Origin: Parcubacteria group bacterium CG1_02_58_44
Lineage (GTDB): Bacteria > Patescibacteriota > Patescibacteriia > SG8-24
Length of the DNA: 64,000 nucleotides
Direction: 5' to 3'
Assembly (NCBI GenBank): GCA_001872545.1
Contig: MNWN01000011.1
Span: 2,089-66,088, forward strand
Shown: piece after piece, positions 1 through 64,000 of the stretch
How positions within the stretch are numbered: the first letter of the stretch is position 1
Layout of the letters: each line of letters begins with the position of its first letter
Notes under the pieces: generated by a model
The model's database searches: none
What the model was told of the DNA's origin: nothing
Seen by the model: only the letters and a program-made list of their open reading frames with translations
Position numbers and translations under genes: made by a program

Positions 1-325
1 CCTCGTCGCCATCCTTGTCCGAGTCCCGGTCAAAGTAGATATCGGTCAGCTCCCTTTCGATCTCGTCGCTGTCGACGGACGACATCTCTTTGACTGTTTC
101 CGTCGGCAGGACGGCGGACTCGTCGGCGACCTTCGGGACCGTCTCTTCCGATATTACGATCGGCGTTTCCGGCTTAGTCTCGGGCATGACGGAGTCGGTC
201 GACGGTTTGACGGCTGATTTTTTGGAGGGCCTCACGTTCGATTCGGTCGTCTTTTTCCGGCGTGGCCTTCGCGGCTTCGCAGGTGTTTTCGGTTTTGGGT
301 CTTTTTCCTCCTTCTTTCTGGGCAT
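1..325 (-). CDS. Partial CDS running off the window edge; hypothetical protein with a Lys/Pro-rich basic N-terminus followed by an acidic region
   Basis: Reverse-strand reading from an ATG at 323-325 gives MPRKKEEKDPKPKTPAKPRRPRRKK...IERELTDIYFDRDSDKDGDE with no stop before position 1. It is absent from the ORF track because it is incomplete. No recognisable family. Confidence 0.35.
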   Translation of the reverse strand, partial: MPRKKEEKDPKPKTPAKPRRPRRKKTTESNVRPSKKSAVKPSTDSVMPETKPETPIVISEETVPKVADESAVLPTETVKEMSSVDSDEIERELTDIYFDRDSDKDGDE

Positions 326-335
326 AGTTGAAAAG

Positions 336-2942
336 CTAGCGGATCGGCATCTCTCCCATGACGCCGAAGAAAAGGTCGTGGGTCAGCGTTTCCTCGGCGA
401 CCTCGCGGCCGCGTTCGTCGGTCTCATGGTCGGGCGATGACCAAACCGTGGAAAAGCCGCGCGGCAGGTCAACCGTAGAGACCAGTTCGGCCGGTACGGC
501 TCCGGACTGCTTCTGGACCAGCAACGAGTAGTTGAGTCGTCGGCTTTCGCTGCCGTTGGTCAGACTGGCGTAGAGCGAGGAGATCAGGTTGCCTTGCGGA
601 CCCTGAAGTTCGACGGTGCCCGGAGGAAGCTGATAGGTGAGCGTGAACTCGCTGGTCTGGCCCGGATCTGTCTGCACCCAGTTGCCGAAGACGGTCTTGC
701 CGTTTTCGGTCGATGTCCGCGTACCCGAGCGTCGGTCCAGCAGTTCCTCATCTTGAGCGCGAGCCAGGACCGGATCCTGGACGTAGTCCGGATCGGGAAG
801 CTTGAACAGCTTGGGATCCGGAGCCTCGAATCCTTCAGCCTCGACTAGCGTACTGCCTAGCGGTACGTAGACGCGCAGGTAGTCGACGTTGCGCACTCCG
901 GTGAAGTCATCGCCCCTGAGTCCATTGTGGGTTCGGCTGACGGTCAGCGTGACCAGCACCGATCCGTCGGCCAGTACCTTGGCGTCATGCCTGATCCGTT
1001 CGGTCATGACCGCATCGGTCTTCTGTCCGGCGATGTTGGAGTGGATCACCTGCAGGTAGTCGCCGGGGGAGGTCCTGATCTCGCCCGACCAGCCCAGATC
1101 GACCGAACGGTTCTGCATGTCCGGATCGCTGAACCACATCTGGATCTCACGGTCGGTCAGCGAGTCGCTAACCGCCTCGGCCAGCGGCAGGTAGTCGTCA
1201 CGTTCGGCGTTCATGACCCGTTCGAGGATGATGGGCGCCAGATCGGAGATGATCTGCTTCGGTCGGTTTTCCTCTCGGTCATAGTCGATCTCGACTTCGC
1301 GCTGCGTTTCGGTCATGAAGTTGTCGGACGACAGTGTGACTTCGTATTTCGGCATTTCGACCGGACCGACCACGGACAGCAGCCGTTCCATCACGCTGGC
1401 GTTGATCGCGATCACTCCGTCCACGGTCGGGCCGCCGCTCTTCTCGTAGAACCAGGCCAGACGTTGGGCCGAGGTGGGGAAGTCGGGCGACCAGTTAGCG
1501 TCCTGAAACTGCCAATGCGGGTTGATGAGACGCAACGGGCGTGGAGCGATCAGTTTTTCGGTAAGAGACCCCTGCAGGTCATACGATCCGCCGCCCGGTA
1601 TCTCGAGATTTGTCACCTTGCCTTGGCTTACGTCGAGCAGGGCGAAACTGCCGATGAAGCCGCCGGTCGGCCTCAGTTCGGAGTCGTTCTGGAAGACCAG
1701 CAGGTAGCGTCGCGGCTGCTCCGAGCCGACCAGCAGGGCCAGGAAGCCGGCCATGTGGGTGAGCTGGTCCATGCCGCCGACGAGCCGCGGCAGTTCTGAC
1801 TTGGCCTGATCTAGCGTGTCGCGGTATTCGACCGGAAGCGATTCCGGGGACATCAGGGCTACGGCCTCGTTGGCGCGTATTAGATGGGGCATGGCCCGAG
1901 AGAGCTGTATCTCGAGTCCTCGCAGTTTCTCCGACGGCGAAACGTCAGACTTCAGTACGTCGAGTCCCGAGGCCAGCTTTCTGCCGCCGGCCGACAGCTG
2001 ATCGCCGACCACGAGCATCAGTCCGGCCGTCGAGACGTCGCTCGACGGAATCACCGATCCGGCGGCGGTCAGTATGGATGACAGGATGCCGAGTCGGCTT
2101 TTTATCTGTACGAAATGCTCCTCTGCCTGACGGAAGGCCGCTTGGACCCCATCGAAGTCGCTGGTTTGGGCGGCGGTCTGTGCTAATTTCAGACTCTCCA
2201 TGGCCTGCAGTCCTTGGGCCACAGCGTCGGTCCTGATCAGGCTCAGTGAGCCGAACGATCTGTAGATGCCGAGCGGCAGCAGTACGGCCAAGGACAGCGA
2301 AGCAATGGCCCAGACTGGCTTCAGGCGCAGACGGGGTAGGGCCAATCCGGTCGGCAGCAGACTGCCTAGGTTCGGCTTGGGCAGGCGGACGACCGGTAAG
2401 GTCGGTAGTTTCAGCTTGGTCGCAGGTCTGACTATCGGTCCGGCGACGGCGATCGGCGGCATCTCGGCAGCCGGACTCTTGGCCGGAATGGGGAGCAGAG
2501 AAAGTAGAGGCTGCAATGTCAGCCGATAGATGAGCACCACTACGGTTTGCAGCAGGGCCAGGACGGTCAGCTCGGCCATCGGGTGTCCTTCGAAGAAGTT
2601 TCGGATAGTGAGAGTCACCGCATGGACCAACGTCAGGGCCTCCTTCGGCGGCAGGTCGCGCCAGCCTCGGGGCCGGATCGAGACTGACCGATGACGCATC
2701 TCCTTCAGGTAGATCCGTTCGTCGAGCATCATCTGCCATCTGTACGGCAGGCGGCGTTTGGTCTGGGCCGGCTTGATCTTTTCTGGTTGTGGGGCCGGAT
2801 GAGTCTCAATCGACGGCGGTTTGAGGTCTATGACGAACGGAGAAAAGCGGCGCTCCCTTTCGGGTCGTCGTATCTCCTCCGTCCGCGACAGTTCCTGGAC
2901 TGCGGCGTCGGTGTCGTCAGGCTGTCTGTTGATGTCGTTCAT
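336..2942 (-). CDS. DUF4012 domain-containing membrane protein, a family often linked to cell-wall glycopolymer loci
   Basis: 868 aa ORF with an N-terminal TM segment. The central region LLVFQNDSELRPTGGFIGSFALLD...INPHWQFQDANWSPDF matches the conserved ELRPTGGFIGS core of DUF4012 proteins. It sits next to glycosyltransferases. Confidence 0.75.
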   Translation of the reverse strand: MNDINRQPDDTDAAVQELSRTEEIRRPERERRFSPFVIDLKPPSIETHPAPQPEKIKPAQTKRRLPYRWQMMLDERIYLKEMRHRSVSIRPRGWRDLPPKEALTLVHAVTLTIRNFFEGHPMAELTVLALLQTVVVLIYRLTLQPLLSLLPIPAKSPAAEMPPIAVAGPIVRPATKLKLPTLPVVRLPKPNLGSLLPTGLALPRLRLKPVWAIASLSLAVLLPLGIYRSFGSLSLIRTDAVAQGLQAMESLKLAQTAAQTSDFDGVQAAFRQAEEHFVQIKSRLGILSSILTAAGSVIPSSDVSTAGLMLVVGDQLSAGGRKLASGLDVLKSDVSPSEKLRGLEIQLSRAMPHLIRANEAVALMSPESLPVEYRDTLDQAKSELPRLVGGMDQLTHMAGFLALLVGSEQPRRYLLVFQNDSELRPTGGFIGSFALLDVSQGKVTNLEIPGGGSYDLQGSLTEKLIAPRPLRLINPHWQFQDANWSPDFPTSAQRLAWFYEKSGGPTVDGVIAINASVMERLLSVVGPVEMPKYEVTLSSDNFMTETQREVEIDYDREENRPKQIISDLAPIILERVMNAERDDYLPLAEAVSDSLTDREIQMWFSDPDMQNRSVDLGWSGEIRTSPGDYLQVIHSNIAGQKTDAVMTERIRHDAKVLADGSVLVTLTVSRTHNGLRGDDFTGVRNVDYLRVYVPLGSTLVEAEGFEAPDPKLFKLPDPDYVQDPVLARAQDEELLDRRSGTRTSTENGKTVFGNWVQTDPGQTSEFTLTYQLPPGTVELQGPQGNLISSLYASLTNGSESRRLNYSLLVQKQSGAVPAELVSTVDLPRGFSTVWSSPDHETDERGREVAEETLTHDLFFGVMGEMPIR

Positions 2943-4086
2943 CGTTCTTTTGTAGGTTCTGTTCGTAGACGGTCAGCGTGCGGGCGGCCGTATCGCGCCA
3001 GCTGTAGCAGGCACACTGGATTCTTCCGGCCTCGATCAGTTTGGTTCGCAGTCCTTCGTCGTCGGCCAATTGTGACATGGCCGCGGCCATCGATTCGATG
3101 TCCTCCGGGTCGAAGTAGAGCGCAGCCTGGCCCAGCGTCTCCGGCAGGCACGATCGGTTCGAGGAGACGACCGGCAGTCCGTAGCTCATCGCCTCGAGCG
3201 GTGGGATGCCGAATCCCTCGCACAGCGACGGGAAGACGTAGAACGACGCGTTGCGATACAGGTCGGCCAGTTCCTCGTCGCTGGCCCGTCCGAAGAACGT
3301 CACCCCCAGGCCGAGTCGTTCGCGAGTCATCTCCTTCTGCAGTCGTTCGTAGAAGTAGTCGTTGGCTCCGACCAGCACCAGTCCGAAGTCCTCGTGGCCC
3401 TGTCGGCGGAAACGGTCGAATCCCTTGACCAAACGTTCCAGGTTCTTGTGCGGATAGGCACTGCCGACGTAGAGGGCATAGGGTTTTTTTGGTCCGACGG
3501 ACGTCTCGGCAGGTTGGTTTTCTTTTTGGTTTTCGCTGAACTTTTCTGAGCAGGCGCAGCCGGTTACGACGATCGACTTGTTTTTTGTCTTCGGAAAGAG
3601 TCGCTCGATCTCCTTTTTGGTCGTTTCGGAAACGGTCAGGATGGTCTTAGCCCGTCGGAGAGCGCTGGCCATGACCAGTCGGTAGGCTAGGTACTTCAGT
3701 CGGTAGGTCAGTGGGTTGAGAGTCGTCGAACGGACGGTCGGAAAGTGGAGCAGAATCAGGTCATGCACAGTCGTGACGAACGGCCGGCGGTACAGCAGGG
3801 GCACGTTGAAGTGGGGGAAGTGCATCAGGTCCAGGCGGAAGCGGCGCAGAAACAGCGGATAGAGGACCTGTTCATGCAGAGAGTAGCAGCGGTATTCGGC
3901 CAGCTCCTTGCGGAAGTTCGGCGCCGTCGGCCGGTAGTCGTCGAAGTTTTCCCGGCGCAGGAAAATGACGTATTCGTTCCGGTCGTCAATCCGTTCGAGG
4001 TGAGCGATCAGCTCGCTGACGTAGCGCCCCAGGCCCTTGCCGATTGTGCCGTAGAAACGGGCGTCGATGCCGATCTTCATGATCAT
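2917..4086 (-). CDS. Glycosyltransferase, GT-B fold (group 1/GT4 family)
   Basis: MKIGIDARFYG N-terminus. The C-terminal EGFGIPPLEAMSYGLPVVSS matches the GT4 E-x7-E region. The likely true start is the MKIG Met at about 4080. Confidence 0.85.
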   Translation of the reverse strand: MIMKIGIDARFYGTIGKGLGRYVSELIAHLERIDDRNEYVIFLRRENFDDYRPTAPNFRKELAEYRCYSLHEQVLYPLFLRRFRLDLMHFPHFNVPLLYRRPFVTTVHDLILLHFPTVRSTTLNPLTYRLKYLAYRLVMASALRRAKTILTVSETTKKEIERLFPKTKNKSIVVTGCACSEKFSENQKENQPAETSVGPKKPYALYVGSAYPHKNLERLVKGFDRFRRQGHEDFGLVLVGANDYFYERLQKEMTRERLGLGVTFFGRASDEELADLYRNASFYVFPSLCEGFGIPPLEAMSYGLPVVSSNRSCLPETLGQAALYFDPEDIESMAAAMSQLADDEGLRTKLIEAGRIQCACYSWRDTAARTLTVYEQNLQKNDERHQQTA

Positions 4087-4289
4087 CTTCAGCTAGTTCC
4101 GGATGCCTAAGGGCATCGTCGTGCCGGATCCGAATGCAATACGCATATTATAGCAGAAGGTGTGTCGGGATTTAAGGGTAGTTCGATTCGTGCAGTCACG
4201 TAAGTTTGTTGCGACCTTGTCGCCGCTCCCAGATTGGGTATGCTGACCTTAGATGGGTGCGTAACTCGGCGTAAATAAACCCAACAGTT

Positions 4290-4868
4290 ATGCAGAATGA
4301 AGAGCTCTATCGAAAATATCTTTCTGGGCGTCATTGGGATAGTCATTTTACCGCTTACGCCCAGGGATTCGCCGACTTTCTGCTCTCGAACGGTTTTGCG
4401 GGCCGTCTGGTCGATCTTGGCTGCGGCAGCGGTCGAGATGTGGTCGTCTTTCGCAGTCGGGGGATCGAAGTCTTGGGCGTTGATCTCTCCGCAGAGGAGA
4501 TTGCGACGGCCAGGTCAGGGTATCCGAATTGCCAGTTTGAGGTTGGTGATGCCGAACAATTGAATTTTGACGACTGTAGCATCGGAGCCCTTTTCATGAT
4601 CAACGTGGTGCACTACTTGGATAAGCATCGAGCCCTTGAGGAGGCTTGTCGCGTGCTCAAGCCCGGCGGTTTCTTCCTGATTCATTTCAACACCATGATA
4701 GCGGACCAGGACGGTAGGGTTGACTACGCGCAGGACGAGTCGGAGATTCTTAAGCTGACCAGGAATTTTGAGGTCGTTAGGAAGAATTCGCTCGTACGGG
4801 TGGATTCGCGTCCGATTGTTCATACGCATGCGATTCTCGAGCTGATTCTGAAAAGGCCGTTAGGTTAA
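4290..4868 (+). CDS. Class I SAM-dependent methyltransferase
   Basis: 192 aa ORF with motif I LVDLGCGSGRDVVVF and a downstream acidic-loop motif VLKPGGFFLI. Confidence 0.8.
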   Translation: MQNEELYRKYLSGRHWDSHFTAYAQGFADFLLSNGFAGRLVDLGCGSGRDVVVFRSRGIEVLGVDLSAEEIATARSGYPNCQFEVGDAEQLNFDDCSIGALFMINVVHYLDKHRALEEACRVLKPGGFFLIHFNTMIADQDGRVDYAQDESEILKLTRNFEVVRKNSLVRVDSRPIVHTHAILELILKRPLG

Positions 4869-4887
4869 TCTGAATGGCGATAACAAG

Positions 4888-4917
4888 AAAAGCCGCCTTG
4901 AGAGGGGCGGTCTTTTT
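4888..4917 (+). terminator. Rho-independent terminator-like hairpin followed by a T tract
   Basis: aaagccgcc ttgagagg ggcggtctttttc lies immediately 3' of the methyltransferase gene. Confidence 0.5.
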
Positions 4918-5026
4918 CGACCGTCTTTTGTCTCTGATCGGAATCGGCTTGATTGTTTTTGCCCCCCCGATAAACTTCTTTTGAAGTGATTAACTTCCGC
5001 TAACTGATCAGTTTTTAACTGAAATT

Positions 5027-5479
5027 ATGAGTGAATCAAGGGGTACGCCAATCGAGGGAGTGAATGGATGGACAGAGGAGGAAACTGAAGCTCACAACAA
5101 AGAGGAAGTCGAACGAAATTGGGGAGAAATTTCCAGTCGTTGGGCAAATTTTATGAAGGAAAGAGGAGAGGGAGAGAAGGGGGCGACGAACGAAGATTGG
5201 GACCAGCTGCGTGAGGATTTGCTGTCCGCACTAAAGGTAGATGGGTGGAACAGGGGGAAGGGAAATGGCAAAAGATATGACAGGGAGTTGGATATGAACT
5301 TAAGTAGTGAAGAAGTGAAAACGATTACCTTCTTGCAGTTGCCGTCATATTTTGATGGACTGGACAGTTACGATCGGGAACAATGGATGGAAGGTGATGT
5401 GCCGACTCCATGTCCGGAATTGAAGCGAATCGTCTTGTCTAAGGGTCCTGACGGTAAGTGGATTGAGGTTGGTGAGTGA
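5027..5479 (+). CDS. Hypothetical protein (150 aa) in a low-GC islet
   Basis: Complete ORF rich in Glu/Lys/Trp. Local GC is visibly lower than the flanks. No recognisable motif. Confidence 0.5.
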   Translation: MSESRGTPIEGVNGWTEEETEAHNKEEVERNWGEISSRWANFMKERGEGEKGATNEDWDQLREDLLSALKVDGWNRGKGNGKRYDRELDMNLSSEEVKTITFLQLPSYFDGLDSYDREQWMEGDVPTPCPELKRIVLSKGPDGKWIEVGE

Positions 5480-5525
5480 TTGGTGTTTTGAACAGACGTT
5501 TCGAGTGCCGTAATTAGGAAAAATA

Positions 5526-5554
5526 AAAAGACCGCCCTGATGGGCGGTCTTTTG
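5526..5554. terminator. Bidirectional terminator hairpin between convergent genes
   Basis: aaaagaccgccc tgat gggcggtctttt is a palindromic GC stem flanked by an A tract and a T tract. It lies between the 3' ends of 5027..5479(+) and 5566..6690(-). Confidence 0.55.
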
Positions 5555-5565
5555 CCTGTTCGAAT

Positions 5566-6690
5566 TCAAGGTTTGATTTCGGCGAAGATGCGTTCCAGTC
5601 GGTCGGCACTGCGGTCCCAAGTGAACCGGCCGGCTCGGGTCGGTCCGGCCAGGCGGAGATGCCTTTCGAGACCGGTATCGTTCAGGGCGGCACCGATGGC
5701 CCAGGCGATCTCTTCGGTTCGGTCGGGATTGACCAGCAGCCCGGCGTCGCCGACCACCTCGGGCAGGGAGGTCGTGCTGCTGGCGATGACCGGCGTGCCG
5801 CAGGCCAGCGCTTCGAGCGCCGGCATGCCGAAACCTTCGTAGAAAGACGGGTAGACGAAGGCTGATGCGGCCGAATAGAGCGCCGGCTTGTCGTCCTCGT
5901 CGACGTAGCCCAGAAATTTGATCCGGTCTCGCTTGCGGGCCATTCCGACGGCCCTGAAGATTCGCTCATGCAGCCAGCCACGTCCGCCGGTCAGTATCAG
6001 TTCGGTCTCGCCCGTGTCGGCCAGGTCGAAGGCCCGGATGATTCCGGTTACGTTCTTGCGCTGCTCCAGCGTGGCCAGAAACAGGACGAACCGTTCGGGC
6101 AAGCCGTATTTCTTTCGCGTGCCGGCGGTCTCGACGGCGGCAAGCGGACGATATAGATTGGTGTCCACGCCGGGGCTGACCACGCGTATTCGGTCAGCGT
6201 CTAGGCCGAACGTCTCGGTCAGGTCCTCCTTGGTGTGTTCCGAGACCGCGATCACCAACATCGCCCGGTTCAGCATGCGCCGGAGTCCGGCCAGCCGGTT
6301 GCGCAGCAGGTGCTTGCGGGAGAAGAACTCCGGATGCCGGACGAAGGACAGGTCATGGACCGTCAATGCGTATGGACGGCGGGTCGCCAGGAAGTTCAGG
6401 TCCGGCAGGTAGGCCAAGTCGAACTCGCCGACCATCTCCTCCAGTCTGGGTCGGCCGGCCAGGGAGACGGATAGGTTTATCAGACGGTTAGGCCGGCGGA
6501 AGAAGTGATGGGTGATCGAGCCGTTCGGCGGCGGAACGTCGGTCGGAAACGGCAGTCTCGAGGAATTGCAAAAGAGGGCGTATTCGTGCGCCCCCCCTTC
6601 CGCCAAGCGCCGCATCAGGTGCAGCGTGTAGAGCGGCACTCCGGTCCTCTGCGGATCTAGGAGTGGCCGGATGTCGACCGCAATTCTCAT
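5566..6690 (-). CDS. Glycosyltransferase, GT-B fold (group 1)
   Basis: [23 protein letters not shown]-terminus and C-terminal [20 protein letters not shown]. Confidence 0.85.
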
Positions 6691-6693
6691 GGC

Positions 6694-7860
6694 CTAGTTC
6701 GTTATCTTCAGACCCGGCTCGACTCTAAGCAGCCGGTCGGGCGACTTCATCAGGAAATCCTCCTCGTTCCTGAGGTGCTCCTGATAGGCGTCGCGGACGA
6801 AGTCCTTGATTCGTCTCTTGAAGACGCTCGTGTTGAACTGCTCGGCGTGTCGGCGGATTTTCTGCGGATCGAATTTTTCCGGCTCGAACCTGATCACGCA
6901 GTTGGCCAGCTCCTCCCAGCTCTGGTCCTCCAGGAAAGTTCCGGTCATTCCATCGACGACCGTCTCGAGCGCCCCGCCGCGCCGATAGGCGATGACCGGG
7001 CGGCCGGCGGCCATGGACTCGACTGGCGTGATGCCGAAGTCCTCGTCCTGCGGATGGAGGTAGGCGATGGCCCGGGCATACAGCTCCGCCTTCTGCCGTT
7101 CGTTGACCTTGCCGACGAAATCGACGTTCGGTCTGGCCATCCGGCGCAGCGCCGAGAAGGACGGTCCCTCGCCGAAGATCTTGAGCGGAATGCCGAGCTT
7201 GTTGAACGCCCTGATCACGACGTCGAACCTCTTGTAGGCCACCAGCCGACCGCCGGCCAGGTAGTAGTCGTCGATCCGCGGGGAGATGGAGTAGTTATGA
7301 GTGTCGACCGGCGGATGTATGACGGTGCTGTCGCGTCGGTAGTACTTGGCGATTCGGTGGCGGACGGCCTGTGAGTTGGCCACGAAGCGGTCGACCCGGT
7401 CGGCGGCGTTGCGGTCCCAGGAGCGGATGCTCGACAGCAGCAGCGGCATTATCGACCTGACCGGACGCGGCAGCCCGATCTCGTTGACGTAGGTATGGGT
7501 GTCGGACCAGAGGTAGCGGGTCGGCGTGTGGCAGTAGCTGACGTGCAGCGTCTCCGGCTTGGTGATGACGCCCTTGGCGAAGGCTGACGTGCTCGACAGC
7601 ACCAGGTCGAAGTCGTTGAGGTTATGCCCTTCGGTCGCCGCCGGCATGAGCGGCATGAGCCACCTGAAGTGCCGTCTGGAGAAGGGGATCCGCTGCAGGA
7701 AAGATGTCCTTATGTCGCCGCGGAAGGTTTTCCCGAAGCGTTTCTCGTCGTGCAGCAGCGCGAAGATCGGTGCCTTGGGCCAGACCTCGTGAAAGGTCTT
7801 GAAGACGCGTTCGGCGCCGCCGTCTTGGATCAGGTAATCGTGGACTAGGGCGATTTTCAT
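6694..7860 (-). CDS. Glycosyltransferase, GT-B fold (group 1)
   Basis: MKIALVHDYLIQDGGAERV N-terminus and EDFGITPVESMAAGRPVIAYRRGG. A 4 bp gap separates it from the upstream GT, suggesting an operon. Confidence 0.85.
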   Translation of the reverse strand: MKIALVHDYLIQDGGAERVFKTFHEVWPKAPIFALLHDEKRFGKTFRGDIRTSFLQRIPFSRRHFRWLMPLMPAATEGHNLNDFDLVLSSTSAFAKGVITKPETLHVSYCHTPTRYLWSDTHTYVNEIGLPRPVRSIMPLLLSSIRSWDRNAADRVDRFVANSQAVRHRIAKYYRRDSTVIHPPVDTHNYSISPRIDDYYLAGGRLVAYKRFDVVIRAFNKLGIPLKIFGEGPSFSALRRMARPNVDFVGKVNERQKAELYARAIAYLHPQDEDFGITPVESMAAGRPVIAYRRGGALETVVDGMTGTFLEDQSWEELANCVIRFEPEKFDPQKIRRHAEQFNTSVFKRRIKDFVRDAYQEHLRNEEDFLMKSPDRLLRVEPGLKITN

Positions 7861-7934
7861 GTGGTAGGTCGGTCAGTCAGGCTCTCATGATCAGCATCGC
7901 TGGTCTTTTTTCTTTGCGCATTGTCTCTCGACGG

Positions 7935-9350
7935 TCAGGCGGTCGGCGGACGGGTCAGGATCACGATCGGCGTCTTGATCAGGATCGACAGGTCAAGCCA
8001 AGGTGACCAATTCTCGATGTAGTAGGTGTCGAGATGGATCTCGTCTTCGAACGACAGGTCGCATCTTCCGGAGACCTGCGCCAGGCCGGTGATTCCGGGC
8101 TTTATGGTAAAGACGCGTCGGTGATGTTCCTTGTACTTTTCGACCTCCTCCGGCAGGTGTGGCCGAGGACCGACGAGCGACATGTCGCCCTTCAACACCA
8201 GGAACAGTTCGGGCAGCTCGTCGATCGAGTACTTGCGGATGAAGCGGCCAACTCGGGTGACACGCGGGTCGTCCTTGATCTTGACCAGCGGTCCGTCCTT
8301 GCGGGTGTTCAGTTTGGCCAGTTCGTCGTAGCGCAGAAAATGCTGGTCGCGTTTCATTGACCTGAACTTCAGGTAGGTAAATGGACGTCCTCCCTCACCG
8401 ATGCGTTTGACCGTCAGCCCGTCGGGCAGCTTCGAGAAGAAGACCGTTCCCCTAGAATCGATTTTGATGGCGACAGACGTGACGACCAGGATAGGGGACA
8501 CCAGGACGATAAGCAGGGTCGAGACGATAATATCGAAGATTCGCTTGAAGATGCGACCCCAACCGTCGAGTCGGGTGCTGCGGATCTCGACCACAGGCAA
8601 TCCGGCGATGTCGCCGATTTCCACGCCCCGGACCTGCGTCGCCAACAGGTCGGCGGTGTACTTGAAGGCCAGCTGGCGCGAGCGGGCGAAGGCCAGTATG
8701 CGCGACAGTTCGTCTCGGTCGGTTCCGGCGCCGATGACGATGATCTCGTCCAGCTGTCCTGTCTTGGCCAGCCGGTCGAGCTTGGACTTGGCGGCGCCGT
8801 CGAAGCGGTCGCATCGGCTGACCACGGAGAAGCCGAGGACCGGAAAGCGGCTGAAGGTCTCGGCCAGCTTGTCGGCCGAGCGCCGATCGTCGTTGACGAT
8901 GGCCACCCGATGCGTGCCGATGCCGTACTTGAGCAGCAGCCGCTGGAGCAGACGGACGAAGATTCGGCCGCAGCCGACGAACAGTACGGCGAAGAACCAG
9001 ACTGCCAGCACGATGAAACGCGACTCGAATAGCTCGCGACGGAAGAAGATCAGGGCAATGGAGGTCATGATCGCCGTCGAGGACGACAGGAAGATGCGGG
9101 TCAGCTCGATTCGCAGGCGGCGCGGACCGGAGACGTTGTATAGTCCGGCGAAGGTGAAGAACAGGACGAAGACCGCGGCCAGTCCGGCCGACAGCAGCAG
9201 GTAGTCGCTGAACGACATGGTCAGGACTACCGGGCGGAAGTCGGTCAGCCAGCCGAAGCGCAGGTTGTAGGCCGTGATTCCGGCCGCCAGCACCAGCAGG
9301 AAGTCGAACGGCACCAGGGCTGCAGTGAAGGCCAATTCTGTCCTTTTCAT
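7935..9350 (-). CDS. Polyprenyl (undecaprenyl)-phosphate sugar phosphotransferase, the priming glycosyltransferase of the WbaP/CpsE bacterial sugar transferase family
   Basis: N-terminal TM helices. The C-terminal domain [60 protein letters not shown]...[21 protein letters not shown] matches the Bac_transf family signature. Confidence 0.85.
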
Positions 9351-9595
9351 AGCTAAATATTCTTGATTTACGACGACTTCATTCTATCGGGGAATTCGGC
9401 TTGAGGCAACCGAAGTTTCGGCGTTACTCTTGATTGGTAGTGGCCTGCTTTGTCACCCGCAACTCCGCGGGATCGTAGTGTGGTGGATGTTGCCAGAACT
9501 TTTGCTGCCGCTATCTAGCCACTATACTTCCCCGAAGTGCCGTCGCAACCGTCGGGAGCGTCGAATGACTAACTAAGTAAACTCGACAGACGAAA

Positions 9596-9620
9596 GCACC
9601 GCACGATAATCGTGCGGTGC
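9596..9620 (-). terminator. Hairpin (terminator-like) downstream of the lipoprotein gene on the minus strand
   Basis: gcaccgcacg ataat cgtgcggtgc is a perfect 10 bp stem. On the minus strand it is followed by TTTCGTCTG. Confidence 0.4.
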
Positions 9621-9645
9621 AAAGGTCCGGCGGTGCGGACGGCGA

Positions 9646-10254
9646 TTACGGCTGCTCAGCCGGGAGAAGGTAAGCCTCGTAGAGATAGCTTACCGTACCC
9701 TCGGCCAGTTCGAGCTGCCGCTGCAGCAGGATCTCCCGTTGGGCCGGCATCTGGGCGGCCGGACCGCCGGGCCAAAGCGGATGGTCGTGCCGCACCTGTT
9801 CGGCGCAGAACAGCCGGTCGATTTGGGTCCCGTTGGTCCGTCTGTCCACGATCAGACCGACGGAGACATTCACTGTCCGCAGCGCACACTGAACTGCGTC
9901 GGTCAGGTCATCGGCCGTCTCCCGGACCGCCTGCGCCTCGTCTTGGCTCTGGATCTGCCCCACGTTCTGCCGCTGCACGAGCAGTAGGTTCCGGCCCACC
10001 TCCGCCGCCAACAGTATGGCGTCAACGTCGGCCAGTATGCCTGATGTCCGCGGCAGACCGACTGCGGCCAGATGTGCCCGAGTCGCCCGAGTGGAATCGA
10101 GACTCCGCACGGTCAGGTCGACCCGCCTGTCCAAGTAGTCATATGCATCGTTGCGCTCGTACAGGAGCGCATTCCGGTTATGGCTGTCGTTGCAGCCACT
10201 CAAAACAACAACCAGTACTACAGCCGCGATAGCGGCCTTCAGAAAACTTCCCAT
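9646..10254 (-). CDS. Hypothetical lipoprotein
   Basis: The N-terminus MGSFLKAAIAAVVLVVVLSGCNDSH has a signal peptide plus an LSGC lipobox. Preferred over the overlapping + strand ORF 9612..10232. Confidence 0.55.
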   Translation of the reverse strand: MGSFLKAAIAAVVLVVVLSGCNDSHNRNALLYERNDAYDYLDRRVDLTVRSLDSTRATRAHLAAVGLPRTSGILADVDAILLAAEVGRNLLLVQRQNVGQIQSQDEAQAVRETADDLTDAVQCALRTVNVSVGLIVDRRTNGTQIDRLFCAEQVRHDHPLWPGGPAAQMPAQREILLQRQLELAEGTVSYLYEAYLLPAEQP

Positions 10255-10444
10255 TTCCTCCTCCTTTCGGCCTCCTCACGGCCGATACAAGAGCTGTAAG
10301 TTAAACACTGCATACAGCCCTAACTCTGTCCTGTGATAAATGACCACAGGAACGATGAAAAATAGCATAAATCACGCTATTTGTCAAGCGTGAGGCTTGA
10401 CTCGTGCGGTCTTTTCGGCTACATTTGTTTGGTCCCGCAAGGGG

Positions 10445-10916
10445 CATCATGGCCGACCGGACGGTCGTCCTTGCCGCAAAAACAGGGCAGGGAAGGAAAG
10501 TCCGGACACCCCTCGAGCGGCAACGCCGAGGAAGCAGGTAGTCGCTAACGACGACCGGGAATAAGGTTTGACGGGCATTTCTCCTAGGAAACTGGAGAAG
10601 TCTCTGTCGGCCCCAAGCCTAGGGAAAGTGAAACAGAAAACACACCGCCCGAACCCGAGCGCAAGCGGAGGTGAGGCCTCGAGCGGAACCGAAAGGTTTC
10701 CTCGAGCCGGGTAAGGTTGAAAACGTGGGGTAAGGGCCCACGCGGGACAGCCGCGCGAGCGGCGCCGTGGAAAACCCTGCCTGGTGCAAGAGCAAGTTTG
10801 GTAGCTCGCTAGAGGCCGTCGGCAACGACGGTCCCAGATAGATGGCCGTCCGTTGTCCGGGATGCGTTCACGCGTGTCGGGCGACGACAGAATCCGGCTT
10901 ACAGGTCGACCATGAA
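10445..10916 (+). ncRNA. rnpB: RNase P RNA (bacterial type), larger than usual
   Basis: Conserved blocks are present: GGGAAGGAAAGTCCGGAC (P4 5' strand), GGGTAAGGTTGAAAACGTGGGGTAAGGGCCCACGCGGG (P10-P12 region) and ACAGAATCCGGCTTACAGG (P4 3' strand). Terminal complementary arms CATGGCCGACC...GGTCGACCATG form P1. The track ORFs overlapping this region are therefore spurious. Confidence 0.8.
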
Positions 10917-11099
10917 CCATCGAAAAATCCGCCTTTCCGGGCGGTTTTTCGTTTCTTGTACCTCTCACCCATTTTCCATTTTAGGACAGATAACCGTCTT
11001 TCCAGACGAGGTTTTTCCTTGACAGTTACTTCCCTCCTCCTCTTTCTGTTAAGATTTAAATTGAACCCATCAATTAATTTATCTCTAATTTAGAGAGAT

Positions 11100-11705
11100 A
11101 TGTCGGAAAAGCAAGAAAGGCCACCCTTGGATCCAGAAGCCGAAGGGCAAAATCGGATTGAGCACGCGATCAAGACTGCTAGTGGCATAGCAGACGAGAT
11201 TTTAGAAAACGCAAAAACAAGAGGAATTCAAGATTGGAAGAGAGAAGAAATTGAGAGAAGACCAACGAATCGGGACGAAATGTTTAGTCTGGAACCGTAT
11301 CTTACCATGGTCTTGGTAGAGAGGCTCTCGAGCGAGATTGCCGAAAGGTTCGGAAAAGAAGAATTCTGCGATCTGGCAAGATGGTTGGCACAGAATGAGA
11401 TGGACGGCGTTCTCGTCGAGAATGTAGAGAACATAAGATCAGGAAAAGATGTGGATGAAAATCTCCAATTTTTGGAGGATGCTCGTGCCTTTTCCGCAAA
11501 AAGGCAATTTGATCTTAAAGGCGGGGAATACTACAGCGGTGATGGTTATACTCGAGATCAAATACTTGTTGCAGTCAAGGCGGCGGTCGGAAGATTGGAA
11601 AAGGCTACAGTCATTCAACAAATAGCAAGTCGCTGTCTTACGAATGGCAGCGCCGTCCGTACTGGAGCGACTAGGAAAATTTTGGACATGTTCCTCGCCG
11701 TTTAA
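11100..11705 (+). CDS. Hypothetical protein (201 aa) in a low-GC region
   Basis: Complete ORF with no recognisable motif. Followed by a terminator hairpin. Confidence 0.5.
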   Translation: MSEKQERPPLDPEAEGQNRIEHAIKTASGIADEILENAKTRGIQDWKREEIERRPTNRDEMFSLEPYLTMVLVERLSSEIAERFGKEEFCDLARWLAQNEMDGVLVENVENIRSGKDVDENLQFLEDARAFSAKRQFDLKGGEYYSGDGYTRDQILVAVKAAVGRLEKATVIQQIASRCLTNGSAVRTGATRKILDMFLAV

Positions 11706-11746
11706 GGATCCAAATCGGAAGGAGGCAAGCGAGTTTAGTTCACCAG

Positions 11747-11775
11747 CCCCCATTGATCATGGGGGTTTTGGTTTT
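11747..11775 (+). terminator. Rho-independent terminator
   Basis: ccccc attgatcat ggggg followed by ttttggtttt. Confidence 0.55.
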
Positions 11776-11895
11776 GAGGCAAGTTTTTCGTTGTGAAGCC
11801 TAAACCCCGGGCGTGAGCCCGAGGTGTGTCGCTTAACTGACTAAGATAATCAAAAACCGTCAGAGTCTGATCTGGCGGTTTTTGGATATGGCGTT

Positions 11896-12966
11896 TTACC
11901 TGATACCGATCGTTCGGCGCACCTCTTCCATAGTTTTCCGTGCCGTCTCTCGGGCCCGTTCGGCACCAGCAGCGAAGATCTTCAGTACCCGGTCCGGGTA
12001 GGCCTCCAGCTCGCGTTTGCGTTCGCGGAAGTCGGCGAACCGTTCGGCGATCCGTTCGGCCAACAGCGGCTTGAGTTCGCCGTAGCGGATCGGCTGGCTG
12101 TCGACGAACCGTTGGGCCTCACCCTCATGTCCGAAAAGCCGCAATAGCCCTATTAGGTTCCAAACTCCGGCCTGTCCGCGCAACGTCTCCTCGTCCAGGC
12201 CTCGTTCCTCCAGCGGTTTGGTCAGCAGTTCGTCGAGCTCGGCCTCCGTCAGCGTCAGCCTGCCCTCGGTCTCGCTCACCGCTCCCTTGATTTTCTTCAG
12301 TATGACGTCAGGCTCGTCGGAGAGGGCAATATACGATTTTTCGCCCAGCGACTTGGACATTTTCTTGAGCGGATCGGTCAGCGATCGCAGCTTGGGGGTG
12401 TCGGTCAGGTACGGTTCAGGCTCGGGGAAGTAGTCGACTCCGTACTTGCGGTTGTAGAAGCGTGCGACATCGCGGGTCAGCTCGACGTGTTGGACCTGAT
12501 CGCGTCCGACCGGTACGGCCTCGCCGTGATGGATCAGGATATCCGCTGCCTGCAGCACCGGATAGTCTAGCAGTCCCATATTGACGTTCCTGTCCTGCTG
12601 GCCGGACTTGTCCTTGAACTGCGTCATGCGCTCGAGGAAGGACAGCGGAGTGAGGGTGTTGAAGATCCAGCACAGCTCGGTGTGCTCCGGAATGTCCGAC
12701 TGACGGAAGAGAGTGCATTTTTCCGGGTCCAGTCCGGCGGCCAGCAGTTCGGTCATGATTTCCAGTACCTGCCGCCGCTTGTCCTGAGGGTCATAGTCGC
12801 CGGACAGCGAGTGGTAGTCGGCCACAAAGATCGAGCATTCGTAGTTCGGATCGTCCTGAAGCCGGACCCAGTTCTTGAGCGCACCGACCCAGTTGCCGAG
12901 GTGGACCTGACCCGAGGGTTGAATGCCGGAAATGAGGGTTTTTCGCCTATTGTTGCTTATTGTCAT
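11896..12966 (-). CDS. trpS: Tryptophan--tRNA ligase
   Basis: Class I aaRS signatures are present: GIQPSGQVHLGNWVG (HIGH-type motif) and KMSKS. Length is 356 aa. Confidence 0.9.
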   Translation of the reverse strand: MTISNNRRKTLISGIQPSGQVHLGNWVGALKNWVRLQDDPNYECSIFVADYHSLSGDYDPQDKRRQVLEIMTELLAAGLDPEKCTLFRQSDIPEHTELCWIFNTLTPLSFLERMTQFKDKSGQQDRNVNMGLLDYPVLQAADILIHHGEAVPVGRDQVQHVELTRDVARFYNRKYGVDYFPEPEPYLTDTPKLRSLTDPLKKMSKSLGEKSYIALSDEPDVILKKIKGAVSETEGRLTLTEAELDELLTKPLEERGLDEETLRGQAGVWNLIGLLRLFGHEGEAQRFVDSQPIRYGELKPLLAERIAERFADFRERKRELEAYPDRVLKIFAAGAERARETARKTMEEVRRTIGIR

Positions 12967-13224
12967 ATGCGGGAAGTATAGGTTGAGGTAGCCGAAATGA
13001 CAAAAGACTGGCGGAAACGGTTCCGTCAGTCTTTCATTCAGGTGACCGCTGATTCGGAGCGATGGCAGTGCGCTATCGCGTCGGTGTCTTCTTCAGTCTA
13101 GGTCTTGATCAGTTAGTGTGAACGTACCTAACGACCGATCATCCGACATCTTGCAGCGAGACGAAAACGTCTTTAAAAACGCCAGGAAATACGCTAGCCT
13201 GATTACCGAATCCACCTTAACCAT

Positions 13225-14526
13225 ATGGACATGTCAGAACAAAGATTTCGGCGGAGTCTATCCGACAGTGAGGACATTGATCTTGAGCTGCAGGGAGACG
13301 TGGAGCCTATCGTCGGTTTGGATCCTAAAGCAAAAGAAGCGGATCACCGTCCCGACCTTTCGGAACGACGTGTCGTAGCCGAAACCGTGATGGAGGTCGA
13401 TCCGCTCGGTAAGGCCCTGACCGGCCGAACTCCGGAGCGGCTGGAGGATGAGACCGGCATACCGAAAGAGGAACTGTTCCCTGACGGCAAGGATGTGGTC
13501 TATATCGGCGATCCTTGGCAGAGGATGGGAACAGAGCGGGACAATCCGCACACGTTCATCGTGGACTACGAGTTCGGGGAGACGGCCGAATTTATCGACA
13601 ACCCTGAAGCCTTTCTTGATCGAATGTTGCCCGCCGTCAGTGGAGACAGTGCCGACGACGGGGAGCTGGCCCTGCCTGTCGGAAACTCTTGTCGCCAGCA
13701 CGGAGAATATCAGCTGGCCGGCGAGAAAGAGGATCTGACGAGCCGGCAGAAGAAATGGCTGGAACAGTTCCTGGAGTTGATCAAAAAGGCCAATGACCTC
13801 ACCAGGAAACTGGACAGGAAAAAATTTGAAGATTTCGGACCGGTTGCCGACGCTTGGGGAGAGGCCCGATTTTTCATCGAAACGACCTATAAGCAGGAGA
13901 TGGCCGACACAGAAGAAAGCTTGCCGTCTTTTGTCGGAGACCCGAGACGTGAATACGACCCCCTGTCCGAGTTTCGGAAACAGGCTTGGTATGACTGTGT
14001 CTATGCGGAACGCGGCTTTAGGGACATTCCTGACTGGCTGACTAAGGTCGAACCGAGACTGAAGGAACGCCGCATCGAACTGGAGACGGCCGGCAAGGAC
14101 GAGGAGGAAATCGAAAAGACGCTCAAGACGGCCCGTAAGATACTCATCGACCACCTCCGACTGCGTCGGAAGCCCGAGGAGGCGAACGTCATCCAAGCTG
14201 TCTTTCCGGAACTGCCGTTCAGGGACGGGTCGTTCGACCGTCTGGTCGCCTCATGGTCGATCTCTGCGCATGTCTTCTCACATCTCGATCGGACCGGATT
14301 CAACGCCTGCTGGCAGGAAATCAGACGAGTACTGAAGGATGAAGGGAAAGCTTACATCTTCCCGCTCGACTACGAACAGATAGACGAAGAGGAATTTTTT
14401 GCTTCACTGAGGGAATTTGCCGAAAAAACCGGATTGAAATGGAAGGTGCTGGATGATCGAGGCCAGCCCGTTGACGGTGAACATCTGGCCGAAACGCTCC
14501 TATTGGAGAAAAACGTGTCCATTTGA
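13225..14526 (+). CDS. Hypothetical protein with a possible SAM-methyltransferase-like C-terminal region
   Basis: 433 aa ORF. The C-terminal FPELPFRDGSFDRLVASWSISAHVFSHLD resembles methyltransferase motif II/III. The N-terminal half is unrecognisable. Confidence 0.5.
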   Translation: MDMSEQRFRRSLSDSEDIDLELQGDVEPIVGLDPKAKEADHRPDLSERRVVAETVMEVDPLGKALTGRTPERLEDETGIPKEELFPDGKDVVYIGDPWQRMGTERDNPHTFIVDYEFGETAEFIDNPEAFLDRMLPAVSGDSADDGELALPVGNSCRQHGEYQLAGEKEDLTSRQKKWLEQFLELIKKANDLTRKLDRKKFEDFGPVADAWGEARFFIETTYKQEMADTEESLPSFVGDPRREYDPLSEFRKQAWYDCVYAERGFRDIPDWLTKVEPRLKERRIELETAGKDEEEIEKTLKTARKILIDHLRLRRKPEEANVIQAVFPELPFRDGSFDRLVASWSISAHVFSHLDRTGFNACWQEIRRVLKDEGKAYIFPLDYEQIDEEEFFASLREFAEKTGLKWKVLDDRGQPVDGEHLAETLLLEKNVSI

Positions 14527-14865
14527 TGGGCAGTTGGAATCAGGTGAGAAGAACGGACTGTGAGCACTCGTCGATTCGTGCCGCAGACTGACTTTCCTGC
14601 ACGACATCCTAGACTGTTTCCATCGTCCGTAGACCAAAGCCGGCCGCCTTGTATGGGCGACCGGCTTTAGTTCCGTCCCGTCACTGACGGAAGTTTCATG
14701 GGACCACCTTTAGACTCTCAAAGGCAACTTACCTTTGGTCTTTTTAAGTTTTCTGAGTGGAACAATCAACAGGGTAATAACCAACACGACGAAGATAATT
14801 TCCATCGCTGATGGAATGGGCGTTAAATTTCCACCCACCAAAGCCTTGACTTCATACATGCAACA

Positions 14866-16194
14866 TCAAGATTGTGGACCCATGAAATCCGTGACCGCCC
14901 GGTCCAAGATCACGTCCGTCGGCCTAAACTTGCGCAATAGGACGATCCCTTTCAGCGTCATGCAGCGACTCAGGGCGACGTACATCTGACCATGTGCGAA
15001 GGCACCGTGACCGACGTCGACCAGTACCCGCTCGAAGGTCTTGCCCTGACTCTTGTGGATCGTCACCGCCCAGGCCAGCGTGATCGGATATTGAGTGTAT
15101 GACCCGACCACTTCCTCTTCCAGACTTCCGCCCTGACCGCTTCGGTACTCGAAGACTTCCCAAGTGTGCCGCTCGACCTCAACCTCGTCACCGTTCTCCA
15201 GCTCGACTTCCAGCACCGGCTGACCGGCCTCATCGTCCTGCCTGACTCGACGAATCGTACCCAAACTGCCGTTGACCCAGCGTTTGAGCGGATCGTTGGT
15301 GGTGAACATGATGCGTGCGCCGTCCTTGACCGTAACGGTCGCCTCGGATGGCATGCGCCGACCGCCGATGTCACCGAAGGAAGTCGCCTTGAACCGCCAC
15401 TCCTTCGACTCAAGCTGACTCAGCTCCAAGTCGTTCCTGCGCTGCGCCATCTTATTGGTGGTGGTCAGGTGGACCATGTAGTCATCCTCATTACGGGGAT
15501 CGAAATCCGGATCGTGCCGTTCGTTCCACAGCCTGACGTCATCTTCGGTTACCCTTGCGTTCCTGACGCGGTTGAGCAGCTCTACGAAATCGCGATCCTT
15601 CTGGCGGTAGACCTTCTTCAGCTCGAAAGTCTCGACCGGAAACTGTCGCATCACGTCGGCAGAAAAGAAGTACGGCGAAGGATAGCTGGTGCGGAACATG
15701 TCCAGCTCGTCACGGGTGACTACCGGCGGAAGCTGGAACAGGTCGCCGATCAGAACCATCTGTACGCCGCCGAACGGCAGGTCCGGCCGATCGCGATTCA
15801 GCCGCAGGGCCCGGTCGACGCAATCGAGCAGGTCGGCCCGAACCATGGAGATCTCGTCGATAATGATCGTCTCCAGCTTCTTGAAGAGATCCAGGCTGTC
15901 GGGATGGGCCTTGCGAACCAAACTCTTCTTTATCTCGGGATGAAAGCCAAAAAAGGAATGGATCGTCTGTCCGTGAACGTTGAGTGCGGCCACACCGGTC
16001 GGAGCCAGAACGACATGTCGCTTCCGGGTTTTCTGCCTGAAGTAGGTCAGTAGGGTCGACTTTCCGGTGCCAGCCCGTCCGGTCAAGAAAATGTTGCGGT
16101 CGGTCTCGTTGATCAGCTGCAGGGCAGTTCGAAACTCCTTGTTGATTTTGATGACGGTTTTCTTGCCCATAGATAGATTGATGGCGTTGTTCAA
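14866..16194 (-). CDS. ATP-dependent DNA helicase, Pif1/RecD-like (SF1B, AAA_30 type)
   Basis: Walker A FLTGRAGTGKSTLL, HVVLAPTGVAALNV, the Walker B-like IIIDEISMV and the C-terminal TIHKSQGKTFERVLVD motif typical of Pif1/RecD helicases. Confidence 0.85.
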   Translation of the reverse strand: MNNAINLSMGKKTVIKINKEFRTALQLINETDRNIFLTGRAGTGKSTLLTYFRQKTRKRHVVLAPTGVAALNVHGQTIHSFFGFHPEIKKSLVRKAHPDSLDLFKKLETIIIDEISMVRADLLDCVDRALRLNRDRPDLPFGGVQMVLIGDLFQLPPVVTRDELDMFRTSYPSPYFFSADVMRQFPVETFELKKVYRQKDRDFVELLNRVRNARVTEDDVRLWNERHDPDFDPRNEDDYMVHLTTTNKMAQRRNDLELSQLESKEWRFKATSFGDIGGRRMPSEATVTVKDGARIMFTTNDPLKRWVNGSLGTIRRVRQDDEAGQPVLEVELENGDEVEVERHTWEVFEYRSGQGGSLEEEVVGSYTQYPITLAWAVTIHKSQGKTFERVLVDVGHGAFAHGQMYVALSRCMTLKGIVLLRKFRPTDVILDRAVTDFMGPQS

Positions 16195-16352
16195 GACGCT
16201 AAGTCTAGCTTTCCTGGAAGGAAAACCAAAACCGGCTATCTCTATATAAGGTGACCGGCTGCAGCTTCACCGCGCTTTCGATGAAGTTTGGTGGATTGGT
16301 ACGGCTAGACTCGGAGGCGCGACGGCGCGTTCTTGCGTCGGCGCCACCCAAG

Positions 16353-18311
16353 CTAGACCTCGATCAGCACAGGGAGAACCATCGGCCTGCGTTTGGTCTC
16401 CTTGAACAGGAACGATCCGACCTCGTTGCGGATCTTGCCCTTGATGAACTCCTCGAAGGCCGGAGTCCGGCTGTCCGCGTCCTTGAGTATCTTCTTGACC
16501 TTGATCCGCGCCTTCTCTATAAGCTCCTTGCTTTCGCGCATGTAGATGAATCCGCGCGAGATTATGTCCGGCGAGCTGACCAGCGCTCCGGTCTTCTTGT
16601 CGATCGTGACGATGACCACGAACATGCCCTCGTCGGCCAGCTGTACGCGGTCGCGCAGGACGACCTGCGACACGTCGCCGACGCCGAGTCCGTCGACCAT
16701 GACGTATTCGGTCGAGACCTTCTCGGTGGTCATTCTGATGCCGCCGTTGTCGACCTCAAAGACCTGTCCGTTTTCGGCGACGAAGATGTTTTCGCTGGGT
16801 ATGCCGACTTCCCGCCCCAGCTCCGCATGCGCCTCGAGCATGAAGCGGTTGCCGTGGATCGGAATAAGGTACTTGGGCATGGTCAGGCGCATCATCAGCT
16901 TCAGGTCCTCCTGCTTGGCGTGTCCGCCGGCATGGACGTCGAGGTTGTCGTAGTGGTAGACCTTGGCGCCCTGCTTGACCAGCGTGTCCTTGAGCGACTG
17001 GACGGTCCGTTCGTTGCCCGGAATGACCGAGGACGAGAAGACCACGCCGTCGCCCTTGCGCAGCGAGACGGTCCGATGTTCGCCGTTGGCCACCCGCATG
17101 AGCACGGCGTTGCGTTCGCCCTGGGCTCCGGTGCAGATGACCAGTGCCTTGTGGTCGGGGAGGCGCAGGAAGTCGCGGGCCTCGATGATGGTGCTGGGCT
17201 TGAACTTCATGTAGCCCATCTCCTTGGCGATCTCGACGTTGTTGCTCATCGAGCGCCCTTCGATCAGCACTCGGCGGTCGTACTTTTCGGCCAGTTCGAT
17301 GATCTGCCCCACTCGCGTCAGCAGCGACGAGAACGTCCCGATGATCAGGCGTCCCGGATGCTCGCGGATGATGCGTTCCATCTCCTTGCCGACCTGGCTC
17401 TCGGAGATCTGGTGGCCCGGACTGGTGGCGTTGGTCGAGTCCGACAGGAGCGCCAGCGCGCCGCTCAGTCCGAACGCGGCGATGTGGGTCAGGTCGATCG
17501 GATCGTCGTTTACCGGCGTGTAGTCGAACTTGAAGTCGCCGGTGCAGAGGATGGTTCCGTAGGGCGTGTGCAGCGCCGCGCCGAAGGCATCGGAGATGTT
17601 GTGGTTGACGTGGAACGGCTCGAAGACGAAGTGCCGACCGAGCTGGATCTTCTTCTCTGAGGTGACCAGCTGGATCTTCAGCTTGCTGACCGTACCGAAT
17701 TCCTCCTGCCGTTTCTTGAGAATTCCCGCGGTGAGCGGGGCAGTGAAGATCGTCGGGTAGCCGAGGCGTCCGATGGTCAGGGGAATTCCGCCGATGTGGT
17801 CCATGTGTCCGTGCGTCACGATGACGCCGCGGATGTTCTTCTCCTTGCCTTTCAGCGAGGAGATGTCCGGGATGATGTAGTCGATGCCCGGCATGCCCTC
17901 CTCCGGGAACATCAGCCCGATGTCGAGGATGATGATGTCGTCGCCGCACTCGAAGACGGTGCAGTTGCGGCCGATCTCCTCGAGTCCGCCCAAGGCGTAG
18001 ATCCTGAGCTTGGGGGTGCCGGCCGGAGCGTGCGTCTGATGCGCTATTTCGCGGCTAAGCGGCCCGACTCCGGGTTTTTTGGACTGAGGTCCGTCGGCTA
18101 CGGCGGATGGGATGACATGCTGCTGCTGCGGTCCGCGGCGTCCGGACGGGTATCCCGACGACGGTGGTCGGCGGCGTCTCTGGTCGTGACCCGAGCGGCG
18201 CTGGCCTTGGTTTGATCCGGCTTGGCCGGATGTCTTTTCTTTAGGTGTCATAGTTTTTGTCGGTTCTGCATTGGATGGGGACAGCAAAGGAGCAAGCGTC
18301 CGTCGCCGCAT
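16353..18311 (-). CDS. rnj: Ribonuclease J with about 100 aa N-terminal basic low-complexity extension
   Basis: The metallo-beta-lactamase motif VTHGHMDHIGGIP, beta-CASP and RNase J C-terminal regions are all present. The N-terminus is Arg/Gly/Pro/Gln-rich. Confidence 0.9.
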   Translation of the reverse strand: MRRRTLAPLLSPSNAEPTKTMTPKEKTSGQAGSNQGQRRSGHDQRRRRPPSSGYPSGRRGPQQQHVIPSAVADGPQSKKPGVGPLSREIAHQTHAPAGTPKLRIYALGGLEEIGRNCTVFECGDDIIILDIGLMFPEEGMPGIDYIIPDISSLKGKEKNIRGVIVTHGHMDHIGGIPLTIGRLGYPTIFTAPLTAGILKKRQEEFGTVSKLKIQLVTSEKKIQLGRHFVFEPFHVNHNISDAFGAALHTPYGTILCTGDFKFDYTPVNDDPIDLTHIAAFGLSGALALLSDSTNATSPGHQISESQVGKEMERIIREHPGRLIIGTFSSLLTRVGQIIELAEKYDRRVLIEGRSMSNNVEIAKEMGYMKFKPSTIIEARDFLRLPDHKALVICTGAQGERNAVLMRVANGEHRTVSLRKGDGVVFSSSVIPGNERTVQSLKDTLVKQGAKVYHYDNLDVHAGGHAKQEDLKLMMRLTMPKYLIPIHGNRFMLEAHAELGREVGIPSENIFVAENGQVFEVDNGGIRMTTEKVSTEYVMVDGLGVGDVSQVVLRDRVQLADEGMFVVIVTIDKKTGALVSSPDIISRGFIYMRESKELIEKARIKVKKILKDADSRTPAFEEFIKGKIRNEVGSFLFKETKRRPMVLPVLIEV

Positions 18312-18465
18312 CGTTTCCGATTCGAAAGATATCGTTGATTAGGTTAGTCGGCGAAGATGTCGCCATGCCACCGACGGAAAGTTCCGACGGCAGTTTACCT
18401 TTCGGCAGAATTGAGCAGGGGGCAGGAGGTGGAGGCTATCCGCTATTCAACTGTTCCGAAAATGA

Positions 18466-18545
18466 TCTCAGTCTGTCCTGCCGCTCCTGATGGACCCATA
18501 ACTGATGAGTCCGTCGGGAGTGGTGCCGTGGGTGGGATCGTCTCC
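18466..18545. repeat. Direct repeat copy 1, about 72 bp, containing a degenerate copy of the tRNA-Leu 3' end
   Basis: tctgtcctgccgctcctgatggacccataactgatgagtccgtcgggagtggtgccgtgggtgggat is nearly identical (1 mismatch) to 18678-18750. Confidence 0.7.
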
Positions 18546-18677
18546 TTGCCCGCCCGAACGGCGGGCTTCGTCACCTGGGCGGCGCCGGACCCTGCACCAG
18601 TTCGGGTCCGTCGGCACTCGCGCGCTCGCGTCTGGACGGACGCTCGCCGCTCGCTGCCGTCTGTTCAAATCCCTTCG

Positions 18678-18750
18678 ATTTTGGTCTGTCCTGCCGCTCC
18701 TGATGGACCCATAACTGATGAGTCCGTCGGGAGTGGTGCCGCGGGTGGGA
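18678..18750. repeat. Direct repeat copy 2, overlapping the 3' end of tRNA-Leu
   Basis: The same 72 bp sequence as copy 1. The last 17 nt are the complement of the tRNA-Leu 3' acceptor/T-arm end. Confidence 0.7.
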
Positions 18751-18820
18751 TTTGAACCCACACGGAGTTGCCCCCACTAGCTCCTGAAGCTAGCGTGTCT
18801 GCCAGTTTCACCACCGCGGC
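18734..18820 (-). tRNA. tRNA-Leu (anticodon CAG), class II with a long variable arm and genomically encoded CCA
   Basis: Reverse complement is GCCGCGGTGGTGAAACTGGCAGACACGCTAGCTTCAGGAGCTAGTGGGGGCAACTCCGTGTGGGTTCAAATCCCACCCGCGGCACCA. It has a 7 bp acceptor stem, the anticodon loop TTCAGGA, a 15 nt variable arm and a GTGGG/CCCAC T stem. Confidence 0.85.
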
Positions 18821-18835
18821 ATTACGTTCGCTGTT

Positions 18836-20683
18836 TTATCTCCAGACTTTTTTTGTCTTTACGTACCAGTCGGCTACACCAGTGAACCTGTCAGCCGGCG
18901 TGAAGACGACTGTCGGTTCGATGCCCTTCACTCGCCTGTCGACTGCATAGGTGTAGTTTGGACTGTAGAGGAAAATGGCCGGCAGGTCTTCGATCAGCAG
19001 GTCCTGAAAGTCCTGGTAGAGGGACTCTCTCTCTTCACTGTCGGTCGTGGCACGGGCCTTTTCCAGCAGCTGGTCGGCCCGTCGGTTCGAGTACCGCGAC
19101 AGGTTGAGTCCGCCGTTATCGATCTGAGAAGAGTGCCAGAAGGGAAACGGGTCGGGGTCCTGGCCGAGGATCTCTCCGTAGAGCAGGACGCTGTAGTCGC
19201 GCGGACGAAGCTTGTCCTGCTGGATTCGCGAGACCGGAACCAGCTCGATTGCTACCTGGACTCCGATGCCTTCCCACATCCGTTTGACGGTTTCGGCGAC
19301 GGAGACGTTCTCCTGAGAGTCGACTGTAGTCAAGGTTATGGACAGCGGAGTGTCGATCTTGTCGCCGTCGGCACCTGGCAGCATCTTGCTGCGGACGTTG
19401 CCGTCCCCGAGCTTCCAGCCCTCGTCGTCGAGCAGCTTGCCGGCCGCCGTCAGATCTTGGGAGTAGCGTTTGATCTCGGAGTGGAATCCGACGAATCCAG
19501 GCAGAATCGGTCCATGGACCGGCACCCCGTCGAACCCCAGAGTTTCGCTGAGCACCAGATCCTTGTCGATGGCCAAGGCCAGTGACTGCCGGACAGCCTT
19601 GCTTTTCAGTACCGGATTCTTGTCCTGGTTGAAGAAGATCGCCGTGTACTGGGGCAGTCGGAAGGTGTAGGTCATTATTGAACCGATCTCATTGACCGAC
19701 TCGCGATATTCTAGTGGCAAGAAGCTGATTCCGTCAACCTTACGTTCGGTGAGGGCATCGGCGGCCTGGTCGAAATTTGGGTAGAAGACGAAGGTCATTT
19801 CCGCCAGATGCGGCTTTTGGCCGTAGAATTCGTTGTTTTTCGAGAGGGTGTATGACCGAATCGCCCCTTTCTTGTCTTTGGTCAGGCTCTTGAAACGGAA
19901 AGGACCGGTGCCGATCGGCTTGACGTTCAGTTCGGCTCGGGTGGCGTTCTCCGGTATGACTTCCTGCCAGAGGTGAATCGGCATGATGCCGACCGTCAGC
20001 AGCGACAGGAACGGCGCAAACGGCTCCTTGAGACGGAAGATGACCGTACGTTCGTCGGGGGTTTCTATCTCCACGTTGCGAAATTGGGCGATCAGCGGGC
20101 TGTTGAAGGCCGGATCCTTGATGAAGTTGAAGGTGGCGGCGACGTCCGACGCTCCGAACGGAGCCCCGTCATGCCAGGTGACGCCGTCGCGCAGGACGAA
20201 GGAATAGGTCTTTCCGTCGTCGGCAGTCTCGAACGATTCGGCCAAGTCCGGTACCAGGTTGCCTTCGCTGTCCGTGCGAACCAGTCCGGAGAAGACCAAT
20301 TTGGAGATGTCCAAGTCGACGTCGTTGGAGGAGGCCAGTATGGGATTGATGAAGCGCGGTCCGCCCACTGAAGCCTCGGTGTACTGTCCGCCGTCGGCTG
20401 CTGTGTTCGTCATGTGGGAAGAGACGAACCTAACGCCGATTGCGCCTACGGCCAGGATGACCGCAATAGTCAGGATACCGACCAAGGTCTTTTCCTTGGG
20501 AGAGAGGAAACGAGAGAGATACTTGAGCTGACCGGAGGACGGAAGTTTTTTGCCGGAAAGCCTCAAGACGAGCCGTCGGTCGAGGCTCGAATCGTTGCGG
20601 GCCACACCGGCAGCCAACAGTTTTTTGATCTTCAGCCGTCCGCGACTAACGAGTTCGCGAAGACGGGCAATTGTGGAGTCCAC
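18836..20683 (-). CDS. ABC transporter substrate-binding protein, family 5 (OppA/DppA-like peptide or nickel binding), with an N-terminal membrane anchor
   Basis: The body QYTEASVGGPRFINPILASSNDVDLDISKLVFSGLVRTD... is typical of SBP_bac_5. The track ORF runs to 21031, but its first ~90 codons overlap secG in another frame. The true start is probably an internal GTG/TTG upstream of the TM segment LVGILTIAVILAVGAIGV. The start coordinate is approximate. Confidence 0.7.
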   Translation of the reverse strand: MDSTIARLRELVSRGRLKIKKLLAAGVARNDSSLDRRLVLRLSGKKLPSSGQLKYLSRFLSPKEKTLVGILTIAVILAVGAIGVRFVSSHMTNTAADGGQYTEASVGGPRFINPILASSNDVDLDISKLVFSGLVRTDSEGNLVPDLAESFETADDGKTYSFVLRDGVTWHDGAPFGASDVAATFNFIKDPAFNSPLIAQFRNVEIETPDERTVIFRLKEPFAPFLSLLTVGIMPIHLWQEVIPENATRAELNVKPIGTGPFRFKSLTKDKKGAIRSYTLSKNNEFYGQKPHLAEMTFVFYPNFDQAADALTERKVDGISFLPLEYRESVNEIGSIMTYTFRLPQYTAIFFNQDKNPVLKSKAVRQSLALAIDKDLVLSETLGFDGVPVHGPILPGFVGFHSEIKRYSQDLTAAGKLLDDEGWKLGDGNVRSKMLPGADGDKIDTPLSITLTTVDSQENVSVAETVKRMWEGIGVQVAIELVPVSRIQQDKLRPRDYSVLLYGEILGQDPDPFPFWHSSQIDNGGLNLSRYSNRRADQLLEKARATTDSEERESLYQDFQDLLIEDLPAIFLYSPNYTYAVDRRVKGIEPTVVFTPADRFTGVADWYVKTKKVWR

Positions 20684-20757
20684 AGTGGATGTACCTGCGA
20701 TTATAGGACGGACGTTGACCCTACCAGGAGGGGTCCGATCCAGAAGATACGCACGGT

Positions 20758-20982
20758 TTAGGCTTGCGGAACGAGAACGTTCGCCAAAGCCAGCGCGAAG
20801 AACAGGCTGGCGAACACGATAGTTGACCGGAAGAGAATCTTCTCCAGTCCGCGTTTGGTTCGATAGACGTTGCCGTCGCCGCCGAAGGTGGCACCTAAGC
20901 CCGTCCCGCGGGCCTGCAGCAGTATGCCGGTCACTAAGATGACGGAAACTACGATTTGGGCGATGTTTAATGCTAATTTCAT
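20758..20982 (-). CDS. secG: Preprotein translocase subunit SecG
   Basis: MKLALNIAQIVVSVILVTGILLQARGTGLGATFGG has the SecG signature Gly-rich loop between two TM helices. The start is the ATG at 20980-20982 rather than the longer track ORF. Confidence 0.8.
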   Translation of the reverse strand: MKLALNIAQIVVSVILVTGILLQARGTGLGATFGGDGNVYRTKRGLEKILFRSTIVFASLFFALALANVLVPQA

Positions 20983-21188
20983 ACCATTTTGTCTCGTCCG
21001 CGCTTGTCGGACGATCATACAGATCAATCACGAAACTGAAGTTAGGTTATCAAATCGGACTTGACGTGTCAATGTCAGGCGACCTCAGCCGGTGAACAAA
21101 AAATGTCTTCATTTCGGTTTTTTGCTTTCGAGTTCGGGATTACGGACGGGCCATTATCCCCACAGTCAGTCAGGTTTCCAGCTCGGAG

Positions 21189-21968
21189 TTGCGCTATACT
21201 GCTAAAGGTATGGAAACGCGAAACGGTTTGACGAGCCGCGGTCAAGTCATCGGCAGGGGACTGGTCGTCTTAGGATGGACAGTTTTCTTGCTGGCACTGA
21301 CTCTCGTTTTGATTTTGGGAGTGAAGGCCTTCGGCTACTATCGGCAGATACGTTCTGGGGATCTGGTCGAGTTGCCGCAGTACGGGAACCGCCTGTCGGT
21401 CGGGAGCGATGGCGGAAACAGCCAAACGGTCGCCCTGAAGGAGATTGAGGACCTGCTGAATTCGGCGGATGGACCGGCGATCGGCCCGTCGATCGACGGC
21501 GCATTCGCGACCGTGGTGATGTTCGGGGATTTCGAGTGCCCCTTCTCCAGGGATTCGTCGACCGTATTCCGTCGGCTGTCGGTGCGCTACGGGGATCAAG
21601 TCAGGTTCGTCTACTTGGACTTTCCGTTGAGTTCGATCCATCCGTTCGCCGCGCTGTCGGCCGAGGCGGCCGAGTGCGCCGGTGAGCAGCTGCGCTATTG
21701 GGAGTACTTCGATCGGCTTTACGGCAATTCCTCGACGCTCAGTCAGGCCGTCCTGCTGCAGTACGCCCGGGAGACCGGGCTCGACAGTGAGCAGTTCGAG
21801 CGTTGCCTGGACAGCGGACGTTTCGCCGAGAAGGTCGAGGCCGACCGTTCCCTGGCCGAACGTCTGGGATTGAAGGGTACTCCATCGTTTTTCATAAACG
21901 GTCGTCGGATCGAGGGCGCCATACCGGAGCAGGACCTCGACCGACTCTTACAGAAAATGATCAATTGA
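21189..21968 (+). CDS. DsbA-family thiol:disulfide oxidoreductase with an N-terminal membrane anchor
   Basis: A TM segment is followed by a thioredoxin fold with the active-site context VVMFGDFECPFSRDS (a CxxS/C-type motif) and a DsbA-like helical insertion. Confidence 0.7.
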   Translation: MRYTAKGMETRNGLTSRGQVIGRGLVVLGWTVFLLALTLVLILGVKAFGYYRQIRSGDLVELPQYGNRLSVGSDGGNSQTVALKEIEDLLNSADGPAIGPSIDGAFATVVMFGDFECPFSRDSSTVFRRLSVRYGDQVRFVYLDFPLSSIHPFAALSAEAAECAGEQLRYWEYFDRLYGNSSTLSQAVLLQYARETGLDSEQFERCLDSGRFAEKVEADRSLAERLGLKGTPSFFINGRRIEGAIPEQDLDRLLQKMIN

Positions 21969-21973
21969 GACAT

Positions 21974-23944
21974 ATGGTTCGTTTACAGGCCAATCGCGGG
22001 TGGATATCCATGATCTCGTCCGGTCTGGCGGGACTGCTGGTCGGACTTAACCTGTCGGTCCTGGTGCTGTTTTCTCTGGTTCCGACGGCTCAAGCCACAA
22101 GCAGCCTGACCTGTAACGGGAGCTACGGCTGCTTCACCAGTACGGCCTGCACGCTTTCGCATGGCGATTTCGTGGCCTGTCCCGACAGATGCGACACTGA
22201 GGGGCGAAGCGGTCGCGGTTACTGCTATTCGCGTCCCGAACGGGTCACGTTGGCAGTCAGGATCGGGAGCCTGACCCTAGTCGATGACCTGGCGCAATAC
22301 ATAGAGAACCTCTACCGGGTCGCCATTGGGATCGCGGCGATACTTTCCGCGGCCATGCTTATGATCGGCGGCCTGCAGTGGTTGACGTCCGGAGGTTCGG
22401 ATCAGGCCGGCAAGGCACGGGAGAGGATCATGAATAGTGTGATCGGATTATTATTGACAATTTTTGCCTACATTATTTTGAACACCATCAATCCAGCTCT
22501 GGTTCATATGCAGATGCCGCGTTTACCCATGGTTCGACAGGAACTTTTTGTTCGTTGTGAGTTGTTTAAAATGCGAGCTGCCTGCGGACAACCGTTCGGG
22601 ATTATAGAGATGGAAAATGCGGATCCTAGTGCCGGTGAGACCGAAAGATATGAAGTCACGTCCGACCTCAATCATCCGGACCTGTTGACCGAGTGCGTCG
22701 GGGGGAGCTGCGCCGAGGCCGGACTGGATGACGGCTCGTACACCTGTCAGAGGCAGTCTGGATCGACGACTCCGGCCCCTGCCGTTCCGGCCGGCGGTAC
22801 GGTTAACGCTGGTGTGGGGACTGGCGGTTCTCCGGCCGAAGGGGCAGTCACGACCGGCAACGGAACGGGAGGCGCATCAGTCGGTGCGGGTTATCAGTGC
22901 CTACCCTGCACGGTGGCGGATCAGATCTGTCAGGGGCTCGGACCAAGCAACAGTTGCTGCGGCGGGTACTGCGGTGCGACTGCGAACACGGCTGATGCGG
23001 CCAATGCTCGAGTTCAAGCTGGGACTGTAGTTGAACAGACAAGAGAGGTTGTTGGAGCTACCTTATCTGGAACTTGTGGTAATGGAATGGACGGGACTAG
23101 ATGTGGTTCAAGTGATGAATGCCGTGGTGGCAAGTGTGTTAATGCAGCGTTGTATTGGCAGGGATTGTCTACATTAGCCAATACGGCTGGAGAGTCGGCT
23201 GCGAATGTCTGGCATATAGTAACTGATCCTACCGGTATTTTAGATAGATTTATTGGTGGTGTTAGACAGGCTGGTCGAGCTGTTACTAACTCAACTGCAC
23301 TAGCAGATGCTTGGACTGGCGGTATTTGTTCGAGTGGAGCAGTTGGTGCGCCATGTAATACCGACATTGATTGTGGTTCTGGTATGGTTTGTTTGGATGA
23401 CTATGGAGTCCATGTCTGTTCGCGACCGATAGTCGGCGGGTATTGTTCTGAAAATCGTCACTGTGGTAGCAATCAATGCATCGCTGAATTGGGGGCATGT
23501 ATGGGTTCTGCCGGTACCGGCTTCGGCTGTGACGATGATGCGACCTGCGTTCAAAGGTATGGTGAGGGTTACGAATGCCGTGACGGCATAGCTGAAGGAC
23601 CTATCTGTACCAGCGGTGAGGACGGAAGTCTGTGTATTGACAATTCGCAATGCGACAGTCACCATTGCTATACCAGTGCAATCATGGATGCAGGAGAAGA
23701 TGTTGGTCTCTGCGTTTCTGGCGAAGACGGCAGCGGGTGCGACGCCGCCGACGACTGCAATAGCGGGGTCTGCTACAACAGCGACGGCTACGGTCAGGTC
23801 TGTGTCGGTCCGAGTACCGAGTCCGGTTCGCCCTGTATTCCCGGTCAGAGCGAAAGGCAGTGTGCCGGTGACCTGATTTGCAACGAGACCAGCCGTACCT
23901 GCGTCCGTCGCGCCTCGAATTCGGCCGGATCCGGCACTCATTAG
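21974..23944 (+). CDS. Secreted Cys-rich protein with a VirB2/TrbC-type pilin-like module (two TM helices) and C-terminal disulfide-rich repeats
   Basis: Start taken at the internal Met [22 protein letters not shown] (signal/TM). The segment [56 protein letters not shown] is homologous to the N-terminal modules of the 44884 and 47162 proteins. The C-terminal half consists of C-x(3-6)-C-x(3-6)-C repeats. Confidence 0.65.
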
Positions 23945-23965
23945 GTGCAGCAAGCCCTTTCGACG

Positions 23966-23992
23966 AAAGACCGCGCCAGCCGCGGTTTTTTG
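23966..23992 (+). terminator. Rho-independent terminator-like hairpin followed by T6
   Basis: gaccgcg ccagc cgcggtttttt lies just 3' of the 21974..23944 gene. This supports uvrA starting downstream at 24136. Confidence 0.45.
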
Positions 23993-24135
23993 GTCGGACG
24001 GACCGCCGTTCGTCGGATGTCGAAAGCATCCGGCACAGTGGACTCTTGTCAGAAAAAGGACGGTGTACTAAACTGTCCGTTGACTTATATTTCGATATTA
24101 GCGGACCGCATCCTGCGCGTGCGGCAATCAGGCAG

Positions 24136-27120
<2,985 letters not shown>

Positions 27121-27146
27121 CGGGGTTTCCCATTCCCCAGATAGAC

Positions 27147-27176
27147 AAAAAAAGAGACCGAGAGGTCTCTTTTTTG
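27147..27176. terminator. Bidirectional terminator hairpin
   Basis: aaaaaaagagacc gaga ggtctctttttttg lies directly after the uvrA stop. Confidence 0.55.
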
Positions 27177-27216
27177 ATTGTGTAAGTTCGTTCGGGTTCG
27201 GGAGGGACGACAGTCG

Positions 27217-27879
27217 CTAGCGGTTCCGCCTTGCTCGAATCGCTCGTCCGACGTCAACAACGAGGTTGAACAGCGGGAAAACGATCGGTCGTCGACCGAG
27301 AATCCGCCAAGTCTCGAGCAGGTCCGCCTCACTGCATACCGAAAGGTGTATGCAGAGGAGTTCGAGTTCCCGCTGGTGTGCCAGTAGGATGCCTACTGCC
27401 CGTCGCCAGCCGACGGTCAGTGTCTCGTCGTCCTTATTGCTGGGAACGGATATCCTGTCGGCAGGCAACTCTTCAGTCAATGGCCGGTCGGTCCAGGGAC
27501 TGTCTCCATGACAGTTGAGAACTCTCAGTTCATCGGCCTTGGCTACGGCTTTAGTTAGATCAATGAAGGAATTTTCGTTCCAACCGAAGACAAGTTGCTC
27601 GATGGCCAGTCCGCCCAACTCGACGGCCATTTCGTCCCAGAGCGAGACCGGTCCCGGGGCCGGATTCTTGAGTAAGGAAAGTCGTCCATCGGGACGGGTC
27701 TGGACGAGACTGATGCCGATTGGCAACAGTGTGGGCGAGTGCCAGGCCACAAGTAGGTGTCCGGCCGCACGTACGACTTCTCGTCTAAAGTCCTCTAGTC
27801 TTTCCAGTCTTATCAAAAGACACCTCCTCGTCGTCATTGACGACGACACTATAAGAGCATTTTCCGGATTCAAAGTCAA
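27217..27879 (-). CDS. Hypothetical protein (220 aa). The call is uncertain because several overlapping ORFs exist on both strands
   Basis: It is the longest ORF in the 27.1-27.9 kb gap and has no recognisable motif. High GC inflates spurious ORFs, so confidence is low. Confidence 0.3.
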   Translation of the reverse strand: MTLNPENALIVSSSMTTRRCLLIRLERLEDFRREVVRAAGHLLVAWHSPTLLPIGISLVQTRPDGRLSLLKNPAPGPVSLWDEMAVELGGLAIEQLVFGWNENSFIDLTKAVAKADELRVLNCHGDSPWTDRPLTEELPADRISVPSNKDDETLTVGWRRAVGILLAHQRELELLCIHLSVCSEADLLETWRILGRRPIVFPLFNLVVDVGRAIRARRNR

Positions 27880-28100
27880 GATGCCCGGTACTTTTTTGCC
27901 GGGAATGAAGTGACCTATAGTCTATATTTTTGTCTTCAGTTTCGGGTCTGAATTGAATTCCGCTTTTGATCCACTTTTAAGGTCGTTTAAGCCAAAAAAA
28001 CGGCTTGCCTTAGCTCGGAATATTGACAAAATGGCTAGGTTATGGTAATAATGTACCCTTAATCAGGGATTCAAATAACAGCTTAGTCAGGCAACCTAAT

Positions 28101-29843
28101 ATGAAAAGGAATATCGTCTTCGCGGCCATTGCGGCCGTGATCGTGTCCGTAGTGCTGTCGACCGTTCCGGCGTGGGCGTTCAGCAAGTTTATTAACGTTC
28201 CGTCGGACAAGATCGGCGGCAGCTGGTCGATCGACGAGCTGACCCGTGACCACGACGGTCGGACCGTCGAGTCCTTCAAGGTGGACCGTGACCTGGTGGT
28301 CTGGACAGAGCGTGACGATGTCCGATCCATCCGGTACCTGTGGGGCTGGAACGGCATTTCGGCGTCCTTGCTGGCGACGATGCCCTTTTCCGACTGGCAG
28401 GGTTCTGATTTCTATTCTGCCGTCGAGGGCAACTACGACGTCGCTGACGGTACAGCCGTCTGGACCATGTACGACGGGTCCGACTCTGAGATCTATGCCT
28501 TCCGTGACGGTCACGTGAGCAGGATCACCGACAACGGTTTCAGCGACCTGCATCCGATCACCTCGGGCGGCCGCATCGCCTGGACCGGCGACCTCGGTTC
28601 GGTCACCAAACTGATGGTCATGGAGACCGACGGCAGCGTCCGAACGGTCGATCAGTACCACGTTCTCGACTACGCCTTTTCCGAATCCAACCTGTATTGG
28701 ATGAACATGAAGGTCGGGGAGACCGTGCAGCGCGTGATGGTCGACGGCGGGGACGTGTCCCGGTCCGTGGGCTACGGCGAGGTTCGTCCGTTCGACTTTC
28801 CGTTCTTCGTCGCCGACGGCAACGGCGGAGTCGCCTGGCGACGTATGGAGACCGCCGGTAATGTCGAGGTCAACGTATTCTACGTGTCAGACGGCGTGCG
28901 GACGAGCGAGGTTCTGCGCCGTGAGCGTTGGGCCAACGACATCCGGCTCGAGGACACCTACAGCGGTTCCGTACTGGTCAACTCGTCCGACGTTCGCACC
29001 AAGAACATCGACGACGTGACCCTACTCCAGGCCAGCGGCGCCCAGCAGTCCGTGATTCAGGTCAAGACCTCCATGGCCAAGGCCAGGTTCTCCGACGGCG
29101 GTGCCTACGTCAGGCATGTCCTGCCGGAGACTTCCAGTCCGCTTCTGGTCCGCCATGGCGACGGGTTCGAGACTTGGATCTCCGATACCCGGATTGAGCG
29201 CGACCTGTTCGACGCTGGAGACAGCACTGTCGCCGGTGCCATGCATGATCATGGCGGTGTAGTGCTCTACGACACCGACACCCGCGAAGTGACCGAGATC
29301 AACCGTGACATCAAGGCCCGGCAGATCGTCACCAACGGCGACACCGTCGTTTGGCTCGAAGGCGCTTCCGGCAGCTCGATCCTGATGGCGGCCCGTCCGT
29401 CCATCTTGGTCGGCAACTCGGCCGGAGCCAAGACGGTCGCCGGAAGGCTGGTCAAGTCGCCAGTCGACTCGGCCGTCTATCTGGCCACTCCGGACGGGGA
29501 GAGGTTTATCTTCCCGACTGAGGGCGAGTTCTACAGCTGGTACGGCAATTTCGACTCGCTGACCGAGCTGTCGGTCCAGGAGATGTCGTCCCTGTCGCTG
29601 GCCGGTGCGGTTCTCTATCCGGTCGGTGCCCTGGTCAAGTCCCCGTCCTCGCCTAAGGTCTATGCGGTCGGCGGTGACGGCAGGCTGAACTGGCTGGCCG
29701 ACGCGAACATCGTCTCCACCTACTACGGCTCCTCCTGGAATCGGCTGGTGAGAGACATGCCCGAGTCCTTCCTGGCCGCTTACCGTTCTGGCCGCAATGT
29801 GGCCAGTACCGGGGAGTACTACATGATCGCCGCGACCAAGTAG
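28101..29843 (+). CDS. Secreted hypothetical protein (about 580 aa) with a signal peptide
   Basis: Start taken at MKRNIVFAAIAAVIVSVVLSTVPAWAFS, a signal peptide. The body is rich in Trp/Gly/Asp/Thr repeats suggestive of a beta-rich extracellular fold. No family was recognised. Confidence 0.6.
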   Translation: MKRNIVFAAIAAVIVSVVLSTVPAWAFSKFINVPSDKIGGSWSIDELTRDHDGRTVESFKVDRDLVVWTERDDVRSIRYLWGWNGISASLLATMPFSDWQGSDFYSAVEGNYDVADGTAVWTMYDGSDSEIYAFRDGHVSRITDNGFSDLHPITSGGRIAWTGDLGSVTKLMVMETDGSVRTVDQYHVLDYAFSESNLYWMNMKVGETVQRVMVDGGDVSRSVGYGEVRPFDFPFFVADGNGGVAWRRMETAGNVEVNVFYVSDGVRTSEVLRRERWANDIRLEDTYSGSVLVNSSDVRTKNIDDVTLLQASGAQQSVIQVKTSMAKARFSDGGAYVRHVLPETSSPLLVRHGDGFETWISDTRIERDLFDAGDSTVAGAMHDHGGVVLYDTDTREVTEINRDIKARQIVTNGDTVVWLEGASGSSILMAARPSILVGNSAGAKTVAGRLVKSPVDSAVYLATPDGERFIFPTEGEFYSWYGNFDSLTELSVQEMSSLSLAGAVLYPVGALVKSPSSPKVYAVGGDGRLNWLADANIVSTYYGSSWNRLVRDMPESFLAAYRSGRNVASTGEYYMIAATK

Positions 29844-29899
29844 TCCGGCGCGTTACGTGGATCGCCAGCAGGACCTGCCTCTCTGGTAAGTACCAACCT

Positions 29900-30040
29900 G
29901 TCGTCCCGGGCGGAGATCCGGGGTCCAGAAATAACGAACATCCGTCCGAGAAATCGGGCGGATGTTTTGTGTCATTCCGACCTTGAGTCGGGATCCAGGA
30001 TCCGATCCTTTCTGCTTCTGGGTCCCGGATCTCCGCCCGG
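29900..30040. repeat. Inverted-repeat element (MITE-like) between the secreted-protein gene and rplS
   Basis: tcgtcccgggcggagatccggggtccag (29903-29930) and its inverted partner gggtcccggatctccgcccgggacga (30011-30037) flank about 80 bp. Both track ORFs here read GSPPGTT out of the repeat arms. Confidence 0.55.
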
Positions 30041-30164
30041 GACGACAATACTCTATGTTATCTGTCATCTCGAAACCGCCTTCTTAAATATGTCATCCCG
30101 GAATTGCGAATGCAGTGAGCAATATCCGGGATCCACGATCCGTCCGGTACGACATCACTTTTGA

Positions 30165-30205
30165 AAAATCAACAAACCAAAACCCCGGACCTGAGCCCGG
30201 GGTTC
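30165..30205 (-). terminator. Rho-independent terminator of rplS
   Basis: On the minus strand: AACCCCGG GCTCAGGT CCGGGGTT followed by TTGGTTTGTTGATTTTT. Confidence 0.5.
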
Positions 30206-30234
30206 ATCTTTTGTAGTAGGTCCGTTCGCGGACA

Positions 30235-30783
30235 TTACTTCTTGTCGACCGGAACCTCCTTGAGGCGCTTCTTGTACTTGCCGCGCAGGAAGTAGAGCTT
30301 GGAGCGGCGGACGCGGACCTGCTTGACCACTTCGATCTTCTCGATCGTCGGCATGGCCAGCGGGAAAATGCGTTCGACGCCAAATCCCTTCGAAACCTTG
30401 CGTACCGTAATGGTGGCGCTGATCCGGTCATGACCCTTTTTGCCGATCACCAGTCCCTCGAAGATCTGGATGCGCTCGCGTTCGTCGCCGCGCGGAGTGA
30501 CGTCCTTAATCTTGAGGTGAACTCGGACCGTCATTCCGGGGACTATCTTCTGGGCCGACTCCTCCAGCTTGATTTCCTCGGCTACAGTCTCTTCGGCCGG
30601 GGCTTCTTCGCCTTCAGCAGGAGCTTCATCCTCGATTTCAGTCGGCATTTCCTTGGTTGCAGTATCCTCAACCGGGGTCTCTTCGCCTTCGGCTTGCGGC
30701 TGCACTTCGGTTTCGACCGGAGTCTCCTCGACCGGCGTCGTCTCAGTCGTTTCTTCGGTAGTCTTGTTGTCTTCTTCGGCCAT
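30235..30783 (-). CDS. rplS: 50S ribosomal protein L19 with about 75-100 aa acidic N-terminal extension
   Basis: The C-terminal part [85 protein letters not shown] matches L19. The N-terminus [27 protein letters not shown]... is Glu/Thr/Pro-rich. Start chosen at the internal ATG (30781-30783). Confidence 0.85.
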
Positions 30784-30953
30784 ATTTAGCTCAGTTGACG
30801 TATTTTTTGGGTCGATAACATCCGATTTTAGGCGGAATGTTTTCAGAACGAACCTAGCATACACGTAGGCTCGACTCAAGTCAAGCGGTCTTGGGTCAAA
30901 AAAGGAGCGTCATTTGGCTTCCTTTTTTGCATAACCGAGGCAAAAGTCGCGAT

Positions 30954-31964
30954 TCAGCCGGTGTCTTCGTCTGGACTGACCGAAGCCGTCCGGTTGGTCA
31001 GCCTTTCAGAGGTCTCACCACGTTTTCTTAATACGGTCAGGAAGGTCTCTAACTCCTGAGGCAGAGGTACGCTGAACTCCAGCCTTCGTCCATCCTTGGG
31101 GTGGCGGATGGCCAGGCGGCGGGCGTGCAGGAAGAGCCGGCCAACGGGTAGGGGAGACTTGCTCGGACCGTACAGCTTGTCGCCGGCCACCGGACAGCCG
31201 ATCGCCTTGAGGTGAGTCCTGATCTGATGCGTACGTCCGGTCTCGGTATGGACCGCGAGCAGCGCCGCTCCCGGCAGATATTCCTCGACCGAGTAGTGAG
31301 TAACGGCCGGACGGTCGCCTTCGAGCGGCTGACTGCGTGCGGCCATGCGTCGTTCGCTGGTCGAGCGTCCGATCGGCAGATCGATCGTACCTTCCTCGTT
31401 CGGCGGATTGCCGACGGTCAGCACCGCGTACTCCTTCTCCACGTCGTGGGTCTGAAAGCTCTTCTTGAGCGACTGATAGGCCAGGTCGGTCTTGGCTACG
31501 ACCATCAGTCCGGAAGCGTCCTTGTCGAGCCGATGCATGATGCCGGGGCGTTCGGGACCTTCGCCGATGTCCCTGATCGGCGGATAGTGGGCCAGGAGCG
31601 CGTTCGCCAAGGTGTCCTGCTCGTTGCGGACCGTCGCGTGGACCAGCAGGCCGGACGGCTTGTTGACCACGATCAGGTCGTCGTCTTCGTAGACGATCTC
31701 CAGACTGATGTCCGGCCGGGGCAGCAGCACGAACGGCGCGTCGCTGGCCGCCAGTGCGTCGTCGGAGAAGGTGATCAGGTCGCCAATGCGCAGCGCCTCA
31801 TGCGGTGACTTGGCCGGGCGTCCGTTCAGCTGGACCAGATTCCGCTTGATTACCTTCTGCACCGCGGAGCGTGAGATCGATCCGTCTCTCTCGGCCAGAA
31901 AGACATCAAGTCTCTTGCCGACGTCCTTTTCCTCGATTGTGATTTGGGTTTCCATAGCGAGCAT
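30954..31964 (-). CDS. rluD: RluA-family 23S rRNA pseudouridine synthase (RluD-like) with an N-terminal S4 domain
   Basis: IVYEDDDLIVVNKPSGLLVH and the catalytic motif HRLDKDASGLMVVAK. An S4-like N-terminus is present. Confidence 0.88.
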   Translation of the reverse strand: MLAMETQITIEEKDVGKRLDVFLAERDGSISRSAVQKVIKRNLVQLNGRPAKSPHEALRIGDLITFSDDALAASDAPFVLLPRPDISLEIVYEDDDLIVVNKPSGLLVHATVRNEQDTLANALLAHYPPIRDIGEGPERPGIMHRLDKDASGLMVVAKTDLAYQSLKKSFQTHDVEKEYAVLTVGNPPNEEGTIDLPIGRSTSERRMAARSQPLEGDRPAVTHYSVEEYLPGAALLAVHTETGRTHQIRTHLKAIGCPVAGDKLYGPSKSPLPVGRLFLHARRLAIRHPKDGRRLEFSVPLPQELETFLTVLRKRGETSERLTNRTASVSPDEDTG

Positions 31965-32158
31965 TTTTTCCGAAGTCCGAAATGGCAGGCCGATCCTCGG
32001 ATCGGTGGCGTCGGCCTTCCTTATCTTAGTTCGATGAACACTGATCCTATTCAGCCATGGAACATCAGTCAGCGGCCTAAGTCAAGGGTTGAGATGATCC
32101 GTCCGTATCGGAACTAGGTTGAAACGCCTCGCAGTTTTTGCTAAGGTGAGGCGGCCAA

Positions 32159-32234
32159 CGGCCCGTAGCTCAGTGGTTAGAGCGCCGCCCTTATAAGGCG
32201 GATGTCGGCGGTTCAAATCCGCCCGGGCCGACCA
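32159..32234 (+). tRNA. tRNA-Ile with genomic anticodon TAT (UAU), CCA encoded
   Basis: CGGCCCG TA GCTC AGTGGTTA GAGC G CCGCC CTTATAA GGCGG ATGTC GGCGG TTCAAAT CCGCC CGGGCCG A CCA gives a perfect cloverleaf. The anticodon loop has U33 and A37 with the anticodon UAU. Confidence 0.8.
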
Positions 32235-32484
32235 TTCTAGCCGAAAATTTGTTTTTTGAACGATGTTTTGTTTTCGTCAGTGTGTTCTCCAAGAAGGACT
32301 TGAAGGGTTGAGCCGTGAGCCGGCGAACGGCGAGAGGGGCGGCAAAAGCCGTCCGGGCTCAGAACATTTCAGTTTTTTGATCGAGGCCCTGCCGAGAAAC
32401 ACCTGTCCGGACAGAAACAAGCCCGTCTCAGTATGAGCGTTCGGTGTGCAGCCGCCCCGGTACCCGAGTCGGAGCGAGGGGAAG

Positions 32485-32503
32485 TCCGCCCGGGCCGACC
32501 ATT
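32485..32503 (+). repeat. Duplicated copy of the tRNA-Ile 3' end (tccgcccgggccgaccatt), about 270 bp downstream of the tRNA
   Basis: Exact 19 nt match to 32216-32234 plus 2 nt beyond the tRNA. Confidence 0.55.
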
Positions 32504-32881
32504 TAGAATCGTAGGTTTCGTTTTCAGTTCGCCATGAAAAAATGCGTCTCACGGCGCATTTTTGCGTTTTAATGGCTTGTTATCCCGGCATCAAAAACAT
32601 GTCATCCCGGCCCCCTAACCAATGTCATCCCGGGCCGAGACCCGGGATCCAGTGCCGTCTTGTCTTACCTTGGTCCCCACCTCCGCTAAAGCTACGGCGG
32701 GCAAGCCGGGTCAGGCCCGGAACGACAACAAAGAAGTCCGAGACTGTTAGAGAGAGGTATATGGGTGGCAATGACAAAGGCACTGTCTTTTTCGGCAAAT
32801 TCAAACCCCGGGCCTTGGCCAGAGGAGTGTCATTATTCTATAAGCTCCCCAGCGAAGCTGGGGTGTACGTTCGTAAAATAA

Positions 32882-32905
32882 ACCACCGGACCTTAGTCCG
32901 GTGGT
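32882..32905 (-). terminator. Terminator-like hairpin downstream of rel on the minus strand
   Basis: accaccggac ctta gtccggtggt is followed on the minus strand by TTTATTTTACG. Confidence 0.4.
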
Positions 32906-32912
32906 CGGTTAC

Positions 32913-34553
32913 CTACCTGTTCTTCTTTTGCGTTGCGCGCTGTTCGGCCCTTTCCCTTTTTCCTTCCCTCTCCTCGCCGAAGTTCTTTATCCAGCGCATA
33001 AGGCGTGACTTGGCGCCGCTCCTTATGTGGGAGCGGGCAGTCGAGGTCTTGATGAATGACAGCCAGTCCGGATTCGGGCTGGTTCGGTCCTTGTCGACGA
33101 TTATCTCGCAGCAGTCGCCGGAGAACAGGCGCGTCTCCAGGCTGACGATGTGGTCGTTGACGCGGGCGCCGACACAGGTATTTCCTATCTGCGAATGAAT
33201 GGCATAGGCGAAATCGACAGGTGTCGCACCTTCGGGCAGGTCGATGACGTCACCTTTCGGGGTGAAGACGAAGATTCGGTCCTGGAATACGTCGATCTTC
33301 AGGGTTTCCAGGGACTCCAGGAATTCCGTTCCGGTCTTGGTGTCCAGATTCTGCTTGGCCAGGTCCTTGACCCATTTCATCTGTTTCCGCACTTCGGCTG
33401 AAGCCTTGCCGGCCTCGTCGTACTGCCAATGGGCGGCAATGCCGCGTTCGGCCTCCTCGTGCATCCGTCTGGTGCGGATCTGGAACTCGACGATCTCTCC
33501 GCCCTCGCAGAAGACGGTCGTATGCAGCGACTGGTAGCCGTTCGGTTTGGGCTGGGAGATGTAGTCCTTGATGCGCCCCTTGAGCGGCTTCCAGGTCTGG
33601 TGGATGATCCCCAGTACCGCATAGCAGTCGCTCAGCCTGGGCACTATGATGCGCAGGGCGATGATGTCGTGAATTTGGATGATGTCGCGCTCATGCTTCA
33701 GCAGCTTTCGATAGAGGCTGTACTTGTGCTTGACGCGGCCTTCTATTGCCTCGAAGTTTATCTCGTTGCGCTTCAGTTCCGTATCGAGCAGCGTTTTGAC
33801 CTTTTCGACGTAGCCTTTCTTGACCTTGATCGCACGGTCGACCAGGTGGGTGACCCATTCGTATTCCTTCGGCATCGAATGCTTGAAGGACAGGTCCTCC
33901 AGTTTGGCCCGCATCTTGTTGATGCCCAGACGGTTGGCGATCGGAGCGTAGATCTCGAGCGACTCCTGTGCGATGCGTATCTGCTTGGCCGGCGGCAGGG
34001 CCGATAGGGTACTCAGGTTGTTGATCCGGTCGGCGAACTTTATCAGGATGACGCGAATGTCCGAGGCCATGGCCACGAACATCTTGCGTAGGTTCTCGAC
34101 GTAGCGGTCGATGCCGCGGTACTTTATCTTGCCGAGCTTGGTTATTCCGGCGACCATCGACGAGATGTCGTCGCCGAAGTTCTTGCGGATGTCCTCGATC
34201 GTCACTGGCGTGTCCTCCGGCACGTCATGCAGTAGTCCTGCGATGATGATCGATATAGGGACCTTCATTTCCGCCAGCAGCTCGGCCGTGGCCAGCGGAT
34301 GGACAATATATGGTTCGCCTGACTTCCTCTTCTGTCCCTGATGGGCATCGTTGGCGAAATCGAAAGCCAGACGCACCAGGTCAAGGTCCGCCTCGGGCTC
34401 GTACTTTCTGATCTTTTCCAGCAGTCCGTCGACGTTCGGTTTGGCCATACGTTCGGTTAGCTGATCGACTTTGCACGATATCATCTTAATCCAATCAAGT
34501 AAAGATTGGTAAGCGCGGCTTTTTTGGACCTGAAAACGGATGACTTTCGTCAT
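32913..34553 (-). CDS. rel: Bifunctional (p)ppGpp synthetase/hydrolase, RelA/SpoT family (HD + synthetase + TGS domains, apparently no ACT domain)
   Basis: The HD motif HPLATAELLAEMKVPISIIIAGLLHDVPEDT, the synthetase motif RIKDYISQPKPNGYQSLHTTV and the TGS-like GDVIDLPEGATPVDFAYAIHSQIGNTCVGARVN. At 546 aa it is shorter than canonical Rel. The start may be an internal Met. Confidence 0.85.
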   Translation of the reverse strand: MTKVIRFQVQKSRAYQSLLDWIKMISCKVDQLTERMAKPNVDGLLEKIRKYEPEADLDLVRLAFDFANDAHQGQKRKSGEPYIVHPLATAELLAEMKVPISIIIAGLLHDVPEDTPVTIEDIRKNFGDDISSMVAGITKLGKIKYRGIDRYVENLRKMFVAMASDIRVILIKFADRINNLSTLSALPPAKQIRIAQESLEIYAPIANRLGINKMRAKLEDLSFKHSMPKEYEWVTHLVDRAIKVKKGYVEKVKTLLDTELKRNEINFEAIEGRVKHKYSLYRKLLKHERDIIQIHDIIALRIIVPRLSDCYAVLGIIHQTWKPLKGRIKDYISQPKPNGYQSLHTTVFCEGGEIVEFQIRTRRMHEEAERGIAAHWQYDEAGKASAEVRKQMKWVKDLAKQNLDTKTGTEFLESLETLKIDVFQDRIFVFTPKGDVIDLPEGATPVDFAYAIHSQIGNTCVGARVNDHIVSLETRLFSGDCCEIIVDKDRTSPNPDWLSFIKTSTARSHIRSGAKSRLMRWIKNFGEEREGKRERAEQRATQKKNR

Positions 34554-34579
34554 CCGTTTCGTCGTTCATGTTCGGTCGG

Positions 34580-36826
34580 TCATTCCGACTGGGAGGTGTT
34601 TTGGACGTATCCGCAGCCTTCGCCCGAGCATTTGGCCTCGTCCTTCTTGGCCATGACCATCAGCTGCTTGCACTTCGGGCAGGTGTCACCGGTCGGTCGA
34701 CTCCACAACGCGAAGTCGCATTTCGGATAGCCGGAGCAGGCATAGAATGTCTTGCCTTTGCGAGTTTTCTTTTCTACGATCTCTCCTTCGCCGCATTGAG
34801 GGCAATTGACGCCGACCTTCTTCTGGATCGACTTGATGGTCTTGCATTTCGGATAGCCGGAACAGCTGAGGAACGGTCCGAACCGTCCGCGCTTGACGAT
34901 CATGGGCGAACCGCAGGCCTCGCATTTCTGGTCGGTCTCCGGAACGGCCTCGGCGGTCGCATCGCCGTCCGCACCATCGACGGCCTTGGTGTTGCGGCAT
35001 TCCGGGAAGCCGGTGCAGGCCATGAACTTTCCGTAGCGGCCCATCTTGATGACCATCGGCTTGCCGCAATGCTCGCACTTCTCGTCAGTGCTTTCCTCGG
35101 CCACGTCCTTCTTGTTGACCTCCTTCTCCTTCACCTTCAGGTTTTCCTCGAAGGGGAGGTAGAAGTCGCGGATGACCGGCACCCAGTCCTTGCGGCCGGC
35201 GGCGACATCGTCGAGATCGTCTTCCATCTTGGCGGTAAACTGGAGATCCACGACGTTCGGAAAGTGCTGGACCAGCAGGTCGTTGACCAACGTGGCCAGG
35301 TCGGTTGGCTTGAGCTTGCGGCCGTCCTTCTCGACGTATCCGCGGTCGACCACCGTGCTGATGGTCGGAGCGTAGGTCGACGGTCGTCCGATGCCGTTTT
35401 CCTCCAACGTCTTGACCAGCGAGGCCTCTGTATAGCGCGGCGGCGGCTCGGTGAAATGCTGTTTAAGTTCGATCTTTTCGGCCTGCAGTCCGTCACCCTC
35501 GTTCAGCTCTGGCAGCAGGTTTTCTTTGGTTTCGGATTGATAGACTTCCAGATATCCCTTCTTGACCAGTATTGAGCCGGTGGCCCGGAAGTCGTATGTC
35601 GGACGTTCTTGTTCGGTCGCTTCGGCGTCCACGGTGACGGTGTCGATTTCGGCGTCGACCATCTGCGAGGCCATGGCCCGGCGCCAGATCAGGTCGTAGA
35701 GCTTGGCCTGGTGCGAGTCGAGGTACTTGGAGACGATTTCGGGATGGAGCGACGCACCGGTCGGCCTGATGGCTTCATGCGCTTCCTGTGCACCTTTTGA
35801 CTTGTTCTCGTAGCGGCGCGGTCCGTTCGGCAGGTATTCGTTCCCCAGATTCTTGGCCAGCCAGTCGCGGGATTCGCCCACGAAGTCGTCGGACAGGTTG
35901 ACCGAGTCGGTACGCATGTAGGTGATCAGGCCGGTCGAGCCGTCGTCGCCGAGCTCGATTCCCTCGTAGAGCTGCTGGGCGATGACCATGGTCTGCTTGG
36001 AGGAGAAGCCGAATCGGTTGTTGGCGTCCTGCTGGAGCGTCGACGTGGTGAACGGCGGCAACGGCTTCTTCTTGACCGTCTTCTTTTCCACGGACTTGAC
36101 CGTCCAGGCGGAACCGTCCAAGTCGTTCAGTACCTTCTGTGCGGCGCCCTCGTCGGCCAGCGCGAACTTGTCGAGTGTCTTTCCGTCACGCTGGTGCAGC
36201 TTGGCCACGAACGATTCGGTACCGTCCTGGTGGTGCAGCGTCGCCTCGACCGACCAGTATTCCTGCGGCTTGAACTCTCCGATCTCGCGCTCGCGTTCGA
36301 CGATCAGTCGGACGACCACCGACTGGACGCGTCCGGCAGAGAGTCCGCGGGCTACCTTGCGCCACAGGAAGGGGGACAGCTTGTATCCGACCAGCCGATC
36401 CAGGACGCGGCGGGCCTGCTGCGCGTCGACCAGGTGATTGTCGATGTCGCGCGGATTTTCCAGGGCCTTCTTGATGGCCGTACCGGTGATCTCGTGGAAG
36501 GTGATGCGCTTGGTCCGTTTCGGGTCGATATCCAGCATCTCCTTGAGGTGCCAGGAGATCGCCTCCCCCTCGCGGTCCTCGTCCGATGCGAAGTAGACGA
36601 TCTCGGCGTCCTTGACCGCCTTCTTTAGCTCGGATGCCACCTTACGCGACTTGGTCGGAATGACGTACTTGGGGGCGAAGTCGTTTTCCGTGTCCACGCC
36701 CAGGTCGTTTTTGGGCAGGTCGCGGACATGGCCGAAGGAGGACATGACCTTGTAGCCGCGTCCCAGGAACTTCGTGATCGTCTTGGCCTTGGTCGGCGAT
36801 TCGACTATTATCAGGTTCTTTTTCAT
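34580..36826 (-). CDS. topA: DNA topoisomerase I with three C-terminal C4 zinc ribbons
   Basis: MKKNLIIVESPTKAKTITKFLG (TOPRIM), the catalytic Tyr region, and C-terminal CEHCGKPM...CTGFPEC, CEACGSPM...CSGYPKC and CPQCGEGE...CSGYPKC zinc fingers. Confidence 0.92.
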   Translation of the reverse strand: MKKNLIIVESPTKAKTITKFLGRGYKVMSSFGHVRDLPKNDLGVDTENDFAPKYVIPTKSRKVASELKKAVKDAEIVYFASDEDREGEAISWHLKEMLDIDPKRTKRITFHEITGTAIKKALENPRDIDNHLVDAQQARRVLDRLVGYKLSPFLWRKVARGLSAGRVQSVVVRLIVEREREIGEFKPQEYWSVEATLHHQDGTESFVAKLHQRDGKTLDKFALADEGAAQKVLNDLDGSAWTVKSVEKKTVKKKPLPPFTTSTLQQDANNRFGFSSKQTMVIAQQLYEGIELGDDGSTGLITYMRTDSVNLSDDFVGESRDWLAKNLGNEYLPNGPRRYENKSKGAQEAHEAIRPTGASLHPEIVSKYLDSHQAKLYDLIWRRAMASQMVDAEIDTVTVDAEATEQERPTYDFRATGSILVKKGYLEVYQSETKENLLPELNEGDGLQAEKIELKQHFTEPPPRYTEASLVKTLEENGIGRPSTYAPTISTVVDRGYVEKDGRKLKPTDLATLVNDLLVQHFPNVVDLQFTAKMEDDLDDVAAGRKDWVPVIRDFYLPFEENLKVKEKEVNKKDVAEESTDEKCEHCGKPMVIKMGRYGKFMACTGFPECRNTKAVDGADGDATAEAVPETDQKCEACGSPMIVKRGRFGPFLSCSGYPKCKTIKSIQKKVGVNCPQCGEGEIVEKKTRKGKTFYACSGYPKCDFALWSRPTGDTCPKCKQLMVMAKKDEAKCSGEGCGYVQNTSQSE

Positions 36827-36919
36827 AGCGACGGTTTCGTTCGAGAGTGAGGGGCCTTCTATATTTTAAGGCCTGCATCTGACGTTAGGCTTTAGGGTAA
36901 CGGTCGTTCGCTCGGAATG

Positions 36920-37849
36920 TCAATTGGCGCCGAACCTGTCGCCGGTGCGGCTGATCAGTCCGGCGATCTCGAGTTCGGACAATGCCACCAGGACCTGTCC
37001 GACGTCAAGTCCCGACCGTTCGGCCAGCTCATCCGGCGAGATCGATTCCAGGCGGACGATGTCGAGCAGCGTGCCGGCTCGGCCGTTCGGTGGGGGCGTC
37101 TGGACGGTCGGAATCTCGTCGATGTCCAGCACCTTGAGCAGTCCCTCCGGTTCGAGCAGGGGATGAGCTCCTTGGGAGATCAGCCAATTGGTGCCACGGC
37201 TGGTCTCCGTGGTTACCGGTCCGGGCACGGCGAAGACTTCCAGTCCGAAATCCAGGGCGAACTTGGCGGTGATCAGCGCTCCGGACTTGATTGGCGCCTC
37301 GATGACGACCGTAGCGAGAGTCAGTCCGGCCACGATTCGGTTGCGCACCGGAAAGTGGTACGGCTGTGGTTGGGTGCCGCAGGGGTACTCGGAGGCCAGT
37401 GCGCCGCCGGAAGAGACGATGCGTTCGGCCAGCCGGCTGTTGGTGCGCGGGGTGACCGATTCGCTGTCCACGCCCGAACCCAGGATGCCTACCGTCAGGC
37501 CGCCGGCCTCCAGCGTCGCCAGATGCACTGCCGCATCGGTGCCGAGCGCCAGTCCGCTGACGATGCCGATGCCGTGCCGCACCCAGGTCGGCACGAACCG
37601 CCTGATCACCGCCTCGCCATAGTTCGTCATTCGCCTCGTGCCGACTACCGCTACGAGAGGCTGTCGGGTCAGAGCCTCGGTCCGTCCGCGCACGAATAGA
37701 CGTTCCGGACAGCCGAAGAGGGGTCGAAGTCGGGGAGGGAAACCGTCGTCCGTTCGCTTGATTTCTTTGGTCCCGTTCATAACGGGGCCGACCGTAGCGT
37801 CCGGTGTTTCGGCTGTCAAATTTTGGACCGAAGTCCGTCTCCTAGGCAA
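36920..37849 (-). CDS. dprA: DNA-processing protein A (DprA/Smf)
   Basis: Rossmann-like domain with GLALGTDAAVHLATLEAGGLTVGILGSGVD and FALDFGLEVFAVPGPV. The C-terminal winged-helix-like tail is present. The dprA-topA adjacency is typical. Confidence 0.85.
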   Translation of the reverse strand: MPRRRTSVQNLTAETPDATVGPVMNGTKEIKRTDDGFPPRLRPLFGCPERLFVRGRTEALTRQPLVAVVGTRRMTNYGEAVIRRFVPTWVRHGIGIVSGLALGTDAAVHLATLEAGGLTVGILGSGVDSESVTPRTNSRLAERIVSSGGALASEYPCGTQPQPYHFPVRNRIVAGLTLATVVIEAPIKSGALITAKFALDFGLEVFAVPGPVTTETSRGTNWLISQGAHPLLEPEGLLKVLDIDEIPTVQTPPPNGRAGTLLDIVRLESISPDELAERSGLDVGQVLVALSELEIAGLISRTGDRFGAN

Positions 37850-37888
37850 ACAAAAAACGTCGGACCTAGCGGCCCGGCGTCCTTTTTT

Positions 37889-38461
37889 CTAGTTGAACTC
37901 GTTCATGGCCTTGTCCAGACCGTCACTCAGTATCGCCTCCAGTGCGTCTGCGGCCCTCTCCAGGACATCGTTCAGGTCCGACTCTTCTGTCGCGCCGAAT
38001 CTCTCCAGTACGAACCTTTCGGCCGGGATCTTGTACATCTGGACGTTGCCGATGCCCAAGCGCAGGCGCGGCACCTCTTCGGTGGACAGCGCTTCGACGA
38101 TGGACTTGAGTCCGTTGTGCCCGCCGGCCGATCCCTCACGGCGCAGACGCAGCGTGCCGAACGGCAGGGAGAAGTCGTCGAGCACGACGACAGTTTCCGT
38201 CACCTCGACCTTCCAGAAGTTAGCCGCCTCACGCACCGCACGCCCGGACTCGTTCATGAAGGTTTGGGGTAGGACCAGGACCACTTTTTCCTTTCCGACC
38301 CGTCCCTCGGAGACCAGTGATTGGAACTTTTCCTTCCAGTCATCGAACCGGTCGGCATGCCGCCGGCGAAAGGCCTGAAGCGCCATGAATCCGGCATTGT
38401 GACGGGTGCGCTCGTACTTATCTCCGGGGTTGCCGAGTCCGACGATCAATCTCATATCCAA
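37889..38461 (-). CDS. pth: Peptidyl-tRNA hydrolase
   Basis: MRLIVGLGNPGDKYERTRHNAGFMAL is the canonical Pth N-terminus. Confidence 0.9.
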   Translation of the reverse strand: MDMRLIVGLGNPGDKYERTRHNAGFMALQAFRRRHADRFDDWKEKFQSLVSEGRVGKEKVVLVLPQTFMNESGRAVREAANFWKVEVTETVVVLDDFSLPFGTLRLRREGSAGGHNGLKSIVEALSTEEVPRLRLGIGNVQMYKIPAERFVLERFGATEESDLNDVLERAADALEAILSDGLDKAMNEFN

Positions 38462-38464
38462 CGG

Positions 38465-39847
38465 TTACCTTTTCGACTTGGAGCGTATCTCACGGGATAC
38501 GACCGCGATCGGCGTGCCGGCGAAGCCGAACTCCTCCCGCAACCGGTTTTCGATGAAGTTCAGGAAGCTCGGGTGCATGTTTTCTTTCTTTTTGGAGATC
38601 ACCAGGAACGTCGGCGGCTTGGTTCCGATCTGGATCATGCCGTAGACCTTCGGCCGGTTGCTGTCCTTCTTCGATCCAAGGATCGCGTGATGCTTCTTCT
38701 TTAGCATCTCGACGAAGGTATCGAGTTCAGCCTGCGGTATCTCTCGACTTCGCTGTCTGGCGATTTCGAGCGCAAGGCCGATCAGCTTGCCGACCCGGTC
38801 TCCGGTCTTGGCGGAGATGTAGGCTACCGGCGCGAACTTGTAGAACGGCAGTTCCGTGGCCACGTACTTTCGGTACTCGTCGGCCGTTCCGAGCTGGCCC
38901 TCCGGCGCCAGGTCCCACTTGTTGACCACGATCAGCACGCCGACGTTCTTTCGTTCGATCAGTCCGGCCAGCTTGCGTTCCTGCGCGTCGATTCCCTCGG
39001 TGGCGTCGATCATCAGGAAGGTGACGTCGGCCTCGACCATCTCGTTGATGCTCATGCTGACGCCGACACGCTCCAGTCCGGGTTGGACCTTGGCCTTCTT
39101 GCGGATGCCGACCGTGTCGACCAGCAGGATGTGGCGTTCGGTGCCGTCCAGTTCGGTGTAGGTGAGCATGGTGTCCTGAGGTTCCCTGGTGGTGTGAGGC
39201 ACTTCACTGACGATGACCCTTTCCTCGCCCGCCAGCGCGTTCAGCAGCGAGGACTTGCCTACGTTGGGACGTCCGATCAGGGCGATGCGCACTTCCGGTT
39301 CCGGCAGCGGCCGGCTGGTCAGCCCCTGACCGGTCATGTATCCCAGAATTTCCTCCAGCAGGTCGCCGACGCCCGATCCGTTGATGGCCGAGACTGCCCT
39401 AGGCGCACCTAGACCGAGCTTGAGCCAGGCGTCGCCCTTGGCCTTCGAACGCATCCTCGGATTGTCGGCCTTGTTGACGATGAGCAGGACTTTCTTGTCG
39501 GACTTGCGGAGATATTTGGCCAGCGCGACGTCCTGCGGCATCGGGCCGTCATTGGCGTCGGTCAGCATGACGATCAGGTCGGACTTGCTCATGCCGGACT
39601 TCGCCTGCCGGAGCAGCTGCGCTTCGGTGGCCGCCTTCGACGTCAGGTCCAGTCCGGCCGTGTCGATGACCGTCAGTATCTCCTCGCGCCAGTGGCAGTG
39701 GCCGAAGTTGATGTCCTGCGTGGTGCCGGCGACCGATGAGGTGATCGCCTTCCGTTTCTCGATGAGGCGATTGAAAAGGGTGGACTTGCCGACGTTGGCC
39801 CGTCCCACAAGGGCGATGACTGGCGTGAGTTTCGGTTGCTGGTTCAT
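38465..39847 (-). CDS. der: Ribosome biogenesis GTPase Der (EngA), tandem GTPase domains + KH-like
   Basis: Two P-loops, IALVGRANVGKSTLFN and IALIGRPNVGKSSLLN, plus NKADN and NKWD G4 motifs. Confidence 0.9.
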   Translation of the reverse strand: MNQQPKLTPVIALVGRANVGKSTLFNRLIEKRKAITSSVAGTTQDINFGHCHWREEILTVIDTAGLDLTSKAATEAQLLRQAKSGMSKSDLIVMLTDANDGPMPQDVALAKYLRKSDKKVLLIVNKADNPRMRSKAKGDAWLKLGLGAPRAVSAINGSGVGDLLEEILGYMTGQGLTSRPLPEPEVRIALIGRPNVGKSSLLNALAGEERVIVSEVPHTTREPQDTMLTYTELDGTERHILLVDTVGIRKKAKVQPGLERVGVSMSINEMVEADVTFLMIDATEGIDAQERKLAGLIERKNVGVLIVVNKWDLAPEGQLGTADEYRKYVATELPFYKFAPVAYISAKTGDRVGKLIGLALEIARQRSREIPQAELDTFVEMLKKKHHAILGSKKDSNRPKVYGMIQIGTKPPTFLVISKKKENMHPSFLNFIENRLREEFGFAGTPIAVVSREIRSKSKR

Positions 39848-39851
39848 GTTT

Positions 39852-41318
39852 TCAGTCTTGTCCGAGGATGATCAGGTAGTCGGTGTCGGTGTCGGTGTCG
39901 GTGTCGACCGTAGCCAAGACTTCACGACTGGGTTTCCTGATGTCGACGTTCGGAATTATCTTTCGCAGCCGTTCGGCGTTCGCCGAGTTTCCGTTCTTCA
40001 GGTCGTAGACGACCGTTCGGGCGTAGTCGAACGAATCGGCGTTGCCGATCCTGACTACACGGAAGCCGTATTTCTTCAGTTCGACGGCCGTATCGCGAGC
40101 CCCTCCTGTCTCTCCGTTGCCGTTTCTGATTTCGACACCCGCCGCGTCGCCTACTTCTTGGCCGTCATCCAATGAGGTCATAAGCTCTTCCTGGCTCGGC
40201 GGCTCGGCCAGCTCGAATAGATTGGAGGCGACGTTTCGCAGCTCGTTCCAGTCGTTGTTCTTGGGCAGTAGGACATAGGCCCCGCCGACCACGCTGTCCA
40301 CCAGGACCGACTCGGGACGGTTGTCCAGCACTTCATGCTTGATGTTCTCGCGGTCGATGTCCTGCGCCAGTCGGGCCAAACGAAGGATTTCGCCCACATC
40401 GAGGTTAGTCGTCACGTTGGCCTGCAGCGCCGAGAGGGTGTTGGCCACGGCGGAGGGGCTGCTCAGCGTTTTGTAGGACATCATCTTGTCCTTGAGCGCC
40501 GTCAGGACCTTCTGTTGCCTCTTCGATCGGGCAAAGTCGCTGCCCTCGCCGTTGTTGCCGTGACGTGAACGTGCGAAACGCAGTGCCGTCTCGCCGTCCA
40601 GATGCTGCCAGCCCTGCTGGAACGACACTTTCTGCAGCCCGTGGCTGTAGGTCGGATAGCTGCCGTCGGTAAAGGTTCGCTCGACATAGACGTCGATGCC
40701 GCCCACGGCATCGATCACCGACCGGAAGCCGTCGAAGTCTATGCGCACATAGTACGGAATGTCAATTCCCAGCAGCCCTTCGGCGGTGGTCCTGATCAGG
40801 TCTCCGCCGTGTCCGGGATCCTGCGCTTCGCCGTAGGCGTTGACTGAGTTGATCTTTTTCCAGCCGTAGTCCTGTATCGGCACCAGCAGGTCACGGGGAA
40901 TGGACAGCATCGCCACTTGGCCGTCGGACGGTCGTATGCTGGCCACGATCAGCGTGTCGGTGAGATTCGGTCCGTCGTGTCCCTCTCCTCCCATGCCGAT
41001 CAGCAGTAAGTTGATGCGGTCGTCGGCTTCTCCCGTAAGCTTGCGGTCCGGACTGCTGATCAGATGGCGAACTCCGCCCAGGAACGGCAGCTGCCCGAGT
41101 CCTCCCAGGGCATACGAGGCGGCTTCCGACCCAGAGACTCGGCCCAGCAGGAAGGCCAGAACGAAAACCATGGCCACAGTGACCGGAGATATAAAAAATC
41201 TGACCGGTTTTGTGCCGGCTCGTCTGAACGGTGTCGATGCGTCTTTGCCTTTGAGGAGGTTGACTGTCGGTAGGTTAACCATTTTTTTGCCTTGATGCCG
41301 ATATCCGTCAGTGGCCAT
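39852..41318 (-). CDS. LytR-CpsA-Psr (LCP) family cell-envelope glycopolymer ligase with an N-terminal TM segment and a LytR_C domain
   Basis: INLLLIGMGGEGHDGPNLTDTLIVASIRPSDGQVAMLSIPRDL is the LCP core. The C-terminus ends in a (DT)n repeat encoded by a (gtcggt)n microsatellite. Confidence 0.85.
   Translation of the reverse strand: MATDGYRHQGKKMVNLPTVNLLKGKDASTPFRRAGTKPVRFFISPVTVAMVFVLAFLLGRVSGSEAASYALGGLGQLPFLGGVRHLISSPDRKLTGEADDRINLLLIGMGGEGHDGPNLTDTLIVASIRPSDGQVAMLSIPRDLLVPIQDYGWKKINSVNAYGEAQDPGHGGDLIRTTAEGLLGIDIPYYVRIDFDGFRSVIDAVGGIDVYVERTFTDGSYPTYSHGLQKVSFQQGWQHLDGETALRFARSRHGNNGEGSDFARSKRQQKVLTALKDKMMSYKTLSSPSAVANTLSALQANVTTNLDVGEILRLARLAQDIDRENIKHEVLDNRPESVLVDSVVGGAYVLLPKNNDWNELRNVASNLFELAEPPSQEELMTSLDDGQEVGDAAGVEIRNGNGETGGARDTAVELKKYGFRVVRIGNADSFDYARTVVYDLKNGNSANAERLRKIIPNVDIRKPSREVLATVDTDTDTDTDYLIILGQD
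39879..39906. repeat. Hexanucleotide tandem repeat (gtcggt) of about 4.7 units inside the 3' end of the LCP gene
   Basis: gtcggtgtcggtgtcggtgtcggtgtcg on the + strand encodes TVDTDTDTDTDY near the LCP C-terminus on the - strand. Confidence 0.8.
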
Positions 41319-41658
41319 TGATTTGCTTCCCTTTTATGGTCTGACTTCATGACCATGACGATGGACTCCAAAACCGCTTTGGCAAGTGTAGAACGAAGAG
41401 GGAATCTAGTCGAGGGATGAAAGCGTACCGACAGGTCGCAGACCAGCCCCGGTTCGATTATTTGCAAAAACGTCAATCCATGCTATATTGGCCTTGCTTT
41501 GCCCGCTTATTTGGGCAAAAAGCGTCTCCGGGAGCCTGTTTGAGATCTGTCTTCCTTCCGAAAAAGTCTGGATTCCGTTTCTGGCGAAAACGTCGAAGGC
41601 CGACGGTTTGCGAATCGGTTTCGAAGGTAAGATTTTAGACAGGCTCTATATTATAGAT

Positions 41659-41735
41659 GGACGATTAGCTCAGCTGGTTAGAGCGCTGTCCTCACACGAC
41701 AGAGGTCGGTGGTTCGAACCCACCATCGTCCACCA
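41659..41735 (+). tRNA. tRNA-Val (anticodon CAC), CCA encoded
   Basis: GGACGAT TA GCTC AGCTGGTTA GAGC G CTGTC CTCACAC GACAG AGGTC GGTGG TTCGAAC CCACC ATCGTCC A CCA. Confidence 0.9.
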
Positions 41736-41820
41736 TCCAAAATATAAAGTTTTATCCTCGGCCACCGAGGAGTCGAAGGGGACGGTCTGGACTCGTGGCA
41801 GTAGCGAATTCTTCAAACAT

Positions 41821-42480
41821 ATGCAGGATCCGAATAGCGTCGAGATAGACGGTCTCCACGACAGCGGGGATGCGGACGGCAAGAAACCTGTCAGTTCACT
41901 GAAGAGATTTTTTGGTTTTGTCGGGGAGCTGCTGCATGTCGTAGTCATTTCCTTAGCCATCATACTTCCGATTCGCTACTTTCTGATTCAGCCCTTTTAC
42001 GTCAAGGGAGCTTCGATGGAGCCGAACTTTTACGATCACGAATACCTCATCATCGACGAGATCAGCTATCGGCTCCGTGAACCGCAGCGCGGTGACATCG
42101 TCGTCTTCAGGTATCCGGACGATCCGAGCCAGTTTTTCATCAAGCGCATCGTAGCCCTGCCGGGGGAGCGCATCGTCATTTCCGGCGGCGGCCTGTGCAT
42201 CCTCGATCAGGATCATCCGGAGGGGTTTCTGCTAGACGAGAGCGACTATATCGGTTCCACCTTCACTTCCGGCGACAAGGATCTGACCCTCGCCGACGGC
42301 GAGTATTATCTCATGGGGGACAATCGGGCCGCGAGCATGGACTCTAGGACGTTCGGTGCGGTTCCGAGACAGCTGATGATCGGAAAGGTCATGCTCAGAG
42401 GTTGGCCGCCGGACAGAATGACGATCTTTTCCGGGGTTACATATCATGAGGATGCGACCGGAGGAGAGACTTCGAACTGA
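41821..42480 (+). CDS. lepB: Signal peptidase I
   Basis: A TM segment is followed by the catalytic Ser region YVKGASMEPNF and the Lys box GDIVVFRYP...FIKRIVALPGE, plus the C-terminal GDNRAASMDSR box. The track ORF begins upstream and reads through the tRNA-Val. Start chosen at the first ATG after the tRNA. Confidence 0.8.
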   Translation: MQDPNSVEIDGLHDSGDADGKKPVSSLKRFFGFVGELLHVVVISLAIILPIRYFLIQPFYVKGASMEPNFYDHEYLIIDEISYRLREPQRGDIVVFRYPDDPSQFFIKRIVALPGERIVISGGGLCILDQDHPEGFLLDESDYIGSTFTSGDKDLTLADGEYYLMGDNRAASMDSRTFGAVPRQLMIGKVMLRGWPPDRMTIFSGVTYHEDATGGETSN

Positions 42481-42549
42481 TTCGTTTTTGGAAGGAACGG
42501 ATAAGTCGAGGGCAACAGCATCGGAATAAAGCTGATTTATTTTTTCATT

Positions 42550-43962
42550 ATGGTCTTCAAGAAAAAAATCGTGACAGTCGGCAAGTCGGTCACCGTCAGG
42601 AAACCGACAGAGAAGAGATCATCGTCGAAGGCCGTATTCAGGAACAGCAACACAGCGGTACCTCCTCCAGAGGAGAAGCCGGTGATAAGAACCAAGGGAG
42701 TGCCTCAGACATTGCGCGGCATGAAGGACATTCTGCCGGCGGAGCAGAAGTTTTGGCGGCAGGTCAGGCACACCGCCGAGGATCTGGCCGAGGCCTACGG
42801 ATTTGAGCGGATAGAGACTCCGATCCTGGAGAGTACCCCTCTTTTCGTGCGTTCGGTCGGCGTCCAGACCGATGTGGTCGAAAAGGAGATGTTCTCGTTC
42901 GTCGACCGTGGCGGCGACAACGTGACGCTTCGGCCCGAAGGGACCGCATCGGTCGTCCGGTCCTACATCAATCACGGAATGTTCAGTTTGCCGCAGCCCG
43001 TCAAGCTCTACTACATCGGTCCGATGTTTCGGTACGAGCGCCCGCAGCATGGGAGGTATCGTCAGCACACCCAGTTTGGAGTGGAGGTCTTCGGCGACGA
43101 GAATCCGGTGCTCGATGCCGAGATCATGCTGCTCGCATATCTCTTCTATAGAGGTATCGGAGTCAGTTCGGTGGTTCATGTCAACAGTCTCGGCTGTTCC
43201 GACTGTCGTCCCAGGTATCGGGAAGAGCTGGTCGCCTATTACCGGTCCAGGCGATCGCAGCTTTGTGAGGATTGCAAGCGGCGAATCTCCAAGAACCCGT
43301 TCAGGCTGCTGGACTGCAAGGAGGATGGCTGCAGTGCCCTGAAGGAGGAGGCTCCGCAGATTCTCGACTCGCTCGATGATGCCTGCAAGGAGCATCTGAT
43401 GAAGGTCCTGGAATACCTTGATGACCTGCAGGTTCCGTACGTGCTGGATCCGCACTTGGTGCGCGGTTTCGACTACTACACCAGGACAGTCTTCGAGCTG
43501 CTGCCGGAAGAGGGGGACACCAAGACGGCCTTGGGCGGCGGAGGTCGCTATGACGGACTGGTAGAGCTGCTCGGCGGACGGCCTACGCCAGCCTGCGGTT
43601 TCGGCATCGGACTGGAGCGGGCCATTCTACAGATGAAAGTCCAGGAGATTGAGCCGTCTCAGAACGACACCCCCGATGTCTTTCTGGCTCAGTTGGGCGA
43701 CAATGCCCGTCGTAAGGCCTTCGTCCTGTTTGAGGAATTGAGGGTCGCCGGCATCAGGCTGGCCGGCAATTTCACCAAGGGGTCGCTCAAGGTCCAGCTT
43801 GAGATCGCCAATCGACTGGGGGCCCGCTACACGGTAATCCTCGGCCAGCAGGAAGTCATCGACGGAACTATCCTTGTTCGGGACATGGAGTCCGGTATGC
43901 AGGAGATAGTCGACGGCAAGAAGGCCGTAAGTGAGCTGAAGAAGAAGATAGGTCGAGGCTAA
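42550..43962 (+). CDS. hisS: Histidine--tRNA ligase with about 50 aa basic N-terminal extension
   Basis: Class II motifs, including MFRYERPQHGRYRQHTQFGVEVFG (the HisS motif 2 region) and the anticodon-binding domain at the C-terminus. Confidence 0.9.
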   Translation: MVFKKKIVTVGKSVTVRKPTEKRSSSKAVFRNSNTAVPPPEEKPVIRTKGVPQTLRGMKDILPAEQKFWRQVRHTAEDLAEAYGFERIETPILESTPLFVRSVGVQTDVVEKEMFSFVDRGGDNVTLRPEGTASVVRSYINHGMFSLPQPVKLYYIGPMFRYERPQHGRYRQHTQFGVEVFGDENPVLDAEIMLLAYLFYRGIGVSSVVHVNSLGCSDCRPRYREELVAYYRSRRSQLCEDCKRRISKNPFRLLDCKEDGCSALKEEAPQILDSLDDACKEHLMKVLEYLDDLQVPYVLDPHLVRGFDYYTRTVFELLPEEGDTKTALGGGGRYDGLVELLGGRPTPACGFGIGLERAILQMKVQEIEPSQNDTPDVFLAQLGDNARRKAFVLFEELRVAGIRLAGNFTKGSLKVQLEIANRLGARYTVILGQQEVIDGTILVRDMESGMQEIVDGKKAVSELKKKIGRG

Positions 43963-44072
43963 AGCGTCCTCAATGCCCCAGTTTGACGCGAATGGTCGTT
44001 TGATGTAGCCTTTTCCCGGCAAGGAGGCGCGATTTACAGACATCCTTAATCAGAAAGGGGGGTGAGTTTTTC

Positions 44073-44324
44073 GTGATTGAAGTCAAACGCAAAAAAGGGG
44101 AGAGCTTCGAGAGCTTGCTGCGCAGGTTCGGTCATTGCATGCAGGACAGCGGTCGGATGATACAGGCCCGAAAGATTAGGTTTCATACCGATCTGCCGAA
44201 CAAGAACGCAACCAAGGCCACGGCCCTGAGAAGGACCGAACTGCGCGAGAAGCGCGAGTATCTCATCAGAAGCGGTCAGGCCACCGAAGAGGATTTTCGC
44301 CGCCGCTCCAAACGTCGCCGTTGA
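44073..44324 (+). CDS. rpsU: 30S ribosomal protein S21
   Basis: MIEVKRKKGESFESLLRRFGH...RRRSKRRR matches S21. GTG start with an upstream aaagggggg Shine-Dalgarno. Confidence 0.85.
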   Translation: MIEVKRKKGESFESLLRRFGHCMQDSGRMIQARKIRFHTDLPNKNATKATALRRTELREKREYLIRSGQATEEDFRRRSKRRR

Positions 44325-44375
44325 CGGCATTTCGACGTTTTTGGGATTCCCCATAATTATTTTATCGCCAAACCG

Positions 44376-44831
44376 ATGGACACCCGTGAACGAATGGACA
44401 AGGATTTCACCGGTGCGGTCAAGGCACGTGATGCATTCGCAGTCTCAGCGCTGCGAATGCTTCGTGCTGCACTGAAGAACGCCGAGATAGAGAAGATGTC
44501 CGCTCTTGTTGAGGACGACGTCGTCGACGTCATCTCCAGGGAGATCAAGAAGGTCAGGGATTCGCTCGAGTCGTTCGAATCCGCCGGCCGTACTGATCTG
44601 GCGGACAAGGCTCGACAGGAGATCGAGATCATCTCTCGGTATCAGCCGACCCAACTGACCGATGACGAGATCAGGTCCGTAATAAAGAAAGTTATTGCGG
44701 ATCTTTCTGGCAATGGAACGATGAACTTCGGACAGGTCATGTCCGGCGTGACCAAGGAGACCAAAGGGCACGCTTCGGGCACCAGAGTCAGTCAGCTGGT
44801 TAAGGATGAGTTATCCAGTACCGCTCCGTAG
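44376..44831 (+). CDS. GatB/YqeY domain-containing protein
   Basis: DFTGAVKARDAFAVSALRMLRAALKNAEIEK ... VIADLSGNGTMNFGQVMSGVTKETKGHASGTRVSQLVKDEL is typical of YqeY. The rpsU-yqeY adjacency is conserved. Confidence 0.8.
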   Translation: MDTRERMDKDFTGAVKARDAFAVSALRMLRAALKNAEIEKMSALVEDDVVDVISREIKKVRDSLESFESAGRTDLADKARQEIEIISRYQPTQLTDDEIRSVIKKVIADLSGNGTMNFGQVMSGVTKETKGHASGTRVSQLVKDELSSTAP

Positions 44832-44883
44832 CTTTTTTGTATATACTTGAAAAGTTAATTGAGTTTCACATAGCCTTCTTTCC

Positions 44884-47130
44884 ATGCTTGGAAGGTATGG
44901 GTACCGCAACCGGCCCAAGGTAGGGTCTTGGTTGCATATTCGAAACGCCAGCAGAACCTTGGTTTTGGTGGCTTTTGTTTTACTCGTTTTATTTTTGCCG
45001 GAAATTGTGTCGGCTCAGCTCACCACCGGTGACGTCGGGTTGGACTTCGCCACCGCGACCGGCTTGGCCACTACAGACATCAGGGTCTTCGTCGGACGGG
45101 TGATCAACGCCTTTTTTGCCCTGCTCGGATTCATCGCCGTTCTGCTTTACGTCTACGCCGGATATCTGTGGATGACATCAACAGGCGATGCGGCCAAGGT
45201 CGACCAGGCCAAGAAGGTCATCACCAACACGACCATAGGGCTGGTCATCATGATCATGGCCTACTCGATTACGGCCTTCATTATCCAAGCCCTCACCGGA
45301 CATTCGATCGTTCCCGGTGTGGGTGACGGGGACAGCCGACGCGATAGGGGAGACATGCCCATCGGCGACCGAACCTATGAGCTCGGTAACGGAATCATCG
45401 AATACCACTATCCGGAAGTCGGACAGGTCGACGTTCCGCGCAACACGAACATATCGATAACCTTCAAGCGGCCGTTGGTCCTGTCGACCGTTTTCCGCAA
45501 CTATGATGACGCCGGAACCTACGGAACTGAAGACGATACGGTCGGCGGCGTTGCGGTGCCGGAAGTCCTTCAGCTCAATACCGACAATTTCAAGATCATC
45601 GCCGTCGCCGACTTGGGAGGGACGGACGGTGCCAGTCCGGACGAGCGGTTCAGTACTAGGTATCCGGACAGCGGAGCGCTGGTCGATCCGCCGCCTACGG
45701 TTCGGGTTACGGCCGTAAGGGTAGTTTTTGATCCGTTGGAGGGTCAGACCATCACCATCTCTCCGGCGCTTCCGATCGGCAGCCCCACCACTGATATCGC
45801 CTATCGCGTGGCCCTCAAGGGAGGCGACAACGGCATCAAGGTCTGGTGGCCTGGCGTAACGGAAGGTGCAGAACTCGTTCAGAAGAACGCCTTCAGTTCG
45901 ATGAATGCGGACGGCGGCTACTACTGGCCGTTTACGACCGGAACTATGCTTGACCTGACGCCGCCGCACATAACGTGGGTAGAGCCGACGCCGGTTATCG
46001 ATCCGGGCCGCCCAGAAAACGTAGCAGCTCGCAATCAGCTGCTGCAGATCTACTTCAACGAGGCGGTCGATCCGACCACGGTGAGCGGCATCATCGGTGA
46101 GGGCGGCGGATTCACCAATATAGAGGTAAGGGCTCGCTGCCTGCCGGACACCGACTGCGACTTTAACGATGGAGTGGATTTCACTTCCGTTTCGGGCAAG
46201 ATCTTCATAGGCAATCGCTACAGGACGGCCGAGTTCGTGCCTAGCGAACCTTGCGATGGCGTTACCGAGAACACCTGCGGCAACCAGGTTTTTTGCCTAC
46301 CGCGCAACGTCGAAATTCGTGTCCGTGCCCTAGCTGCGACGTTGAGCTCGGAACCGCCGAAGGCTTCACGTCCGGACGGCGTGTTGGACATGGTCGGCAA
46401 CTCGTTCGACGGCAACGGCAATGGTACGGCCGAGGGTCCGGAGAGCGCGGAGCGTCGGACTGACTTCAATCGTAACAGTCCGCCCGCTGCACTAGCGGGA
46501 ATCAACGATACGGCCCGGTGGACTTACCATGTCGGTGAGAGGATCGACCTCGTGCCGCCGACGATCATGGACATCGACCCCAAGAGCCCGCCGCCGATCG
46601 ATCGGGCCCATCCGGAGGGGCCGTCGAAGGTTCCGACTGATCTGCCGATAACAGTTCTGTGGGACAAGACCATGAGTGTCATGTCGATGCGGACCGGTGC
46701 GTACGACGAGGACGAGAATGCCTTCTCCGACGACCGGACGACTATTTCCCTACGTTCCAAGGAACTGGCCAAGGAAAGCCTGGATCAGGACTGTTCCGAT
46801 CCGGATGTGGCCTGTCCGTACGTCTCGTTGGATCCACCGTACTTCTTTATAGATCTGGGTGAAGGTCCGGAGGAGATCGGTGGTATCAAGAGGACCAGAA
46901 TGATGATCACACATCGTATCTTCTTCACGGCCAACGACATGGGCTACACCATGGAAGAAACGGCTTCGTGGCCCGAACGCTTGCCAGTCTATCAGCCGGT
47001 CATCGGAGCTCAGATACAGGACACGCTTCAGAACTGCTTTTTCCCAAGTGTCGGATGGAATTGTGATATGGGCGACAACAACTCTTGCTGCAATCGGGTC
47101 GGTCAGGAGGACTATTTCTGTCCGCTTTAG
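44884..47130 (+). CDS. Large secreted protein (748 aa) with an N-terminal signal peptide, a VirB2/TrbC-type pilin-like module (two TM helices), SbsA/Ig-like domains and a Cys-rich C-terminus
   Basis: SAQLTTGDVGLDFATATGLATTDIRVFVGRVINAFFALLGFIAVLLYVYAGYLWMTSTGDAAKVDQAKKVITNTTIGLVIMIMAYSITAFIIQAL is highly similar to the N-terminus of the adjacent giant protein. Downstream are Ig-like stretches (NTNISITFKRPL, LQIYFNEAVDPTTV, LPITVLWDKTMSV). Confidence 0.7.
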   Translation: MLGRYGYRNRPKVGSWLHIRNASRTLVLVAFVLLVLFLPEIVSAQLTTGDVGLDFATATGLATTDIRVFVGRVINAFFALLGFIAVLLYVYAGYLWMTSTGDAAKVDQAKKVITNTTIGLVIMIMAYSITAFIIQALTGHSIVPGVGDGDSRRDRGDMPIGDRTYELGNGIIEYHYPEVGQVDVPRNTNISITFKRPLVLSTVFRNYDDAGTYGTEDDTVGGVAVPEVLQLNTDNFKIIAVADLGGTDGASPDERFSTRYPDSGALVDPPPTVRVTAVRVVFDPLEGQTITISPALPIGSPTTDIAYRVALKGGDNGIKVWWPGVTEGAELVQKNAFSSMNADGGYYWPFTTGTMLDLTPPHITWVEPTPVIDPGRPENVAARNQLLQIYFNEAVDPTTVSGIIGEGGGFTNIEVRARCLPDTDCDFNDGVDFTSVSGKIFIGNRYRTAEFVPSEPCDGVTENTCGNQVFCLPRNVEIRVRALAATLSSEPPKASRPDGVLDMVGNSFDGNGNGTAEGPESAERRTDFNRNSPPAALAGINDTARWTYHVGERIDLVPPTIMDIDPKSPPPIDRAHPEGPSKVPTDLPITVLWDKTMSVMSMRTGAYDEDENAFSDDRTTISLRSKELAKESLDQDCSDPDVACPYVSLDPPYFFIDLGEGPEEIGGIKRTRMMITHRIFFTANDMGYTMEETASWPERLPVYQPVIGAQIQDTLQNCFFPSVGWNCDMGDNNSCCNRVGQEDYFCPL

Positions 47131-47161
47131 CCGCTTCCTTTTTTAGATCTAAGAACAGGTC

Positions 47162-50100
47162 ATGCGCATAGACCGAAAAAAATTGGTAACTGCCGCGGTG
47201 GTGGTCTTTGGTGTGGCCCTGCTCGTATTTCCGGTTTTGGCGCAGACCGATTTGGGTTTGGATTACGCAACGTCGACCGGTCTTGGTACGACCGACATCC
47301 GGACAATCATCGGCAACATCGTCAACTACTTCCTTGGGCTGTTGGGCATCATAGCCGTACTGCTGATCCTCTACGGCGGCTTTAAGTGGATGACGTCGCA
47401 GGGCAACGAGGAACAGGTCGCCGATGCGAAGAAGATCATCGTCTCCAGTGTCATCGGTTTGGCTATCATCCTGTCCGCTTTTGCCATCGCGCAATTTATT
47501 CTAAGAGCGATAATCTCTGGCACCGGATTCGAAGGTGATGTAGGGCCAGGAGGCGGACGGTGTCCGCCTGGAGAGGTCTGCGGCATACCTGGAGCCGGCT
47601 CCGGCGGGTTTAAAGTCTCCGGCGTGGTGCCGGCCGGCAACGGTCCGGGAGGTTCCGGCTGGCCCAAGAACTACGCCATTACCGTTGCCTTTAGCCATGA
47701 AGTCGCGGCGGCAACCGTTAACGGAACTTCCTTTGTGGTGGAGAGGTGCAATCCGCGGTTGTCTGGCGGTGACCCTGCTCCGTTCAATGAGAGGAATTGC
47801 AATACCGTAGTTTCGGGTACTCGGACAGTTGAGGCTAATCGAATAGTCTTTAGACCCGACGATACGCCTGGAGACTATCCTACCGATTTCGAAGAAGATT
47901 ATTGGTATCGGGTACGGGTACTCGGTGGCGACGTCACCGACGTTCGTGGTCGAATTCTGGTCTGTCCTTTCTTGCCGCCGGGTCCGGACGGTGACATTTC
48001 GTCACCACGTGCGCTGTCGAGCCTGTGCGACCGGGCCATGGCCTTCAACAACCTTCGCGATGTCGAACCTCCGACCGTCAGGATCGACTCTCCTGCTTCC
48101 GCACCAGCCTACTGCCTGGACCGGATTCGCATCCGGGCCAGGGTGGAGGACGACTTCCTTCCGTCAAGGGTCGACTTCATGTTGGATGGGGGTCTGGCTC
48201 ACTTGATGGACGCCGACGACGAGCCCCTGTTTAGCGTTATCAATGCCGCACTGGATAATCCGTTCCTGTCCGATTCGGTCTTCATCGATTCCTCGAGTTT
48301 GGCCGATGGCGAGCACACCCTGTCCGCCGTCGGTTACGACGGCGTGCCCCAGGCCAGTGAGGCGGTCGACAAGAGGTTCAGGATAAATCCGGCCCATTGC
48401 TGTGACAGCGTACTGGATGCCGAGCTGGGTGAGGATGAGATAGATTGCGGTGCGGAGTCCGGCTGTGGTGCATGTCCGGAAGGTTTGTGTACAGAAGATG
48501 CCGATTGCGCGTCGGGTCTCTGCGAATCAGGGCACTGTGTGGCACGTCCGACGATACTCGATGTCTCTCCACTGAGGGCCGGACCCGGGACGCTGGTGAC
48601 GATCAGCGGTCGGTACTTCGGCGGAACCATGGGTCAGGTAGTTTTCTTGGGTGGCGATACGGACGGGGACGGTGAGGAGGCGGGGGATGACGACGACAGG
48701 TCGGCGGCTGCCTGTTCGCCCTGGTCCTGGTCCGACGATGAGGTAGTGGTCGCAGTTCCGGACGGAGCGGTCACCGGACCGCTGCAGCTGATCACCTCAG
48801 CCGGAACTTCGGATCGCACTGACGATGATTTTGAGCCGATGATCGGTGCCTTCTCTGTCAATGACGAGGTTTTCCCCGGAATCTGCTATCTGGAACCGAG
48901 TACAGGATCGGCCGGCGATCGGTTCATCGCCCACGGTGCCGGCTTTGGGGATGCCATGGGTGCCAGCCTGATCAGGATGGGTGGGGTGAGCGCCGACGTG
49001 GCGGCCGGAGGCTGGACGGCCTCGGCCGTTTCCGCCGCCGTTCCGTCCGTGCTGGCCGAGGGTATCTATCAGGTTGGGGTGATGGTCGGCGGACTGGACG
49101 GCATCGCGACTAACCAGCTCAACTTTACCCTGCGACGCCGCGACGAGGACGTCGGACCGCGAATAATCGAGATACTCCCGTCTTCCGGTCCGGTCGGCTC
49201 CTATGTCACCCTGCGCGGCACCGGTTTTGGACGGCGTAAGGGATTGGTCAGGTTTTTTTCTTCGCCGGACGGAGTCGACGGAATCGATTCGGCCATAGCC
49301 GCCGATCCGATCTGCGACGACAACTGGCATGATAACTACATCGTCGTAAAAGTACCGGACAAGTACATTGGCGACCTGGACATCGATCTAATTCGTCATC
49401 GGGTAGAGGTCGAGACGGCCGCTCCGGCTCAAACCAGTAACCGAGTAGACTTTTTGATCGATGGCAGTCCGTTGACGCCAGGAATGTGCTCGATTACGCC
49501 TGACAACGGCAAACCGGGCATACCTGTGATCGTATCGGGCGAGGGTTTCGGGCCGGGTCCGGCCAACGTAGACGCTCCCGGTTTCGCTGGGTTTGACGGC
49601 CGTCAGCCGGAAAGTTCGCTTCGTTTTTACGTTTCTGGGGCGGCGGCTGCTCCTGGTTTGATGGACGGCTTGATTACCAAGCCGTCGACGGCCTATTTGT
49701 GGTCTAGAACATCCGTCCGATCGGCGATCCCCGGCAATCCGGCCGACCGGAGCACTTGGCCGAATTCCGGTCCGGTTTTTGTCGTGGCTCGTAATGTGGC
49801 CACCCGCAATCCGATTCCGTTCAAGATTGGCGACTGCAATGACGATGGGATTTGCGAGGAGGGGACAACCTGCTGTGCCAACGGTTCGTGCCGTGAGTCC
49901 TGCGAACCGGAGGCTCGGAACAGTAAGTTCGGCTGGTACTTCAGTACCGACGTCCTACCTACCTTGCCCGTAGTGATACAGCGATCTTCCTGCAATATGG
50001 TGGCCGGCACCATTCAAAGTCCGACACCACAACACAGGGCGACCGATGCCTGTCGCAATGCTGAGGCGGCTGTGGAGTTTAGTCAGCCGATGAATATCGG

Positions 50101-53100
50101 TTCGCTGGACGATCCTGAGTCGCTGCTCATTGAGGAATGCGGTAGCGGTCGCGATATCGACTGTGCCGACCCACCAGTTGTCGTGCCGATCGCCAGACCG
50201 GTCGGGACTGACCTGACTGCAGACGGCATGACTATTCTTTCCATCCATCCGAGCAGTTTGGTTTATCCGCCGAACGATCTCGATGATGACGAGAACGAGC
50301 CGTTTACCGGTTACTTCAAGATCGGCACTTGGTATCGGGTGACCTTGGTTTCCAAACCGGGCGAAGTCGGCATTTTCGACACGACCGGCCGGTATCTGGA
50401 CGGAGATTATGATCGACGGGCCGGTGGTAATTTCACCTGGACTTTCAGGACAAGGACCGATCCGGCGGCCTGCGCTGCCGACAGCGTCATGGTCCTGCCG
50501 TCACGCTATACGATCACCCATCAGGGCATGCCCCCGGATCCGGACATCGGATTTAGCGCCGCACTGATGAACGGAGCCAACTGCAACAGGCTGCAGTGCG
50601 TCGGCCGTGAAGGCTTTGACCTGAGATGGTCGAGCGATCCGGGTGTATTCATCAGTTTGCTTGGTGCCGGTCCGGTCGCCGGATGTCGACAGCAGGTTAC
50701 AGGTCTGCTCGAGACCCCCGTTGACGCACCGGAAAGACTGACTGTATCCCTGCGGCCGGTCGGTGAGCTGCTGGACCGCAGGAGCACTTCGGCAGTGTCC
50801 GTAGCCTTCGCCGATCCGCGGGTAGTGCGGGTCATGCCGACTGAAGGCTGCACTGAGGCCTGTGTCAACGCGGTGGTCGGCGCGGTTTTCAACATACCGA
50901 TGAGTGCGCGGTCTTTCGCCGGAAACGTCGAACTGCTGCAGTGCCGCAACTCTTCCTGCAACCCACCTTTCGTTCCGATTGAGTTTACGGTCACGTCAGT
51001 CAGGGACGATGGTATCCGTGTGCTTCCGCTCGGCGATCCCGATGCGGTCCTTCAGGTCAGGATAGAGCCGGTTCCTGATGTCGGGGAGATGCCAAGGTTG
51101 ACGCCTGATACCTTCTTTAAGGTCAGAATCAGGGGCGGAGCCGACGGGGTTCTTTCCACGAGTGACATACCGCTCACTGGACTCAACACGCCCGGCTTTT
51201 ACGAATGGAAATTTAAGACTAGGACCGACGGCAGCATCTGCGAGATCTCTCGGGCGGAGATTGTTCCGCCTAACGCCACCTTGCGTTACGTAAGCGAACG
51301 TTTCGGCCTCAGTGTCGGAGCGTACGGACCGGCTGGTGACGAGTGCAGTCCCGACGGTCAGGAGATAAACGCCTGGGGCTATGATTGGGACTGGTCGGTC
51401 GATCCGAATCCCGTCCTGGTCGGTTTCATCAGGGCTAGAGATGTTGGTTCGGAAACCGGAATAGGCATCAGAGTCGACACGAATCCAGCGCCGAGGCGCG
51501 GCTGCGACAGCCAATGTCTGTTGGTCGGCTCGACCGATGTCGTTTCGCAGTGCGGAAACACCGATCCGGCTGATCCTCGTCCGCCTAGGGATCGGGCCGA
51601 GATTGGGGAGGACTGCGACGATGGCGATATCGACGGAGGCGACGGCTGCAGCGCGAACTGCCTGGCCGAAGGTTCTGCCTTCCCGACTTGCGGCAACGGC
51701 CGGTTGGATTCGGGGGAGCTGTGTGAGGCGCTTCCCGATGGGGAAGGGACCTTAGTCTTTCCGTTGGGCTGCAAGGATCCCAATATAAATATTGATGACA
51801 GGCCTGAACTTAACGACATAGGCTGTATTTTCTTGGGGTCTACGGCTGGAGGGTCGGTCTGTGGCGACGGTATTTGGGGTGACGGCGAAGCCTGTGAGGA
51901 CGGAAACCGACGCGATGGCGATGGCTGCAGCGCGGACTGTCTTCATGAAGGGACGTTTTCTATATGTACGGACGCTACGCCGGTGGACGTAAGATGCGTC
52001 AGTCAGTGCGGCAATGCCCATATTGAGCCGGGCGAGGATCCGGACTGTGACTTGGCCGGAGGCGTCGCATTGGGTTGCGATTTGCACTCTTGCACTAAGA
52101 CCGGTTCGGAGTCAGCTCAATGTTTGAATGATCATCTAGATCCGGGGGAGGAGTGTAGAGATGGAAATACTGATAACGGCGACGGCTGCAGCAGCCGCTG
52201 TCTGCTTGAAGGATCGTCGGCCTTCTATCGGGTACCTTCCTTTTGTGGTGACGGGTTTGTCGGACAGGGCGAGCATTCGTACTGTGACGGTGACGAAGTT
52301 GAGCCCGACAGGCTGATTGACAGTCGACAGATTACGGTCGCCGGAGACTACGATTCGACCGCCGGCGCCGCTACGACGAGCGTAGTGCATGCTTCGGTCG
52401 ATCGGCTGCCGGAAGGTTCCAGGGGTAACTCACGCGTGACGCTGACCTGTAACTGCAGCTCACAGGTCAGTCCCGACGGGTACTGTTTGGGACTGCTGGA
52501 CGGAGTGCCGGCCGCCCTGCGGCCGCCGGCCGGTTTGGCCTGCGCCGATTCGGGCTGCTGCGCACCTAGACCTTACGGCAGGCTGACCTATCCGGTTGAG
52601 GGCTCGGTCGGTATCTGCCGCAACACCGCCATACACTTGGAATTCGATCAGCCCATGAACGCCACTTCAATTAGTCAGAATCTATTGATCGGCGTCGACA
52701 GTGGTCCAGACGGCTGTCCGGCGGCTTTGGACGGCGGTCCAGATGAGAGCGGGGTCATTGAAGTACCGCCCTTCCCTCCGCCCCTGCCTGGACCGTTGGC
52801 CGTTGGGCCTGGCGGCCTGCTTCGTCGGGCTTGGTCGGCTGTCGCTGCATTTTTCGGTGACCTGTTCGGCCGGCCGGCTGCAGGTCATGCCCTCGGTATC
52901 CCGCATACCCATTTCTGCTCGATCACTGGAGATGTCACCGTTAGACTGACGGACGAGTCTAGAACCGAGGTCGAGTTTATGCTCGATCACGCCTTGCCTG
53001 CGGGAACCAGAATTAGGGTTAGGGTCCAGCCGGATGCCAGGACGATCGGCGGAGTCAGAATTAATCCGGCCGGACTGACTGCTGAGTTCACCACCGGTGA

Positions 53101-56100
53101 TCTGATCTGCGCCGTCGATCGCGTGATCGTCAGTCCGGAATCGGTCTTGCTGAACAGCGTTCGGGCTCCGGACCGGCCTCTCGTGGCTCGTGGCGTGTCC
53201 GACGACCGCGGCATTCGTGTCGACGGCGATGCCGCTAGTCTGATCGTGCCGACCAGGGAATACTCTTGGTCATGGGAATGGCTGCCGCTCTCTGAGAGGC
53301 TGCCGCATGTCTCTCCGGCCGTACTGAATCCGGTCACTGTCGGAGGGCGGCAGAGCGAGCGAGCGATGGTTCGGGTCAGGGGGCGCGAAACCGGGGACGA
53401 TCCGATCGGATACGTGCCGCAGGACGGTGTTGTAAATGTTTCGGTCAATGCTGTCACCGTCAATCCTGACGGTTCCGTTGCCCGTCTGCCGGTACTCGAC
53501 GGGCTTACCGGTCTGCCCGTACCAGATGAGTTCGTACTCCCTGGTAGTTCAACGGTTACGGTCGCGCTTTGTGACGTCATCTGGCCAAAGGTTCAGACCT
53601 GCGGCGATGATGGGAGGCTGCATCTGCCTTGGGATCCGGACAATCTACTCAATCCGCTCCATGGTGAAGAATGTTCGGCTGGAGTGGAACAGTTCTGGTA
53701 TCCCTTCACGGATCCGGAAACGAAAGCCAGCTTCTACTACTGCCGTGACATCTCGGGAGGCGACGGCGACGATCTTCTGCCGGCCATCGATGAGGATTTC
53801 GTTCTCGTCCACCCGGGCGGCGACATCCTGCACGAGTATCTCTTCACCTTTGCCGGCGCTGGGGCCGGTGATGCTTGGCAGAAAGATGCCGTAGGTTTCC
53901 GGACAATGTACAACCCGAGGCATATCGGCGTGGCCGACTGGTATCGCGACCGCGGTTTCTCCGGTGCGCCGATGCCGTTCAATGTCGACGGATACGACGC
54001 CATGAAGGAAGGTCGGACCGTCTACGTCAATTCCGCGTTTCTGGACGACACCCTGCATCTTTCCACTAACGTCAACGTCTTTTCGTTCAGTGACGGGTCC
54101 GCACCGGAGACGGTCACGGTCTTCAACCAGATAATGAATCGCATCAACTTCAACCGGCAGTCGGGACTCATGGACACTTTCATCTGTCAGGACGACGGCC
54201 GGGCGGTCTTGGACGAGGGCGGAAGCGCTTTGACCTGTTCCATCGATCTCGACTGCACGACAGGCACCTGTGGTGTCCCGAAGTCGAAGCTCGTACGTGA
54301 CGTGCGACGCTGGTCGGACCTTCACACCATGAGGTCTCTTCTCATGGCCAATCGTCCGCTTCCGACATTGGGCGAAGGCACCTTCATACGCTCCAGGACG
54401 TACAGCATCTGGCCGTCATGGGGCGACGTCCTGTCCCTGTCCGTCGGACGAACCATGCCGTCGGATCCCATAAACGCATTGGCATCTTGTTCGAGCGACG
54501 GTTTTGATTCGGAGACCTGCTGGAATTCGGTCAGTCGTGAGTTCAGTTGCGGAAGCCGTTCCAGCATCTATAGGTATCAGATCTTGGCCGGTCAGGCCGA
54601 TCTGTCCGTAGACATGGAGCTGGTCGGTCCGAAATGGAAAGGCACGACCTGCATCGAGATAACGGACAGTGTTGCCTGTGGGGCCATGTCTGGCTGTGTC
54701 TGGACAGGCGCTCCACCGAGCGGTAGCTGCAACTACGAGACCGTCAGGTTCCGTGCCTATGGGATAAACGCCGGTGCCGACATGTGTACCGGAGCGGTTG
54801 AGAGTGAGGAGGCGGGCTGCGGTAACGGCATCATCAATTCCGGTGAGGCCTGCGAACTGGGAGACCTCAGGACTCAGGAAGGAGCAGACGGTATCTGTGT
54901 CGGCGGAACCGTGGAGCAGGCCTGCACGTCGGACTGTCGCGGCTGGGAGGACGTACCCGGAACCTGCCGGATCGGCTACTGCGGCGACGGACGGAGACAG
55001 GGGGCCGAAACCTGCGATGACGGACCGCTCAACGGGACGTACGGGCACTGCAACGGCATCTGCAGAGGTTCGACCTTTTACTGTGGCGATGGTCTGTCCC
55101 ATCCCAGTGAGCTGTGCGATTGCGGCAGCTTGAATGGAAGTTATGCGGTCAACGCGGTTATTGCGCCATCGGGTGGGGTTCGTGCTTGTAGCACTGAAGA
55201 ACCGCGCACTGGGGCTAGTTTCGCTTCCTGTTCCTGGGATTGCCGTGGTCCGGCTCCGCACTGCGGCGACGGCATCATCAACGGCGTCGAGCAGTGCGAT
55301 GGCGGTTCTGAGGAGAGTCGTGGCGTTTGTCGGCGACCGGCTGACGACCCGCTGCATCCGTCGGGAGGCACCTGCACGGCAGACGCCGACTGCAATCTCG
55401 CGGGCGGGGAGCGCTGCGTGACCTGTCTGACTGTCGAACAGAGGTTCCGTCGGGCCTGCAACCCGAATAACGTCACTTCGGCCGATGACGAAAGAGATGG
55501 AGTGCCCAATCAGTCCTGTCACTGGAGTGCCTGGTCGTGTACCGCCCCCGGACGTTGCGGCAACGGCGTGACCGAGACCGGCGAGCAGTGCGACGACGGC
55601 AACGACGAGGATAACGATGCCTGCACCAGCGCCTGCATCAGCAACGTCTGCGGCGACGGATTCGTGAACGCGGCCGGCGGCGAGCTGTGCGACAGCGGCG
55701 GAAGGAACAACACTCCCTGCGTGCCCGAGTACGGGCATACCTGCAACTACTGCACTTCGGCCTGCCGATTGGGTACGGTTTCTGGCGGCTACTGCGGCGA
55801 CGGCCTGCTCCAGAACGCCAGTTCGGAGATACCGGGTCCCGAACAGTGCGACACGCACGGTGTGGTCATCGGTGACGGTTGGGTCTGCGTCAGCACCAGG
55901 CCCAAGGACAGGAGCTTCGGTACGCAGACCGGCTACGGCATCTGCTCGCTGAGCGGATGTGGCTACTCCTGTGCGGACAGAGATTCGGAGCTGTGCCAGA
56001 ATGATGCACTCGATGGCAATTCAGACCTCATACTTCCCGAAAGTTTTGAGGTAAGCATGGCGTCCAGGCCTGAATCCTGCGCCTTTATGGATTACGTTCC

Positions 56101-57238
56101 CTTGCGCATGGCTCCGCCGGTTGGAGGGCGGAGTCCGGGCAGCGAGCCCAGGTCGCTTTTCGAGTTCTGTTTGGATCGGCAGCGTCTGGTCGGCGGCAGT
56201 TCGGGAGAGCCTCCGTTGGCCAGACTGTCTAATAATTGCGATTCGGACGACGACAACGACGGCGTTCCGGACGAATTGGACTGTGGCCCCACAGATCCGT
56301 CGGTCAGGCCGGAGTATCGGATTCCGGGCACCACTCTGGTGGTTCCGGCCGGAGATCAAGAATGCACCGGCGACGGCAACTGCAACGGAGATTTTGGAGA
56401 TCTTCCGCCGTATCTGCATAAGAAGGTTGACATGGTGTTCGTCATCGACGTGACAAGGTCGATGAACAGCATCATCGACTCCCTGATCGACTCCCTGAGT
56501 GATTTCGTCACTAATCTTAGCGGTGCCAGAGGAATAGATCTCCAGTTTGGTTTCGTGACTGTAGGGCAGGCTGAGACTTTAACGCTCAGCATGATGAAGT
56601 CCCATCCGGTTCGTCCCGCCCTAGGGCCGTACATGTTTGCCCAGCTCGACGACATCGGTTCGTTTGGCGACAGCTTGCAGGCAATGAGGGACAATTGCTG
56701 GAGTAATGACGGTCACCATACTGACTTATGCTCTGTCGGCAAATATGAACCCCTTTATGCCGCAGCTTATGCCCTAATGAGACCCGGATCGGTCAGCTGC
56801 GGTCCGGAGGACGGCTGTGACCCGGCATTGGACCAGGTGTTGGATTACGGCATCGCATGGCGGGACGATGCCCAGCCGTATGTGGTGATAGTCGGCGATG
56901 AACCGCCGCCGGTGGGCGCGACATGGAGTGGTGACGATATGACCGGACGGGAGGAAGCTGAGGGGCTCCTGAGGTATATTGATCTTAATCGCGTCGCCGA
57001 TGCGGCCAAGGACTGTACCTTGCCCGGATGCGCTGACGGCGGCTATGTGGAGCTTTTCGTGATCAGTCGGCGGGTCAACAGGGATTACTGGTTGGATGTC
57101 CTGCCTACGACAGAAGACGGTTCGCGTCTGACGGCCGAACAGCGTTACATCAGTTTTGATGACGGCGGCGGGACCAATGGGCTCAACGGCGAGGCCTTGG
57201 TCGCCAGCATATTTCAGTACATCTGCCCTGCTCCCTGA
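47162..57238 (+). CDS. Giant multidomain surface protein (3358 aa): signal peptide + VirB2/TrbC-like pilin module + SbsA/Ig-like + several IPT/TIG-like domains + Myxococcus-type Cys-rich repeats (DUF4215-like) + Asp-rich calcium-binding-type segment + C-terminal von Willebrand factor A domain
   Basis: The N-terminus LAQTDLGLDYATSTGLGTTDIRTIIGNIVNYFLGLLGIIAVLLILYGGFKWMTSQGNEEQVADAKKIIVSSVIGLAIILSAFAIAQFIL. IPT-like PTILDVSPLRAGPGTLVTISGRYFGG, PRIIEILPSSGPVGSYVTLRGTGFG, PGMCSITPDNGKPGIPVIVSGEGFG. Cys repeats GEDCDDGDIDGGDGCSANCLAEG, GEACEDGNRRDGDGCSADCLHEG, GEECRDGNTDNGDGCSSRCLLEG, GEQCDDGNDEDNDACTSAC. The segment CDSDDDNDGVPDELDCGPTDPS. The VWA/MIDAS start VDMVFVIDVTRSMNSIIDSLIDSL. Single uninterrupted ORF of 10,077 nt. 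Confidence 0.8.
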   Translation: MRIDRKKLVTAAVVVFGVALLVFPVLAQTDLGLDYATSTGLGTTDIRTIIGNIVNYFLGLLGIIAVLLILYGGFKWMTSQGNEEQVADAKKIIVSSVIGLAIILSAFAIAQFILRAIISGTGFEGDVGPGGGRCPPGEVCGIPGAGSGGFKVSGVVPAGNGPGGSGWPKNYAITVAFSHEVAAATVNGTSFVVERCNPRLSGGDPAPFNERNCNTVVSGTRTVEANRIVFRPDDTPGDYPTDFEEDYWYRVRVLGGDVTDVRGRILVCPFLPPGPDGDISSPRALSSLCDRAMAFNNLRDVEPPTVRIDSPASAPAYCLDRIRIRARVEDDFLPSRVDFMLDGGLAHLMDADDEPLFSVINAALDNPFLSDSVFIDSSSLADGEHTLSAVGYDGVPQASEAVDKRFRINPAHCCDSVLDAELGEDEIDCGAESGCGACPEGLCTEDADCASGLCESGHCVARPTILDVSPLRAGPGTLVTISGRYFGGTMGQVVFLGGDTDGDGEEAGDDDDRSAAACSPWSWSDDEVVVAVPDGAVTGPLQLITSAGTSDRTDDDFEPMIGAFSVNDEVFPGICYLEPSTGSAGDRFIAHGAGFGDAMGASLIRMGGVSADVAAGGWTASAVSAAVPSVLAEGIYQVGVMVGGLDGIATNQLNFTLRRRDEDVGPRIIEILPSSGPVGSYVTLRGTGFGRRKGLVRFFSSPDGVDGIDSAIAADPICDDNWHDNYIVVKVPDKYIGDLDIDLIRHRVEVETAAPAQTSNRVDFLIDGSPLTPGMCSITPDNGKPGIPVIVSGEGFGPGPANVDAPGFAGFDGRQPESSLRFYVSGAAAAPGLMDGLITKPSTAYLWSRTSVRSAIPGNPADRSTWPNSGPVFVVARNVATRNPIPFKIGDCNDDGICEEGTTCCANGSCRESCEPEARNSKFGWYFSTDVLPTLPVVIQRSSCNMVAGTIQSPTPQHRATDACRNAEAAVEFSQPMNIGSLDDPESLLIEECGSGRDIDCADPPVVVPIARPVGTDLTADGMTILSIHPSSLVYPPNDLDDDENEPFTGYFKIGTWYRVTLVSKPGEVGIFDTTGRYLDGDYDRRAGGNFTWTFRTRTDPAACAADSVMVLPSRYTITHQGMPPDPDIGFSAALMNGANCNRLQCVGREGFDLRWSSDPGVFISLLGAGPVAGCRQQVTGLLETPVDAPERLTVSLRPVGELLDRRSTSAVSVAFADPRVVRVMPTEGCTEACVNAVVGAVFNIPMSARSFAGNVELLQCRNSSCNPPFVPIEFTVTSVRDDGIRVLPLGDPDAVLQVRIEPVPDVGEMPRLTPDTFFKVRIRGGADGVLSTSDIPLTGLNTPGFYEWKFKTRTDGSICEISRAEIVPPNATLRYVSERFGLSVGAYGPAGDECSPDGQEINAWGYDWDWSVDPNPVLVGFIRARDVGSETGIGIRVDTNPAPRRGCDSQCLLVGSTDVVSQCGNTDPADPRPPRDRAEIGEDCDDGDIDGGDGCSANCLAEGSAFPTCGNGRLDSGELCEALPDGEGTLVFPLGCKDPNINIDDRPELNDIGCIFLGSTAGGSVCGDGIWGDGEACEDGNRRDGDGCSADCLHEGTFSICTDATPVDVRCVSQCGNAHIEPGEDPDCDLAGGVALGCDLHSCTKTGSESAQCLNDHLDPGEECRDGNTDNGDGCSSRCLLEGSSAFYRVPSFCGDGFVGQGEHSYCDGDEVEPDRLIDSRQITVAGDYDSTAGAATTSVVHASVDRLPEGSRGNSRVTLTCNCSSQVSPDGYCLGLLDGVPAALRPPAGLACADSGCCAPRPYGRLTYPVEGSVGICRNTAIHLEFDQPMNATSISQNLLIGVDSGPDGCPAALDGGPDESGVIEVPPFPPPLPGPLAVGPGGLLRRAWSAVAAFFGDLFGRPAAGHALGIPHTHFCSITGDVTVRLTDESRTEVEFMLDHALPAGTRIRVRVQPDARTIGGVRINPAGLTAEFTTGDLICAVDRVIVSPESVLLNSVRAPDRPLVARGVSDDRGIRVDGDAASLIVPTREYSWSWEWLPLSERLPHVSPAVLNPVTVGGRQSERAMVRVRGRETGDDPIGYVPQDGVVNVSVNAVTVNPDGSVARLPVLDGLTGLPVPDEFVLPGSSTVTVALCDVIWPKVQTCGDDGRLHLPWDPDNLLNPLHGEECSAGVEQFWYPFTDPETKASFYYCRDISGGDGDDLLPAIDEDFVLVHPGGDILHEYLFTFAGAGAGDAWQKDAVGFRTMYNPRHIGVADWYRDRGFSGAPMPFNVDGYDAMKEGRTVYVNSAFLDDTLHLSTNVNVFSFSDGSAPETVTVFNQIMNRINFNRQSGLMDTFICQDDGRAVLDEGGSALTCSIDLDCTTGTCGVPKSKLVRDVRRWSDLHTMRSLLMANRPLPTLGEGTFIRSRTYSIWPSWGDVLSLSVGRTMPSDPINALASCSSDGFDSETCWNSVSREFSCGSRSSIYRYQILAGQADLSVDMELVGPKWKGTTCIEITDSVACGAMSGCVWTGAPPSGSCNYETVRFRAYGINAGADMCTGAVESEEAGCGNGIINSGEACELGDLRTQEGADGICVGGTVEQACTSDCRGWEDVPGTCRIGYCGDGRRQGAETCDDGPLNGTYGHCNGICRGSTFYCGDGLSHPSELCDCGSLNGSYAVNAVIAPSGGVRACSTEEPRTGASFASCSWDCRGPAPHCGDGIINGVEQCDGGSEESRGVCRRPADDPLHPSGGTCTADADCNLAGGERCVTCLTVEQRFRRACNPNNVTSADDERDGVPNQSCHWSAWSCTAPGRCGNGVTETGEQCDDGNDEDNDACTSACISNVCGDGFVNAAGGELCDSGGRNNTPCVPEYGHTCNYCTSACRLGTVSGGYCGDGLLQNASSEIPGPEQCDTHGVVIGDGWVCVSTRPKDRSFGTQTGYGICSLSGCGYSCADRDSELCQNDALDGNSDLILPESFEVSMASRPESCAFMDYVPLRMAPPVGGRSPGSEPRSLFEFCLDRQRLVGGSSGEPPLARLSNNCDSDDDNDGVPDELDCGPTDPSVRPEYRIPGTTLVVPAGDQECTGDGNCNGDFGDLPPYLHKKVDMVFVIDVTRSMNSIIDSLIDSLSDFVTNLSGARGIDLQFGFVTVGQAETLTLSMMKSHPVRPALGPYMFAQLDDIGSFGDSLQAMRDNCWSNDGHHTDLCSVGKYEPLYAAAYALMRPGSVSCGPEDGCDPALDQVLDYGIAWRDDAQPYVVIVGDEPPPVGATWSGDDMTGREEAEGLLRYIDLNRVADAAKDCTLPGCADGGYVELFVISRRVNRDYWLDVLPTTEDGSRLTAEQRYISFDDGGGTNGLNGEALVASIFQYICPAP

Positions 57239-57244
57239 TTCCTT

Positions 57245-57769
57245 ATGAACAAAAATAATCTTATTTTGATAGTTCTGGGTGCAGCGGCGGTTTTGGCCGT
57301 CGGTATGGCCGTGTTTGCCGTCTTGCGTAATCGGCAGCCGGCCGTGAGTCCACTGGACCGGTTCGACGAACATGGTGCCGTGGAGGTTCCGGTGGGCATC
57401 GACGACGACGGCGGACCGATTGAGGAGACAAGGGCAATCTGCGGCGACGGCATCTGTACTGCGGCCGAGTCCGTAGACATCTGCTGGTCGGATTGCGTCG
57501 ACTACGGTTCGTTCAGCGACATTAGCCTGACGAACCTGTCCGCCGGTCAGGTGGAGATTACCTGGAAGACCTCCAAGCCCATGACTTCGGCCGTAGATTA
57601 CGGCTTCAGCGAAAGCTACGAACTCGGTTCGGTGTCCGATTCCCAGCTGTTGACCGACCACAGACTGTTGACGGTCAGACTGAACGGCAGTGAATTTTTC
57701 TTCAGGCTGCGGGGGACCGACGGGGAGGGCAACGAGGAATCCTTCTCTAGTTTGGGCAACGAAAGATAA
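57245..57769 (+). CDS. Small single-pass membrane protein with a Cys motif ([19 protein letters not shown]) and an FN3-like segment; paralog 1 of 3
   Basis: N-terminal [24 protein letters not shown], then the CGDGxC...CxxDC motif shared with the next two genes and with repeats in the giant protein. Confidence 0.6.
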
Positions 57770-57777
57770 TCGCCCTT

Positions 57778-58590
57778 TTGCAGGGTAACCAGAATCGCAT
57801 TCATATGTTCGAAGAGCAGAACGAGCCGGTAGACATATTTTCGGAAACGGAACCGGCCAAGGACGGCGGCATCAGTCCGTCGGTCGGCAGCCAACCTCCG
57901 GTTATGGGCGGATCGCCGCCGTCTTCCGGAACTTTACCTACACCGGTGTCTGGCATAACTCCCCAGATAGACATCGCCGCATCTAGGGGTCCGTCCAAGA
58001 TCCTGTTCGTCGTAATTTTTCTGCTGCTGGTCGGTGCAGTCGGCGTCGGTATCTGGTATTTCGTTCTTAGTGGCGACGGTGCAGTTCCGGTCGGGAACGA
58101 GCCGGCCGACGTCAATTCGAACGATTCCGGTTCGGCGATAGACGTTCAGATTCCGGAGCCGGAGAATCGATCGCTTTGCGGTAACGGAGTCTGCGATCTG
58201 GATGAGGACAAGTTCTCATGTCCGGCGGACTGTCCGCTGATTTCGCCCGTTTGCGGCGACGGCATCTGTCAGGCCGACGAGGGCAGCTTGGACTGTCCGG
58301 CCGACTGCCAGGCCACTCCCGACGAGCCGGTCATGCCGCCGGAACCGGCGAATCAGCCGCTCGACACGGACGGCGACGGCCTGAGTGACGCCGAGGAGAC
58401 GGCACTCGGCACCAATCCGCAGATGGCCGACACTGACGCCGACGGGCTGACGGACCGGGAGGAACTGCGTCAGTACTCGACCGATCCGACCAGTCCGGAC
58501 TCGGACGGCGACGGCTATATCGACGGCGAGGAGGTGTGGGCCGGTTACGACCCCAACGGCCCAGGCAAGCTGCTTAACTTGCCCCAGTAG
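57778..58590 (+). CDS. Single-pass membrane protein with two CGxGxC..CPADC Cys motifs and Asp-rich TSP3/calcium-binding-like repeats; paralog 2 of 3
   Basis: [128 protein letters not shown]. Confidence 0.6.
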
Positions 58591-58613
58591 CTGAGGGCTA
58601 TTCGATAGGTCCT

Positions 58614-59873
58614 ATGGCAGACGAAAAGAAAATTTCCGACGGTTTGGACAGGCCCTCCGGCACCTTAACGTCTTCGACGTCCGACGCCGACGAGCCGGAG
58701 ATTTTCGTAATGCCGGAGGAATTCTATGGGGCCGCCGTCAAGCCCAAGCCGGAAGCGGCAGTGTCGTCAGCCTCACCTGCGGTTTCGTCGCCTGCAGCCG
58801 TCTCGACCGTCAAGACGGGCAAAGGTTTCACCGTGGCGATCGTCACCTTAGCCGCGATCTTGGTCGTTGCCTTGGGAGTCGCGGTCTATTTCGTGTTTTT
58901 CTCCGGTCCGAAGTCCGTCTGCGGTAACAACCTCTGCGAGTCAGGCGAAACGTTTGCGGCCTGCCCGAACGACTGCGAACCGCCGCCGTCGGTCTGCGGC
59001 GACGGTGACTGTGAGAGTTCCGAGAGCTACCTGTCCTGCCCGTCCGATTGCCGCCAGCCAGATGCCGTCTGCGGGGACAGACAATGCAACGGGGACGAGA
59101 CTGCCGAATCTTGTCCGGAGGACTGCCGGCCGCCGGCTGAGTGCGGCGACGGACGATGCGAAGCCGACCGTGGCGAGAGCTATGATTCCTGCCGGAGCGA
59201 CTGCCAGCCGCCTGAGCCGGTGCCGTCAGTCGATACCGACAGCGACGGTCTGACTGACGTCGAGGAGACGAGTATCTACGGCAGCGACCCCAATGGCACC
59301 AACAGCGACGGCGACAGTTTCGTTGACCTGAACGAGGTGATCAACCTTTTCGATCCGGCCAAGAAGGAACCGGCCCGCCTGATCGACAGTCCCGGAATCT
59401 CCGCCTATCGGAATGAGGATTACGGATTCGAGATTTTCTGCCCTACAGCTTGGGGCAAGAGTGACCTGCCGTCCGAGCAGTCGGTGCGCTTTACTTCGCC
59501 GACCGGCGAGACGGTTAAGGTGACCGTCTTTATCAAGCAGCCGGAGACGACCTTGGACGATTGGTTACGGTCCTCTTCGGTCAGCGGACTGTCGGCAGTC
59601 GGACAGGCCGGCCGGTCTATCAACCGCCATGGCTACGAGCAGGTGACCATGTCGGACCGTCGGACAGTGCTGATTTCGGACGGCACAAATGTAGCCCTGC
59701 TGCGTTACGACCTGGAAGGCCAGCTCGAGGTGCGCTATCGGGTGACGCTGTCCGTCATGGCCAACAGCTTGACTTTCGTGACCAAGCCCTCTCCGTCAGC
59801 CGAGACCTTGTCGGGAACCGGGTCGGTTCTGCCCGTATCTGAATCGTCGGATGCAGAATCGGATCGTCCTTAG
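58614..59873 (+). CDS. Single-pass membrane protein with four CGxxxC..CPxDC Cys motifs, Asp-rich calcium-binding-like repeats and a C-terminal globular domain; paralog 3 of 3
   Basis: TM VAIVTLAAILVVALGVAVYFVFF. CGNNLCESGETFAACPNDCEPPPSVCGDGDCESSESYLSCPSDCRQPDAVCGDRQCNGDETAESCPEDCRPPAECGDGRCEADRGESYDSCRSDCQPP. DTDSDGLTDVEETSIYGSDPNGTNSDGDSFVDLNEV. Confidence 0.6.
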   Translation: MADEKKISDGLDRPSGTLTSSTSDADEPEIFVMPEEFYGAAVKPKPEAAVSSASPAVSSPAAVSTVKTGKGFTVAIVTLAAILVVALGVAVYFVFFSGPKSVCGNNLCESGETFAACPNDCEPPPSVCGDGDCESSESYLSCPSDCRQPDAVCGDRQCNGDETAESCPEDCRPPAECGDGRCEADRGESYDSCRSDCQPPEPVPSVDTDSDGLTDVEETSIYGSDPNGTNSDGDSFVDLNEVINLFDPAKKEPARLIDSPGISAYRNEDYGFEIFCPTAWGKSDLPSEQSVRFTSPTGETVKVTVFIKQPETTLDDWLRSSSVSGLSAVGQAGRSINRHGYEQVTMSDRRTVLISDGTNVALLRYDLEGQLEVRYRVTLSVMANSLTFVTKPSPSAETLSGTGSVLPVSESSDAESDRP

Positions 59874-59925
59874 TTTTTTGGCTGCGGCTGGATAGAGACG
59901 GGAGCGTAGGGTAAGCTGGTGCAGT

Positions 59926-60393
59926 ATGCTGACTATAGACCTGTCCGGACGACCACCGCGGGGGGTGACTGCCGATTCGATGCAGAAATTGACCGTCGCC
60001 GCCTTCAGGATGGCAGGCGGCATCGGGGACGTTCACGTTACGTTTTCGGTAGTCGACGATCGGACCATGATGGGGCTGAATTTCCGGCATCGCGGCGTGA
60101 AGGGGACGACTGACGTGCTGTCTTTTGCCTACGGCACCGACAAGGACGGTTGGCCCGAACCCGACCGAGATGGCAGTCATAAACTTCTAGGCGAGATAGT
60201 CATATCCAGACCGCAAGTGAGCCGTCAGGCCAAGAAGATCGGCAGGACGGTCGCAGACGAGTTTTCGGTTATGGTGGTTCATGGCGTGCTGCATCTGATG
60301 GGTTACGATCACGCCACGAGATGGCAGGAAGACGAGATGTTCGGCCTCCAGCATGAAATTTTGATGTCGCAGAGAATTATTTTCCATCCATGA
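59926..60393 (+). CDS. ybeY: rRNA maturation endoribonuclease YbeY
   Basis: The metal-binding motif HGVLHLMGYDH and UPF0054 architecture. Length is 155 aa. Confidence 0.88.
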   Translation: MLTIDLSGRPPRGVTADSMQKLTVAAFRMAGGIGDVHVTFSVVDDRTMMGLNFRHRGVKGTTDVLSFAYGTDKDGWPEPDRDGSHKLLGEIVISRPQVSRQAKKIGRTVADEFSVMVVHGVLHLMGYDHATRWQEDEMFGLQHEILMSQRIIFHP

Positions 60394-60764
60394 TATTCAG
60401 CTCAAGACAGCTTAGAAGAAGCTTTTCGTTCGCCCTTTCCGGCCTGCGTCGTGTGCTGCATGACGAGCAGAACTTTCGTCTGCAGATGCTCGTCGGTCTT
60501 CTGGTCATTGTCGCCATGTTTTTTTTCGACCTGAGCAGCCTGGAGAGGGCCGTTTTGACGCTTGCGATCGCCTTTATCCTCGTGCTAGAATTGATGAACA
60601 GTATTTTTGAACGGGTTGCCGATCTGCTCAAGCCTAGAGTGCACATGCATGTGCAGGAAGTTAAGGACATCATGGCCGGAACGGTACTGCTGGCCTCCAT
60701 GGCTGCGATTCTGGTGGGACTGCTTATACTATGGCCACACCTGACGAACGAGCTGTTCGGTTAA
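60390..60764 (+). CDS. dgkA: Diacylglycerol kinase/undecaprenol kinase family protein (DgkA)
   Basis: Three TM helices. ERAVLTLAIAFILVLELMNSIFERVADL is the DgkA catalytic-region signature. Overlaps ybeY by 4 bp. Confidence 0.8.
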   Translation: MIFSSRQLRRSFSFALSGLRRVLHDEQNFRLQMLVGLLVIVAMFFFDLSSLERAVLTLAIAFILVLELMNSIFERVADLLKPRVHMHVQEVKDIMAGTVLLASMAAILVGLLILWPHLTNELFG

Positions 60765-60782
60765 GGCACTACGTCGGATACT

Positions 60783-62033
60783 ATGGCGGACGATTCATTG
60801 TTTGCAGGAATAGACATAGGCTCGACTGCGGTCAGGATTGCGGTCGGTCAGAAGATGCCGAACGCTGATAGGGGTCAGGTCCACATAATTGGGGCAGCCG
60901 AAACCGTGTCCGAAGGCATCAATCGCGGCATCATCAACTCGATCGAGGATGCCGTATCTTCTGTTTCGGCCTGCATCGAGAAGGTAGAACGCATGACCGG
61001 AATGCCTTTCGGTTCGGCTTGGGTTTCAGTCTCCGGTCCGCATGTGAGCATGTTGGAAAGCAGGGGAGTCGTGGCCGTCTCCCGTCCGGACGGAGAGATC
61101 AGGGACAAGGATGTCGAACGGGCGGTCGATGCGGCGCAGACCGTGGCGACCCCGGTCAACTATGAGATCATTCACGTCATCCCCAAGTCGTTTGCCGTCG
61201 ACGGTCAGACCGACGTCAGGGATCCGGTCGGAATGTCAGGTATCAGGTTGGAGGTCAATACGCAGATCATTCAGGGCCTGTCGTCACATATCAGGAATCT
61301 TACCAAATGCGTCTATCGTACCGGCGTGAACATAGAGAAGTTAGTGCTCGGTGCGTTGGCCGCATCCGAAGTGGTCGTGACCTCTCGTCAGAAGGAGCTT
61401 GGAGTGGCGGTCGTCAATATCGGTGGCGCATCGACCAATCTGGCGGTCTTTGAGCATGGTGACCTGCTGCACATCGGAATGATCCCTCTCGGTTCGGATC
61501 ACGTGACGGCCGACATTGCCATCGGCCTGCGCACTTCCATCGACACTGCCGAGCGGGTCAAGCTGCAGCACGCATCGGCAACGCCGAAGAGTTTCGGTAA
61601 GGGTGACCTGATCGACCTGAAGGAGATGGGCGTTCAGGACAGTGAGGAGATCTCCCTGCGCTATGTTTCCCAGATCGTTGAGGCTAGGTGCGAGGAACTT
61701 CTGGAGAAGGTCGACAAGGAGCTTAAGACCGTCGGTCGAAGCGGCCTGCTGCCGGCCGGAATCGTACTGACCGGCGGCGGCGCCAAGTTGCCTGGCCTGG
61801 TCGAGTTGGCCAAGGAGAAGCTGCGTTTGCCGGTGTCATTGGGCTTTCCGGTCGGAATGACCAGCATAACCGACCGGGTCAACGACCTGTCTTTCTCGAC
61901 TGCCATTGGGTTGGTGCAGTGGGGCATCAACGATCTGCCGCCGGAAACCAGGCGAGGAGGACTATTGTCTCGCTATCGGCCGATGGACCTGATGTCTAAG
62001 GGAATAAGAAAGCTGTTCGGTCAGACGTCATAG
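60783..62033 (+). CDS. ftsA: Cell division protein FtsA
   Basis: The actin-like ATPase N-terminus FAGIDIGSTAVRIAVGQ, the phosphate-2 region and the C-terminal amphipathic tail. Lies upstream of ftsZ. Confidence 0.9.
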   Translation: MADDSLFAGIDIGSTAVRIAVGQKMPNADRGQVHIIGAAETVSEGINRGIINSIEDAVSSVSACIEKVERMTGMPFGSAWVSVSGPHVSMLESRGVVAVSRPDGEIRDKDVERAVDAAQTVATPVNYEIIHVIPKSFAVDGQTDVRDPVGMSGIRLEVNTQIIQGLSSHIRNLTKCVYRTGVNIEKLVLGALAASEVVVTSRQKELGVAVVNIGGASTNLAVFEHGDLLHIGMIPLGSDHVTADIAIGLRTSIDTAERVKLQHASATPKSFGKGDLIDLKEMGVQDSEEISLRYVSQIVEARCEELLEKVDKELKTVGRSGLLPAGIVLTGGGAKLPGLVELAKEKLRLPVSLGFPVGMTSITDRVNDLSFSTAIGLVQWGINDLPPETRRGGLLSRYRPMDLMSKGIRKLFGQTS

Positions 62034-62277
62034 GTCGACTGCTGACCAGTTGGGTATGGACCGATGCGACAGGCGTCGGTTTTGTTTTTTGTCTGACGAA
62101 AAAGCGGCCGTTCGTCAGTTTGGGTCTGCGAATACCTTTTTTGTTCATTTTTAGTTCAAAATCGCTTGACGACTGGTTCTCTTCTCCCATACTCTTACCC
62201 TGTGTTTTGAGATTCTATGGGGAGGTCTCGTTCGGTGCCGAAGTTCGGGTGCCGGGGCCGCCGTTAATCACAAGTCT

Positions 62278-63555
62278 ATGGCAGAAGTAAAGCCGGCAAT
62301 CGAATCGTTCGCCAAGATAAAGGTGATTGGTGTTGGCGGTTCTGGCGGTTCGGCCATCAACCGGATGATCAGGTCCAAGATCAAGGGCGTCGAGTTCATT
62401 GTCGCCAACACGGACGTCCAGGCCCTGCATAATTCCGTGGCCCCAAAAAAGATCCAGCTTGGCAAGTCCGTGACGCGCGGACTGGGTGCGGGGATGAATC
62501 CGGACATCGGCAAGCAGTCAGCCGAGGAGAACCAGAACGAGATTCGCGAGGCGTTGAACGGTGCCGACATGGTTTTTATAACTTGTGGTTTGGGCGGCGG
62601 AACCGGCAGCGGAGCTTCGCCGACCATCGCCGAGATTGCCCGAGACTGCGGTGCGCTGACTGTGGCCGTGGTGACCAGACCGTTCTCCTTCGAGGGTGTC
62701 CAGAGGAAGAAAATCGCCGAGAGGGCGTTCGACAGCTTGGTCGCCCAGGTCGATACGATCATCGCCATACCGAACGACCGGGTGCTTTCGGTCATCGACA
62801 AGAAGACTTCGCTGGTCGATGCCTTCGAGGCGGTTGACGACGTGCTGCGTCAGGGCGTCCAGAGCATCTCGGAGATCATCACCGTGCCTGGACTGGTCAA
62901 CGTCGACTTCGCCGACGTGAAGGCGATCATGCAGAACACAGGTTCGGCACTGATGGGCATCGGCGTGGCCACCGGCGAGAATCGGGTCATTACCGCCGCC
63001 AAACAGGCCATCTCCAGTCCGCTGCTCGAGATGTCGATCGAGGGGGCCAAGGGCATCCTGTTTACCATTACCGGCGGCGTCGACCTGTCGATGCACGAGT
63101 TCGACGAGGCCTCAAAGGTGATAACCGGCAAGGCCGATCCTGAGGCTAGGGTCATCTTCGGTGCGGTCATAGACGAGAGCCTGAAGGATGAGGTCAAGGT
63201 CTGCGTGATCGCTACCGGCTTCGATGCGGACCGTTCGAGTAAGCTCAAGGGCGACAAGGAAGCGAATCCCTTCTCTTCGGAGAGATTCGGATCGTCCCAG
63301 GAGAAGGCGTCGGAACGGCTGTCCGTCGTCCGCAGGAGCCCGACCGTCGAGAACCTGTCCGAAGAGAAGGAGGATGCGGAGACGTCGACGGAAGGCGTCG
63401 GTTTCGGGGGACCTTCGAACGGATTGGGAGCCTTCGTCAGGCGTCCGGTTCGAGACGCGGAAGATGAAAACGAGACCGGTCGTCAGCCGGCCGTCGCCGT
63501 CGGAGGGGAGGAAGATCTGGAGATTCCGGCCTTCATCAGGCGGAAGATGCCGTAA
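62278..63555 (+). CDS. ftsZ: Cell division GTPase FtsZ
   Basis: IKVIGVGGSGGSAINRMI and the tubulin signature GGGTGSGASPTIAEIAR. The T7 loop NVDFADV. The C-terminal conserved peptide DLEIPAFIRRK. Confidence 0.95.
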   Translation: MAEVKPAIESFAKIKVIGVGGSGGSAINRMIRSKIKGVEFIVANTDVQALHNSVAPKKIQLGKSVTRGLGAGMNPDIGKQSAEENQNEIREALNGADMVFITCGLGGGTGSGASPTIAEIARDCGALTVAVVTRPFSFEGVQRKKIAERAFDSLVAQVDTIIAIPNDRVLSVIDKKTSLVDAFEAVDDVLRQGVQSISEIITVPGLVNVDFADVKAIMQNTGSALMGIGVATGENRVITAAKQAISSPLLEMSIEGAKGILFTITGGVDLSMHEFDEASKVITGKADPEARVIFGAVIDESLKDEVKVCVIATGFDADRSSKLKGDKEANPFSSERFGSSQEKASERLSVVRRSPTVENLSEEKEDAETSTEGVGFGGPSNGLGAFVRRPVRDAEDENETGRQPAVAVGGEEDLEIPAFIRRKMP

Positions 63556-63573
63556 TAAGTAGCCGCCAAGCAG

Positions 63574-64000
63574 ATGAAGTGTCCGGTCTGCTCCAATGAA
63601 GAAACCAAAGTGATCGACTCGCGGGTCTCTTCGGACGGCGTGTCCGTGAGACGTCGGCGCGAGTGCGTCAGGTGCGACTTTCGCTTTTCGACCGTCGAGG
63701 GAGTCGAGCTGCTCGAGCTTTCGGTCGTGAAGGGCGACGGCCGTAGGGAGCCGTACATGCGCGGCAAGCTGGAGTCGGGCCTCAGGAGAGCGCTGGAGAA
63801 ACGGGCCTGCGAGGCAGACGGGTTCCGTTCGCTGTTGGGCCTGATCGAACGCGACATCCAGCGCCTGCGCCGGAGCGAGGTCACGAGCAGTGAGATCGGC
63901 GAGATAGTCATGCAGCACCTGCGGCAGTTCGATTCCGTCGCCTACATCCGGTTCGCTTCGGTCTACAGGTCATTCGAGGACGTGGAGAACTTTCGTGAGG
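63574..64000 (+). CDS. nrdR: Transcriptional repressor NrdR (3' end lies beyond the window)
   Basis: Manual translation gives MKCPVCSNEETKVIDSRVSSDGVSVRRRRECVRCDFRFSTVE, a zinc ribbon, followed by an ATP-cone (KRDGRREPY...VYRSFEDVENF). It is not in the ORF track because it is incomplete. Confidence 0.85.
   Translation, partial: MKCPVCSNEETKVIDSRVSSDGVSVRRRRECVRCDFRFSTVEGVELLELSVVKGDGRREPYMRGKLESGLRRALEKRACEADGFRSLLGLIERDIQRLRRSEVTSSEIGEIVMQHLRQFDSVAYIRFASVYRSFEDVENFRE

Follow-up and report, generated by a model that had tools for sequence, protein, structure and literature searches.

Introduction

Downstream of the tyrT-tyrV genes of Escherichia coli K-12 lie 178-bp units, each of which overlaps a copy of the last 19 nt of tRNA-Tyr (A58-A76), and this repeat region is annotated as the small RNA RttR. 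In the Rfam consensus of RtT (RF00391), GGGGAAGGAU closes the structure by pairing with AUCCUUCCC, where the tRNA-tail copy begins; after this 5′ strand come GAGAA and GC-rich hairpins, and the model ends in a free tail, CCACCACCA. The rtT RNA arises by processing of the tyrT transcript and may be connected with the stringent response. To our knowledge, RtT has been described only in enterobacteria so far, and neither a function nor an origin of the E. coli RNA has gained acceptance for decades. The older rtT literature is said to include work by Egan and Landy from 1978, by Rossi et al. from 1981 and by Bosl and Kersten from 1991.

Other known systems involve the ends or the interior of tRNA genes. 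A short sponge RNA of E. coli, 3′ETS-leuZ, derives from a tRNA-Leu trailer. Where tRNA genes serve as attachment (att) sites, the blocks of identity follow a general rule that Williams reportedly set out in 2002. According to a later account, these blocks start in the T loop and run through the 3′ end of the gene and beyond (PMC9897764). In Patescibacteria, the known group I intron sites of tRNA genes lie in the anticodon loop (35/36; PMC13011429).

Here we describe a duplicated tRNA-Leu 3′ end in a stretch of 64,000 nt from Parcubacteria group bacterium CG1_02_58_44 (contig MNWN01000011.1), hereafter the window, in whose positions all coordinates are given unless a related locus, designated by an L number, is named. 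An earlier note on this DNA had drawn attention to the duplication as a probable trace of recombination. We consider it probable, although by no means certain, that the repeat bounds an RtT-like tRNA-trailer element located behind tRNA-Leu(CAG).

The Neighborhood of tRNA-Leu(CAG)

An intact tRNA-Leu(CAG) gene with an encoded CCA occupies positions 18734-18820 of the minus strand (ARAGORN; 56 bits with the Rfam tRNA model). It is flanked by a gene for a family-5 solute-binding protein (SBP; 18836-21031, minus strand), and the RNase J gene (16353-18251, minus strand) flanks the element on the other side. The order SBP, tRNA-Leu(CAG), RNase J and TrpRS is kept in ~70 Patescibacteria species, and the remaining neighborhood genes are housekeeping genes, around this element and around the tRNA-Ile element described below alike.

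Several features of the surroundings deserve mention in their own right. The 5′ leader of RNase J (~18398-18462, minus strand) contains a long hairpin (UUUCGGAACAGUUGAAUAGCGG ... CUCAAUUCUGCCGAAAGG), which may be autoregulatory, and a similar leader sequence is recognizable in L005, L006, L007, L093, L090 and L008. At L090 (595-2178), tandem repeats of ~125 nt with terminator-like hairpins directly follow tRNA-Leu and are themselves followed by an open reading frame (ORF) of 360 aa without a Pfam match, inserted before RNase J. A bacterial class A RNase P RNA (170 bits) is encoded at 10449-10917 on the plus strand of the window, and its position near TrpRS is kept in several relatives. The window also holds, on the plus strand, an ORF of 3358 aa (47162-57238) with no assigned function and a gene for a 713-aa protein (21803-23944) with a T4SS-pilin domain, presumably of the kind associated with Patescibacteria. 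Finally, a PIF1-family helicase gene (14866-16194, minus strand) adjoins RNase J; in yeast, helicases of this family reportedly guard tRNA genes against R-loop instability (PMC5413955), and the presence of this gene near the element may well be a coincidence.

A Near-Perfect Repeat Overlapping the tRNA 3′ End

Repeat search and alignment recovered the near-identical sequence that had been reported to occur twice with a single mismatch, and one copy does end within the tRNA-Leu gene, matching its 3′ end. This proximal copy (18684-18751, minus strand) joins the last 18 nt of the tRNA, from T-loop A59 to CCA (18734-18751), to a trailer hairpin of 50 nt (18684-18733). The distal copy (18471-18538, minus strand) consists of a tRNA tail, AUCCCACCCACGGCACCA, with one mismatch (18521-18538) and of a second 50-nt hairpin (18471-18520). 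Although the earlier note was right that a sequence is present twice at close spacing and that it comprises the tRNA 3′ end and extra-tRNA flank, its measures needed correction: the quoted string is 67-68 nt rather than 72 nt long, the tRNA part is 18 rather than 17 nt, the flank is 50 nt rather than 55 bp, and the spacing is 213 rather than 212, with 145 nt between the copies.

The near-perfect core of the repeat measures 68 nt (18471-18538 vs. 18684-18751), and its sole mismatch is C/T at 18529/18742. With a somewhat wider frame, the repeat search aligned 18464-18538 with 18677-18751 (75 nt, 95% identity, start-to-start distance 213). An exact sub-string of 57 nt occurs exactly twice in the window, for an expectation of zero in 100 shuffles. 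The identical arrangement, single mismatch included, is found in three independent assemblies of the organism (JGI 3300004239, ENA ERZ909569 and NCBI GCA_002322515.1), which argues that the repeat is not an assembly artefact. In GCA_002322515.1 a run of N falls within the distal copy, and a k = 31 Logan contig ends exactly 30 nt inside the repeat; a repeat of such length would be expected to cause both breaks. The match to GCA_002322515.1 makes the organism a Candidatus Uhrbacteria bacterium, to which the source names of the encoded RluA protein also point. The inner helix of the trailer hairpin has undergone compensatory changes, since the alignment pairs GGAC/GUCC in the window, AGAC/GUCU in L005 and AGGU/ACCU in L006.

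Inheritance of the Arrangement in Related Species

The loci L005 and L006 belong to the closest species in the genome collection, with RNase J identities of 93% and 88%, respectively. Both show the same layout as the window: the tRNA is followed by a hairpin flank, a GC-rich spacer of ~140 nt, a tRNA-tail copy of 18-19 nt and another hairpin flank. Their spacers are orthologous to that of the window, with identities of 88% (L005) and 69% (L006). In L006 just 24 nt of the two copies are still identical; both flanks can nonetheless form hairpins. At least three Uhrbacteria species have thus inherited the arrangement. The element was found in these three closest species and is absent from three relatives with an RNase J identity of 81-82% (L090, L091 and L095), so that its distribution over the lineages is patchy.

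These relatives bear directly on the reading of the repeat as a classic scar of site-specific integration or excision, which the earlier note had put forward with the proviso that the same arrangement in relatives would speak against a fresh insertion. That arrangement, with an orthologous spacer, is what L005 and L006 carry, no integrase accompanies it, and neither the scar nor the fresh insertion stands up. Pfam scans revealed no recombinase or cargo in the 145 nt between the copies or in the neighboring genes, and no tyrosine or serine recombinase among the extra ORFs of the SBP-RNase J interval at ~84 related loci. The extra ORFs found there encode an IS3 remnant, an Rnl1-type RNA ligase, methyltransferases, a GNAT protein, an AdoMet decarboxylase-like protein and unknowns.

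An older event of this kind may still be envisaged, in which a tyrosine integrase acted at the T loop of tRNA-Leu and a replacement 3′ end was brought in, after which deletion would have left attL and attR 145 nt apart, as in a decayed, CIME-like integrative element. Such a history would account for a direct repeat that extends from the T loop past the tRNA 3′ end, for the patchy distribution, and for the serial non-identical tRNA-Leu 3′ fragments of L049, which look like the result of successive integrations. We nevertheless hold it to be distinctly unlikely, because the ~84 loci yielded no integrase or cargo and only one mobile gene, the IS3 remnant of L049, because the arrangement is common to three species, and because the spacer is conserved and covarying, which decaying foreign DNA should not be; nor does an att remnant predict that the same core recurs behind different tRNAs with a matching complement of the T loop, as described below. 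A search for a corresponding attP on phages, by scanning IMG/VR with the 18-nt tail, led only to one phage tRNA gene and two apparent coding-sequence matches, and this candidate was dropped; a second scan, with a motif of class B (introduced below), found nothing.

A Conserved Fold Closed on the Copied tRNA Tail

The 145 nt between the repeat copies contain two parts of interest. An “anti-T-loop” (anti-T) segment, GGGAUUUGAAC, lies at 18663-18673 of the minus strand; it was read from the sequence, appears in the consensus and minimum-free-energy folds, and is the exact reverse complement of tRNA positions 53-63 (GUUCAAAUCCC). It is followed by a GC-rich structured core (18539-18662, minus strand), for which RNAalifold predicts four hairpins. 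In both the consensus and the minimum-free-energy fold, a closing helix of 6 bp joins the first 6 nt of GGGAUUUGAAC, as 5′ strand, to a 3′ strand made of the first 5 nt of the distal tRNA-tail copy and G18539; in the consensus fold GGGAUU pairs with GAUCCC, and one pair of this helix (alignment columns 23/157) reads U.G, U-A and C-G in the three species. The acceptor strand and the CCA of the second copy remain unpaired in the predicted fold, as a free 3′ tail.

Over the three orthologues (window, L005 and L006), RNAalifold predicted 45 pairs, and 93% of the cells of this consensus fold are paired (n = 3 sequences). Changes on both sides of a pair number 13, vs. 1 in each of six slid controls (n = 3), and none of 500 shuffles reached the observed covariation values. 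The G.U pairs are consistent with the strand that is sense for the tRNA. The spacer thus has a conserved, covarying fold closed by the helix between anti-T and tail copy, and this class-A fold is supported by three sequences. A small protein encoded in the spacer was also considered and rejected, since L006 differs from the others by indels of 2 + 2 + 1 nt that break the frame and make a conserved ORF unlikely. No Rfam family matched the element at threshold. An CUGAUGAG motif on the plus strand of the flank, considered as part of a hammerhead, comes without the GAAA core, and no Rfam ribozyme matched in the region. On the strand of the element, the stretch from the tRNA to RNase J shows no consensus terminator or promoter, and in this phylum such an absence is weak evidence of co-transcription.

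The fold also weighs on a more prosaic explanation, namely that a fragile tRNA locus underwent a neutral, partial local duplication and that the hairpins are merely GC-rich sequence. Heterogeneous partial tRNA duplications do occur elsewhere (L048, L051 and L014), and the tandem repeats of L090 at the same site are unrelated to the element. Neutrality is however hard to reconcile with compensatory changes in 13 pairs or with an architecture and motifs that recur at unrelated loci and with different tRNAs, and the pattern is A-B-A rather than A-B-A-B: only the 68-nt segment is repeated, and the distal copy gives way to the conserved RNase J leader instead of a second spacer. We therefore regard this explanation as highly improbable. 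Of the tandem duplication that had been suggested as an alternative to integration, the repetition of a segment holds, but a simple duplication of a whole unit does not, given that the order is A-B-A and that B is conserved, covarying and part of a family found behind several tRNAs.

Concerted Evolution of the Copies

In the window and in L005, the two copies within each genome are ~99% identical over 68-73 nt, with one mismatch each. When 78 nt are compared, the copies are 91-92% identical within a genome, whereas those of the window and of L005 are ~74-80% identical to one another (20-26% different), and the repeat copies group by genome and not by position. Higher identity within than between genomes indicates that the copies evolve in concert. 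Unit number varies as well, from 1.3 in the window to 2.1 perfect units in L083 and 3.14 in E. coli. At L083 (3543-3816), two 128-nt units stand in perfect tandem and each closes with the 18-nt tRNA-Leu tail, which points to a very recent amplification of the unit. The proposal that the repeat marks a recombination hotspot survives in this form, through the homogeneity of copies within genomes and the tandem expansion of L083, once the integration scar attached to it is set aside.

Related Elements behind Several tRNAs

A census was made of second copies of the last 15 nt of a tRNA (at most one mismatch, within 1.5 kb, same strand). Among 107 tRNAs it returned 13 matches, all downstream of the gene, for ~0.014 expected by chance. 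Matches at tRNA-Leu(CAG) were found in L007, L093, L018, L040, L051 and L083, with one further tail copy in L018 that only an 18-nt search detected; other matches concern tRNA-Ala in L061, tRNA-Leu(CAA) in L048 and tRNA-Ile(TAT) in the window itself. In the RtT-like cases, the tail copies begin at T-loop positions 57-59, and 38-61 nt past the tRNA end stands a segment that complements the T loop of the lineage itself; GC-rich hairpins separate this anti-T segment from the tail copy. In L083, L061 and L051 the tRNA gene has no CCA and neither do the copies, which indicates that copying took place at the DNA level. The 18-nt boundary is reminiscent of m1A58, a position that stops reverse transcriptase; a retro-copy of a mature tRNA was nevertheless rejected, since the copies are without CCA wherever the gene is.

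The second element of the window (32235-32501, plus strand) stands behind tRNA-Ile(TAT) (32159-32234, plus strand). It begins with a linker of 61 nt (32235-32295), continues with the anti-T segment GGACUUGAA (32296-32304) and a core, and ends in a copy of the last 20 nt of the tRNA, AAGUCCGCCCGGGCCGACCA (32482-32501), with one mismatch in the T-loop part. Judging from its sequence, it looks like two class-B modules in series. By eye, ~38 of the 42 nt before its tail copy match the tRNA-Leu-linked element of L093. A search through the RelA/SpoT neighbors of tRNA-Ile gave no orthologue, as synteny is not conserved there, and a search through the RluA neighbor gave one orthologous locus, L106, from the same genome as L006. 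L106 has an orthologous short form after tRNA-Ile, in which the tail copy has decayed at its 3′ end (GGGTCGAGAA vs. GGGCCGACCA), so that the tail is not always under selection; elsewhere, gene conversion alone may explain tail identity.

Covariance models connect these loci. The class-B model R2, built solely from L093, L007 and L106, matches the tRNA-Ile element of the window (32406-32501, E = 5.6e-5) and the class-A element of L006 (E = 0.044), and the class-A model R1 matches L018 (E = 0.003) and L007 (E = 0.03). The same core is thereby found at different tRNAs, tRNA-Ile in the window and L106 and tRNA-Leu in L007 and L093. Elements of one family are thus placed behind different tRNAs, each with the tail of its own host tRNA. 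A scan of JGI metagenomes with the class-A pattern yielded only a copy of L005 and one chance match.

Several loci show further rearrangements around tRNA-Leu. In L018 (1719-3607), two further copies of the tRNA-Leu 3′ end lie behind the gene; one terminator-like hairpin follows the tRNA and another the first copy, and a gene for an Rnl1-type RNA ligase (PF09511, 2477-3607) lies after the copies and before RNase J. L020 (2930-3185) contains a second tRNA-Leu(CAG)-like sequence with two GC-rich insertions of ~85 nt; the D loop holds one, the other falls between variable arm and T stem, and both have motifs in common with the elements described here. In L049 (2106-3700), two non-identical tRNA-Leu 3′ fragments and an IS3 (rve) remnant occupy the interval between tRNA and RNase J, and in L014 (3371-3657) a 5′ portion of tRNA-Leu, cut in the T loop, lies 117 nt upstream of the intact gene. 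The partial tRNA duplications of L048, L051, L014 and L049 are not RtT-like, which suggests a general fragility of tRNA loci and counts against the trailer-element reading.

Could the Anti-T Segment Act as a Guide?

The complementarity between the anti-T segment and the T loop invites another interpretation, that of a small non-autonomous mobile or RNA-repair element with an internal guide and a spare tRNA 3′ end. Its GAAC would pair with tRNA positions 53-56 and the rest with the start of the tail copy, in the manner of the internal guide of an intron, with self-insertion at T loops or replacement of the tRNA 3′ end by trans-splicing or splinted ligation as the outcome. We judge this interpretation unlikely, though several observations agree with it. 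The anti-T segment complements the T loop of each host (AUUU in the window, AGUU in L018, ACUU in L040 and ACUC in L061), most elements have a G before the junction, the same core recurs behind different tRNAs, a gene for an Rnl1-type RNA ligase adjoins the L018 elements, and the tRNA genes of Patescibacteria are rich in group I introns, which also occur in the tmRNA T loop (PMC13011429).

What weakens it is, for one, the behavior of the anti-T segment where tRNA and copy differ. In L006 the segment has drifted to pair with the copy and not with the real tRNA, and in the tRNA-Ile element of the window it still complements the copy although the T loop of the tRNA itself differs; the match to the copy in both cases speaks for a helix in cis rather than a guide in trans. 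In L007 and L093, moreover, two guide positions mismatch the tRNA. [quoted passage not shown] A group I intron in particular was looked for and not found, as RF00028 had no match at E ≤ 10 and the tRNA is uninterrupted. A guide-RNA module of another kind, such as a TnpB reRNA or a CAST homing crRNA with a tRNA spacer, was rejected because the vicinity holds no nuclease or transposase gene; a match to CRISPR-DR28, at chance level (E = 1.4), was all that turned up for this idea.

In its broadest form, the idea would make RtT-like elements of different phyla guide-bearing RNAs at tRNA 3′ ends, serving self-insertion or the repair of tRNA 3′ ends with an RNA ligase such as the Rnl1-type enzyme encoded beside the L018 elements; we consider this quite improbable. 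If it were true, the anti-T segment would be a guide or splint over the T-loop junction, and repair might follow, for example, cleavage in the T loop.

A Tentative Model of the RtT-Like Element

The reading of the repeat as the boundary of an RtT-like trailer element leads to the following model. The unit of 213 nt comprises the last 18 nt of the tRNA, the 50-nt hairpin linker and the structured, GC-rich spacer of ~145 nt, and is present 1.3 times directly behind tRNA-Leu(CAG). The element is presumably co-transcribed with the tRNA. As the second tail stands in the same context of sequence and hairpin as the first, its 3′ end could be formed by the tRNA-trimming machinery, and the duplicated tRNA end and hairpin would constitute a second 3′-end processing site of the tRNA type. 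By analogy with the architecture of E. coli rttR, the predicted trailer RNA unit extends over 213 nt (18521-18733, minus strand), from right after the CCA of the tRNA to the CCA of the second copy. A discrete RNA of ~213 nt ending in ...GGCACCA would be released, as described for E. coli rtT. Gene conversion may keep the copies alike and unequal recombination may add or remove units. An insertion or a partial duplication, broken at one end in the T loop, could have founded the element, and the family would since have moved between tRNA genes.

Partial tRNA repeats are routinely taken as integration scars, and the present case illustrates that they can bound a conserved structured RNA. The RtT architecture is now encountered in Patescibacteria genomes of ~1 Mb, behind several tRNAs and with the support of covariation, which suggests that such tRNA-trailer RNAs form a class that is widespread and has been overlooked. 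The Patescibacteria elements offer a diverse set of sequences for the study of its structure, processing and function.

Comparison with Known Systems

Set against tRNA att sites, the window element has a direct repeat of the 3′ part of the tRNA from the T loop onward and identity past the end of the gene. It differs from att sites and CIME remnants in its 145-nt interval, which has no recombinase or cargo and has a conserved structure in three species. With group I introns it has in common an internal segment complementary across a loop junction of a tRNA-like molecule and a host phylum rich in such RNAs, whereas its tRNA is uninterrupted, its core is far smaller and gives no Rfam group I match, and the loop concerned is the T loop instead of the anticodon loop (35/36) of the known tRNA sites. 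Like 3′ETS-leuZ, it would be an RNA cut from a tRNA-Leu trailer by the tRNA-processing machinery; unlike the window element, 3′ETS-leuZ has no tRNA-tail copy and no anti-T closing helix.

RtT comes closest in build, but the sequence models connect the two faintly. The Rfam RtT model found no match at E ≤ 10 in the window at 17800-19300, 18515-18735 or 32100-32640, and the window element does not reach its gathering threshold of 45 bits. On the L093 element it gave a match of full length and in register at 12 bits (E = 7), and the top four matches of R2 are four E. coli RtT units, in register (E = 0.02-0.05). These matches between Patescibacteria and RtT are below threshold and owe much to the closing helix and to the generic ...CACCA tail, so that the likeness may be convergent. 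On these comparisons, we class the window element as RtT-like by build only and, since its score fails, not as a member of RF00391.

The differences extend to the hosts, Patescibacteria rather than Enterobacteria, and to the host tRNAs, which are Leu, Ile and Ala rather than Tyr. The window has 1.3 units instead of 3.14, its trailer copy runs 50 nt past the tRNA tail, and it has no tpr-like ORF. As in RtT, the window element (18521-18733, minus strand) lies directly downstream of its tRNA on the same strand, and its unit ends in a tRNA-tail copy that starts in the T loop (18 nt, A59-A76, in the window; 19 nt, from A58, in E. coli). A closing helix engages the start of the tail copy and leaves the acceptor strand and CCA free, the linker measures 59 nt in E. 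coli and 56-61 nt in the window elements, L007 and L093, and GC-rich hairpins fill a layout of the form (A-B)n-A. The class-B relatives, finally, have the motifs GGAY-GAGAA and AGCGAGAG in common with RtT.

Follow-up and report, generated by a model that had tools for sequence, protein, structure and literature searches.

The window analysed here, a stretch of 64,000 nucleotides (64 kb) from an uncultivated groundwater lineage of Candidatus Uhrbacteria with a GC content of 58%, carries a gene for a large envelope protein flanked by the housekeeping genes for SecG, DsbA, and UvrA. Three of its genes are central to what follows:

21189–21968, + strand: DsbA-like thioredoxin gene (Pfam Thioredoxin_4, 9.4e-22; DSBA, 5.4e-19)
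21974–23944, + strand: pilin-module gene, a single open frame for a 656-aa envelope protein
36920–37849, − strand: DprA gene (Pfam DNA_processg_A, 1.6e-65; DprA_WH, 7.9e-11)

What kind of protein does the pilin-module gene encode? Its translation contains 46 cysteines in total and opens with an N-terminal signal/transmembrane segment, followed by a six-cysteine knob. Hydrophobic segments lie at approximately aa 11–41, 112–138, and 151–177 (centres at aa 20–32, 121–129, and 160–168), and aa 103–172 match the Pfam family T4SS_pilin (PF18895) with 33.6 bits, above the gathering cut-off of 26.6. The two-helix hydrophobic hairpin behind a signal sequence and the score above gathering mark this module as VirB2-like, and the C-terminal region of ~460 aa is cysteine-rich. 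Judged by these features, the product is predicted to be a disulfide-rich surface protein that is anchored in the membrane and bears a VirB2-like pilin module; it likely has a role in cell–cell contact. None of the window ORFs that were scanned against Pfam matched VirB4 or another type IV secretion system (T4SS) component. The UniRef name of an ortholog refers to a Dickkopf-type cysteine-rich domain; in a PDB profile search this domain stayed below threshold (E = 0.017–0.078, profile positions 442–501), and Pfam returned no Dickkopf match in the 656-aa protein. An AlphaFold2 model from a seven-sequence alignment (mean pLDDT 51.9, below 50 over most of aa 313–448) was too poor for a fold search.

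The gene belongs to the syntenic core of six Uhrbacteria lineages, with the order SBP5-SecG-DsbA-pilin-UvrA maintained over the part of the locus that each contig covers. The DsbA-like gene sits directly upstream in all relatives, and its product is probably the disulfide oxidoreductase for the 46-cysteine protein. Among homologs that are not identical, the nearest is the syntenic ortholog of Ca. Uhrbacteria RIFOXYC2_FULL_47_19 (hereafter L001), which shares 78% amino-acid identity and resides on a contig with a GC content of 0.477. Most housekeeping genes in the comparison are 85–95% identical at the amino-acid level between the window lineage and this low-GC lineage.

The original prediction had pointed to an AT-rich stretch of low third-position GC (GC3) at 22990–23440, and the sliding-window calculation confirms the drop as the lowest of the entire 64 kb; both strings quoted in its support are present (23126–23158 and 23235–23267). 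In 40-codon windows along the pilin-module gene, GC3 amounts to 0.65–0.80 upstream of the patch, falls to 0.15–0.35 across ~22990–23440, stays at 0.42–0.50 up to ~23700, and then returns to 0.68–0.78. The 40-codon minimum within the patch is 0.15, as compared to 0.30 anywhere else in the window. Over 100 codons the minimum is 0.25, which is ~5 standard deviations below the window mean (0.745 ± 0.094, minimum 0.39, for the other called ORFs of the 64-kb window, 37 in the gene list), and the 24 lowest 100-codon windows of the whole stretch all fall inside this one gene. The predicted extent of ~450 nt captured the core of the anomaly, but missed both its tail and a second AT-rich patch further upstream (22427–22570; GC 0.39–0.48). 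Likewise, the description of the segment as a set of cysteine-rich repeats is accurate in part: aa 340–480 comprise one four-cysteine module and most of a second, but also a 63-residue stretch free of cysteine.

Comparison with the low-GC ortholog resolves the gene into blocks:

22427–22570, + strand: tract A, aa 152–199, second pilin helix and juxtamembrane segment; 97.2% identical to the 48%-GC lineage
22991–23413, + strand: tract B, aa 340–480, core of the low-GC3 patch; 92.7% identical to the 48%-GC lineage
23414–23700, + strand: low-GC3 tail; GC3 0.44, ~72% identity to the sampled low-GC lineage
25806–25893, + strand: possible third, very short exchange tract (tentative), within the neighbouring uvrA

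In a codon alignment with L001, the flanks of the tracts show a nucleotide identity of about 0.60–0.77 and a synonymous third-position identity of about 0.2–0.55. Within the tracts, the respective values are 0.90–0.97 and 0.83–0.96 (0.83–0.92 at synonymous third positions in tract B), and GC3 is equal in both genomes. Summarised by block, the flanks are 67–73% identical with 0.35–0.43 at synonymous third positions, and the two tracts reach a synonymous identity of 0.81–0.92. In nine neighbouring ortholog pairs, the background synonymous identity averages 0.486 ± 0.122 and peaks at 0.83, and the 19 highest 40-codon windows are all located within tracts A and B. Against an overall mismatch rate of 23% between the window gene and L001, a maximum chi-square scan delimited tract B with 31 mismatches in 423 positions (chi-square 76.3, null maximum 18.3) and tract A with 4 in 144 (49.1, null maximum 17.9), neither being reached in any of 300 permutations. 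Synonymous sites alone recover both tracts (4/44 mismatches in A, 21/128 in B; 0/200 permutations each). At informative sites of a three-taxon comparison that added the high-GC relative L007 (GC 0.636), the pattern is mixed outside the tracts, whereas inside them nearly all sites unite the window with L001.

The direction of the mismatches separates the blocks further. In the flanks, they are skewed toward G/C in the window and A/T in the relative (86:27, 73:29, and 58:11), while in the tracts they are unbiased (1:4 and 13:17), and the tracts thus show no amelioration. The tail gives 38:29 as compared to 58:11 to 86:27 in the flanks, and the synonymous scan gave a marginal signal there (23464–23728; 21/58 mismatches, 11/200 permutations). 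In uvrA, 25806–25893 differs from the low-GC lineage at 1 of 26 synonymous positions (2/200 permutations) and has a GC3 of 0.46 versus a gene mean of 0.84; across the 22 kb of the low-GC genome that the comparison spanned, weak tract candidates elsewhere were found in uvrA and in a TrpS/TyrS gene.

Mosaic divergence, a donor-type composition match, orthology, and synteny thus coincide in a single gene, and we consider it highly probable that at least two of its segments were replaced by homologous recombination from a related Uhrbacteria lineage of ~47–48% GC. The idea of a mosaic surface-protein gene is borne out by the tract comparison with the low-GC relative. As to the proposal of a recombined or horizontally acquired repeat cassette, recombination and horizontal origin are upheld by overall identity, synonymous identity, and composition; the notion of an added cassette is not, as this is an allelic replacement of a segment found in every relative. 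One point that counts against recombination is the divergence of the flanks, which at ~25–30% is high for RecA-dependent exchange.

Could the tracts instead have been retained from an ancestor, because an RNA structure within them, an antisense gene, or a regulatory element locally blocked a genome-wide rise in GC? An antisense stop-free stretch of 117 codons (23014–23367) does overlap tract B and is open in the low-GC ortholog too. However, every relative has antisense stretches of at least 80 codons without a stop all along this gene, tract B shows no more folding than shuffled sequences (z = −0.83), and Rfam yielded no match within the pilin-module gene. Nor does the synonymous conservation extend beyond one pair: it is limited to the window and L001 (0.81–0.83), whereas other ortholog pairs reach 0.24–0.54 in tracts A and B, with the exception of L007 and the second high-GC relative, L009 (GC 0.60), at 0.67 in tract A. 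The tract segments are alignable in all orthologs, with the frame kept and no insertion, and their GC3 follows the GC content of each genome. For tract B, GC3 is ~0.27 in the window, 0.33 in L001, and 0.30–0.41 in low-GC relatives, as opposed to 0.83 in L007 and 0.68 in L009; for tract A, the window (0.49) is close to the low-GC relatives (0.51) and far below the high-GC relatives (0.90), so that the high-GC relatives range over 0.83–0.90 and 0.68–0.90. The mosaic composition, with a within-gene GC3 range of 0.65 as compared to 0.25–0.55 in relatives, is confined to the window gene. Had the segment carried the same composition in all relatives, the original prediction would have taken it as ancestral; it is present in all, but only the window gene is discordant with its own genome. 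Local nucleotide-level constraint is therefore, in our estimation, a very improbable explanation.

Both lineages are uncultivated and known only from metagenome assemblies or metagenome-assembled genomes, and reads of a co-occurring low-GC relative might have been joined into a high-GC contig. Indeed, in one public genome of the low-GC lineage this gene is broken within tract B and lies on the ends of two contigs (P0011, ending in ...ESAANI, and P0012, starting with DRFIGG), and assemblers break in this way at shared near-identical stretches. However, tract A differs by 2.8% and tract B by 7.3% from the low-GC lineage, whose gene is itself identical at the DNA level in L001–L003, L013, L018, L020, and L021, that is, in every contig fetched (a JGI protein variant, P0013, lacks six residues). 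Given this divergence and the invariance over seven contigs, reads of the low-GC lineage cannot be the source of the tracts. As to co-occurrence in one run, the accessions retrieved for the two lineages differ (SRR3989339 and ERZ272547xx/ERZ272548xx for the donor type; SRR1534154, SRR6240744, and ERZ272933xx/ERZ272934xx for the window lineage), which speaks neither for nor against it. The two tracts create four junctions, all in frame, and the mosaic allele recurs in seven other contigs with zero junction mismatches and at most one SNP in the gene (23090 G/A). These contigs (NCBI GCA_002322515.1 and GCA_002785005.1; Logan SRR1534154 and SRR6240744; ENA ERZ27293393 and ERZ27293407; JGI 3300008002, a 1,116-nt contig that begins inside tract B and covers the 3′ junction only) represent, at the contig level, three assembly pipelines, at least two separate sequencing runs, and several metagenomes. 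Identical junctions in contigs from three pipelines argue against a chimera, which we regard as very improbable. The mosaic allele is fixed in the sampled population, and a non-mosaic allele of uniformly high GC3 was not seen among the window-lineage contigs found; because of this, the pre-recombination state was deduced from more distant high-GC relatives.

How might replacement by homologous recombination have come about? We envisage a vertically inherited core gene of the 58%-GC lineage as the recipient, in which 22427–22570 and 22991–23413, the latter probably continuing to ~23700, would have been exchanged for low-GC homologous segments through gene conversion of imported DNA. The collapse of GC3 with frame and architecture intact would follow, since imported DNA keeps the codon usage of its donor. 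Natural transformation with subsequent strand exchange of the RecA type is the probable import route. Work on Patescibacteria has demonstrated natural competence that depends on ComEC, with com genes conserved throughout the group (PMC10633639). DprA is a recombination mediator of natural transformation (PMC10633639), and with its dprA gene the window encodes at least part of the machinery for such a route. Between tracts A and B lies a recipient-type gap of 420 nt, which coincides with a low-complexity linker with indels, and a single piece of imported DNA may have been integrated in a discontinuous manner, leaving the Ala/Gly/Thr/Pro linker, which aligns poorly, in its recipient form. Viral contigs, scanned for a phage vector by exact DNA match and by protein, gave no hit. 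The reverse direction, with the window as donor, was rejected, given that the tracts are low-GC in composition and that composition is uniform along the low-GC gene.

The donor itself would be an unsampled relative of RIFOXYC2_FULL_47_19. Metagenome and genome scans with the patch protein returned this lineage only, and no donor near 100% identity emerged from the metagenome, genome, and viral scans, the best values being 97.2% for tract A, 92.7% for tract B, and ~72% for the tail. The tail probably derives from the same import out of an unsampled low-GC donor or constitutes an older tract. Alternatively, an unsampled third low-GC lineage may have donated to both lineages independently, or tracts A and B may be separate events of different age. 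The unequal divergence of the two tracts fits such a history, as does a tail that is of low-GC type yet 28% divergent from the sampled lineage, and a low-GC import would be invisible by composition in a low-GC genome. On the other hand, the synonymous mismatch rates of 4/44 and 21/128 are not clearly different, and nothing marks the segment as foreign in the low-GC gene. We thus deem these variants unlikely.

The target being a surface-exposed pilin-module protein, programmed diversification deserves mention, either by gene conversion from silent cassettes of the pilE/pilS type or by a diversity-generating retroelement. In Patescibacteria, VirB2-like pilins often occur in variable arrays (PMC12102498). 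The present gene behaves otherwise: a repeat search of the whole 64 kb detected neither a direct nor an inverted copy of tract A or B that could act as a donor cassette, and the allele is invariant across samples except for the SNP at 23090. These results speak against cassette-based antigenic variation of the pilE/pilS or vlsE type, and the originally suggested likeness to antigenically variable adhesins finds no support in them. With regard to retroelements, a repeat pair is likewise missing from the window, no reverse transcriptase was matched by Pfam among the window ORFs scanned, and the mismatches to the relative are mostly transitions (25/32) that affect all bases rather than adenine specifically. 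We give programmed diversification almost no credence.

Recombination between lineages can here be read from codon usage alone, owing to two closely related Patescibacteria lineages that are 10 GC points apart. The locus provides breakpoint-resolved evidence that distinct, uncultivated Uhrbacteria exchange homologous DNA, in keeping with the competence machinery described for cultivated Saccharibacteria, and indicates that exchange has reached a surface protein. The combination of synonymous-site identity and GC3 represents a simple recipe for finding further events in the clade. A bolder, and rather doubtful, proposition is that gene flow between Uhrbacteria lineages (10 GC points and ~25% of sequence apart) preferentially targets the variable cysteine-rich ectodomain, and that the allele swept to fixation by virtue of a changed host- or surface-binding interface. 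If true, the gene would document adaptive transformation in nature for Patescibacteria other than Saccharibacteria.

How does the gene compare to known systems? It resembles the PF18895 proteins of Patescibacteria in its N-terminal PF18895 module with a two-helix hairpin, but differs in its length of 656 aa, its long cysteine-rich ectodomain, and its location as a single-copy gene among housekeeping genes, neither beside virB4 nor in a pilin array (PMC12102498). With the pilE/pilS system of Neisseria it shares a pilin-named surface gene whose internal segments were changed by gene conversion (PMC6796969, PMC13463697). However, the 64 kb around the window gene contain no silent cassette, population variability is lacking, the segments stem from a different lineage and not from within the genome, and its "pilin" is a VirB2-like T4SS module as opposed to a type IV pilin.

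Discontinuous imports with interspersed recipient sequence are known to arise after natural transformation in Helicobacter pylori and the pneumococcus, and donor-type tracts of 144 and at least 423 nt, separated by 420 nt of recipient type within one gene, bear a likeness to them. For the window gene, a single event is an extrapolation from this pattern, and the gap coincides with a low-complexity indel linker in which heteroduplex formation would be poor. The mosaic alleles of penA in Neisseria and of pbp2x/pbp2b in Streptococcus pneumoniae, generated by interspecies transformation and homologous recombination, share with the present case blocks of contrasting divergence in an ortholog at its own locus, a match to a related species, and preserved frame and architecture. 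Block divergence that includes synonymous sites, donor composition, and orthologous replacement at a conserved locus were all observed here; a near-identical donor and a non-mosaic sister allele were not. In contrast to those alleles, donor and recipient are ~10 GC points apart, rendering the blocks visible by composition alone, and the organism is an uncultivated Patescibacterium with a donor sampled only to 93–97% identity. The locus reveals no new mechanism; mosaic genes for surface proteins are familiar from other bacteria, and what the window holds is a clear but ordinary mosaic gene rather than a cassette-switching system.

GC3 along the Cys-rich pilin-module gene 21974-23944 (+), read in 40-codon windows, is 0.65-0.80 in the first third, falls to 0.15-0.35 in ~22990-23440, stays at 0.42-0.50 as far as ~23700 and then returns to 0.68-0.78. 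As GC1 and GC2 remain near-constant across the patch while GC3 drops, this is a change in codon choice, which bears out the switch that the original prediction had illustrated with two strings, located at 23126-23158 and 23235-23267. In a window with an overall GC of 58.3%, the 100-codon low point of the patch is 0.25, against 0.745 +/- 0.094 (minimum 0.39) for the other called ORFs, and the 24 lowest-GC3 100-codon windows of the entire 64 kb all fall within this gene; at 40 codons, the minimum is 0.15 in the patch versus 0.30 elsewhere in the window. The predicted ~450-nt core is real, but it had been incompletely delimited: low GC3 extends to ~23700, and a smaller second AT-rich patch lies at ~22430-22620.

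The closest non-identical homolog (78% amino acid identity) is the syntenic ortholog of Candidatus Uhrbacteria RIFOXYC2_FULL_47_19 (L001, hereafter the low-GC lineage; contig GC 47.7%), with which we codon-aligned the window gene.

Codon alignment of the window gene with the ortholog of the low-GC lineage
Flanks: nucleotide identity 0.60-0.77; synonymous third-position identity 0.2-0.55; GC3 ~0.7 in the window, ~0.35 in the relative
Two AT-rich patches: nucleotide identity 0.90-0.97; synonymous third-position identity 0.83-0.96; GC3 equal in both genomes

Nine neighbouring ortholog pairs set the background for synonymous identity at 0.486 +/- 0.122 per 40 codons (maximum 0.83), and no 40-codon window outside the two patches ranks among the 19 highest. 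A maximum-chi-square scan resolved the patches into two tracts; a tail follows tract B.

Segments of the pilin gene (+ strand)
22427-22570: tract A, 4/144 mismatches to the low-GC lineage, chi2 49.1 (null maximum 17.9); encodes aa 152-199, the second pilin helix and juxtamembrane segment
22991-23413: tract B, 31/423 mismatches, chi2 76.3 (null maximum 18.3); encodes aa 340-480, comprising a 4-Cys module, 63 residues devoid of Cys and the greater part of the following module
23414-23700: tail of low-GC-type composition, GC3 0.44

Each tract was matched by 0/300 codon-column permutations. Restricting the scan to synonymous sites, which removes the effect of protein conservation, recovered both (0/200 permutations each). 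When a high-GC relative was added as third taxon, the informative sites near-uniformly united the window with the low-GC lineage within the tracts and were mixed outside. At the level of sequence comparison, the gene documents an allelic replacement, wherein DNA of low-GC-lineage type took the place of internal segments of this orthologous gene. In a JGI variant of the low-GC ortholog (P0013), the six residues TADAAN are missing, precisely where tract B begins on its left side (window ~22985-23005).

In which direction did the DNA move? GC3 is high in every gene block of the high-GC relatives L007 (GC 0.636; GC3 0.83-0.90) and L009 (GC 0.60; 0.65-0.90), and mostly low throughout, at 0.21-0.63 by block, in the low-GC relatives L001 (GC 0.477), L010 (0.466) and L012 (0.528). 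The tract-B segment, rather than having the same composition in all relatives, follows its genome: 0.83 in L007 and 0.68 in L009, versus 0.30-0.41 in the three low-GC relatives. GC3 spans a range of 0.65 inside the window gene, compared to 0.25-0.55 in the relatives, and since the window gene alone is discordant, the low GC3 of the segment is not ancestral; it belongs to the low-GC lineage and came to the window genome from outside. Flank mismatches are strongly biased toward G/C in the window and A/T in the relative (86:27, 73:29, 58:11). Those in the tracts are not (1:4 and 13:17), leaving no sign of amelioration. The tail has a mismatch direction of 38:29, is 28% divergent from the sampled low-GC lineage and gives a marginal synonymous signal (11/200 permutations). 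Most simply, the donor would have been an unsampled low-GC relative, resembling RIFOXYC2_FULL_47_19 in the conserved modules and differing in the hypervariable part.

Metagenomic assembly could itself join two lineages into one contig, and in another public genome of the low-GC lineage the gene is split over two contig ends within tract B (P0011, P0012). Yet the window allele recurs with identical junctions in seven further contigs.

Further contigs carrying the window allele
NCBI GCA_002322515.1 and GCA_002785005.1: identical junctions
Logan assemblies SRR1534154 and SRR6240744: identical junctions
ENA ERZ27293393 and ERZ27293407: identical junctions
JGI 3300008002: 1,116-nt contig beginning within tract B, 3′ junction only

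Across the eight contigs, the sole in-gene difference is 23090 G/A (Asp/Asn), inside tract B, with G in the window and three others and A, the state of the low-GC lineage, in three assemblies. The gene of that lineage is identical in seven contigs and differs from tracts A and B by 2.8% and 7.3%, so its reads could not have yielded the mosaic. Judged on assembled contigs, a chimera is very unlikely.

The 656-aa product belongs to the PF18895 pilin-module family, with a T4SS_pilin (VirB2-like) module at aa 103-172 (Pfam 33.6 bits, cut-off 26.6); NCBIfam gave only a sub-threshold pilin-like match. Hydropathy places an N-terminal signal/TM segment and two more hydrophobic helices, and none of the 46 cysteines falls within them: a 6-Cys knob precedes the hairpin and 40 follow it. 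An exhaustive profile-free search returned 15,278 cluster representatives at E <= 0.001, of which 34 reached E <= 1e-30; the majority cover the N-terminal half alone (~aa 15-340); the patch-containing C-terminal part is common only to the closest relatives. A DsbA-like thioredoxin gene lies directly upstream and uvrA downstream, and the order SBP5-SecG-DsbA-pilin-UvrA is found in contigs of all sampled lineages, within each contig's reach, which makes this a vertically inherited core gene and not an island. Compared to the family as discussed for Patescibacteria (PMC12102498), the protein is atypical: it is a long Cys-rich fusion whose gene has housekeeping neighbours and does not lie beside virB4; a Pfam scan of window ORFs gave no VirB4. 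Two further window proteins begin with such a VirB2-like module, each fused to a large ectodomain, namely a 748-aa protein (44884-47130, +; T4SS_pilin 26.4 bits, just short of the 26.6 cut-off) with Big_5, and a 3358-aa giant (47162-57238, +; T4SS_pilin 46.5 bits) with TrbC, Big_5, TIG and Big_7, whose CGDG-type Cys repeats correspond to repeat families D1-D3 and D7. In this genome, surface proteins thus seem to use the pilin hairpin as their membrane anchor.

Nucleotide-level constraint might keep the tracts low in GC, but this explanation fails: synonymous conservation is restricted to one lineage pair, tract B folds no better than shuffles (z = -0.83), Rfam gave no match, and antisense stop-free stretches run all along the gene in every relative. 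Programmed diversification fails as well, whether by silent cassettes or by a diversity-generating retroelement. The tracts have no repeat copy in the 64-kb window, the window ORFs scanned with Pfam include no reverse transcriptase, the mismatch spectrum is ordinary and transition-rich, and the allele is invariant between samples apart from the SNP at 23090. The repeat cassette of the original prediction, with its parallel to antigenically variable adhesins, gives way to orthologous replacement. None of the viral contigs searched carries the segment.

Between window 16354-31956 and positions 4376-20220 of L001, most housekeeping genes compared are 85-95% identical in amino acids (DsbA 75%), while the lineages lie ~10 points apart in genome GC (GC3 0.72-0.84 vs 0.38-0.54), a large compositional shift between two Uhrbacteria lineages over a short evolutionary distance. 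Two short stretches, 25806-25893 in uvrA (1/26 synonymous mismatches; GC3 0.46, gene mean 0.84; 2/200 permutations) and 11980-12043 in the TrpS/TyrS gene (0/20; 4/200 permutations; both genomes have GC3 0.85 here, a high value for the low-GC one), may be further small exchanges, one per direction. A low-GC island at 10968-11848 (GC 0.47), flanked by RNase P RNA and the TrpS/TyrS gene, holds an ORF (11100-11705, +; GC3 0.30-0.44) with no significant Pfam match; it has no similarity to the matching interval of the low-GC relative, marking a variable spot that was possibly acquired. The RNase P RNA (10449-10917, +; bacterial class A, 169.9 bits) is 90% identical overall to that of the low-GC lineage, up to 98% in 150-nt windows, and is overlapped on the opposite strand by a spurious 174-codon ORF. 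Between tRNA-Leu(cag) (18734-18820, -) and the RNase J gene start (18311) sits a 75-nt direct repeat (18464-18538 and 18677-18751; 95% identical, 213 nt apart), both copies of which are ~81% conserved in the low-GC lineage; it has no Rfam match and could represent a leader or RNA element that has gone unrecognised.

How might the replacement have come about? A plausible route is uptake by natural transformation followed by RecA-type strand exchange. ComEC-dependent natural competence was demonstrated in Saccharibacteria, and conservation of the com genes is reported for Patescibacteria as a whole (PMC10633639); DprA is encoded in the window. The tracts are separated by 420 nt that code for a linker rich in Ala/Gly/Thr/Pro, in which the lineages differ by indels. 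One imported fragment could have been integrated discontinuously, the unalignable linker remaining recipient-type and two tracts resulting; given that tracts A and B are 2.8% and 7.3% divergent, two separate imports are equally possible.

Classic mosaic alleles arising from interspecies transformation are known from Neisseria (penA) and from pneumococci (pbp genes). Like them, the window gene diverges in blocks, has donor-type composition within these and shows replacement of orthologous segments. The recombination proposed in the original prediction proves correct. The gene differs from the classic alleles in having neither a near-identical donor nor a sampled non-mosaic allele, and it lacks the hallmarks of antigenic variation by cassettes and those of a diversity-generating retroelement. 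The mechanism is of a known kind, and the pilin gene adds a new, unusually legible example from an uncultivated Patescibacterium.

What the first reader, a model, noticed from the sequence alone, without database searches (positions are those of the whole stretch)
32159..32234. tRNA-Ile encoded with a genomic UAU anticodon
The cloverleaf is perfect and the anticodon loop reads C-U-U-A-U-A-A, i.e. anticodon UAU, which pairs with the AUA codon. Most bacteria decode AUA with a tRNA-Ile2 whose genomic CAU anticodon is converted to lysidine by TilS. A genomically encoded UAU isoacceptor is rare and is known from a few reduced genomes (established knowledge, e.g. Mycoplasma mobile). It raises the questions of how misreading of AUG is avoided and whether tilS is absent in this organism.
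Basis: partly seen in the sequence, partly recalled or inferred. Interest (0 to 1): 0.55.

Follow-up and report, generated by a model that had tools for sequence, protein, structure and literature searches.

The report
AUA-reading isoleucine tRNA, UAU anticodon
This is a genuine, conserved isoleucine tRNA gene with a UAU anticodon in a Candidatus Uhrbacteria (CPR) genome; such genes prove to be common in CPR bacteria, so it is a new member of a known kind.

Summary
ARAGORN and Rfam both call a 76-nt tRNA at 32159-32234 (+), with anticodon loop CUUAUAA, discriminator A73 and an encoded CCA end. The window comes from Candidatus Uhrbacteria (CPR/Patescibacteria, 58% GC). The identical gene is present in seven independent assemblies.

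It is not a pseudogene:
- Close relatives carry it at 89-97% identity.
- 104 distinct homologues keep every stem through compensatory changes, and all have A73.
- AUA is used at 7.9 per 1000 codons, including in ftsZ, ftsA, topA and relA.
- The 13 AUA sites in RelA align with Ile (67%), not Met (2%), in 118 homologues.

The claim that such genes are rare does not hold in current sequence data. In Saccharibacteria-like contigs, 58 of 66 ftsH loci carry the tRNA.

I could not determine whether this genome lacks tilS. No TilS is encoded in the window, its flanks or any fetched locus. However, one cultured CPR bacterium (Southlakia) has TilS, three CAU tRNAs and no second tRNA-Ile.

Verdict: a new member of a known kind, of moderate-to-low interest. 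The worthwhile lead is that decoding of AUA without lysidine may be widespread in CPR.

The parts
32159..32234 (+). tRNA-Ile(UAU) gene, 76 nt, CCA encoded, discriminator A73
   Evidence: ARAGORN. Rfam RF00005, 75.9 bits. Cloverleaf minimum-free-energy fold. Identical in seven assemblies. 89-97% identical copies in the Uhrbacteria relatives L347, L348 and L349.
32192..32194 (+). Anticodon TAT (U34 A35 U36) within the loop CTTATAA (32190-32196)
   Evidence: ARAGORN places the anticodon at position 34. Read directly.
32482..32503 (+). Direct repeat (21 of 22 nt) of the tRNA 3' end (32215-32236). An att-like scar bounding a 267-bp insert downstream of the tRNA.
   Evidence: Repeat family D17. Present in all five assemblies that cover it. 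In the closest relative, L349, a 3.2-kb block (TrmB ... YkuD) lies between relA and the tRNA 3' end.
32538..32563 (+). Terminator-like hairpin followed by a T-rich tail, downstream of the tRNA and of the repeat
   Evidence: Consensus scan. This is a pattern match only; function is not shown.
30954..31964 (-). RluD-type (RluA-family) pseudouridine synthase gene, divergent from the tRNA with a 194-bp gap. A conserved neighbour of tRNA-Ile(UAU) across CPR.
   Evidence: Pfam S4 + PseudoU_synth_2. NCBIfam TIGR00005 at 260 bits, closest equivalog RluD. 39% identity to E. coli RluD. Adjacent to the tRNA in 16 genome loci and in L347 and L348.
30235..30879 (-). rplS (ribosomal protein L19), part of the conserved tRNA-rluD-rplS block. 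The real start codon is probably downstream of the ORF start listed.
   Evidence: Pfam Ribosomal_L19. Synteny.
32913..34553 (-). relA/spoT-family gene, the neighbour on the tRNA 3' side. It carries 13 AUA codons, which were used to test the meaning of AUA.
   Evidence: Pfam and NCBIfam. Codon counts. AUA-site analysis.

Best explanation
The gene encodes a functional minor isoleucine tRNA. Its transcribed UAU anticodon pairs directly with the AUA codon, so AUA is read as Ile without converting a CAU anticodon to lysidine.

The tRNA is an old, vertically inherited member of a family that is widespread in CPR/Patescibacteria. That family usually sits in a housekeeping block: rpsA-ftsH-tRNA-Ile(UAU)-tRNA-Val-rluD-rplS in several CPR classes, and tRNA-rluD-rplS-uvrA in the Uhrbacteria/Magasanikbacteria group.

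Inferred, not shown:
- In this organism it is the only AUA decoder, that is, there is no TilS and no tRNA-Ile2(CAU).
- Its IleRS accepts U34, either through a type-2 (archaeal/eukaryote-like) C-terminal domain or through a basic residue at the E. coli W905 position.
- AUG misreading is limited as in Mycoplasma mobile and the Bacillus subtilis suppressor strain: an unmodified or minimally modified U34 binds G poorly, tRNA-Met competes for AUG, and the ribosome may contribute.
For: Shown:
- A canonical tRNA with UAU and A73.
- The identical gene in seven assemblies.
- Conservation in other Uhrbacteria, with compensatory T-stem changes (GGCGG/CCGCC versus GGTGG/CCACC).
- Among 104 distinct homologues, 95-104 form standard pairs at every stem position, with 3-6 pair types at most positions. 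The innermost T-stem pair is invariant G-C. A73 is present in 104 of 104.
- AUA is used at 7.85 per 1000 codons (14% of Ile codons) in 34 CDS, including ftsZ, ftsA, topA, der and relA. E. coli uses 4.9 per 1000 and a 67% GC Burkholderia 0.6 (PMC12514573).
- The 13 AUA sites of RelA align with Ile 67%, Val 12%, Leu 9% and Met 2% in 118 homologues. This matches AUC sites (63% Ile) and differs from AUG sites (61% Met).
- Housekeeping context and conserved synteny.

Suggestive for 'sole decoder':
- No TilS in the window, in about 15 kb of flanking contig, or in about 5,500 ORFs of all CPR loci fetched, using an HMM built from 154 TilS sequences at E <= 10. There is also no SGGxDS motif.
- CPR tRNA clusters hold an initiator tRNA, one other CAU tRNA and the UAU tRNA, never a third CAU tRNA.
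- Southlakia, which has TilS, has three CAU tRNAs and only one tRNA-Ile.
- The Minisyncoccus IleRS carries the DUF5915 C-terminal domain.
Against: - The whole genome could not be searched, so the absence of tilS and of tRNA-Ile2(CAU) is untested.
- TilS does exist in CPR: Southlakia SEML1_0730, called essential in two of three analyses.
- Bacteria with both systems are documented.
- The second CAU tRNA in the Uhrbacteria relatives (GGCGAGG...CUCAUAA...) was taken to be elongator tRNA-Met. It could not be formally distinguished from tRNA-Ile2.
- Aminoacylation, the modification state of U34 and expression were not tested. No sigma-70 consensus promoter was found upstream.
Confidence: 0.6

Rival explanations
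1. The tRNA is functional but redundant. The genome also encodes TilS and a tRNA-Ile2(CAU), so AUA is read by both LAU and UAU anticodons. This is the 'transition state' of Taniguchi et al., as in Lactobacillus casei and L. plantarum, Cyanothece and Ferrimonas.
For: Co-occurrence is documented in other bacteria (PMC3575796). TilS exists in at least one CPR genome. Only about 80 kb of a genome of roughly 1 Mb was visible. One CAU tRNA of unproven identity sits near the UAU tRNA in the closest relative.
Against: No TilS was found in any of the loci sampled. In UAU-bearing CPR the gene upstream of ftsH is rpsA, not tilS. In TilS-bearing Southlakia, tilS abuts ftsH. The tRNA clusters show two CAU tRNAs plus UAU, never three CAU tRNAs plus UAU. 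AUA usage is high for a 58% GC genome, consistent with an efficient dedicated decoder.
Confidence: 0.3
2. The gene is a pseudogene or a tRNA of another identity, for example a mutated tRNA-Ile(GAU), Met, Lys or Asn gene that is not charged with isoleucine or not used.
For: A single G34-to-T change can create a TAT gene. The Flavobacterium MAG L119 has GAT and TAT copies identical apart from position 34. One ftsH-adjacent homologue, L165, has UGU instead of UAU. Overall sequence identity discriminates isotypes poorly.
Against: - The cloverleaf is perfect and the model score high.
- UAU and A73 are conserved in more than 100 species, with compensatory stem changes.
- The gene is conserved in Uhrbacteria relatives at 55-96% protein identity.
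- AUA codons are frequent and sit at positions where homologues conserve Ile.
Confidence: 0.03
3. The tRNA is cargo of, or was recently delivered by, a phage or integrative element. tRNA(UAU) genes are common in phages, and the tRNA 3' end is duplicated 267 bp downstream.
For: There is an att-like 22-nt repeat of the tRNA 3' end. Variable island content lies between relA and the tRNA in relatives.
Against: - The best viral match is only 83% identical over 71 nt, and the att core is absent from the sampled viral loci.
- The flanking genes are housekeeping genes.
- The tRNA-rluD-rplS arrangement is shared with relatives down to 36-55% RluD identity and across CPR classes.
- The repeat is best read as the tRNA serving as an integration target, not as cargo.
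Confidence: 0.03

Closest known systems
Mycoplasma mobile tRNA-Ile2(UAU) (Taniguchi et al. 2013, PMC3575796)
   Same: A bacterial, genomically encoded UAU anticodon with A37 and A38 in the loop, in a reduced genome, with AUA read as Ile.
   Different: For M. mobile the following were shown experimentally: loss of tilS, an unmodified U34, IleRS Arg865, and rejection of AUG by its own ribosome. None of these is known here. This organism is a 58% GC CPR bacterium, and the gene belongs to a large, old CPR family rather than a recent single-lineage change.
Bifidobacterium and Neorickettsia tRNA-Ile(UAU) with eukaryote-type IleRS (PMC3575796)
   Same: A UAU tRNA in bacteria, plausibly charged by a type-2 IleRS. 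One CPR bacterium (Minisyncoccus) has an IleRS with the DUF5915 C-terminal domain. That DUF5915 marks type 2 is from my memory of Pfam.
   Different: The IleRS of this Uhrbacterium was not seen, and its tilS status is unknown.
Bacteria carrying both tilS and tRNA-Ile(UAU): Lactobacillus casei and L. plantarum, Cyanothece PCC 7424, Ferrimonas balearica (PMC3575796)
   Same: This would be the matching case if tilS turns out to be present.
   Different: In those lineages the UAU gene occurs sporadically. Here it is conserved across CPR classes in a fixed gene block.
Bacillus subtilis tilS-deletion suppressor tRNA1-Ile(G34U) (Kohrer et al. 2014, PMC3919564)
   Same: It shows that an unmodified U34 tRNA-Ile can support AUA decoding, with only about 1 in 1000 AUG misreading and normal growth. 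This is the mechanism assumed here.
   Different: It is a laboratory mutant derived from tRNA-Ile1(GAU), not a natural conserved isoacceptor.
Canonical bacterial tRNA-Ile2(CAU) plus TilS (lysidine)
   Same: It has the same decoding task (AUA). The D arm GCUCAGUGGUUAGAGC, the pairs C4-G69, C5-G68 and C6-G67, and A73 resemble E. coli tRNA-Ile2 (E. coli sequence recalled from memory; printed for comparison).
   Different: The anticodon is TAT in the DNA, so no C34 is available for TilS.
Eukaryotic tRNA-Ile(PsiAPsi); archaeal tRNA-Ile(UAU) of Nanoarchaeum and Korarchaeum; phage-encoded tRNA-Ile(UAU)
   Same: They use a U-type wobble base to read AUA. DPANN archaea and viral contigs were also hit by the same pattern.
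   Different: They belong to different domains or replicons. Pseudouridylation of U34 and U36 is established only in eukaryotes.

Membership tests
Bacterial tRNA-Ile(UAU) AUA decoder | Canonical cloverleaf tRNA gene whose DNA encodes anticodon TAT in a 7-nt loop with U33 and A37 | tested here: met
   Loop CUUAUAA; 75.9 bits to RF00005.
Bacterial tRNA-Ile(UAU) AUA decoder | Isoleucine identity elements outside the anticodon (E. coli set, from memory: A73, A37/A38, C4-G69, U12-A23, C29-G41) | tested here: inconclusive
   A73, A37, A38, C4-G69 and U12-A23 are present. Position 29-41 is G-C rather than C-G. A73 is invariant in 104 homologues. IleRS determinants in CPR are unknown, and overall identity does not separate isotypes.
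Bacterial tRNA-Ile(UAU) AUA decoder | AUA codons are used and mean isoleucine | tested here: met
   138 AUA codons in 17,572 codons. AUA sites in RelA align with Ile 67% and Met 2% in 118 homologues.
Bacterial tRNA-Ile(UAU) AUA decoder | Gene under purifying selection (conserved in relatives, with compensatory stem changes) | tested here: met
   Synteny.
Bacterial tRNA-Ile(UAU) AUA decoder | Charged with Ile by an IleRS adapted to U34 (Arg or Lys at the E. coli W905 position, or a type-2 IleRS) | not testable with these tools
   No IleRS lies in the window or in any fetched locus. The class-I synthetase hits near the tRNA are ValRS, LeuRS and MetRS. The only lead is Minisyncoccus IleRS with DUF5915.
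TilS-independent (lysidine-free) AUA decoding system, M. mobile type | No tilS gene and no tRNA-Ile2(CAU) gene in the genome | not testable with these tools
   - No TilS in 64 kb plus about 15 kb of flanks, nor in any locus.
- The rest of the genome is out of reach.
- The homologue search lists only the 120 closest proteins.
- The ten short representatives whose names I looked up, out of the top 150, included no CPR organism.
TilS-independent (lysidine-free) AUA decoding system, M. mobile type | U34 unmodified, and AUG rejected on the cognate ribosome | not testable with these tools
   Requires tRNA mass spectrometry and A-site binding assays.
Canonical tRNA-Ile2(CAU)/lysidine system | Genomic CAT anticodon to be modified at C34 by TilS | tested here: not met
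   The anticodon is TAT in all seven assemblies and in the relatives.
tRNA pseudogene or mobile-element cargo tRNA | Degraded structure, lack of conservation, or a phage/island gene context | tested here: not met
   Intact cloverleaf. Conserved. Housekeeping neighbours. Best viral match 83%. The att-like repeat lies downstream of an intact tRNA.

The most novel reading that the evidence does not exclude
Decoding of AUA without lysidine, through a genomically encoded tRNA-Ile(UAU), is not a curiosity of a few reduced genomes. It is the prevailing and possibly ancestral state over large parts of the Candidate Phyla Radiation: Saccharibacteria, Paceibacteria/Parcubacteria, Microgenomates, Dojkabacteria, and Magasanikbacteria/Uhrbacteria.

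Under this reading the gene is fixed in a conserved rpsA-ftsH-tRNA-Ile(UAU)-tRNA-Val-rluD-rplS block, and TilS is retained only in some lineages such as Southlakia. That would make CPR the largest bacterial group that dispenses with the otherwise near-universal and essential TilS.

A more speculative extension, about 5% likely: the RluD-type pseudouridine synthase that so often neighbours the gene modifies U34 or U36, as in the eukaryotic PsiAPsi anticodon.
Probability: 0.4. Interest if true: 0.55.

Novelty: new member of a known kind. Interest (0 to 1): 0.35.

Why it matters
TilS is regarded as a near-universal, essential, bacteria-specific enzyme and has been discussed as a drug target. How a U34 tRNA can read AUA without misreading AUG is a long-standing question about decoding.

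This single gene adds nothing new in principle. But the survey it prompted shows the same tRNA in at least 120 species genomes, mostly CPR, and in 58 of 66 Saccharibacteria-like ftsH loci. No paper in the searchable library links lysidine or tilS with CPR/Patescibacteria.

If the UAU-bearing CPR lineages lack TilS, a major bacterial radiation uses the decoding route that Taniguchi et al. proposed as the primitive one. Cultivable CPR strains would then be natural systems for studying IleRS and ribosome adaptations that keep AUA and AUG apart.

Tried and rejected
1. Looking for TilS and IleRS.
- Pfam was run on 30 window proteins.
- The contig was extended by 10 kb on the left and about 9 kb on the right.
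- phmmer was run with E. coli, Geobacillus and Aquifex TilS, and a 154-sequence TilS HMM was run over all ORFs of all loci.
- A regex for the motif SGGxDS was also run.
- Nothing was found. The hits to E. coli IleRS were ValRS, LeuRS and MetRS.

2. Reaching a CPR TilS through the protein databases, in order to ask whether this genome has one.
- The Aquifex TilS query returned only Aquificae.
- The exhaustive search of cluster representatives gave 51,384 TilS-like clusters.
- Of its top 150, the ten short ones whose names I looked up were from Aquificota, Thermotogae, Bacteroidia and similar, with none from CPR.
- The chain was abandoned, so whole-genome tilS status stays open.

3. The hypothesis that tilS sits upstream of ftsH and was replaced in UAU-bearing genomes. 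In these genomes the upstream gene is rpsA. This is suggestive, but not evidence that tilS is absent.

4. Looking for a CAU tRNA at the orthologous position (next to rluD or ftsH) in relatives. None was found in 80 metagenome loci or in the Uhrbacteria relatives. An origin by a C34-to-U transition therefore could not be shown.

5. Phage origin. Rejected.

6. A functional link between the adjacent RluD-type gene and the tRNA. The adjacency is part of a larger housekeeping block, and the enzyme is closest to 23S rRNA RluD. It is kept only as a low-probability idea.

7. A sigma-70 promoter scan upstream of the tRNA found no match above threshold.

8. Supplementary Table S1 of Taniguchi et al. is not held in the library.

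Full report
**Observation.** ARAGORN finds three tRNA genes in the window. One is tRNA-Ile with anticodon tat at 32159-32234 on the + strand. Rfam's tRNA model matches the same place at 75.9 bits (gathering score 29), and the minimum-free-energy fold of the 76 nt is a clean cloverleaf at -37.6 kcal/mol.

Read from the sequence:
- The acceptor stem is C1-G72 to G7-C66.
- The D arm is GCUC/GAGC with an 8-nt loop.
- The anticodon stem is CCGCC/GGCGG.
- The anticodon loop is CUUAUAA.
- The T arm is GGCGG/CCGCC.
- The discriminator is A73, and CCA is encoded.

The same 76 nt are present in seven independently assembled contigs from NCBI, ENA, JGI and Logan, so it is not an assembly artefact.

**Source and context.** Exact-sequence look-ups name the organism as Candidatus Uhrbacteria bacterium CG_4_10_14_0_8_um_filter_58_22 / Parcubacteria group bacterium CG1_02_58_44. 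This is a CPR/Patescibacteria MAG from Crystal Geyser with about 58% GC. Gene content fits CPR: T4SS-pilin proteins, DUF4012 and a 3358-residue surface protein.

The tRNA lies between an RluD-type pseudouridine synthase gene and a relA/spoT gene. The synthase gene is divergent, 194 bp away, and is followed by rplS and uvrA. The relA/spoT gene is followed by topA, dprA, pth and der. All of these are housekeeping genes.

**Is it used?** In 34 confident CDS of the window, AUA occurs 138 times in 17,572 codons (7.85 per 1000, 14% of Ile codons). That is about as often as AUU, and it occurs in essential genes: ftsZ 5, ftsA 6, topA 3, der 3, relA 13. For comparison, a recent survey gives 4.9 per 1000 for E. 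coli and 0.6 for a 67% GC Burkholderia (PMC12514573).

I aligned RelA with 118 homologues of less than 80% identity:

| Codon in this genome | Sites | Ile in homologues | Met in homologues |
|---|---|---|---|
| AUA | 13 | 67% | 2% |
| AUC | 33 | 63% | 5% |
| AUG | 11 | 10% | 61% |

At AUA sites the homologues also show Val 12% and Leu 9%. Several AUA sites are more than 90% Ile. AUA therefore means isoleucine here and needs an efficient decoder.

**Is it conserved?** A pattern requiring only the D arm and the loop CTTATAA, with all stems free, was scanned over one genome per species (185,579 species). Sixty records are labelled as CPR lineages:
- Parcubacteria/Paceibacteria
- Saccharibacteria
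- Magasanikbacteria, Uhrbacteria, Falkowbacteria, Kuenenbacteria
- Dojkabacteria
- Peribacteria/Peregrinibacteria
- Woesebacteria, Shapirobacteria, Microgenomates and others

Twelve more are DPANN archaea and ten are Ignavibacteria/Bacteroidota. The rest are unlabelled, or carry labels such as 'uncultured Gammaproteobacteria' although two of those (L088, L103) share the rluD adjacency seen in CPR loci, plus a few from other phyla.

ARAGORN calls tRNA-Ile(tat) in 111 of these loci. In 104 distinct sequences every stem position forms a standard pair in 95-104 cases. Most positions show three to six pair types; acceptor pair 5, for example, is C-G 49, G-C 26, A-U 17, U-G 5, U-A 4 and G-U 3. The innermost T-stem pair is invariant G-C. 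The discriminator is A in all 104. This is the signature of a functional RNA family.

Within the Uhrbacteria group, loci found through RluD and RelA homologues carry the same tRNA at 96% (L347), 97% (L349) and 89% (L348) identity. They include a compensatory T-stem change.

**Synteny.** The tRNA is next to the RluD-type gene in 16 of the genome loci, from Magasanikbacteria, Saccharibacteria, Paceibacteria/Minisyncoccia and Parcubacteria. It is also next to it in L347 and L348.

In 18 loci ftsH is nearby as well. The recurrent order is rpsA-ftsH-tRNA-Ile(UAU)-(tRNA-Val)-rluD-rplS-tRNA-Leu.

An independent sample of 80 metagenome contigs, fetched with a Saccharibacteria FtsH, gave 66 loci with enough downstream sequence. 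Of these, 58 carry tRNA-Ile(UAU). None carries a CAU tRNA or a TilS-like ORF. The gene is therefore old and vertically inherited within CPR. The idea that it is rare does not survive contact with current data.

The best viral match to this tRNA is only 83%, so a phage origin is not supported.

**The tilS question.** This is the part I could not settle.
- No TilS is encoded in the window.
- None is in the 10 kb and roughly 9 kb of contig beyond its two ends.
- None is in any ORF of 80 residues or more in the loci fetched or in the eight Uhrbacteria loci. This used an HMM built from 154 diverse TilS sequences at E <= 10, and no SGGxDS motif was found either.
Attempts to reach a CPR TilS through the protein databases failed, because only the closest 120 to 150 relatives of a query are listed.

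Indirect evidence points both ways.
- Against a blanket 'CPR lack TilS': the cultured saccharibacterium Southlakia epibionticum has TilS (SEML1_0730, next to ftsH, essential in two of three analyses), three 'tRNA-Met' (CAU) genes and only one tRNA-Ile (PMC10633639 supplement). That is the canonical system without a UAU gene.
- For mutual exclusion: UAU-bearing CPR loci show an initiator tRNA, one other CAU tRNA and the UAU tRNA, never a third CAU tRNA. Their ftsH is preceded by rpsA, not tilS.
- In the gene tables of Minisyncoccus archaeiphilus, which are truncated in storage, the only 'lysidine synthase' is a misnamed amidotransferase. Its IleRS carries the DUF5915 C-terminal domain, which I recall marks type-2 IleRS.

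I put roughly 60% on this Uhrbacterium lacking TilS and 30% on redundancy.

**Mechanism.**
- Shown: the DNA encodes UAU; AUA is frequent and means Ile; the tRNA is under selection.
- From established knowledge: U34 pairs with A. IleRS must accept U34, and E. coli-type IleRS with Trp905 does so poorly, whereas Arg or Lys at that site or a eukaryote-type IleRS does so well (PMC3575796). An unmodified U34 tRNA-Ile binds AUG only weakly on B. subtilis ribosomes, and not at all on M. mobile ribosomes (PMC3919564; PMC3575796).
- Inferred for this organism: the same logic applies.

**Comparison with known systems and novelty.** Bacterial tRNA-Ile(UAU) is an established kind:
- M. mobile
- Bifidobacterium and Neorickettsia
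- Lactobacillus and others that have both systems
- 19 species in tRNADB-CE (PMC4013482)
- 371 distinct TAT tDNAs already noted in metagenomes in 2013

This gene is a new member of that kind. What may not be written down is that the family is pervasive and syntenic across CPR. No paper in the library holds lysidine together with Patescibacteria, or tilS together with 'Candidate Phyla Radiation'. That is a lead, not a result of this window.

**Side observations.**
- The last 22 nt of the tRNA (with CCA and two further bases) are repeated 267 bp downstream, just before a terminator-like hairpin.
- In the closest relative, a 3.2-kb block (TrmB-like regulator, small ORFs, YkuD protein) lies between relA and the tRNA 3' end. 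The tRNA has evidently served as an integration site, and only a scar remains here.
- tRNA-Leu(CAG) at 18734-18820 shows a similar 75-nt duplication.

**Verdict.** This is a new member of a known kind, with interest 0.35.

Noticed in passing
window 32215-32236 and 32482-32503; hairpin 32538-32563: The 3' 22 nt of tRNA-Ile are directly repeated (21 of 22) 267 bp downstream, just before a terminator-like hairpin. This looks like the attL/attR scar of an element integrated into the tRNA 3' end. It is fixed in all five assemblies that cover it. In the closest relative (L349) a 3.2-kb TrmB...YkuD block occupies the corresponding position.
   Followed up: partly
window 18464-18538 and 18677-18751 (tRNA-Leu(CAG) at 18734-18820, - strand): A 75-nt direct repeat (95% identity, 213 bp apart) covers the last 18 nt of tRNA-Leu plus downstream sequence. 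This is a second att-like duplication at a tRNA 3' end.
   Followed up: no
L038, L055, L031, L101, L107, L060, L113, L112 and others; L139-L218: A conserved CPR gene block, rpsA-ftsH-tRNA-Ile(UAU)-tRNA-Val-rluD-rplS-tRNA-Leu(GAG), is present in Saccharibacteria, Paceibacteria and Parcubacteria. Of 66 metagenome ftsH loci with enough flank, 58 carry the UAU tRNA, and none has a CAU tRNA or TilS.
   Followed up: yes
L165:2064-2136: At the position downstream of ftsH where relatives have tRNA-Ile(UAU), this contig has a tRNA with anticodon UGU (called Thr) and the same anticodon stem as the UAU tRNA of its relative L164. This is either an A35-to-G anticodon shift or a sequencing error.
   Followed up: no
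L119:3276-3349 and 3390-3463: A Flavobacterium MAG has tRNA-Ile(GAT) and tRNA-Ile(TAT) genes identical apart from position 34, 40 bp apart on opposite strands. This is a recent origin of a UAU gene from tRNA-Ile1, as in the B. subtilis suppressor strain.
   Followed up: no
L009, L018, L053, L059, L116: Microgenomates-type loci carry an unusual 71-nt CAU tRNA (TGCGGGGTAGTGTACGGCTGCACG...) with a U1-A72 pair and an atypical D arm, next to an ordinary CAU tRNA and the UAU tRNA. It may be their initiator tRNA.
   Followed up: no
window 10449-10917 (+): Bacterial RNase P RNA, class A (Rfam, 169.9 bits). The 173-residue ORF on the opposite strand (10447-10968) is therefore spurious.
   Followed up: no
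window 47162-57238 (+) and 57778-58590: A 3358-residue ORF has an N-terminal T4SS-pilin/TrbC-like region and many Cys-rich CGDG...C repeats. It is followed by a protein with bacterial TSP3 repeats. Together these look like a CPR surface or attachment locus.
   Followed up: no
L346 (closest relative, RluD 88%) versus the window: In the closest relative the tRNA is not next to rluD. A DDE transposase and small ORFs lie upstream of rluD there, and the tRNA sits 3.2 kb from relA with parBA on its 5' side. The tRNA therefore marks a rearrangement breakpoint between close strains.
   Followed up: partly
Supplement of PMC10936435, gene PMX_810_sub_00091: In Minisyncoccus archaeiphilus, a gene that Prokka named 'tRNA(Ile)-lysidine synthase' has as its best hit an N-acetyl sugar amidotransferase, with generic PP-loop Pfam domains and no K04075 assignment. 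It is probably a misannotation. TilS calls in CPR genomes need checking.
   Followed up: partly

Follow-up and report, generated by a model that had tools for sequence, protein, structure and literature searches.

Why do five genes, two of them encoding proteins that begin with a pilin module, lie between housekeeping and cell-division genes in an ultra-small patescibacterium (candidate phyla radiation, CPR), and what might their products do? The genes (G1-G5) are co-directional on the + strand and occupy 15 kb (44884-59873) of the window, the 64-kb stretch of DNA analysed here, between rpsU-like/yqeY and ybeY-dgkA-ftsA-ftsZ-nrdR. The intergenic gaps are 6-53 nt. The genome under study is a Ca. 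Uhrbacteria relative (GCA_002322515.1). The cluster and its flanks are arranged as follows.

44073-44831, +: upstream flank, rpsU-like gene (44073-44324) and yqeY (44376-44831)
44884-47130, +: G1, ORF of 748 aa
47162-57238, +: G2, ORF of 3,358 aa
57245-57769, +: G3, ORF of 174 aa
57778-58590, +: G4, ORF of 270 aa as listed
58614-59873, +: G5, ORF of 419 aa
59926-63555, +: downstream flank, ybeY, dgkA, ftsA, and ftsZ

The flanking products matched YqeY (150.6 bits), YbeY, DgkA, FtsA, and FtsZ in Pfam; the S21 match of the rpsU-like product was weak (22 bits), and the start of the nrdR-like ORF at 63575 (MKCPVCS...) was read directly off the sequence. The initial annotation had described five same-strand genes bordered on both sides by conserved core genes of the same orientation, and both points were confirmed. 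It had placed the locus at 44040-59873; the end was correct, but the locus proper begins at 44884, since 44040-44883 contains the rpsU-like gene and yqeY. It had also counted two pilin-module giants; the module is present in G1 and G2, but only G2 is of giant size. The possibility that G2 is a chance ORF was ruled out because the 10-kb frame is collinear with orthologues over 2,500-3,300 residues at 25-80% identity, indicating a real ORF.

Composition and synteny of the cluster

The RSCU of G1-G5 correlated with that of the housekeeping genes in the window at 0.82-0.92, and GC3 was 0.66-0.74, both inside the housekeeping range. No direct or inverted repeats were found flanking the locus, and no integrase, relaxase, or T4SS genes were found in the 64-kb window. 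The Pfam families of VirB4, VirB6, and VirB3 were absent from the called genes within ±10 kb and from the window, and no conjugation or T4SS genes lay within ±10 kb of the locus in any context examined with called genes.

The block lepB-hisS-rpsU-yqeY-G1-G2 recurred in 21 species-level genomes, from Uhrbacteria to Falkowbacteria, with identities down to ~26%. Both Ca. Uhrbacteria and Ca. Falkowbacteria belong to GTDB class ABY1 (Table S1, PMC12102498). The rpsU-like gene and yqeY were directly 5' of G1 in all 21 of these syntenic genomes, and the site was occupied in 21/21 informative cases. In four further genomes the locus was present, in full or for the most part, up to ftsZ. The full five genes followed by ybeY-dgkA-ftsA-ftsZ were present in L165, L166, and L167, and L009/L162 had two small genes in place of three ahead of the same run. 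One empty site was detected, on a 3-kb Patescibacteria contig (L029). It had been asked whether rpsU-yqeY adjoins ybeY where the locus is absent; this contig provides such an empty site, but rpsU-yqeY is followed directly by ftsA-ftsZ, and ybeY-dgkA are missing.

These results support a locus that is vertically inherited, ancient, and native. The alternative, a young genomic island or a relict conjugative element, would have the conjugation-related ancestry of the pilin module as its sole support and is extremely improbable; it is refuted by the native codon usage and GC, by the lack of flanking repeats and of integrase, relaxase, and T4SS genes, and by the orthologous position in 21 species at identities down to 26%. 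The initial annotation had likewise argued against recent HGT from the lack of mobile-element hallmarks, and had proposed a GC and codon-usage profile and a synteny comparison as checks. The profile placed G1-G5 among the housekeeping genes, the comparison found the genes at the corresponding position in many related genomes, and the adjacency to conjugation genes that it had named as contrary evidence was seen in no called-gene context within ±10 kb. Its description of a lineage-specific chromosomal system holds for vertical inheritance, but the scope is the whole GTDB class ABY1 and not one genus, and the term "inserted" is appropriate only for an ancient event.

Domain architecture of the encoded proteins

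The segments recognised in the locus proteins, together with one gene elsewhere in the window, are given below.

21803-23944, +: unlinked third pilin-module protein, Cys-rich, ~655 aa from Met58 (PF18895, 33.5 bits)
44884-45015, +: G1 signal peptide, aa 1-44 (hydrophobic helix at aa 26-44; family consensus PxxAxAQ)
45079-45297, +: G1 VirB2/TrbC-like helical hairpin, aa 66-138 (AF2 helices and hydropathy)
45361-47127, +: G1 beta-rich ectodomain, aa 160-748 (Ig-like sandwiches, conserved cysteines)
47162-47500, +: G2 signal peptide and VirB2/TrbC-like hairpin, aa 1-113 (Pfam, hydropathy)
47651-49384, +: G2 membrane-proximal Ig-like block, with Big_5 at aa 164-264, Big_7 at 304-389, and TIG repeats to ~aa 741 (Pfam)
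51689-52351, +: G2 cysteine-rich acidic repeat cluster 1, aa 1510-1730 (TIGR02232, DUF4215)
54818-55891, +: G2 cysteine-rich repeat cluster 2, aa 2553-2910 (DUF4215)
56162-57235, +: G2 variable C-terminal tip, aa 3001-3358, with the VWA-like segment DMVFVIDVTRSM (weak VWA matches)
59376-59783, +: G5 C-terminal PsbP/Mog1-fold domain, aa 255-390 (Foldseek on the AF2 model)

The AF2 model of G1 was confident (pLDDT 86, pTM 0.78) and consisted of a helical hairpin and an Ig-like ectodomain. After the signal helix, the model contained helices at 66-97 and 103-138, and hydropathy placed TM-like segments at 73-91 and 116-134; cleavage of the leader is predicted between VSA and Q. The PF18895 score of G1 was borderline, just below the cut-off (26.4 versus 26.6 bits), and a Big_5 match was also obtained. 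PF18895 is already annotated on G1 homologues in precomputed matches, and the N-termini of G1 and G2 share 45% identity across 119 aa. G1 homologues formed 78 clusters, all from Patescibacteria.

The pilin module of G2 scored 46.5 bits against PF18895 (cut-off 26.6), 28.1 bits against PF04956 TrbC (cut-off 27.9), and 39 bits against NF045849 (Mbov_0395 pilin-like; cut-off 40). Hydropathy indicated a signal peptide at 8-26 and TM-like segments at 53-71 and 92-110. With this topology, all parts of G1 and G2 that follow the two-helix hairpin would be outside the cell. The stalk of G2 contains Big_5 (61.6 bits), TIG (51.9 bits), Big_7, and cysteine-rich repeats (Pfam, NCBIfam). Both repeat clusters contain CG[DN][GR] sites; cluster 1 matched TIGR02232 myxo_disulf_rpt (84.5 bits) and DUF4215 and includes DNA repeat families D2, D6, and D7, and cluster 2 includes families D1-D4. 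The VWA_4 and TssR_VWA matches in the tip were weak (E about 0.3, under every Pfam threshold), and the L167 orthologue has the same VWA-like motif (DMVFAIDVSGSM; VWA_2 E 0.012). The tip region was not found to be conserved in orthologues other than that of L167, and a sequence search of the PDB with the tip gave no match. Pfam and NCBIfam gave no match to an LPXTG, SLH, or CWB-type surface anchor in the locus proteins.

The G2 family comprised 765 representative clusters at E<=1e-30; among the best 150 of these 765, the median length was 3,220 aa and the N-terminal pilin module was present in 147. When 109 giants were compared, 78% of pairs matched over the N-proximal 400 aa (aa 131-530, the best-conserved part of the family) and 5% over the C-terminal 350 aa, giving 23 tip clusters. 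Lectin_C domains were above threshold in the tips of G2 orthologues (29.7 and 63.6 bits), and most other tip clusters had no nameable domain. The family thus combines a conserved stalk with a swappable C-terminal tip, which is VWA-like here and a C-type lectin in relatives.

G3, G4, and G5 each have one hydrophobic helix by hydropathy and carry one, two, and three copies, respectively, of the motif CG[DN]GxC..E..C..DC; translation and alignment revealed a fourth, variant Cys box in G5, CGNNLCESGETFAACPNDC, from residue 103. The three had been called small Cys-box membrane proteins, and both boxes and TM helices are present. However, in alignments the conservation of the boxes did not extend to G4 orthologues or to distant G5 orthologues, indicating a local feature and not a conserved hallmark. 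G3 (TM 6-24, Cys box at aa 66) had no Pfam match, and its FN3-like ectodomain weakly resembled FN3 of contactin-5 (E 0.06). A single orthologue of G3 was found (L167_194, 27% identity, E 3e-14); other genomes have different genes in this slot. G4 (TM 75-93) contains three TSP3_bac repeats (PF18884, 64.4 bits, cut-off 25). Its orthologues in L165-L167 and L009 all share TSP3 repeats and the motif MFD[DE]xxEPVDIFA, and because orthologues begin MFD[DE]xxEPVDIF, the true start of G4 is probably Met10 (57805).

G5 (TM 76-94, AF2 pLDDT 81) has about 45 full-length orthologues at 31-80% identity and consists of a conserved cytoplasmic peptide, the four Cys boxes, a TSP3 region, and the PsbP-fold domain. 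The TSP3 region scored 18.8 bits on PF18884, under the cut-off of 25, and is nearly invariant across the G5 family. Foldseek searches with the C-terminal domain returned PsbP, CyanoP, PsbP-like NDH subunits, and Mog1 at E 2.8e-5 to 6e-4 with probability 1.0, including PSII PsbP (7pi0_P, E 2.8e-5) and CyanoP (2lnj, E 3e-5) in the PDB; weaker matches were to Mog1, Tsi3, and Eag/SciW chaperones. The Pfam PsbP score was 21.1 bits, below the cut-off of 23.5.

The third pilin-module protein in the window shows that this genome uses the module repeatedly as an N-terminal handle. Its gene adjoins a DsbA-like gene (21189-21968; DSBA and Thioredoxin_4 matches), and this disulfide capacity counts as support for a surface complex.

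Candidate functions of the cluster

The explanation that we favour, as the probable one, is that the locus specifies a fibrillar adhesin complex that is anchored by pilin-type hairpins and has been inherited vertically in class ABY1 of the Patescibacteria. G1 and G2 would be exported via Sec, their leaders presumably being removed at an AxA/Q site, and a two-helix hairpin with homology to T4SS pilins (VirB2/TrbC) would then keep each protein in the cytoplasmic membrane. G2 would form a fibrillar stalk of ~3,200 residues, built of Ig-like (Big_5, Big_7), IPT/TIG, and disulfide-rich repeat modules and ending in an exchangeable putative binding tip, and G1 would be a compact partner whose paralogous hairpin carries ~590 residues of Ig-like domains. 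G3-G5, predicted to have the N-terminus inside and the C-terminus outside and to contribute small disulfide knots and calcium-binding TSP3 repeats, are probably accessory or scaffold subunits; the PsbP fold of G5 may serve as a protein-interaction domain, and G4 and G5 would bear short conserved peptides on the cytoplasmic side. Physical association of G1-G5 in one complex is suggested by a single line of evidence, gene neighbourhood. The likeliest joint role of the five proteins is to attach the cell to a partner cell or to a polymer surface. The constant place of the cluster beside the cell-division genes, throughout the class, makes it a likely core attachment device. The surface or adhesion role given in the initial annotation gains from the domain content, topology, and variable ligand-type tips and is still best worded as a proposal; its "appendage", in the sense of a pilus, goes further than the surface proteins with a pilin module that were observed.

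The same hairpin could also belong to true T4SS pilus subunits. G1 and G2 would then be extracted and polymerised by VirB4, VirB6, VirB3, and TrsD encoded elsewhere and would act as minor or tip pilins showing their ectodomains on a conjugative-type pilus, a "missing adhesin". The G2 module passes the PF18895 and PF04956 thresholds and nearly reaches that of NF045849, a monoderm ICE pilin-like family. VirB2-like pilins are widespread in Patescibacteria (1,948 assemblies, near virB4 in 1,135 of them and often not adjacent), and the same T4SS survey did not detect PrgB-type adhesins (PMC12102498); S. epibionticum cannot do without the pilins encoded in its T4SS gene cluster (PMC10633639). Moreover, the nearest relative (GCA_001791745.1) and the locus-bearing Falkowbacteria genome of L050 scored VirB4-positive, with VirB4 elsewhere. 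Nevertheless, we consider this unlikely. The locus lies in a housekeeping block, away from T4SS genes, in every genome examined, and the module also heads the third, unrelated Cys-rich protein, suggesting a generic anchor. By analogy with F- and T-pilus structures, an ectodomain of 590 or 3,240 residues per subunit would not fit helical VirB2 packing, which would leave at best one or a few copies at the tip. Some Uhrbacteria assemblies scored VirB4-negative, which would count against this reading if they carry the locus.

Adhesion gives no explanation for the conserved position beside ftsA-ftsZ. Host-specific adhesins usually evolve fast, so the class-wide collinearity of G2 is unusual for one, and a structural envelope role fits it equally well. 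The locus might serve envelope structure or be coupled to division, with no adhesive role, although we regard this as distinctly improbable. G1/G2 would then be a surface coat or S-layer-like scaffold, tied through the conserved cytoplasmic peptides in G4 and G5 to the FtsA/FtsZ machinery of the downstream flank.

A bolder form of the favoured adhesin reading, about which we are doubtful, holds that a giant adhesin of ~3,000 aa, present throughout the class, took over a VirB2-type hairpin as its N-terminal handle and that G2 is the principal host or partner attachment organ of ABY1-type CPR bacteria. If so, T4SS might display G2 as a pilin-fused tip adhesin missed by the Patescibacteria T4SS surveys; alternatively, G2 might be independent of T4SS, with the G4/G5 cytoplasmic peptides positioning it relative to the FtsA/FtsZ site. 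This form would have the adhesin kept in the core genome beside division genes, with its module also heading a smaller partner and other surface proteins.

Comparison with known systems

Like G1 and G2, the VirB2/TrbC T4SS pilins of Patescibacteria (PF18895, PF04956, NF045849) have a signal peptide and then a pair of long hydrophobic helices joined by a short polar loop, and the T4SS_pilin family occurs exclusively or preferentially in CPR (PMC12102498; 10.1101/2025.04.23.650224). Known T4SS pilins are small and usually occur in arrays beside virB4, virB6, and virB3. In contrast, the module spans aa 1-138 of G1 and aa 1-113 of G2, the first 3-15% of proteins of 748 and 3,358 aa that are not small pilins and are encoded in a housekeeping/division block.

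The fibrillar adhesins of monoderm bacteria (SasG; PMC9210967) resemble G2 in their long Ig-like/TIG/repeat stalk, which projects a terminal putative binding domain (VWA-like, C-type lectin); both are extracellular, as predicted for G2, and cysteine- or calcium-stabilised. The polarity is opposite: fibrillar adhesins have a C-terminal LPXTG/sortase or cell-wall-binding anchor, whereas G2 has an N-terminal pilin-type hairpin anchor and a C-terminal tip. In addition, the G2 stalk is collinear across the class and not rapidly shuffled, and the G2 gene belongs to a fixed five-gene syntenic set. The giant FhaB/DUF2341 exoproteins of Patescibacterium danicum (ABY1; PMC11809585) are likewise very large predicted surface or adhesion proteins of the same class, but G2 has no FhaB match, begins with a pilin module, and is collinear with hundreds of full-length relatives. 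The Cys-rich/TSP3 surface proteins of myxobacteria (TIGR02232; CglD, MtsD) share CGNGxxExGExCDDGN...C repeats (84.5 bits) and TSP3 (64.4 bits) with the locus. The likeness to CglD and MtsD is at the repeat level only, with equivalog scores of 25-30 bits against cut-offs of 400-800, and organism, anchor, and context all differ.

Organization and composition of the locus

The genes encoding G1 (748 aa), G2 (3,358 aa), G3 (174 aa), G4, and G5 (419 aa) lie on the + strand in the order lepB, hisS, an rpsU-like ORF, yqeY, G1, G2, G3, G4, G5, ybeY, dgkA, ftsA, ftsZ, and the start of an nrdR-like ORF. The intergenic gaps across the G1-ybeY stretch were 6-53 nt. A promoter and terminator scan gave the same counts as shuffled sequence and was uninformative on operon structure. 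The locus and the first listed flanking ORF were positioned as follows:

44884-59873, + strand: G1-G5 locus proper (14,990 bp, 23% of the window)
41488-42480, + strand: listed lepB ORF, with a TTG start 5' of tRNA-Val (41659-41735), which the ORF overlaps

Because lepB orthologues are 193-246 aa long, the real lepB start must be 3' of tRNA-Val. G4 probably starts at 57805. Antisense ORFs within G2 (e.g., 54416-55858) were treated as high-GC artefacts. The initial annotation had placed the locus at 44040-59873, about a quarter of the window; its end and its share were borne out, whereas its start lay too far upstream.

The GC content of 44-60 kb equaled the window mean, and both the RSCU correlation with the housekeeping genes of the window (0.82-0.92) and GC3 (0.66-0.74) fell within the housekeeping range. 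The repeats detected were coding Cys-box and TSP3 units, with no boundary repeats at the locus among them, and the rest of the window, which carries housekeeping and envelope genes, contained neither integrase nor relaxase nor T4SS genes. These results agree with the earlier proposal that the locus did not arise by recent HGT. A recently acquired island or mobile element is contradicted by the native composition and by the synteny reported below, and we consider such an origin extremely improbable. Other features of the window were as follows:

336-9350, - strand: polysaccharide-type cluster with a DUF4012 protein (868 aa), three GT4 glycosyltransferases, and a Bac_transf priming transferase
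10449-10917: class A RNase P RNA (169.9 bits)
32159-32234: tRNA-Ile, anticodon UAU

The polysaccharide-type cluster is another envelope investment within the window. The RNase P RNA is 469 nt long compared with 367 positions in the model and therefore contains insertions. The anticodon UAU is an uncommon bacterial way of reading AUA.

Domain architecture of the encoded proteins

G1 and G2 each open with a signal peptide followed by a two-helix hairpin. G2 scored above threshold on both PF18895 (T4SS_pilin, 46.5 bits) and PF04956 (TrbC, 28.1 bits), and G1 was borderline on PF18895 (26.4 bits, with a cut-off of 26.6); the two modules share 45% identity, and G1 homologues bear PF18895. In G2 the module is followed by Big_5, Big_7, several TIG domains, and more Big_5 pieces, together with two cysteine-rich acidic repeat clusters (TIGR02232, 84.5 bits) and a weak VWA-like segment at the C-terminal end. 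The cysteine content of the C-terminal extensions was 4.4%. Sequence searches of the PDB with the pilin module, the G2 tip (the variable C-terminal ~350 residues), and G3 returned nothing significant, and Foldseek comparison of the G1 model with the PDB yielded generic Ig/antibody matches alone (E>0.008). The module also occurs on a third protein in the window:

21803-23944: T4SS_pilin-module protein (real start probably Met58; 6.4% Cys) with a Cys-rich ectodomain of ~480 aa, encoded 3' of a DsbA-like thioredoxin gene (region 21189-23944)

In codon usage this gene stands apart from the rest of the window (RSCU r 0.57, GC3 0.53).

G3, G4, and G5 have one transmembrane helix apiece and carry one, two, and four CG[DN]GxC...C..DC boxes, respectively; three TSP3 repeats are present in G4 (64.4 bits) and one in G5. 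The Cys box was ruled out as a feature uniting the three proteins, being absent from G4 orthologues and from distant G5 orthologues. The five-gene surface locus described initially thus stands overall, with the corrections that G2 alone, not two proteins, is a giant and that the Cys boxes are not kept in orthologues. The G3 slot varies between genomes. In the G5 model (pLDDT 81, 45 sequences), the C-terminal end is a PsbP/Mog1-fold domain (E 2.8e-5, probability 1.0). Short acidic cytoplasmic motifs are kept among orthologues of G4 (MFD[DE]xxEPVDIFA, window 57805-57850) and of G5 (EPVIHVIPExFYGA, window 58680-58730; G5-family alignment A4). These N-terminal motifs loosely resemble the FtsZ C-terminal peptide (EEDLEIPAFIRRKMP in the FtsZ of the window).

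Conservation among related genomes

A scan with the YqeY alignment, using one genome per GTDB species, yielded 80 loci. A G1 orthologue came next after the CPR-type lepB-hisS-rpsU-yqeY block in every locus with enough downstream sequence (21 species), and in this set a G2 orthologue followed G1 wherever the sequence ran on; the YqeY loci of Nitrospirota and Acidobacteriota in the scan contained nothing comparable. Among the locus-bearing genomes are Ca. Uhrbacteria and Ca. Falkowbacteria, which are separate candidate phyla at NCBI and which Table S1 of PMC12102498 places together in GTDB class ABY1. Among named relatives, Ca. Uhrbacteria RIFOXYC2_FULL_47_19 is the closest (G1 identity, 84%); the same table (Table S1, PMC12102498) lists its genome as class ABY1, 1.04 Mb, and VirB4-positive. 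The NCBI titles of several MAG contigs carrying the CPR-type block (L012-L015, L017, L021, L034, and L059) are evidently wrong ("uncultured Gammaproteobacteria," "Vicinamibacterales," "Candidatus Binatia," "Acutalibacteraceae").

Three further genomes, reached through look-ups of G5 orthologues, have the complete order G2, small gene, TSP3 gene, G5, ybeY, dgkA, ftsA, ftsZ. A relative with a 28%-identical G1 has G1, G2 (2,256 aa), and two small genes, followed by ybeY, dgkA, and ftsA. In the related locus L047 (10528-13079), an MltG/YceG-like gene, recognized from its translation, and two small secreted-protein genes lie between yqeY and G1. A metagenome scan with the YbeY alignment returned mostly unrelated short soil contigs, and L090 and L162 alone were useful: L090 carries the G5 C-terminus, ybeY, and dgkA, and L162 is from the same organism as the related-genome locus L009. 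The initial annotation had asked whether rpsU-yqeY adjoins ybeY where the locus is absent. The place after yqeY is taken by G1, and by G2 where the sequence runs on, in the 21 species; the sole empty site found, on a 3-kb Patescibacteria contig (L029, 1-3027), has rpsU-yqeY abutting ftsA-ftsZ and lacks ybeY-dgkA as well as the G locus. Adjacency to conjugation genes, named earlier as a sign of a conventional T4SS pilus, was not seen, no T4SS Pfam family being found among the called genes within +/-10 kb of the examined loci. We conclude that the feature is real and native and that its conservation spans a bacterial class.

G2 aligns collinearly with its orthologues, at 79% identity in the sister genome, at 36% over 3,090 residues in the related locus L006, and at 26% over ~2,470 residues in the 2,256-aa version. 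Exhaustive searching with residues 1-1200 of G2 as the query gave 765 clusters (50% identity level) at E<=1e-30; among the best 150, the median length was 3,220 aa and 147 had the N-terminal pilin module. When 109 giants were compared, matches were seen in 78% of pairs for residues 131-530, in 47% for the middle, and in 5% for the last 350 residues, and their tips fell into 23 clusters. Most tips are unannotated; those that could be named were C-type lectin (29.7 and 63.6 bits) and VWA-like. A stand-alone 765-aa protein (P0079) on a 487-kb contig is 31% identical to G2 ~1950-2500, a stretch without a Pfam hit; it was the sole return of a G2 1950-2500 query, in an otherwise uninformative search that missed the G2 self-match. 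This part of the G2 stalk therefore occurs outside the giants too. The G2 gene by itself takes up ~1% of a genome of about 1 Mb; its relatives number in the hundreds.

Proposed function and comparison with known systems

In the VirB2/TrbC pilin hairpin, both termini lie outside and the loop is cytoplasmic. The C-terminal extensions are therefore predicted to be extracellular, a placement in keeping with their Ig-like and TIG domains, their cysteine content (4.4%), the calcium-binding repeats, and the presence of a DsbA-like gene in the window. The hairpin would anchor G1 and G2 in the membrane with their ectodomains outside. Since a conserved stalk with exchangeable lectin/VWA-type tips is a signature of fibrillar adhesins, we favor the view, held with modest confidence, that the locus encodes a membrane-anchored adhesin complex. 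In the main alternative, the hairpin would be polymerised by a T4SS whose genes lie elsewhere, and G1 and G2 would be exposed on the resulting pilus. In its favor, the two locus-bearing genomes checked in Table S1 (PMC12102498) are both VirB4-positive, and VirB2-like genes distant from virB4 are common in the phylum (PMC12102498). Against it stand the invariant housekeeping context, the steric burden that ectodomains of this size would impose, and the presence of the module on an unrelated third protein of the window, and we consider pilus display rather unlikely. A structural or division-coupled role, which we judge to be less probable still, would account for the fixed address beside ftsA-ftsZ and for the conserved cytoplasmic peptides.

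To our knowledge, almost nothing is known about partner attachment of non-Saccharibacteria CPR bacteria, and we know of no cultured member of class ABY1. The five-gene set provides a concrete, conserved, and easily recognised marker with testable handles, namely, tip domains for binding screens, the stalk as an imaging antigen, and a fixed genomic address for comparison. The locus also alters the interpretation of "VirB2-like pilin" matches in CPR surveys, a sizeable share of which may represent the N-terminal module of a large surface protein rather than a pilus subunit.

No description of pilin-module giants or of the G1-G5 syntenic block was found in the open-access literature, an absence that is not proof. 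VirB2-type pilin modules and fibrillar adhesins are each known; their combination in one architecture, and its genomic setting, appear to be undescribed. A survey of Patescibacteria listed VirB2-like pilins (PF18895, PF04956) as small proteins and arrays and detected no PrgB-type adhesins (PMC12102498). Pilins of the T4SS gene cluster are essential in S. epibionticum (PMC10633639; PMC12857230), and freshwater-specific structure clusters are dominated by PF18895 (10.1101/2025.04.23.650224). An absence of full-length homologues has been reported for the giant FhaB/DUF2341 proteins of P. danicum (ABY1) (PMC11809585). G2 is the opposite case, with full-length homologues, and contrasts with the view of giant CPR surface proteins as orphan and fast-evolving.
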